This document shows positions 1 to 20,000 of a stretch of 20,000 nt of DNA, piece after piece; position 1 is the stretch's first letter; every line of letters begins with the position of its first letter. The stretch lies in the IMG/VR virus record IMGVR_UViG_3300026549_000002; one strand, written 5' to 3'. A program made the translations under genes and the position numbers. The notes under the pieces are model-generated. The model did no database searches and had not been told where the DNA came from. It worked only from the letters and a program-made list of their open reading frames with translations. Source of the DNA: an uncultured virus (IMG/VR IMGVR_UViG_3300026549_000002) (lineage: Duplodnaviria; Heunggongvirae; Uroviricota; Caudoviricetes).

Positions 1-502
1 ACATTTTAATATTATTACCAGTACTTCTAACAGTTAATTTATTCTTATTCGTTAAAGAATTAAGAATACCATCTATATAACCTACAATAGCTAAAGGACG
101 AACTTTATAATCATCCAAACACCATTCATCCATATAACAAATAATATCAAAATTAACTGTACAATCTCTAAATTCTGGATTACTTCTATTTGGTGAAAAG
201 TTATCAAAAGTAATAAGAATAAAAGAACGAATATCTTCAAATTCTGTTCTTGCGATTTTTGGATTTAATCTAATGTATCCCTCTTCAATTAAAGTTCCAA
301 GAGACTTAGAATCAATTAACTTTTGATAATCAGTATTTTCAGTATCTAAACAATCTGGTTTATTAACAACTAAAAGTCTTTTTAAAATGTCACTATATGG
401 TTTAGAATCAACAAACAATGTTTTAATTATTGTTTCTGTATCTTTATCACAAGAGAGAAAAGAACTGTAAATAGGCTGTGTCTTAACTAAATCTTTTCTC
501 AT
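1..502 (-). CDS. Putative neck/tail-completion protein (partial, runs off left edge)
   Basis: Not in the ORF track. Manually translated from ATG at 502 (AGGAG at 510-514): MRKDLVKTQPIYSSFLSCDKD...FRDCTVNFDIICYMDEWCLDDYKVRPLAIVGYIDGILN..., open to position 1. Function inferred from position after head-closure genes. Confidence 0.75.
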   Translation of the reverse strand, partial: MRKDLVKTQPIYSSFLSCDKDTETIIKTLFVDSKPYSDILKRLLVVNKPDCLDTENTDYQKLIDSKSLGTLIEEGYIRLNPKIARTEFEDIRSFILITFDNFSPNRSNPEFRDCTVNFDIICYMDEWCLDDYKVRPLAIVGYIDGILNSLTNKNKLTVRSTGNNIKM

Positions 503-520
503 AATTTAACTCCTTGTATC

Positions 521-1822
521 TCACAGTGATTTAATAGTAATATGTTTTTTCAAATCACCATATTTTATATCAAACCCTTTTCTATATGCTTTTGTAGTTA
601 ACACTACAATGTTTAAATCATTATTATCATCAATAGAATAAGAAATGATATTATTATCAGCAATGCTAACTTCCCACTCTGCGGCGGCAGCACCCTTGGC
701 GCTGAACCTTACCTCATCATAAGGAGCTAATACATCTGGGCCAGTTATCTCACTGTCAGTGGACTGGTCCGCCGCATTCATCTCTCTTATCTGTTGGTCA
801 GTACTTGTATAAGTTTCCTTAAGTGCAACTCTTATAATACCAGAGTCTGGATTACTTGCGCTACTACTATAATTATCATTATAAGCTTGTACTTCCCAAC
901 TTTTTCCATTAATAATAACTCTATCAAACCGCTTAAAATAAGCTAATGTATCCGCATCTTTTGTGATGTAAAGTTTCTTAGTATAGTTCATATCATTCCA
1001 AACTACACCTTTCTTTACATTCCACATCAGGGTTTCTTCATTAGGACCAGTCATCCAACCTCTATAGGTCTTCTCTGACTCAGTTCCATCATCATTAATT
1101 ACTATAATAGTAATTTCTTCATCAGCTTTTCTAATTTCCCCTCTAAAATAAGCGGTTTCTTCTGAATACTGCATATAAACAATCCAATATGTATCTGGAA
1201 CCCATTCTTCTTTATTGCCATGAATCCATTTAAACACAGTTCCATTATGAAAATTAGTTTCAACCCAATCATCATTATCTTGAACTGGATCTATTGATAC
1301 AGTATTCTCTATAAAAGGAATGGAAATTATCTTATCTTCATAATCAACTTTTAATTTATCATGATTAATTAAACATCTAAAATAATCTCCTTCTTTATCA
1401 GAAATTATATTATTTAATGCCGCAATATATTCAGCACTAGTTCTTCCAAATTCTGCACCTGCCGCAGCCAACTCTTCATATTGACTTTCTAAAGCGTCTA
1501 AAGTAGCAAGTTGATTTTCTGTCAACTCAATTTGATCTTGGATACTAGTAATAATAGCCACAATAGCTTTTATTAGAGCATCATCACTTGCACTATAAGG
1601 CTGACATATTGCCGCTTGATAAGAATAATAAAGAGCTTTCCTTAAACCTCTTAACTTATCCTCTCTCATACGAGTCCATTGGTCATGAACTCTTGTTACT
1701 TTTTTATATTTTCCTTTGCCAGATACTTCTGTGCCAGATTCATCGACCCTTTTTACCTCACCATAGTATCCAACTCTATTTCGCATATTATTAATACTAT
1801 CCAACATTTCGATCAATATCAT
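521..1822 (-). CDS. Putative head-closure/head-completion protein with C-terminal Ig-like beta domain
   Basis: 433-aa ORF in the connector region (start may be Met at 1807). C-terminal EITGPDVLAPYDEVRFSA...EWEVS is Ig-like. Function inferred from synteny. Confidence 0.6.
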   Translation of the reverse strand: MILIEMLDSINNMRNRVGYYGEVKRVDESGTEVSGKGKYKKVTRVHDQWTRMREDKLRGLRKALYYSYQAAICQPYSASDDALIKAIVAIITSIQDQIELTENQLATLDALESQYEELAAAGAEFGRTSAEYIAALNNIISDKEGDYFRCLINHDKLKVDYEDKIISIPFIENTVSIDPVQDNDDWVETNFHNGTVFKWIHGNKEEWVPDTYWIVYMQYSEETAYFRGEIRKADEEITIIVINDDGTESEKTYRGWMTGPNEETLMWNVKKGVVWNDMNYTKKLYITKDADTLAYFKRFDRVIINGKSWEVQAYNDNYSSSASNPDSGIIRVALKETYTSTDQQIREMNAADQSTDSEITGPDVLAPYDEVRFSAKGAAAAEWEVSIADNNIISYSIDDNNDLNIVVLTTKAYRKGFDIKYGDLKKHITIKSL

Positions 1823-2114
1823 TGAGTAAACTTAAACATTCAAAAATTGTACATCTATAGCGTTCAAAATCATTTTGTTCAGTTAACTCAAATAATCCTT
1901 CCATCTTACATAATAAGGAAAAGAAGGTTCTATGTTGGCCGATAAGTAACCTATCCATTCCTTTAAGTTCCTCAAGAAGAGTGTCCAATGGTTTTTCCCA
2001 ATTGGACCCCTCTTCTCTCATAGGTAATAGTTTATATACTTGATTAATAATACGTTTAATATTATCATGTACAGCGACTGCTTCAATTTCAATGCCATTT
2101 TTAAGTATTACCAT
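1797..2114 (-). CDS. Hypothetical phage morphogenesis-region protein
   Basis: 105-aa helical ORF overlapping both neighbours (translational coupling), GAGGA upstream. Confidence 0.75.
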   Translation of the reverse strand: MVILKNGIEIEAVAVHDNIKRIINQVYKLLPMREEGSNWEKPLDTLLEELKGMDRLLIGQHRTFFSLLCKMEGLFELTEQNDFERYRCTIFECLSLLNDIDRNVG

Positions 2115-2734
2115 TCTTCATCCTCCTCATCAGTAGGATACCAAATAATACCATCGGCAATCCATTCATCATCGTCGCCCTCTTCATTAACTGGCCAACC
2201 ATCACCAATTGTCCATCTTCTATCTTCTGGCTCCATAATCTTAGACATAGTAGAATGAAATATTCCATGTCTATCTCTGACCCTACGTTTATAAAGTCTT
2301 TGTAAATGGAACCCCTCTCTCTCATAATCTTTCTTAAGCATTAATAGCTTTTGCATATGATTTGCTTGAGAGGTAAATTTAAAATCAGAACCACTATACT
2401 TCATGCGAGTATTTTCAATAGAAGCAAGTTGTTGACCAAGCCATTCAACTACCATGTATGTAGCAAGAATATTAATTTCTTCTGGAATTAATCTTCCCTT
2501 AAAAGCGCCTTCCATATAAGTATTACCATTTGCATCAGTTTCCTCATGATGGTTTAACTTATATACAAGCGGCGTTCTAGGAAATTCAAACTTGTGAACC
2601 GCGGTAAGTAGCAGCTCCCTAGCTATCGCCGCAGTTTCTTCTTCAGTTAATTCCATATACATATCATCAGTAATTTTAGCATAAAAACTATCATATATTT
2701 TTGAGAAGGACGTATATTTTACTTTTTCACTCAT
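2108..2734 (-). CDS. Putative head-tail adaptor (connector) protein
   Basis: 208 aa, AGGAAGG RBS, second gene after the capsid gene. Mostly helical with SDFKFTSQANH segment and an acidic Trp-containing tail. Function inferred from position. Confidence 0.6.
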   Translation of the reverse strand: MSEKVKYTSFSKIYDSFYAKITDDMYMELTEEETAAIARELLLTAVHKFEFPRTPLVYKLNHHEETDANGNTYMEGAFKGRLIPEEINILATYMVVEWLGQQLASIENTRMKYSGSDFKFTSQANHMQKLLMLKKDYEREGFHLQRLYKRRVRDRHGIFHSTMSKIMEPEDRRWTIGDGWPVNEEGDDDEWIADGIIWYPTDEEDEEW

Positions 2735-2755
2735 ATTATCCTTCCTTTCGTATAG

Positions 2756-3331
2756 TTATTTATCCTCTATAACTTTAACAACCCTACGAGCAGGAGCCTT
2801 TTCTTCTTTCTTTTCTTCCATCTTCGGAACTGCTGCTCTTCTCTTGCCATTTTCATGTTCTTTATTAGAACCTTCATTAGCATTTCTTTCCATTTCAACA
2901 GCAAAATCTACATCAAATCCAAGTTTATCTCTAATAACTTCTCTCTTCTGAACATCATTAAGCGGAAGTTCTACAGCTAAATCTTTAATCATGTCAAGTA
3001 CACCAGCAGGTGCAAAATCAAGACAGTCTAAAAATTCATCTAAAGTACCATACTGAAGAAGATACTTTACATTCTTCTCGCCATAATAATACTCAGGTTC
3101 TACTTCACCGAGAAGCTCTTCTACTGCGGCCGCATCATCAAGAACTAAACAATTCTGTAACATATACATACCACCAGGAATCCAGGACAGCTTCTGTAGT
3201 TCCTCGAAAGTTAGATCCTTAGTCTCGCCAGGCTGAAATTGTCTATTTAAATTTCCTAAATCTGGAATGATATAGCCTACACTACCTTTATCCCTATTCG
3301 TAACCTTGATAATCTTATCCTTATCTACCAT
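2756..3331 (-). CDS. Hypothetical phage protein downstream of major capsid
   Basis: 191 aa, AGGAG RBS, charged C-terminal tail. Confidence 0.8.
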   Translation of the reverse strand: MVDKDKIIKVTNRDKGSVGYIIPDLGNLNRQFQPGETKDLTFEELQKLSWIPGGMYMLQNCLVLDDAAAVEELLGEVEPEYYYGEKNVKYLLQYGTLDEFLDCLDFAPAGVLDMIKDLAVELPLNDVQKREVIRDKLGFDVDFAVEMERNANEGSNKEHENGKRRAAVPKMEEKKEEKAPARRVVKVIEDK

Positions 3332-3364
3332 TATCTTATAACTCCTTTTATCTCCTTAATATAT

Positions 3365-3395
3365 AAAGAAAAGGGGAAGATTAAAAACCTTCCCC
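3365..3395 (-). terminator. Rho-independent terminator after major capsid gene
   Basis: Minus strand GGGGAAG-9 nt loop-CTTCCCC (3395-3373) followed by TTTTCTTT, 25 nt after the capsid stop codon. Confidence 0.85.
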
Positions 3396-3420
3396 GTATA
3401 TATTGTATTTATTCAATCAA

Positions 3421-4461
3421 CTAATTAGTGATTTTAAGACTACTGTTAGTGTATACACAGATACCAGGGTTAACCAGAAGAACACCAACACCGAACTTAC
3501 GGTAAGTCTGGATCTCTCTTGACCAATCCTCTTGGCTCTCAACTTCACGTACAGCAGTTTCGCCCTCAAACGCAACCTTGACTGGCTTATCGCTACCAGT
3601 TGGGATAATGTAAGCCTTAGAAGGATCCATTACCTTAACTGCGTTATCAATGTCTGTGAATGACTGAGGCAGGATAATAACATTATGTCCCTTATAAGTA
3701 GCATAATATCCAACATCCCAACGCTCTTGCTTCATTTCATTAGAAGCCCATCTGTCATCTGGAATCATTGTTGCAGCGAACTCAAATGTGCAGTAAATAG
3801 TAGACTTACCATAAACATCAGCTGTCTGGATCAGTCTATCCATCTGAGCTTCTACGAAACCAGTTTGGCTAGTCTTGTTCTTAGCAGTTACCTTAGCAAC
3901 AGCAGCATCAAGACCCTTAGCGATTTCTCTGTAAACAGCTTCGTCCATACCCTCAAGAATGAGGTCATAAACATCACTCATCTGGATTCTGCCATCAAGG
4001 AACTCTTCGAATCCAATCTGAGCAGCTCCGCCCCAAGCGCTCGTAGGAATTTCATAAGTATCTCCATCAAGCTTGAAGACTTCATATCTACCAGCAAGAC
4101 CAACTCTTGTTACGAAGTTGTTCTTAGCTCTAATTCTGGATTTAGCACTGATTCTTGTTGAGAATACAGGCTTATCTCCCTGTGCATATGTCTTAACTTC
4201 TGCGAACTGTCCGTAGTTCTGCATAACTCTTGCAGGAAGAATTTCATCAACACCAACCTCGATAAGTTCGAAGATGAGGTCTCTGTTTCTTCTATACTCA
4301 CGGAAGTTAGAAGCAAGTTCATTCATTTCTTTTCTAAATGTCTCATTTAAAGCCTCGAATGTAAGATTCTTTCCTTCATAAGAGAAGTTAGCAGAAGGAT
4401 TTAAAGAGGCTTTTGCAGTAGCCTTAGCTAATGCGATTAAATTTGTTCTATCTAAAGCCAT
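3421..4461 (-). CDS. Major capsid protein
   Basis: 346 aa, AAAGGAG RBS, position after protease/scaffold and decoration genes, followed by a terminator. Codon usage shifted to AAG/GAG/TTC/AAC as expected for a highly expressed gene. Confidence 0.85.
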   Translation of the reverse strand: MALDRTNLIALAKATAKASLNPSANFSYEGKNLTFEALNETFRKEMNELASNFREYRRNRDLIFELIEVGVDEILPARVMQNYGQFAEVKTYAQGDKPVFSTRISAKSRIRAKNNFVTRVGLAGRYEVFKLDGDTYEIPTSAWGGAAQIGFEEFLDGRIQMSDVYDLILEGMDEAVYREIAKGLDAAVAKVTAKNKTSQTGFVEAQMDRLIQTADVYGKSTIYCTFEFAATMIPDDRWASNEMKQERWDVGYYATYKGHNVIILPQSFTDIDNAVKVMDPSKAYIIPTGSDKPVKVAFEGETAVREVESQEDWSREIQTYRKFGVGVLLVNPGICVYTNSSLKITN

Positions 4462-4477
4462 TAATCTCTCTCCTTTC

Positions 4478-5038
4478 TTACTTTACTCTCTGAATCTTAA
4501 CACCTGGCTGTCCATCAGGCATTGTGTACTCTTTAACAACCTGGAAGCAAGGAACAGATGCGTTAGCAAGGCTTGCAGCTTTCTTAAGGTATCCTGTAGT
4601 AGCATCTACTTCAAGGTAATCCTTAACGCTTAATGTAAGTCCAGCAACCTCTGCACTATCACTTGTATTTGCTCCAAATGTATTTGTTGTATAAATATCT
4701 CCAATATTTGTTTTGAAAAGTCTTGGATAAATAAAACCATCTGAGAAGTCAGTAGCTCTTAAAACAAAGTCCCTATGCATTTGCTTACGAGGATCGTAAA
4801 GCTTTTCTTCACAATAAACAAGGCACCATTCGCCGTCACCTGTTAATCCTGCAAATCCATCAGCATAGTTATATTTTAAAAACTGGCCTTGCTCAAGCTG
4901 AGCAATAGCAACCAGCTTACCATCACTTACAGATGCTGCAGGAAGCTGTGCATAAATCTGGCCTGTCTTTTGAGCAGAAAGATGGTTAGGCTCTACTTGT
5001 CCAAAACCGATTCTCTTAATTTGTGCCATATTAGACAA
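4478..5038 (-). CDS. Putative capsid decoration/stabilising protein
   Basis: 186-aa beta-rich ORF between scaffold and capsid genes, AGGAGG RBS (true start may be the Met 3 codons downstream). Function inferred from position. Confidence 0.65.
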   Translation of the reverse strand: MSNMAQIKRIGFGQVEPNHLSAQKTGQIYAQLPAASVSDGKLVAIAQLEQGQFLKYNYADGFAGLTGDGEWCLVYCEEKLYDPRKQMHRDFVLRATDFSDGFIYPRLFKTNIGDIYTTNTFGANTSDSAEVAGLTLSVKDYLEVDATTGYLKKAASLANASVPCFQVVKEYTMPDGQPGVKIQRVK

Positions 5039-5047
5039 CCCTCCTAA

Positions 5048-5785
5048 TTAATTTCTATTCTGAACTTCTTCAACTGATTTTATCCAATCTGGAGTTGAAT
5101 CGTTCATATCTAAACTAAAAGTAGTAACAGTTTTCTCTGTCATATCTTTATCATTTTTTGATGTATTATCTAAATCAAAATTGACCTTTTTTCTATAACA
5201 AATTACTGCTAATTTTGCTTCAATATCTTCAAGAGAATAATTTCTCTTATTCTCCATTACGTCTTTCTTATCTTCATCAGAAAGCATAGAGAACTGAGCA
5301 ATTAAAGCATCCTTTTCTTTATCTTCTACATCATTTTTGAAAGCAACGAGTTCATTATAAGATTCTTGAAGTGCAGTATACTTAGCCTCAAGTGCTTCAT
5401 ATTCTGCATCAGTATGAAGTGTGCTGTTTGCAACAGGAGTAGGATCTGATTTCGGTTCAGCATTCTCCTCTTCTTCCTCTTCTTCTTCTCTTTCTGGAGC
5501 ACCACCAACTTCGTTACCAAGTTTAGTACGCTCTGTATGAGATTCAGCAGAATCATCTTCTACCTTTACTTCAAATTTCTTCTTATCTTCGTCATCTTCC
5601 TCTTCTTCATCATTTGCATCTTCTTTAGATTCTTCTTGAGCGTCTTCTTGCTCCTCTTCTTCTTTTTTAACAAATTCTGAAGAGCTTGATGTATCTTCTG
5701 CTTCTTCTTGAGTTTCTGTAAATTCAGTTTGAACGATTTCGTCCTCTGTCTTTACTTCATCTACAATGATATTAGCATTGTCCAC
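5048..5785 (-). CDS. Possible nested in-frame scaffold protein (internal GTG start)
   Basis: AAAGGAG (5800-5794) lies 8 nt before an in-frame GTG at 5785, exactly where the acidic half begins. Product would be 245 aa. Confidence 0.5.
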   Translation of the reverse strand: MDNANIIVDEVKTEDEIVQTEFTETQEEAEDTSSSSEFVKKEEEEQEDAQEESKEDANDEEEEDDEDKKKFEVKVEDDSAESHTERTKLGNEVGGAPEREEEEEEEENAEPKSDPTPVANSTLHTDAEYEALEAKYTALQESYNELVAFKNDVEDKEKDALIAQFSMLSDEDKKDVMENKRNYSLEDIEAKLAVICYRKKVNFDLDNTSKNDKDMTEKTVTTFSLDMNDSTPDWIKSVEEVQNRN

Positions 5786-6484
5786 TGTATGCTCTCCTTT
5801 CAATGCAAATTCTAAATCCTTCATCATACTATATAAAGTACGGTTAAAGTTTTCATCAAGAGTGAATTTAGGTGCTGTAACTGCGGCGCCTTCGAAACAA
5901 GGCTCAACATCTTCACCTAAAATACAAAGCTTTGACACTACTGCGTCAGTAATAATAAAGAACTCTGCACCGGTTGCTGAGTTCACACTCCAATGACCAT
6001 CAAGATGCTCATCGTCTAGTTCCATAGATTGTGGGCGGCCGCCATTCTCTAAAGCTGATTTAGCTTCTGGGAACTGCTCTGTCCACAGGTAACCAGTTGT
6101 CATAAGATATTCTCTCTCAACAGCATTACCAAAATCATCAAAGTCATTAAACTTTTGGAACCAAACTTCTGCATCTGGTGAGACAAAACCATAAGGCTTT
6201 GTCAAACAATTAAAATGAATACCATCTGCATCAAGAATTAATTGGTCACCATGGTCTCTGAAGTCCTGCTTATCATCACTATAATAACCAACGATAGGAG
6301 CGCCGCGTAATGTCTTAGCCATTTCTGTAGCTACATCTTTATTAATATAGCTACCATTACGATTTTCACCTATGTAAAATACCTTAATTTCACATTTTGA
6401 CATTAACGGATTAATATCAAGAGGTTGAAGATTAATGAATTGTGGTGATTCAATCGTCGCTATAGATTTATGTGGTAAACTCAT
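5048..6484 (-). CDS. Prohead protease-scaffold fusion
   Basis: 478 aa. Globular N-terminal half (GENRNGSYI, QSMEL, LCILG) followed by a very acidic low-complexity/coiled-coil half. Lies directly after the portal gene. Confidence 0.75.
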   Translation of the reverse strand: MSLPHKSIATIESPQFINLQPLDINPLMSKCEIKVFYIGENRNGSYINKDVATEMAKTLRGAPIVGYYSDDKQDFRDHGDQLILDADGIHFNCLTKPYGFVSPDAEVWFQKFNDFDDFGNAVEREYLMTTGYLWTEQFPEAKSALENGGRPQSMELDDEHLDGHWSVNSATGAEFFIITDAVVSKLCILGEDVEPCFEGAAVTAPKFTLDENFNRTLYSMMKDLEFALKGEHTVDNANIIVDEVKTEDEIVQTEFTETQEEAEDTSSSSEFVKKEEEEQEDAQEESKEDANDEEEEDDEDKKKFEVKVEDDSAESHTERTKLGNEVGGAPEREEEEEEEENAEPKSDPTPVANSTLHTDAEYEALEAKYTALQESYNELVAFKNDVEDKEKDALIAQFSMLSDEDKKDVMENKRNYSLEDIEAKLAVICYRKKVNFDLDNTSKNDKDMTEKTVTTFSLDMNDSTPDWIKSVEEVQNRN

Positions 6485-6498
6485 TTTCTATCTCCCTC

Positions 6499-8157
6499 TT
6501 ACATAGACTCTCTATTTGCTAATGTTTTATCCGATTTTTCGTTGTCTGGTTTCTCTGGGCGGCCAGCCTCAGAGTCACTTGAACTAGAACTTGAGGATCC
6601 GTTAGACGAGCCCGCGCCATTCTTGTTTCCATTTCTCTGTGCCAGTGCTTCAGCGTTCATAGTATTTGATGTAAGTGGAGGAACAAATACGCTGACCAGA
6701 TCCAGAACATCGTTCTCGAAGTAAGCAGTAGCTAAAATAGAACTTTGAGATTGGCCTAACGCAATCTGAGGTAACATCTTTGAGTAACCCATCTGTGCTT
6801 GCTCTTTATATAATTTAGCCATCTCTTTGTAATTATAAATCGTAGTAGTTAACACTTGCGCTTTATAATAACACTTTCTATCATTCTTATTATAAGGCTC
6901 TAATAATAAGTTTAAGAACCCTTCAAACTGTTGAATTAAATTATAAAGCGATGCTTCATCATTAAGAATAGAATTATTTAAAGCAGTATTACTATTGCTA
7001 TTAAATTGCATCTGAGATACACCAGCTTCATTATAAACTGCTCTTTCTACCCTTGTTAAATCATCAGTTTGAGTAGTATTACTTTTGTCTGACATATCAG
7101 CCACATCTACATCAGCAAATGTAGTTAATACATCAATACCTATTGCACGACTCAACATTCTTACTGCATTATTATGAAGTGCTTGCGCTTCATCAACATC
7201 AAACACTAAATCGCCATTCTTATCTATAGGCATCTTCTGAATAATAATTTTCAGTAATTTTTGAGCCATTCTTCTTTTGTCAAGGTCCTTCGCTTCATCT
7301 AAATCAATAATAGCGAGTATAACTGAAATAAATGGAGGAAAATCCTCACCATTAAGATTAAACTTTATAACACTTTTAATATCTAATAGATACCAACCAG
7401 ATGAATCACCTGGATCAAGCTTTAAAGTACCATCTTTATACGCCTTATATCCTTTTTTAAATTCAGCAGGGAATAAATTTAATACTTTTGCCCTCTGCTC
7501 ACTATTAGAATACATATCGTCAAAGAAAGCCATATTAAATTCTACTGCGGGTCTACCGTTTACACTATATCTAGACCTACAATAAGCTGGCGGCAGCTCT
7601 TGAACAGACATTCTATTGCCATTAGGAATTAAATATCCATAATAGCAACCGAATCTAATAACTTTTAAAGCAACATCACCAAAAAATTTCTTTACTTCAA
7701 ATTCATCAAGATATTTTAATGCTTTAAAAAAGTTTGTAAGTATTTTATTTCTATTATTATTACTTAAGCTAACATCTGCATCTGCTGCAACACCTAAACC
7801 GCCATTAATATAAGGTGTTACCACCCAGTCATATCTATATAAATATGCCATATATCTACATAATCTATTATAAATACCGCTTGTCTTATAATAGAAATTA
7901 GAAATTTCTCTTAATTTTGGTAAGTCTTGGTTTGCAATAGCCTTTAATATATAGCTTTTGGTTCCGAATTGCTTATTCGCTTTCTTGAAACTACCTAAAT
8001 CATTAATAGTAGCATCTTGAAGTATCTGCGCACCAACTCGAATTTTAGAAAAAGCATGATTTCCTACTAAAGTAGGTGATACATCTTCGGTGTTATCACC
8101 AACAGCCAAAGGAATATTAAATCCTTTGTTCCTAATCTCTTCAATTCTGTTTATCAA
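6499..8157 (-). CDS. Portal protein
   Basis: About 552 aa from TTG at 8157 after GAGGTG (track start 8172 lacks an RBS). Size, position before the protease gene and a low-complexity C-terminus ending GRPEKP fit a portal. Confidence 0.85.
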   Translation of the reverse strand: MINRIEEIRNKGFNIPLAVGDNTEDVSPTLVGNHAFSKIRVGAQILQDATINDLGSFKKANKQFGTKSYILKAIANQDLPKLREISNFYYKTSGIYNRLCRYMAYLYRYDWVVTPYINGGLGVAADADVSLSNNNRNKILTNFFKALKYLDEFEVKKFFGDVALKVIRFGCYYGYLIPNGNRMSVQELPPAYCRSRYSVNGRPAVEFNMAFFDDMYSNSEQRAKVLNLFPAEFKKGYKAYKDGTLKLDPGDSSGWYLLDIKSVIKFNLNGEDFPPFISVILAIIDLDEAKDLDKRRMAQKLLKIIIQKMPIDKNGDLVFDVDEAQALHNNAVRMLSRAIGIDVLTTFADVDVADMSDKSNTTQTDDLTRVERAVYNEAGVSQMQFNSNSNTALNNSILNDEASLYNLIQQFEGFLNLLLEPYNKNDRKCYYKAQVLTTTIYNYKEMAKLYKEQAQMGYSKMLPQIALGQSQSSILATAYFENDVLDLVSVFVPPLTSNTMNAEALAQRNGNKNGAGSSNGSSSSSSSDSEAGRPEKPDNEKSDKTLANRESM

Positions 8158-8183
8158 AATAACACCTCTCACTTTTTAACTTT

Positions 8184-8212
8184 ATTGTATCAAAATTTTT
8201 TAGTTTTGTCCA
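8184..8212 (-). promoter_or_regulatory. Sigma-A-like promoter upstream of portal
   Basis: Minus strand TGGACA-17 bp-TACAAT with TG extension (TGA-TACAAT). Confidence 0.6.
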
Positions 8213-8215
8213 ATT

Positions 8216-8572
8216 TTAATAACCAGCTAAACTAAAAATATAATCATAGTTTATTCGATGCTCATCGGTGTATGGGATAGCAATCAGTTTAATGCCATGC
8301 TCTTCACAATAAATGCGCTTCCGCATGTCATTAAACTGTTGCTTACGTAATCCTTCATATCCACCAAACTTACTTTTAGCTTGGTAATGTTGTATTCCTT
8401 GATATTCAATCAAGAAATCTATATCTCCATTGTCATCGAATACACAAAAGTCAAATCTAAGAGGTCTCCCAGAAGAAGAAACTAAATCTGGAAAAGAATA
8501 TTCCTCAACGAAATCTACTCCCGCCGCAACAAGAATATCCTCTATTTTAATTTCTCCTCTACTTGCTCTCAT
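8216..8572 (-). CDS. Stand-alone Vsr/DUF559/DUF2726-like (PD-(D/E)XK-type) endonuclease
   Basis: 118 aa with SRGE, LRFDF, IEYQGIQH, ND-x-x-K-x-x-YC and KLIAIPY motifs typical of this nuclease domain. AGGAG RBS. Confidence 0.75.
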   Translation of the reverse strand: MRASRGEIKIEDILVAAGVDFVEEYSFPDLVSSSGRPLRFDFCVFDDNGDIDFLIEYQGIQHYQAKSKFGGYEGLRKQQFNDMRKRIYCEEHGIKLIAIPYTDEHRINYDYIFSLAGY

Positions 8573-8642
8573 TTTATCTCCTTCTTTTGTGTTTGCTATT
8601 GTATTTTTAAAATCAAGTTAATCTAATTTTTGAAAAATGTCC

Positions 8643-11051
8643 TTACTTTTTCACTATAGCTGCGGCCGCAAGCGTTCTAGGACCAACCCAACCATCGCCT
8701 TGACCTTTGCCAACTTCTTTTTCTTGGAACTGCTTAGTATACTTTAATGTAGTGTCACCATAAATTCCATCAACAGTAACAACTGTCTTGCCAAAATACC
8801 AATTCAGATATTTCTGCCACAGTTCAACTCTGCTGCCAACTTCACCATAATACATAGTGATAGTAGCATTAACTGAAGAATTATATCTATGCACTCTTGG
8901 GAATCCTTTATATCTTGCATCAGTTAGTGTAGTAACTCTAATAGAATTATTCCATTTTGTAGAATTTCTAATATTATCATCTCCGCTACCAGCTTCAACA
9001 ATCTTTCCATTGCCAATATATAAAGCTACATGAGTATCTTTACAAAGTACATCGCCAGGTTTTAAACTTGATTTAGCAGGATGACCAAGATTGGTAAATA
9101 AACTAGATTTAGCATATCCACTGTTCTTACCAAAATCCCAAGAACTAGTATTTCTACATAAACTAAGTGCCTTAGGTACACATCCACCATGTGCCCAAGC
9201 TGCACCTACAAATGGATTACAACAATATGTAAACTTAGGATCTAACATATTACGTTTTTGTTTACCATTTGTTCCACAGAAATAACATCCATTGTGGTGA
9301 GCATTAGCATCTTTAGCTTTATTAGTATATCCATAATGGAATCTGTTATCTCCCGCAATCCATTTTGCCCATTTAATTGTATCTGCAATAACTTGAGCAT
9401 TAGATTTTCTTACTGTTGTTGTTGGTAATATTCCAGAATATCCTACTTTTTCGACGGGGGCTTGATTCTCCAGTAATTCATTAACCTTTGCCTGCACTGC
9501 ATCATAATCATAACCTGCTGCAATAAGTTTTTCTTTTCTAGTTTTACCGCTTCCCCATTTGCCATCTAGAACCTCCTGTGCAAGTCTTGCAATTAATTCT
9601 TCTTTGGCTTTCTTCTTAGCCTTTTCTGCTTCAAGCCTTACTTTTTCATTTGCAATAGCTTTATTAACAGAAGTTTTTTCATTAGTAGCTGCTTCAAGTA
9701 AAGCATCTACTTGAGATTGAATTGCATTATAACCATATTCAGGTTTCTCTAAATTTAATGTTTCAGGTTTCTCTGATAGCCAATCTCCATCAGCAATTTC
9801 TTGTCCTAAAAGTTGTAATAATTTACCTTGTTCTTTAATTCTAACAAGCGCAGCTAAACGAGCTTCTTCAGCTTCACGTCTTAATTTTTCTTCTTCTTCA
9901 GCTTTTTTACGAGCTTCTTCTTCTGCAGCTAATCTAGCTGCCTCTTCTGCTGCCTTAGCCTCTGCTTCAAGACGTGCCTGTTCAGCTGCCACCACATTAT
10001 CTTTAGCTTTCAAGATTTCATTAACTTTAGTTTGAACTGCATCATAATTATATCCTGCATTAGTTAAATTAGTCTTTCTAGCAGCACCAGAACCCCACTT
10101 ACCAGCGATTACTTCTTGAGCAACCTCATCAACGGTTTTCTTTTTAACTGCATCACATACAACTTCAATAATATGATGTGAATCAATTTTACTAATAATG
10201 TAAGAAGTTGTAACACCAACTGCTTTACCATCTACTTTAATGCTTTGTACACTCATGCCGGCACTAGGTTTAATGGTAATGATTGCATTTTGTCCCGCCA
10301 TATAGCGATCACTATAAGTAATTGTACCATTAGTACAAGAGGTAAGAACAATGAATGTATTAACACTAAATACACCATACACTTTTCTATTAGACATATG
10401 TGATGATCTTACATTAAGTGCAGCTCTATTAGAACCAGGTTTGTTATTATCATAGATTCCTGCGGCATGACCTGCGTGATTGAACAGTAAATTACCTTTA
10501 CTGTCTTTATAAGCATAGGAAGCAGTATGTCCCATAAAACCGATAATGTCACCTTCTTTAATTTTTCCCTCTTTAACTAACTGTGCCGTAGTTTTTTCAG
10601 GATATTTAATACTACTCCAATACTTACCATTAATACTATTCATAGCTTTTATAGATGCGTTATAAAAACTATTCTGAACAGCTTTGCTATCATTGTTACT
10701 ACCACTAGAAGTAATTTTATATCCCTCTTTAATTAAGCCACAGCGCATAGCAACTACACTAGGAAATGTAATACAAGTTCCATAATCCTTACTTTTATTA
10801 ATAGTTTTTGGACTCCATTTGTTCCAACTATACTTAGCATTATAAGACCAATTATATTGAGCTTTGCATGCATCAAACCAAGGCTTCATAGCTTCTTTGC
10901 GGGATTTCATATGCGCAGAGACTTCATTAATTCTTTTTTGAATTATATCATAATTATATCCCGCAGCTTGGAGTTTCTTTTTCCGTTCATCACCGGAACC
11001 CCATTTTCCATCAAATATTTCTAATACAATTTGATCAGTTGTTTTAGCCAT
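8643..11051 (-). CDS. Multidomain cell-wall hydrolase: CW_7 (Cpl-7) repeats, two NlpC/P60/papain-like domains, coiled-coil spacer, C-terminal PG-binding domain
   Basis: Start at MAKTTDQ (11051, AGGAG RBS), 802 aa. Three clear GKWGSG...AGYxYD repeats plus one degenerate copy. C-terminal NlpC/P60 (YCCNPFV...LKPGDVLC..THVALYIGNG). N-terminal TCITFPS...EGDIIGFMGHT. VDGIYGxxT PG-binding motif. Confidence 0.8.
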   Translation of the reverse strand: MAKTTDQIVLEIFDGKWGSGDERKKKLQAAGYNYDIIQKRINEVSAHMKSRKEAMKPWFDACKAQYNWSYNAKYSWNKWSPKTINKSKDYGTCITFPSVVAMRCGLIKEGYKITSSGSNNDSKAVQNSFYNASIKAMNSINGKYWSSIKYPEKTTAQLVKEGKIKEGDIIGFMGHTASYAYKDSKGNLLFNHAGHAAGIYDNNKPGSNRAALNVRSSHMSNRKVYGVFSVNTFIVLTSCTNGTITYSDRYMAGQNAIITIKPSAGMSVQSIKVDGKAVGVTTSYIISKIDSHHIIEVVCDAVKKKTVDEVAQEVIAGKWGSGAARKTNLTNAGYNYDAVQTKVNEILKAKDNVVAAEQARLEAEAKAAEEAARLAAEEEARKKAEEEEKLRREAEEARLAALVRIKEQGKLLQLLGQEIADGDWLSEKPETLNLEKPEYGYNAIQSQVDALLEAATNEKTSVNKAIANEKVRLEAEKAKKKAKEELIARLAQEVLDGKWGSGKTRKEKLIAAGYDYDAVQAKVNELLENQAPVEKVGYSGILPTTTVRKSNAQVIADTIKWAKWIAGDNRFHYGYTNKAKDANAHHNGCYFCGTNGKQKRNMLDPKFTYCCNPFVGAAWAHGGCVPKALSLCRNTSSWDFGKNSGYAKSSLFTNLGHPAKSSLKPGDVLCKDTHVALYIGNGKIVEAGSGDDNIRNSTKWNNSIRVTTLTDARYKGFPRVHRYNSSVNATITMYYGEVGSRVELWQKYLNWYFGKTVVTVDGIYGDTTLKYTKQFQEKEVGKGQGDGWVGPRTLAAAAIVKK

Positions 11052-11065
11052 ATTTTTCTCTCCTT

Positions 11066-12628
11066 TTATTTCTGATTCCAATAGGCAACATAGCATTTAT
11101 TCATATCTACTCTGCCTTTAATTCCTTTTACAGAACCACTAGAACTATATTGCCATATTCCAAACCAGTTAGGATGTTTATGTGTAATTTTTGAATTATA
11201 CTGTGCAATCCAAAGTGGATAACTTGTATAATTCGCAGTTTTAATATAATTATTAAACCAATTTAAATTAGCATAGATTCCAGGCTTGCCGCCAAGAGCC
11301 TTCATTTTATTAATAAAAGCAGATGCAGATTGATTTGCATAGCTACTTAATGAACTAGCTTCTAAATCAATATATAATGGCATGTCTGGATTATATTGCT
11401 TACAGGCATTATAAAGTCTTTCAGCTTCTTTTTCTGCGGCCGCCTTAGTTTTAGCTCTACTAAAGATATAGGCACCAACATGAAGTCCTTGTGCTTTTGC
11501 AGCCTTCATATTCTTATCAAATTTACTATCAAGAGTATTTCCATCTGCATATCTAATAATAGCACCATCTACTCCATCAGCTTTTACTTTTGCCCAATCA
11601 ATATCTCCTTGCCACACAGAAACATCAATAACTTTATATACAGACTTTGTTGGAGTTGCGGCAGGAGTGCTTGGCGTCTTATTAGCACTAGAACTACTAG
11701 AGCTATTTGTAGCTGGTTTTAAGTCACCATTAAGCCATTTTTGTACAGCTTTTGAAGTATTTGGTCCCCAGTATCCATCTGGATTACTTAAACCGAGATA
11801 TTTCTGAAATGCTTTAATTGTATTTGGGCCAAGTTCACCGTCTGGACCACTTAACTTTAGCATTTTTTGTAATGCTTTAATACAATTACTGCCGCCGCTA
11901 CCATAGGAGATACCACTACTGAATCCACTATGATACTTCTTTAAAGATTTACTTTGTCCACTAATTTTTCCATCCTGTGTTGTTCCCATCTTCTTCTGTA
12001 AAGCCTTAATGGAAGCTGGACCAAATTTACCATCAACAGTTAACTTACCTGGAGTCGGAGTTGGATCAACAGAAGGAACTGGAGTATCACCGCCGCCAAT
12101 ACTGCCAGCTGGTGGATTAGCAGTCCAAATCTGCGGAATTAATCCTGCCATAGTAGTTTCATAACAGTACCAACCATCATGATGTCTACCGCCTGAATCT
12201 TTGCAATAAAAATAGTGTTTTCCATTCTGAACCTTATAATCAACAAAAGCTACATAGTGTCCACCTGTTGTCCAAGTAACACCGCCTCTGCTACCGCCTC
12301 TGAATAGAATAACACCAAATTTATATTTTCTATCTTTTAATGTCTCCCAAACACTTTTCATATTTGGGTGATTAATAACACTAAAACCATAATGTTGAAG
12401 TGTCTTTGTAATTCCTGCCCAAAGAGTTCCTTGATTCCTAATGGCGAATCCTTGATTTACCATATAAGGTCTTAAATCTTTAGGAGTCCAATTTTTATAT
12501 TTATCTAATTCTATCATTACATGCAGACAAGCACAACAACCGCATCCGCATCCACCAAATGTAGAACCTTTTGGATAAGGTAAACTTGCCCATCTAGAAT
12601 CAGCTTGTCTATAAATATTTTTATTCAT
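11066..12628 (-). CDS. Endolysin: C39-like peptidase + PG-binding repeats + GH25 muramidase
   Basis: N-terminal YRQxDxRW...GCG...GHYV. Central DGxxGPxT/S..ALQ repeats. C-terminal IDVSVWQG, YIDLE, WIAQY and WQYSSSG..VDMN GH25 motifs. Follows the holin gene. Confidence 0.88.
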   Translation of the reverse strand: MNKNIYRQADSRWASLPYPKGSTFGGCGCGCCACLHVMIELDKYKNWTPKDLRPYMVNQGFAIRNQGTLWAGITKTLQHYGFSVINHPNMKSVWETLKDRKYKFGVILFRGGSRGGVTWTTGGHYVAFVDYKVQNGKHYFYCKDSGGRHHDGWYCYETTMAGLIPQIWTANPPAGSIGGGDTPVPSVDPTPTPGKLTVDGKFGPASIKALQKKMGTTQDGKISGQSKSLKKYHSGFSSGISYGSGGSNCIKALQKMLKLSGPDGELGPNTIKAFQKYLGLSNPDGYWGPNTSKAVQKWLNGDLKPATNSSSSSSANKTPSTPAATPTKSVYKVIDVSVWQGDIDWAKVKADGVDGAIIRYADGNTLDSKFDKNMKAAKAQGLHVGAYIFSRAKTKAAAEKEAERLYNACKQYNPDMPLYIDLEASSLSSYANQSASAFINKMKALGGKPGIYANLNWFNNYIKTANYTSYPLWIAQYNSKITHKHPNWFGIWQYSSSGSVKGIKGRVDMNKCYVAYWNQK

Positions 12629-12920
12629 CTAATACCTCCACTTCTTCAATTATTTCATCACTAAGTGGTGCAGTATAGAATCTCTCGCCAATATAATCAT
12701 CTTTTAGTTCTTCTTTAATTTGACGAGTTACACCTGTTCCATGACAGCTAGCTTCAGTAAAGTCTTCGTTGTAGTAATATCCTACTGCTGCAGCAAGCAC
12801 CAGGAAGATATAAATAACTATCTTTGCTGAAAATACTATCATAATATCGAACAGAGCAAATCCAGTTAGAACAAGAGCAAGAATTAGAGCAATCCCTCTA
12901 ATACGAGTACCTCTATTCAT
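12621..12920 (-). CDS. Holin (SPP1-family-like)
   Basis: 99 aa, two hydrophobic segments, GTRIR N-terminus, YYNEDFTEA after TM2, charged C-terminus, AGGAGG RBS. Overlaps the endolysin start. Confidence 0.8.
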   Translation of the reverse strand: MNRGTRIRGIALILALVLTGFALFDIMIVFSAKIVIYIFLVLAAAVGYYYNEDFTEASCHGTGVTRQIKEELKDDYIGERFYTAPLSDEIIEEVEVLDE

Positions 12921-12935
12921 TTAAACCTCCTAACT

Positions 12936-12980
12936 AAAATGCGGCCGGTGCTTGGGTTCCGCGCCCGAGCTGCCGCCGCA
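12936..12980 (-). terminator. GC-rich hairpin between terminase and holin (terminator/attenuator candidate)
   Basis: Imperfect inverted repeat TGCGGC..GCTCGGG / CCCAAGC..GCCGCA followed by TTTT on the minus strand, immediately before the holin RBS. Confidence 0.5.
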
Positions 12981-12982
12981 AT

Positions 12983-14725
12983 CTATGAGAAGAACAAGAA
13001 ATCGTTAATATTTCTCTTTTTCCGCTTTCTCATTCTCTCTTCTTCTTTTTTTATGTAATACATTCCATATACAAAAGCTGAGAATCTATCCTTCTTTATG
13101 CTTCTGCTGGACTGTTTTAGAATAATATTAACTCCTTGATTCTCTTCAACTAAATTTAACATTTGCGCTTTGAGAGCTGTTGTAAGAACAAATGGCATCA
13201 ACCTTTCATTTCTTTGTTCAGAAGTCATATTCTGACCAAGTTTAGTAGACATTAGTTTAGTTTTAGCTGTTGCTTCATCTATTAAGAACTGCACCCTGCC
13301 GCTACTCATTTGTGTCTGAGTATAACTATAGGCCTCAGTATTAATAGGAGCATTAGCTTTAATTAGATACATAGCATCTTTTTCTACATCGGGTGCTTTA
13401 TTTACATCCTTATATTGATTTATAATATCTTCAAAAGTGCCACCCTCTACTCCAAATGGAGGAAGAATATCACCATTATCTGGATCAACCTGTGCTTTTG
13501 TCATAAAATCAATAAGTCCAACACCTAAACCATTAGCATCTATTGCCATAGTTCTTGCTTTGTATCTATAATATAACTTCTTTAAATTAATAGCTTGTTT
13601 TTCAAAATCTTCAGCTTCATAGCTGAACATATTTACCAAACTCTTAATTGCAGAGCCTTTTGGTTGTGGTGTAACCTTAAAAATACAAGCCTCAGTTGTA
13701 CATCCTATTCTACCAACGTCCACTCCAATAACATAGAAAGCAGTTTTGCTACTTCTATTGCTATATTCATCTTCTGGTTGATTTAATACTCTATATTTAT
13801 CAAATTTCTCCGCAGAATAGAAAGCATTTTCTGCATCGCCACTCCAAATACTTCTATACTCACGGTCAAAAGATTCATCGTTGAATGTTCCTTGCATACG
13901 TAATTGGTCAACGAAGTCTTCATTGAGTAGCCCTTCGCAAACTGGAGTCTCATAGGTTCCACCCATTATCATAACTTGGTCTGGTTCGATAATAGATTGA
14001 ACCAATAGCTCAATCAGTTTAGCATAAGCAAAACTATTCTTCCAACCCGCAGTGGTAATATAAATCTGGCTCTTGTTAACATTTTCTTCTTTGTGGCGGC
14101 TGCCGTCAGGAAGTCTCCTATCTACGTTTGTTGTAGGTATGATAACTTCATTTAGAATGTCTCCATCAATTAGAACACATTCCTCCATTAATCCACCGGT
14201 ACGACGCTGCCCTCTAGAGGACTGCCGCGCAGTTAAAATGTTAATCTTACTACCATTTTTAAATACATATTCAACATTATCTTTTGTTTTCTTTGTTTTT
14301 CCACGGCCCCAGTCAATTTCATTCTCAAATGCTGGTATCAATCGGCAAATTTCTTCAATCTTAGCAATTGTAATACTTGCCGCTTGTTCCTTTCCTCCTG
14401 TTGTTACAAATAACTCTGCTCCAGGATAAAAGATACATCTAAGCATTAATACCATCATGCTTAAGAATGACTTACTATAGGCTCTTGGGAAAGTAGCATA
14501 TACGTATCTATGACGCATTACTACTCTAATAAAAATTCTTTGATAAAAATAGAATTTGAAATTACTATTTGGACCTTTAATAAAATCTACAAAATAGTCT
14601 GGATATTCACGAAAGAAACTAATTATATGTCTTAAATTAGACATTTGATTAGCTAAGCGTTCTTCAGAAAGACCTTGTTTGCGACTAGTCTGACTTGAAA
14701 GATTCATTAAATCCTGTAAGCTCAT
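12983..14725 (-). CDS. terL: Terminase large subunit
   Basis: 580 aa. FYFYQ adenine-binding motif, Walker A-like PRAYSKS, Walker B-like GLMEE, ITTAG coupling motif, RNase H-like nuclease motifs GVDVGR, IDANGLG and KDRFSA. Confidence 0.93.
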   Translation of the reverse strand: MSLQDLMNLSSQTSRKQGLSEERLANQMSNLRHIISFFREYPDYFVDFIKGPNSNFKFYFYQRIFIRVVMRHRYVYATFPRAYSKSFLSMMVLMLRCIFYPGAELFVTTGGKEQAASITIAKIEEICRLIPAFENEIDWGRGKTKKTKDNVEYVFKNGSKINILTARQSSRGQRRTGGLMEECVLIDGDILNEVIIPTTNVDRRLPDGSRHKEENVNKSQIYITTAGWKNSFAYAKLIELLVQSIIEPDQVMIMGGTYETPVCEGLLNEDFVDQLRMQGTFNDESFDREYRSIWSGDAENAFYSAEKFDKYRVLNQPEDEYSNRSSKTAFYVIGVDVGRIGCTTEACIFKVTPQPKGSAIKSLVNMFSYEAEDFEKQAINLKKLYYRYKARTMAIDANGLGVGLIDFMTKAQVDPDNGDILPPFGVEGGTFEDIINQYKDVNKAPDVEKDAMYLIKANAPINTEAYSYTQTQMSSGRVQFLIDEATAKTKLMSTKLGQNMTSEQRNERLMPFVLTTALKAQMLNLVEENQGVNIILKQSSRSIKKDRFSAFVYGMYYIKKEEERMRKRKKRNINDFLFFS

Positions 14726-15948
14726 TCTGCATCCTCTGGTTCAGCTTCTGCACCAAGCACAGCCGCGTCTTCTTGTTTCTGCTCGTCTAAGCTATTAGAA
14801 TATTCCAGAAAATCTTCATCAGACATCTCAGGTGCTTCAAGACCTTTATCCTTAGCCTCTTCCCTATCTTTCTTCTGTTGATCCACAATTTCTTTCTTCT
14901 TAATATATTCTTCAATCTGTCTGGCAAGAGCAGTATCAGAATAAATAAGTGACTTAGTATATTCTTTTAAGTCTTTGATAACTGTGTCAATAATGTCAAC
15001 AGGTGCATCCAATTCAAATCTTGGTATTTGACCGCCATTTTTCTCGCAATAGGCTACTAATTCACCTACGCTATCAACGAAATCATTTTTTTCTTCTTTC
15101 TTCCTTTGCGCTGCCGCAAAGTTAGCTAATTTACGTTGATTACCTAGCTCTCTTGAAAGTTTTGTAAAACCTTCATAATCACCCATATCTAGGGCCTGAT
15201 TTGCTTTTAAATTTAGTTTACAAATAATAATTAAGGAATTAATAGTATCTGCATCTTGAATATCGAATGAATTGGTCATTTCAGTATAAGTTTTCTCTAA
15301 ATCAATCCATTCTTGTGGTTTATACAAAGTACCCCACTTCATAGCCAGATATTTCATATCATCTTCAGTGAGGTCTGCCGCAGGATTCGGCAAATTTACT
15401 TGAGCAAATTGTTGTTCTTGAAAAGGATTATGGAATTGTGTATCTAATTCTGCAGAAGTCTTAGGTACATATTCCTTATTTTGCGTTGGAGTAGACATCA
15501 TAGTCTTATATTCAGCTTCAGAAATCTCTCCAGCTTCAAATTTCTCCTTTAATTCCTTTTCGAATATCTCATCTGATTGCCTTTTTTGAGCAGTATTTTT
15601 TCTTTCCTTTTCAGCTTGAAGTGCTTGACACTTTTCAGTATCTGCCCAACCATATTGGTTCCATTGCTTCAGTTTCATTTTAGAAAGATATTTACCAAAA
15701 ACAGACATACCATTCATTTTATCTGGGTTTTTAGCAAAAGCTCTATCCCTTAATATATTCCATTCAGACGGAACATAAGGTACATCCATTTTTTCAAGCA
15801 ACCACAAAAATGTGTTAGGGTCGTAATTGTCTATATGCATAGTCAAACAATCCTTACACATTTCAGTCTTTTGCCCATTCTTATAAGTATAAAACTTAAG
15901 TTCATCCATAGTGCGGCCGCATTTTTGACAAGTTAATTTTTGACCCAT
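14722..15948 (-). CDS. CxxC zinc-finger protein coupled to terL; candidate terminase small subunit
   Basis: 408 aa, N-terminal CQKC...CKDC, helical remainder, stop overlaps terL start (ATGA). TerS call is positional only. Confidence 0.6.
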   Translation of the reverse strand: MGQKLTCQKCGRTMDELKFYTYKNGQKTEMCKDCLTMHIDNYDPNTFLWLLEKMDVPYVPSEWNILRDRAFAKNPDKMNGMSVFGKYLSKMKLKQWNQYGWADTEKCQALQAEKERKNTAQKRQSDEIFEKELKEKFEAGEISEAEYKTMMSTPTQNKEYVPKTSAELDTQFHNPFQEQQFAQVNLPNPAADLTEDDMKYLAMKWGTLYKPQEWIDLEKTYTEMTNSFDIQDADTINSLIIICKLNLKANQALDMGDYEGFTKLSRELGNQRKLANFAAAQRKKEEKNDFVDSVGELVAYCEKNGGQIPRFELDAPVDIIDTVIKDLKEYTKSLIYSDTALARQIEEYIKKKEIVDQQKKDREEAKDKGLEAPEMSDEDFLEYSNSLDEQKQEDAAVLGAEAEPEDAE

Positions 15949-16007
15949 ACACTATTCTCCTTTGTTTATTACTCAGTAATTATGAGTTTTTATTATATTT
16001 AGTTATC

Positions 16008-17132
16008 TTATCTTGCCCAATTAACACCCTTATAGTTAATTGTCTTCACTTGTTTATTTTTATTGGTCTTAGCATTTCTGCATGATTTGCAAATACTATA
16101 GAATCCATCTTTACTTGTATTATTTTTTGAGAAAAACATATTATGAGCTAATTTGATCCTGCCGCAACGCGAACATCTCTTCCATTTACCATACTCTTCA
16201 TAGGTAAAATGCCACTCTAACCAGTCTCTTTGCGCTGCTTCCGCAATCAACTTAGGAATCTTCTTACGCCAGAGTGATGAGATGTACTCTACCGAATGCC
16301 GCACTCCATAATCATTTTCAAGAGTCGCTTGAATATTTTCATTAGTCATACCATCTATTTTATAAATAATTAAATCATAAAACATTGGGTATCTATCTTT
16401 TATATGTTTTTCTATTAAATTTTCTAAATCAGTAATTACATAGCGTGCATCACTATCAAACCTATCCCAAGTATCTTGCTTAATCTTACAATAATTACAT
16501 AAGACAATAGAAACGTGTTCTGGAATCAATAGAGAAAAACCATTTATATCAAGTGAGCCGTTAGGCTCAACTTGAATCTCTTCAATTAATGGAATATATG
16601 AGAATGTACGAGTAAGATTAGTAATATGAATAGGTTGATAATAAGAATTTTTTAGAATATATTGGTCTTTCCGCATTTCAATAATAGACTTTTTAATAAC
16701 ATATTTCTGGCGGCCGCTGGCTTGTGGCAGCTTCTTTTCTAAGTCTTCTATTGCTTCGCGCAGTTGCTTTAATCCAGGAACTACTTCGATGTCTTGCGGT
16801 GTAATTGATATTTTAGGTGTAAAGATAATATTTTTATCATTAGTAATCATACTATAAATACCATCTTCACCATTTTCAAACTTAGCTATTAAACCTTCAA
16901 ATGAGGTTTCTCTTTTATTAACAGTAACCATATGATTATCTGTTAGTATTTTCTTCTTTGCCCTCTCTTGTTTATCCATGGCGAATATCATATAATCCGC
17001 CATTATTTCAAGATACCTAGGAGTTAATTTATCTGGGTCAGTAGATGCTATTATTTTATTAACTAATTCTACCCTTGCCGCAGGTTCTTTAATCGTATAA
17101 TCCAGCTTTAAGGTTGTATTTTCTTCTGACAT
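16008..17132 (-). CDS. Putative DNA-binding protein (HTH-like segment and C-terminal Zn ribbon)
   Basis: 374 aa. KIDGMTNENIQATL...SVEYISSLW resembles an HTH; CSRC...CKSC zinc ribbon. AGGAG RBS and its own promoter. Confidence 0.65.
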   Translation of the reverse strand: MSEENTTLKLDYTIKEPAARVELVNKIIASTDPDKLTPRYLEIMADYMIFAMDKQERAKKKILTDNHMVTVNKRETSFEGLIAKFENGEDGIYSMITNDKNIIFTPKISITPQDIEVVPGLKQLREAIEDLEKKLPQASGRQKYVIKKSIIEMRKDQYILKNSYYQPIHITNLTRTFSYIPLIEEIQVEPNGSLDINGFSLLIPEHVSIVLCNYCKIKQDTWDRFDSDARYVITDLENLIEKHIKDRYPMFYDLIIYKIDGMTNENIQATLENDYGVRHSVEYISSLWRKKIPKLIAEAAQRDWLEWHFTYEEYGKWKRCSRCGRIKLAHNMFFSKNNTSKDGFYSICKSCRNAKTNKNKQVKTINYKGVNWAR

Positions 17133-17168
17133 TTATTTTACTCCTTTGGTCAATTATCTTACATCTTT

Positions 17169-17197
17169 ATTATAACAAAAATTTTTCACTGAGTCAA
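17169..17197 (-). promoter_or_regulatory. Sigma-A promoter (leftward)
   Basis: Minus strand TTGACT-17 bp-TATAAT with extended TG. Confidence 0.85.
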
Positions 17198-17218
17198 GCT
17201 CCACAGGTAAAGTAATAT

Positions 17219-17247
17219 TTGCTTTTTTCAAAATTTTTTGTTATAAT
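17219..17247 (+). promoter_or_regulatory. Sigma-A promoter (rightward)
   Basis: TTGCTT (17219-17224)-17 bp-TATAAT (17242-17247) with extended TG. Confidence 0.8.
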
Positions 17248-17257
17248 ATATATAGAA

Positions 17258-17725
17258 ATGAAAGATAAAATACCAAATGTTGCGATTATAGGCGGAGATT
17301 ATCAATCAATAGACTTACTTTCAGAAAAGATATACGATATTATATGGCCAAGAGGTATATATACTATCAATATATTATATTCTGATGAAAATGCTTTAGG
17401 CTACATATGGGCAAGAGAGAATGGGATGCCAGTGAAACGAGTCTGGGCGCATTCACCAAGCAAGCTCCGCCGCAGATTAATATTTTTTGAAGCAGATTAT
17501 ATATTTTTTCTATTGCATGATGAACAGTGGATTAAGAATATAATCATGGAATATAAAATGACTGGCAAACATGGTACAGTCATATATACACCTTATGCGG
17601 CGGCACCCTCCTTTACCGGTTTTACACCTCCCGCCGCCGCATTATCACCATTACCAGACTTCATTTGGGAACCAGATGAAGATTTTTATTATGAGGAGTT
17701 ATTTAAATGGATAATAGATACTTAG
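17258..17725 (+). CDS. Degenerate SLOG-family (DUF2493-like) protein
   Basis: ATG at 17258 (the track's TTG at 17219 is the -35 box). VAIIGGD and ALGYIWARENGMPV resemble the DUF2493 SLOG pattern, but the GaxGaD loop is absent. Confidence 0.55.
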   Translation: MKDKIPNVAIIGGDYQSIDLLSEKIYDIIWPRGIYTINILYSDENALGYIWARENGMPVKRVWAHSPSKLRRRLIFFEADYIFFLLHDEQWIKNIIMEYKMTGKHGTVIYTPYAAAPSFTGFTPPAAALSPLPDFIWEPDEDFYYEELFKWIIDT

Positions 17726-17871
17726 ACCCAGATGCAATTGGGTATGAAGCACCTAATAAAGTGATATATAAAACAAGAGACCTCGTTAAAAATCAGTATT
17801 GCCCAATAGATGGACACTATTGTGAACAACCAAGCTGCGAAAATTGTCAATTTGAAGCAACTATGAATTAG
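17707..17871 (+). CDS. 54-aa Cys-rich microprotein
   Basis: Not in track. GAGGAG at 17693-17698 then MDNRYLDPDAIGYEAPNKVIYKTRDLVKNQYCPIDGHYCEQPSCENCQFEATMN*. Fills the gap between neighbours. Confidence 0.7.
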   Translation: MDNRYLDPDAIGYEAPNKVIYKTRDLVKNQYCPIDGHYCEQPSCENCQFEATMN

Positions 17872-17879
17872 GAGGGACT

Positions 17880-18374
17880 ATGAGAATAGGTATTATAGGA
17901 TTGCGACAAGCTGAAATTGAAGGACAAGAGGAAAGAATACGAGAATGGATTGCGGCTGAGCTGGACCAGTTCCGAGGATCCGATTTAACGGGGCCGCCGC
18001 ATGATTGTTTTTGTGCAGGTGGAAAGGGTGTTGACCATATTTTTGGACAGTGTGTTCTTGCTAGTGGTAATAATTTACACCTTATCTTTCCATATCCTAG
18101 AAAAGCTAATAAAGAAGGACAACAACTCGCTGCTGCCGCAATGTCTGTTTCTTATATAGCATCAAAATATAGCAAAGGATGTTATGCTTTACAAAATCTA
18201 AATATGGTAGATAATATAGATACGTTATTGGTTGTTTGGAGAGGTAAGATGACGGGCGCCATTGGTCGCACTATTAGGATGGCACAGACCGCCGGCCGCA
18301 CGATTCATTACCTGAATTTAGAGGAGGATTCTGATGTTTGGGAAGAAGAACGAACCAGTGAGGTTGATTCATAA
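17880..18374 (+). CDS. SLOG-family protein (YpsA/DUF1273-like), divergent
   Basis: RIGIIGLR, GGKGVD, LHLIFPY, N..MVDNIDTLLVVWRG and TIRMAQTAGRTI match the YpsA-like SLOG layout. AGGAGG RBS. Confidence 0.75.
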   Translation: MRIGIIGLRQAEIEGQEERIREWIAAELDQFRGSDLTGPPHDCFCAGGKGVDHIFGQCVLASGNNLHLIFPYPRKANKEGQQLAAAAMSVSYIASKYSKGCYALQNLNMVDNIDTLLVVWRGKMTGAIGRTIRMAQTAGRTIHYLNLEEDSDVWEEERTSEVDS

Positions 18375-18732
18375 TGATTGGGGTAGTTTTATAAAGATAC
18401 CTAATGATGGGTATTTTTGGAACAAGCATCATACATATTTTGTGCTTGGCTCTGCAGATGATATGGATATATCAGAAGATGGAATCTTCTGTACTACTTT
18501 TGTAAATTATCCTGTGGAGAAGATGAAAGTTAGAGTAATGAGTTCAGATATTTATCCGCAGTTTATGATAATGGAGATTGATGTATCTGTAAAAGATGCA
18601 GATCTTTTTGAGCAAGGTCTTGAAAAACTGATGTATAGACTAAATTTTAAAATTAAAGATTATCGGAGCGCCAGCTCTGGGTTCTGGAGAGATGTATATA
18701 AGGAAGCTGAGGAAATAGACAATGGAAATTAA
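18334..18732 (+). CDS. Hypothetical protein
   Basis: 132 aa, GAGGAGG RBS, overlaps both neighbours. Confidence 0.75.
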   Translation: MFGKKNEPVRLIHNDWGSFIKIPNDGYFWNKHHTYFVLGSADDMDISEDGIFCTTFVNYPVEKMKVRVMSSDIYPQFMIMEIDVSVKDADLFEQGLEKLMYRLNFKIKDYRSASSGFWRDVYKEAEEIDNGN

Positions 18733-18907
18733 GAGCACTAGTACTAGTTATACAACATCAAAGACTTGTCCACATATATTACCTTGTGGTATGTGTAGAC
18801 TAACTATGTCACAATGTCCTCGTGGTTGGATGTATAAAACATGGGATATTACTCCTATATATTGCGGCAGCGATAAGACTACTGCTGATGCAGTGAGTAA
18901 AATATAA
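18722..18907 (+). CDS. Small Cys-rich hypothetical protein
   Basis: 61 aa, CPHILPCGMCRLTMSQC, GAGGA RBS, TAATG overlap with next gene. Confidence 0.7.
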   Translation: MEIKSTSTSYTTSKTCPHILPCGMCRLTMSQCPRGWMYKTWDITPIYCGSDKTTADAVSKI

Positions 18908-19092
18908 TGTGGTTTTTAATTGGATTCCTTGCAGGATTAATTTTCTGTTTTGCGACAGATGGTTGGAGAGTTAGAATGTTATTAAGCAGAGGATATGATA
19001 ATGCTGTAAGAGATATTTTAGAATATGGATATTATTATAATAAAGATAATAAACGTGTAGATTTAGGAGGTGTCGCAGACCATGAGGAATAG
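18907..19092 (+). CDS. Small membrane-anchored hypothetical protein
   Basis: 61 aa, N-terminal hydrophobic WFLIGFLAGLIFCFA, translationally coupled. Confidence 0.7.
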   Translation: MWFLIGFLAGLIFCFATDGWRVRMLLSRGYDNAVRDILEYGYYYNKDNKRVDLGGVADHEE

Positions 19093-19294
19093 TTGGTGTG
19101 AGACTTGTGCAAGAAAATATATGTGCTATGATATAGAAGTGCGGCCAAGTTGTTATATACCTGTGACTAGTAATGAAAGAGTAGAGCCGCCGCAGTTAGA
19201 TGGAGCAATGATTTTATTATATGATGATGTATTAGATGTAATAAAGAAACGTAGGAACGTCGTAGACCATGACAACAAAAGAAAAAATATATGA
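19082..19294 (+). CDS. Small Cys-rich hypothetical protein
   Basis: ATG at 19082 after AGGAGG. CETC...C...C pattern, 70 aa. Confidence 0.7.
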   Translation: MRNSWCETCARKYMCYDIEVRPSCYIPVTSNERVEPPQLDGAMILLYDDVLDVIKKRRNVVDHDNKRKNI

Positions 19295-19421
19295 AATTGG
19301 GATAGCTTATAATAAGATAGATGCAGTATTGAAAGATACTGATATAGATTTGTGGGCGTATAAATATTTAGAGGATGCGTTAGTATATTTAGAATTTTAT
19401 TTTGAGGAGCAAGAGATATAA
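19269..19421 (+). CDS. 50-aa hypothetical protein
   Basis: Not in track. MTTKEKIYEIGIAYNKIDAVLKDTDIDLWAYKYLEDALVYLEFYFEEQEI*, ending in a TAATG overlap with the next gene. Confidence 0.65.
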   Translation: MTTKEKIYEIGIAYNKIDAVLKDTDIDLWAYKYLEDALVYLEFYFEEQEI

Positions 19422-19648
19422 TGGCTTTTAAGGTTGCGCCAAATTGCTACTGGTATAGTAAAGAAACAAACGACCCATCTTATTGCAGACTGCGGCGGGA
19501 CTATATTGAGGATATAGGCGGCTGTACCTATTGTTATATGGATAAGGATGTGGTAGATATTTTAATGCAAAGTTTAAATAATTTGATGTTGGATAAGATT
19601 ATTAAAGTTGAAAAAATAAGGCACGGAATGGATGAGTTTGAGAACTGA
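19421..19648 (+). CDS. Small Cys-containing hypothetical protein
   Basis: 75 aa, GAGGAG RBS, NCYWY...C...CTYC. Confidence 0.7.
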   Translation: MAFKVAPNCYWYSKETNDPSYCRLRRDYIEDIGGCTYCYMDKDVVDILMQSLNNLMLDKIIKVEKIRHGMDEFEN

Positions 19649-19662
19649 TTGCGGCGGGAGTG

Positions 19663-19735
19663 TTTTTTGGATAGTAATGTGGAAACGAAAATATTTTTTG
19701 GATTCGTTATATGAGAATGGAAATATTTTTTGGAT
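19663..19735 (+). repeat. Three direct repeats TTTTTTGGAT at 31-32 bp period
   Basis: Copies at 19663, 19694 and 19726. The last two extend to AAATATTTTTTGGAT. Confidence 0.75.
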
Positions 19736-19873
19736 GCGGAATTGTGCAGACCAAAACGATTTTTCATTTTCAAAAAATTTTCTCCCGAAAATACCACCCC
19801 CTGTAGATGCTAGATTCCTTTTGAAATCATTTTGAGATGGGATAGGGGACCCGGCATAAATACCCCGCTTGCT

Positions 19874-19910
19874 TGGCTCGCTGTTGGTCGCAGCGAGCCA
19901 TTTTTTATTT
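19874..19910 (+). terminator. Rho-independent terminator
   Basis: Perfect 10-bp stem TGGCTCGCTG/CAGCGAGCCA, 7-nt loop, then TTTTTTATTT. Confidence 0.88.
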
Positions 19911-20000
19911 CCAAACACCCACTCAGCAAATTTTTGCTTTGCATTGCGTGAGCATACTTTTTTGCTATTTTACCCAAAATTAAAAAACCGAACAGATGTT

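Follow-up and report, generated by a model that had tools for sequence, protein, structure and literature searches.

The window, that is, the whole 20,000-nucleotide stretch analysed here (from an AT-rich gut phage, an uncultured Caudoviricetes virus, IMG/VR record IMGVR_UViG_3300026549_000002), carries on its minus strand genes for a portal protein, an HNH endonuclease, a CW_7 lysin, a GH25 endolysin, the terminase large subunit and a sigma-factor-like protein, along with other ORFs, and on its plus strand a series of shorter ORFs (Table 1).

GCSGC sites in the window

Between 681 and 19655 we counted 61 GCSGC sites against 6.6 expected under a zero-order model of the base composition (C 20.1%, G 14.9%, G+C 35.0%), an excess of 9.2x that bears out the roughly tenfold figure and the approximately 60 copies of the initial annotation. 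On the plus strand 37 of them read GCCGC and 24 GCGGC, and GCSGC ranks first by enrichment among the 512 pentamer classes. The six NotI words, GCGGCCGC, lie exactly where they had been placed. The word had also been described from non-coding DNA, which holds for the terminase-holin spacer and probably for the last site of the table. On the minus strand this spacer contains a stem, UGCGGC...GCCGCA, followed by UUUU; the hairpin looks like a terminator, with a fold that is not significant (z -1.44).

Table 1. Positions of the GCSGC words in the window, with the gene or ORF (strand in brackets), the codons read and their translation
Feature	Position	Strand	Context
GCGGCGGC, 2 overlapping sites	681..688		ORF 521..1822(-), GCC GCC GCA = AAA
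GCCGC	771..775		ORF 521..1822(-), GCG GCG = AA
GCCGC	1419..1423		ORF 521..1822(-), GCG GCA = AA
GCCGC	1461..1465		ORF 521..1822(-), GCG GCA = AA
GCCGC	1611..1615		ORF 521..1822(-), GCG GCA = AA
GCGGC	2569..2573		ORF 2108..2734(-), codon position 3, ACG CCG CTT = TPL
GCCGC	2628..2632		ORF 2108..2734(-), GCG GCG = AA
GCGGCCGC (NotI word)	3126..3133		ORF 2756..3331(-), GCG GCC GCA = AAA
GCGGC	5883..5887		ORF 5048..6484(-), GCC GCA = AA
GCGGCCGC (NotI word)	6035..6042		ORF 5048..6484(-), codon position 2, GGC GGC CGC = GGR
GCCGC	6302..6306		ORF 5048..6484(-), codon position 2, CGC GGC = RG
GCGGC	6559..6563		portal gene 6499..8172(-), codon position 2, GGC CGC = GR
GCGGC	7590..7594		portal gene 6499..8172(-), codon position 3, CTG CCG CCA = LPP
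GCCGC	8523..8527		HNH endonuclease gene 8216..8572(-), GCG GCG = AA
GCGGCCGC (NotI word)	8662..8669		CW_7 lysin gene 8643..11096(-), GCG GCC GCA = AAA
GCGGC	10462..10466		CW_7 lysin gene 8643..11096(-), GCC GCA = AA
GCCGC	11288..11292		GH25 endolysin gene 11066..12628(-), codon position 2, GGC GGC = GG
GCGGCCGC (NotI word)	11436..11443		GH25 endolysin gene 11066..12628(-), GCG GCC GCA = AAA
GCGGC	11658..11662		GH25 endolysin gene 11066..12628(-), GCC GCA = AA
GCCGCCGC, 2 overlapping sites	11891..11898		GH25 endolysin gene 11066..12628(-), codon position 2, AGC GGC GGC = SGG
GCCGC	12092..12096		GH25 endolysin gene 11066..12628(-), codon position 2, GGC GGC = GG
Terminase-holin intergenic spacer, non-coding	12941..12979	-	GCGGC at 12941, GCCGCCGC at 12972
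GCCGC	13298..13302		terminase large subunit gene 12983..14725(-), codon position 2, AGC GGC = SG
GCGGC	14096..14100		terminase gene 12983..14725(-), codon position 2, AGC CGC = SR
GCCGC	14224..14228		terminase gene 12983..14725(-), codon position 3, GCG CGG CAG = ARQ
GCCGC	14379..14383		terminase gene 12983..14725(-), GCG GCA = AA
GCCGC	14762..14766		ORF 14722..15948(-), GCG GCT = AA
GCCGC	15113..15117		ORF 14722..15948(-), GCG GCA = AA
GCCGC	15377..15381		ORF 14722..15948(-), GCG GCA = AA
GCGGCCGC (NotI word)	15913..15920		ORF 14722..15948(-), codon position 2, TGC GGC CGC = CGR
GCCGC	16161..16165		sigma-factor-like gene 16008..17132(-), codon position 2, TGC GGC = CG
GCCGC	16298..16302		sigma-factor-like gene 16008..17132(-), codon position 3, GTG CGG CAT = VRH
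GCGGCCGC (NotI word)	16710..16717		sigma-factor-like gene 16008..17132(-), codon position 2, AGC GGC CGC = SGR
GCCGC	17077..17081		sigma-factor-like gene 16008..17132(-), GCG GCA = AA
GCCGC	17469..17473		ORF 17219..17725(+), codon position 2, CGC CGC = RR
GCGGCGGC, inverted partner of 17633-17640	17597..17604		ORF 17219..17725(+), GCG GCG GCA = AAA
GCCGCCGC	17633..17640		ORF 17219..17725(+), GCC GCC GCA = AAA
GCGGC	17952..17956		ORF 17880..18374(+), GCG GCT = AA
GCCGCCGC	17993..18000		ORF 17880..18374(+), codon position 3, GGG CCG CCG CAT = GPPH
GCCGC	18135..18139		ORF 17880..18374(+), GCC GCA = AA
GCCGC	18295..18299		ORF 17880..18374(+), codon position 2, GGC CGC = GR
GCGGC	18864..18868		small ORF 18722..18907(+), codon position 2, TGC GGC = CG
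GCGGC	19141..19145		small ORF 19070..19294(+), codon position 3, GTG CGG CCA = VRP
GCCGCCGC	19186..19193		small ORF 19070..19294(+), codon position 3, GAG CCG CCG CAG = EPPQ
GCGGC	19492..19496		small ORF 19421..19648(+), codon position 3, CTG CGG CGG = LRR
GCGGC	19518..19522		small ORF 19421..19648(+), codon position 2, GGC GGC = GG
GCGGC, probably non-coding	19651..19655		directly 3' of the stop of small ORF 19421..19648(+)

The excess over Markov expectation stands for first-order (8.8x) and second-order (5.3x) models and nearly vanishes under the maximal, third-order one (1.28x); the over-representation of the pentamer therefore resides in the tetramers it contains, GCCG and CCGC, with an enrichment of 2.0-2.8x of their own. 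When codons were shuffled within genes, preserving the amino acids, 14.8 +/- 3.1 sites were expected in the coding sequence of the window and 51 were observed (3.4x, z=11.6), a number reached in none of 2000 shuffles. About 2.5x of the 9x is thus attributable to amino-acid and codon composition alone, and the initial annotation was correct that this is not a codon effect, since the excess survives the shuffle and holds in all phases. Nor are other all-GC pentamers equally enriched: CCGCC (5.2x), CGGCC (3.2x) and CGCCG (3.0x) are sub-words of GCSGCSGC chains, the remainder reach at most 1.8x (CCCGG, 0.15x), and the eight that do not overlap such chains stand at 0.46-1.17x of the codon shuffle.

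Relatives, unrelated phages and bacteria

The word is enriched at least 5x in 48 of the 60 related loci that reach 8 kb, at least 3x in 39 of 47 further relatives drawn from genome bins, 7.3-7.5x in two complete 134-kb relatives and 5.3x in the cultured, distantly related Enterocloster phage PMBT24 (shuffle ratio 3.45, z=17). Among control phages, T4 is at 1.1x, and the count per 50 kb is 0-3 in three phages of Bacillales (observed/expected: Tsamsa 0/17.1, A511 0/18.1, Sundance 3/17.4). Phages had been said usually to avoid such sites; Tsamsa and A511 do so, with none of some 17-18 expected, and this clade is therefore an exception.

In five bins holding such phage contigs, the rpoB contigs have GCSGC at 0-1.5x, versus 3-10x in the phage loci, and the top words of these co-binned bacteria are CCACC, CACCA and CCAGC. 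A phage-like density was seen in none of the 802 Bacilli and Clostridia genomes sampled. In one bin, 10 of the 12 GCSGCSGC words fall on a single 52-kb contig, C11 of bin G008, which its number and length lead us to take for the phage contig. Across these bins and genome samples, none of them a proven host, the excess marks the phage lineage, the sampled bacteria lacking it; we conclude that GCSGC hyper-abundance is specific to this lineage.

The enriched words of the clade are GCSGC, GCGC, CCGC and CGCGC. One sub-lineage (L069, L071 and L078), nested among GCSGC-rich sister lineages, has swapped GCSGC (0.7-1.8x) for GCGC (5.1-5.4x). Individual sites also turn over while density holds: between close relatives they are retained about as often as control 5-mers, with no conservation beyond these controls, and gains approximately equal losses. 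Where an Ala-Ala pair is conserved, its first codon is GCS in 54-71% of cases (G002, a relative with 96% identity to the window, and G003, a complete relative), or 39-71% over five enrichment-carrying genome pairs, compared with 15-21% for Ala not before GC; in these pairs, a site in one genome does not significantly predict a site in another (OR ~2). Such lack of conservation fits selection on density and a functionless biased-repair ratchet equally well.

Reading frame, strand and flanks

By codon phase, the 61 sites of the window fall at position 1 (Ala-Ala) 28 times, position 2 19 times and position 3 10 times, with 4 non-coding; the tally took in small ORFs besides those of at least 80 aa, and six sites between 18864 and 19518 lie in small plus-strand ORFs. 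The word does occur in all frames, as the initial annotation had it, and its description of the two CGG codons (14224 and 16298) and of TGC GGC CGC at 15913 is correct. In G002 the ratios to the codon shuffle are 2.6x, 6.1x and 8.1x for phases 0, 1 and 2 (z 10-17).

It has to be considered whether avoidance of restriction sites (GCWGC and others), combined with amino-acid and codon constraints, could yield GCSGC as a by-product. In G002-G004, GCWGC is indeed down to 0.59-0.76 of its shuffled-codon count, and in PMBT24 it is absent (0 vs 71 under shuffle), so that the entire phase-0 GCSGC excess of that phage follows from its absence; the composition component noted above points the same way. 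However, in G002, G003 and G006 the depletion is confined to phase 0 (0.57-0.61), where GCWGC is tied by synonymy to GCSGC, with phases 1-2 at 0.83-2.8, and G005, which lacks a GCSGC excess, has a phase-0 GCWGC of 0.99. Depletion in the Ala-Ala phase only is therefore the flip side of a GCSGC preference and not restriction avoidance. Moreover, conditioning G002 on its observed GCWGC count leaves GCSGC at 1.63 of the null (z=21) and phases 1 and 2 at 5.9x and 7.6x, and the two ratios show no correlation over the 60 loci (rho -0.01). The conditioned shuffle and the phase-wise counts largely refute this by-product for the clade, and we regard it as exceedingly improbable.

The pressure acts in every reading frame, on both strands and regardless of gene or genome region, and where the encoded amino acids permit the word it biases the choice among synonymous codons in that direction. 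Site density stays even over the length of three whole or large genomes, and spacing is Poisson-like except for overlapping chains (d=3) and a few hairpins. All one-mismatch variants in G002 are at or below 2.4x, versus 8.3x for the word itself. In codon-pair tables, the odds ratio is ~6 for Ala-Ala, a pair in which a single wobble change is needed, and ~6 for GGC-GGC (67 vs 12.7) and ~4.5 for GGC-CGC (19 vs 4.6), in which two are; given such similar odds, it is the full word that earns the bonus, not its individual bases. The coding strand of G002 carries 50 copies of GCCGCA and the template strand 46, in agreement with the earlier view that the motif is not polarised like Chi, and no polarity was seen relative to genes or over the length of two terminally repeated genomes. 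Whichever strand is read, a T on the 3' side allows only 2.2-4.4x, other bases 8-15x; the preferred context is K-GCSGC-M, with A before or T after disfavoured. Lacking strand polarity and having mirrored flanks, the word is therefore symmetric. A model of simple 5-mer recognition leaves unexplained why GCGGCCGC has 47 copies in five genomes and the mirror arrangement, GCCGCGGC, none.

These properties bear on a Chi-like role, in which a host helicase-nuclease of the AddAB/RecBCD type would recognise GCSGC or a GCGG core, so that dense sites protect linear phage DNA from degradation and promote recombination. Known Firmicutes Chi sites have GCGG or GCGCG cores, and the two enriched word families contain GCGG and GCGC, respectively. 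HIP1 has also been reported to make transformation more efficient, depending on homology and methylation (bioRxiv 10.1101/2024.09.10.611283). Nevertheless, the absence of polarity and the symmetry of word and flanks argue against such a role, as do the B. subtilis-type AGCGG being the least favoured flank (NCCGCT, 0.5-2.2x in G002), the lack of enrichment in the co-binned bacteria and the persistence of the trait over a clade whose hosts probably belong to many taxa. A Chi-like role thus seems to us quite improbable.

Possible sources of the pressure

The word might be produced without any recognition, by context-dependent replication error or a nucleotide-pool bias of the phage's own machinery (DnaE-type polymerase, NrdDG, dUTPase). 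All the enriched phages examined have genes for a polymerase of the Pol III alpha type and for nucleotide metabolism, and the trait tracks the phage lineage, not the sampled bacteria. Yet all five positions are specific and the flanks mirrored, other GC-only words are not enriched, the bonus is equal for one or two wobble changes, and a close sub-lineage has switched cleanly to GCGC; we give this replication bias little credence.

Alternatively, in Elhai's model of methylation-coupled biased repair, which the initial annotation had also put forward, a cytosine methyltransferase marks GCSGC and a mark-directed or Vsr-like very-short-patch system converts one-off sequences to it, as a functionless ratchet. 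The enriched words of the clade resemble typical cytosine-methyltransferase sites, turnover without positional conservation fits a ratchet, as does the complete-word bonus (repair aimed at one-off sites would likewise give a constant bonus for the whole word), and transitions between S and W at the word centre make up 29 of 65 one-off differences between close relatives. A matching methyltransferase is reported for every cyanobacterial HIP word, and GCsGC hyper-abundance in Cyanothece PCC 7822 is accompanied by two predicted GCsGC methyltransferases (PMC4390886). The link to methylation drawn by the initial annotation nonetheless found no support here: PF00145, PF01555, PF02086 and PF03852 were not found in five related records (two complete), nor any C5, N4/N6 or D12 methyltransferase or Vsr in the two complete relatives or the window. 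Pfam and PHROGs scans of the window, 70 G002 proteins and 121 G003 proteins gave neither a methyltransferase nor a candidate site-specific binder, and no Pfam family is matched by the 175-aa protein that the PMBT24 annotation calls 'methyltransferase Dmt'. A host-encoded system should have enriched the host as well, contrary to the bacterial counts given above, and the deamination-type variants GTSGC and GCSAC are not depleted. On balance, we consider biased repair rather unlikely.

We tentatively favour another explanation, that GCSGC is a HIP-like hyper-abundant, palindrome-type word, the recognition site of a symmetric putative factor, whose density is weakly selected. Its closest precedent is the HIP-type hyper-abundant palindromes, as had been proposed, and GCsGC itself is reported as such a word in Cyanothece PCC 7822 (Elhai 2015, PMC4390886). 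A pressure that acts on the double-stranded DNA of the phage and on the 5-mer as a unit would create and maintain the word genome-wide at ~2-3 sites/kb; the putative factor, probably dimeric, would be a sequence-specific DNA-binding or DNA-modifying one acting on phage DNA, and weak positive selection on site density may keep the word abundant. For these phages, GCSGC would then be a dispersed 'self' mark for protection, recombination or replication, as Chi, uptake sequences and the cyanobacterial HIP words are dispersed marks.

A pentamer in excess in the window and its relatives

The genes of the window (20 kb, 35.0% G+C) include late genes from a tailed phage infecting Gram-positive bacteria. 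The initial gene list was made of ORFs of at least 80 aa, hence the stretch holding the row of five small ORFs was at first left without genes.

Features with coordinates in the window and in two related phage records (G002, G003)
Feature	Position	Strand	Remarks
Portal gene	window 6499-8172	-	
Two large cell-wall-lysis genes	window 8643-12628	-	adjacent, 31-base overlap
Lysis protein, 817 aa	within 8643-12628	-	three CW_7 repeats; weak NlpC/P60 and PG_binding_1 matches
GH25 endolysin, 520 aa	within 8643-12628	-	PG-binding domains
Spacer	window 12941-12979		one inverted GCSGC pair forming a terminator-like stem
Large terminase gene	window 12983-14725	-	
Holin, HNH endonuclease, sigma-factor-like protein	window		
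Five small ORFs, 50-75 aa	window 18722-19648	+	tightly packed row; several cysteines in three of the five
Nucleoside-salvage genes of G003	L085:4053-5779; L086:13527-14738; L084:7491-8135		
Small protein with Mtd_N domain, G002	L095:2477-2743		major tropism determinant N-terminal domain

The deposited phages searched hold no DNA near-identical to the window. A portal search gave 186 relatives among viral contigs, 80 of which were kept, and 59 more in genome bins; among its distant matches are Enterococcus phage EF1, at 28% identity, and phage Phass-1, at 37%. Five large related records were analysed: G002 (89 kb, with 96% nucleotide identity to the window over 13.5 kb aligned), G003 and G004 (both rated complete, of about 134 kb and ending in terminal repeats), G005 (66 kb) and G006 (131 kb). 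The metagenomes containing the phage come from bovine gut, in about a dozen studies.

Several peculiarities of these relatives stand apart from the word itself. The portal genes of the related loci L019, L023, L025, L027, L044, L048, L053 and L080 contain 2-8 in-frame TAG codons each and that of L051 one in-frame TGA; the window's own portal gene has no in-frame stop. The coding fraction of G004 under table 11 is only 69%, and this, together with the in-frame TAGs, fits the stop-codon recoding (code 15) reportedly described for Phass-1. G003 encodes a xanthine/uracil permease, a nucleoside 2-deoxyribosyltransferase, a PnrA-like nucleoside-binding lipoprotein and a guanylate kinase, a nucleoside-salvage set that is uncommon in a phage. 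The Mtd_N protein of G002 may hint at the target of a diversity-generating retroelement.

The initial annotation had reported about 60 copies of GCCGC or GCGGC (GCSGC) in the window, against about 6 expected. The count is 61 against a zero-order expectation of 6.6 (9.2x), a density of 3050 per Mb that places GCSGC first among the 512 pentamer classes, and all six NotI sites (GCGGCCGC) of that annotation were found. The excess also persists when synonymous codons are shuffled within the window's genes: 51 sites are observed against 14.8 +/- 3.1 (z=11.6), a number reached by none of 2000 shuffles, so that amino-acid and codon composition accounts for about 2.5x and leaves 3.4x over. Against Markov models the claim holds at low order (Markov-1, 8.8x; Markov-2, 5.3x) and shrinks to 1.28x at maximal order, which means that the excess is already present in the tetramers GCCG and CCGC. 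No other all-GC pentamer is equally enriched. In the window such pentamers are in excess only as sub-words of GCSGCSGC chains, the remainder lying at 0.15-1.8x; in G002 those free of overlap with the chains are at 0.46-1.17x of the codon shuffle. With the small ORFs counted, the window's sites begin at codon position 1 (Ala-Ala) in 28 cases, at position 2 in 19 and at position 3 in 10; the other 4 are non-coding.

The trait is widespread among the relatives. From 81 sequences (80 loci and the window), the 60 of at least 8 kb were retained for ratios; their median is 6.8x, with 48 at 5x or more and 4 below 2x. The whole records give 8.3x (G002), 7.3x (G003), 7.5x (G004) and 6.3x (G006), and the loci from genome bins, 47 of 59 being of at least 8 kb and examined, reach 3x or more in 39 of the 47. 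Three loci (L069, L071 and L078) have GCSGC at 0.7-1.8x and GCGC at 5.1-5.4x; in a quick portal tree they form a tight clade nested among sisters at 6.5-8.4x. TGCGCA stands at 7.5x in G005, and words of the CCGC, CGCGC or GCGCA type are enriched in further lineages. EF1 and Phass-1 give 2.2x and 3.4x. The control phages show that AT-richness is not the source of the signal: T4 (34% G+C) is at 1.1x, with a shuffle ratio of 0.94, and the Bacillales phages fall far below expectation (Bacillus phage Tsamsa, 0 sites against 17.1; Listeria phage A511, 0 against 18.1; Brevibacillus phage Sundance, 3 against 17.4).

A whole-word pressure on the DNA

GCSGC is its own reverse complement and is thus a degenerate palindrome. 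All five positions are specific: in G002 the ratio of 8.3x falls to 2.4x or less with any single mismatch. The flanking bases are mirror images, a 3' T on either strand giving 2.2-4.4x and a 3' A, C or G mostly 8-15x; the optimal flanked form is K-GCSGC-M. Beyond about three bases and the GCN periodicity, the flanks carry no information. Sites overlap in chains well beyond chance; at distance 3, G002 has 45 pairs where 0.5 would be expected. Outside the chains the spacing is Poisson-like, with a small surplus of close inverted pairs, and sites are evenly dense from end to end of the genomes (G003 and G002, 2150-2480 per Mb). In five genomes (G002-G004, G006 and the window) GCGGCCGC is found 47 times and its mirror chain GCCGCGGC not once; both consist of two overlapping GCSGC sites, and recognition of a bare 5-mer would not account for their asymmetry.

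The inverted pairs at 6-20 nt in G002 (10 against 1) are a small minority of the sites, too few for hairpins to account for them. One such pair lies in a spacer of the window; the fold of window 12925-12990 is not significant (z -1.44). A repeated mobile element of the REP or MITE kind was likewise rejected, as there are no longer repeat units, the flanks are uninformative beyond the nearest bases and the GCN periodicity, and the spacing is Poisson-like.

The excess had been proposed not to be a codon effect, and this is borne out by G002, where observed counts exceed those of the codon shuffle in every phase: 120 against 46.9 for words starting at codon position 1 (phase 0), 63 against 10.4 for phase 1 and 16 against 2.0 for phase 2. 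The whole relatives, at a codon-shuffle z of about 15-22, show the excess in every phase too, and it is also present between the called genes, part of that DNA being small ORFs. The codon-pair tables tell the same story, with GCC-GCA at 126 against 24.1, GCG-GCG at 65 against 13.2, GGC-GGC at 67 against 12.7 and GGC-CGC at 19 against 4.6, and no enrichment of GCS-GCT (0.8x). By these tables the odds ratio is about 6 when one wobble change is required and equally when two are, which implies that the bonus belongs to the complete word. Two other biases were seen in passing. In coding sequence of the window and of G002, AAAAA/TTTTT reaches 0.66-0.68 of the codon-shuffle level (z -5 to -10), and glycine pairs of the form GGA-GGN are depleted (for example GGA-GGT, 17 against 62), probably through avoidance of Shine-Dalgarno-like GGAGG within genes.

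The word has no preferred strand: in G002, 50 copies of GCCGCA are on the coding strand and 46 on the template strand, and no switch of polarity was seen along G003 or G004; the initial annotation was thus right to set it apart from a polarised Chi site. Short words that are dense genome-wide, lie within genes and are kept by selection or molecular drive rather than for coding are also known as Chi sites and DNA uptake sequences. However, those words are asymmetric, and polar or competence-linked, and they mark cellular genomes, whereas GCSGC is symmetric and marks a phage. A Chi-like role for the word therefore fits less well, and we think it improbable.

Individual sites come and go. Among close relatives GCSGC sites are retained about as well as control 5-mers (0.87 against 0.85, 0.89 against 0.78, 0.69 against 0.83, 0.54 against 0.40 and 0.10 against 0.25), and gains are about as frequent as losses. 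A comparison of 21 disjoint close pairs gives 203 shared sites, 65 that are one base off and 29 more than one base off; of the 65, 35 differ at the centre of the word, 29 as S<>W transitions. Among conserved Ala-Ala pairs in orthologues, those with GCS as the first codon make up 54-71% in G002 and G003 and 39-71% across the five enrichment-carrying genome pairs, against 15-21% for Ala elsewhere; the numbers are small. The presence of GCS at such a pair in one genome does not predict it in the other (odds ratio about 2, not significant, n=41). It thus appears to be the density that is maintained and not the individual sites. Taken together, a whole-word, strand-symmetric pressure on the DNA, belonging to the phage lineage, is shown.

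Restriction avoidance and phage PMBT24

Phages are known to purge short palindromes from their genomes and so escape restriction. The related Bacillales phages shun the GCNGC word family, and GCSGC in our clade could conceivably be a by-product of such avoidance, gained where its A/T-centred counterpart GCWGC is removed. The two phenomena do share a word family and act through synonymous codon choice, but with opposite sign: the clade is enriched 5-12x, and Tsamsa and A511 each have 0 sites per 50 kb. In the available text of Rusinov et al. (2018, PMC6286503), phages show only a slight general overabundance of GCNGC (compositional bias about 1.1).

GCWGC is indeed low in G002-G004 (0.59-0.76 of the codon shuffle). 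This deficit is confined to phase 0 (0.57-0.61 in G002, G003 and G006, against 0.83-2.8 in phases 1-2), where GCW-GCN and GCS-GCN are alternative codings of Ala-Ala, and it is absent from G005, which lacks the GCSGC excess (phase 0, 0.99). When the null is fixed at the observed GCWGC count, GCSGC remains in excess overall in G002 (1.63, z=21), in G003 (1.40, z=14.8) and in the distant relative PMBT24 (1.22, z=5.4), and phases 1 and 2 of G002 are scarcely altered (63 against 10.6 and 16 against 2.1). Moreover, the GCSGC and GCWGC ratios are uncorrelated across the 60 loci. From these four observations we conclude that the GCWGC deficit is the flip side of a preference for GCSGC; the by-product explanation is essentially excluded for the clade.

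A cultured carrier, related only very distantly, is Enterocloster phage PMBT24 (OQ326496.2). It is virulent on E. bolteae, with 99,962 bp and 32.1% G+C (PMC11035940). Over part of its length its portal has 22% identity to that of the window (E=6e-4), and its replication gene set is similar. It carries 112 GCSGC against 21.3 expected (rank 1; shuffle ratio 3.45, z=17), with zero GCWGC and zero GATC, which is true avoidance and a likeness to restriction-site avoidance elsewhere. Unlike in G002, G003 and G006, GCWGC is depleted in all phases. The phase-0 excess of GCSGC in PMBT24 follows from the avoidance of GCWGC; phases 1 and 2 keep an excess of their own (20 against 7.0 and 8 against 1.5). 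The string 'palindrom' is absent from the available text of the PMBT24 paper (PMC11035940). GATC itself is at 0.3x in the window, 0.0-0.2x in several relatives and 0 against 297 expected in PMBT24, a depletion that is typical restriction avoidance.

Carriers, enzymes and a possible reader of the word

Bins with related phage contigs bear many different taxon names; those of the binned loci L117-L175 include Methanobrevibacter, Prevotella, Treponema, Endomicrobiaceae, Gastranaerophilales, Bacilli and Erysipelotrichaceae, among others, and a single bin lies behind three different clade contigs (L117, L120 and L121). The variety of names suggests that phage contigs have been mis-binned. In five such bins the rpoB-bearing contigs are at 0-1.5x and the phage loci at 3-10x. 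In bin G008 (1.1 Mb), 10 of the 12 GCSGCSGC words are on one 52-kb contig, whose contig number and length suggest that it is the phage contig.

In G003 and G002 there are about 400-500 GCSGCSGC per Mb, and the forward-to-control ratio is 4.5-8.8. This word was screened against the reversed control CGSCGSCG in 401 Bacilli and 401 Clostridia genomes, the tables being read by eye, and none combined a phage-like density with such a ratio. (The Clostridia tally includes two unpublished genomes, G596 and G510, on which no claim depends.) Several mid-G+C Clostridia (G429, G478, G576, G610, G682, G736 and others) hold 100-320 GCSGCSGC against 0-3 CGSCGSCG. In the stretches sampled from six Clostridia with extreme ratios (45-57% G+C) GCSGC itself is near expectation (0.9-1.5x), which suggests that these bacteria strongly avoid words of the CGSCG type. 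No bacterial carrier of the word was thus found among the five bins and the 802 sampled genomes, and the phage-borne permease gave no lead to a host (best match 45% identity when partial, 39-40% over the full length). The abundance of GCSGC is a trait of the phage lineage and not of the sampled bacteria.

A C5 methyltransferase, to which the initial annotation had looked, was not found in the related records (two of them complete) or in scans of the window. PF00145, PF01555 and PF02086 had no match in five related records; the C5, N4/N6 and D12 methyltransferase and Vsr families were not found in G001-G004 or G006, and Pfam and PHROGs scans gave no methyltransferase in the window, in 70 G002 proteins or in 121 and 91 G003 proteins. 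What the clade does encode is a Pol III alpha-type polymerase, a DnaB-type helicase, a primase, gyrase A and B and an NAD-dependent ligase, along with RecJ-like and RecD-like proteins, NrdDG and a dUTPase. A bias in the errors of the replisome as the origin of the word fits less well and has, in our estimate, little chance of being correct.

The closest parallel is the HIP words of cyanobacteria. HIP1 is GCGATCGC, and GCsGC is described as an 'alternative HIP' and the hyper-abundant word of Cyanothece PCC 7822, HIP words reaching 1000-2000 per Mb (Elhai 2015, PMC4390886). The phages have the identical word, likewise a GC-only palindrome and by far the most over-represented of its length, at thousands per Mb (2150-3050), with sites inside genes in all frames and with another word, GCGC, taking its place in related genomes. 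On the other hand, it is a lineage of viruses and not of cells that carries it, the phage records searched show no cognate methyltransferase, and the sampled surrounding bacteria are without the word. HIP1 is reported to have positional conservation and periodicity (PMC5861425), neither of which was evident in the relatives compared. The description 'HIP1-like' hence stands for palindromic form, outlier status and density, and fails for the cognate methyltransferase. In the literature that we searched (GCSGC, over-represented phage palindromes, HIP1 and cyanophages, site avoidance, PMBT24), no title or abstract reports hyper-abundant GCSGC in a phage.

That all five positions are specific, that the flanks mirror each other and that the word switches cleanly to a different palindrome suggest recognition by a symmetric sequence-specific protein. 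Weak selection on site density, exerted for such a factor, would be the leading account of the excess, and we give it close to an even chance. Its main rival, a functionless ratchet of methylation or repair, loses weight because no methyltransferase was found in the records searched and no signal in the sampled bacteria, and appears rather unlikely. Going further than selection for a symmetric factor, we tentatively put forward, as a possibility that is itself somewhat doubtful, that this large gut and rumen siphophage clade, with its Pol III alpha-type polymerase, may mark its own DNA by a dispersed palindromic 'self' word. The word would be read by a putative factor specific to the phage lineage, without a recognisable methyltransferase, and the specificity would have shifted between sub-lineages (GCSGC, GCGC and the CCGC/CGCG type).

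In practical terms, the density of GCSGC is a strong signature for spotting these phage contigs in metagenome bins, which at present place them with unrelated organisms. To our knowledge, the cyanobacterial HIP words have for decades lacked an agreed function, and PMBT24, with 112 sites in 100 kb, would offer a small, cultured and genetically simpler system in which to test for one. The clade does the opposite of the usual removal of palindromes, and does so with a restriction-type word. If the mark is functional, it points to a new interaction between phage DNA and a sequence-specific factor, be it in protection, recombination, replication priming or modification; and if the word is indeed read as 'self', this would be the first HIP- or Chi-like genome-marking system in a virus.
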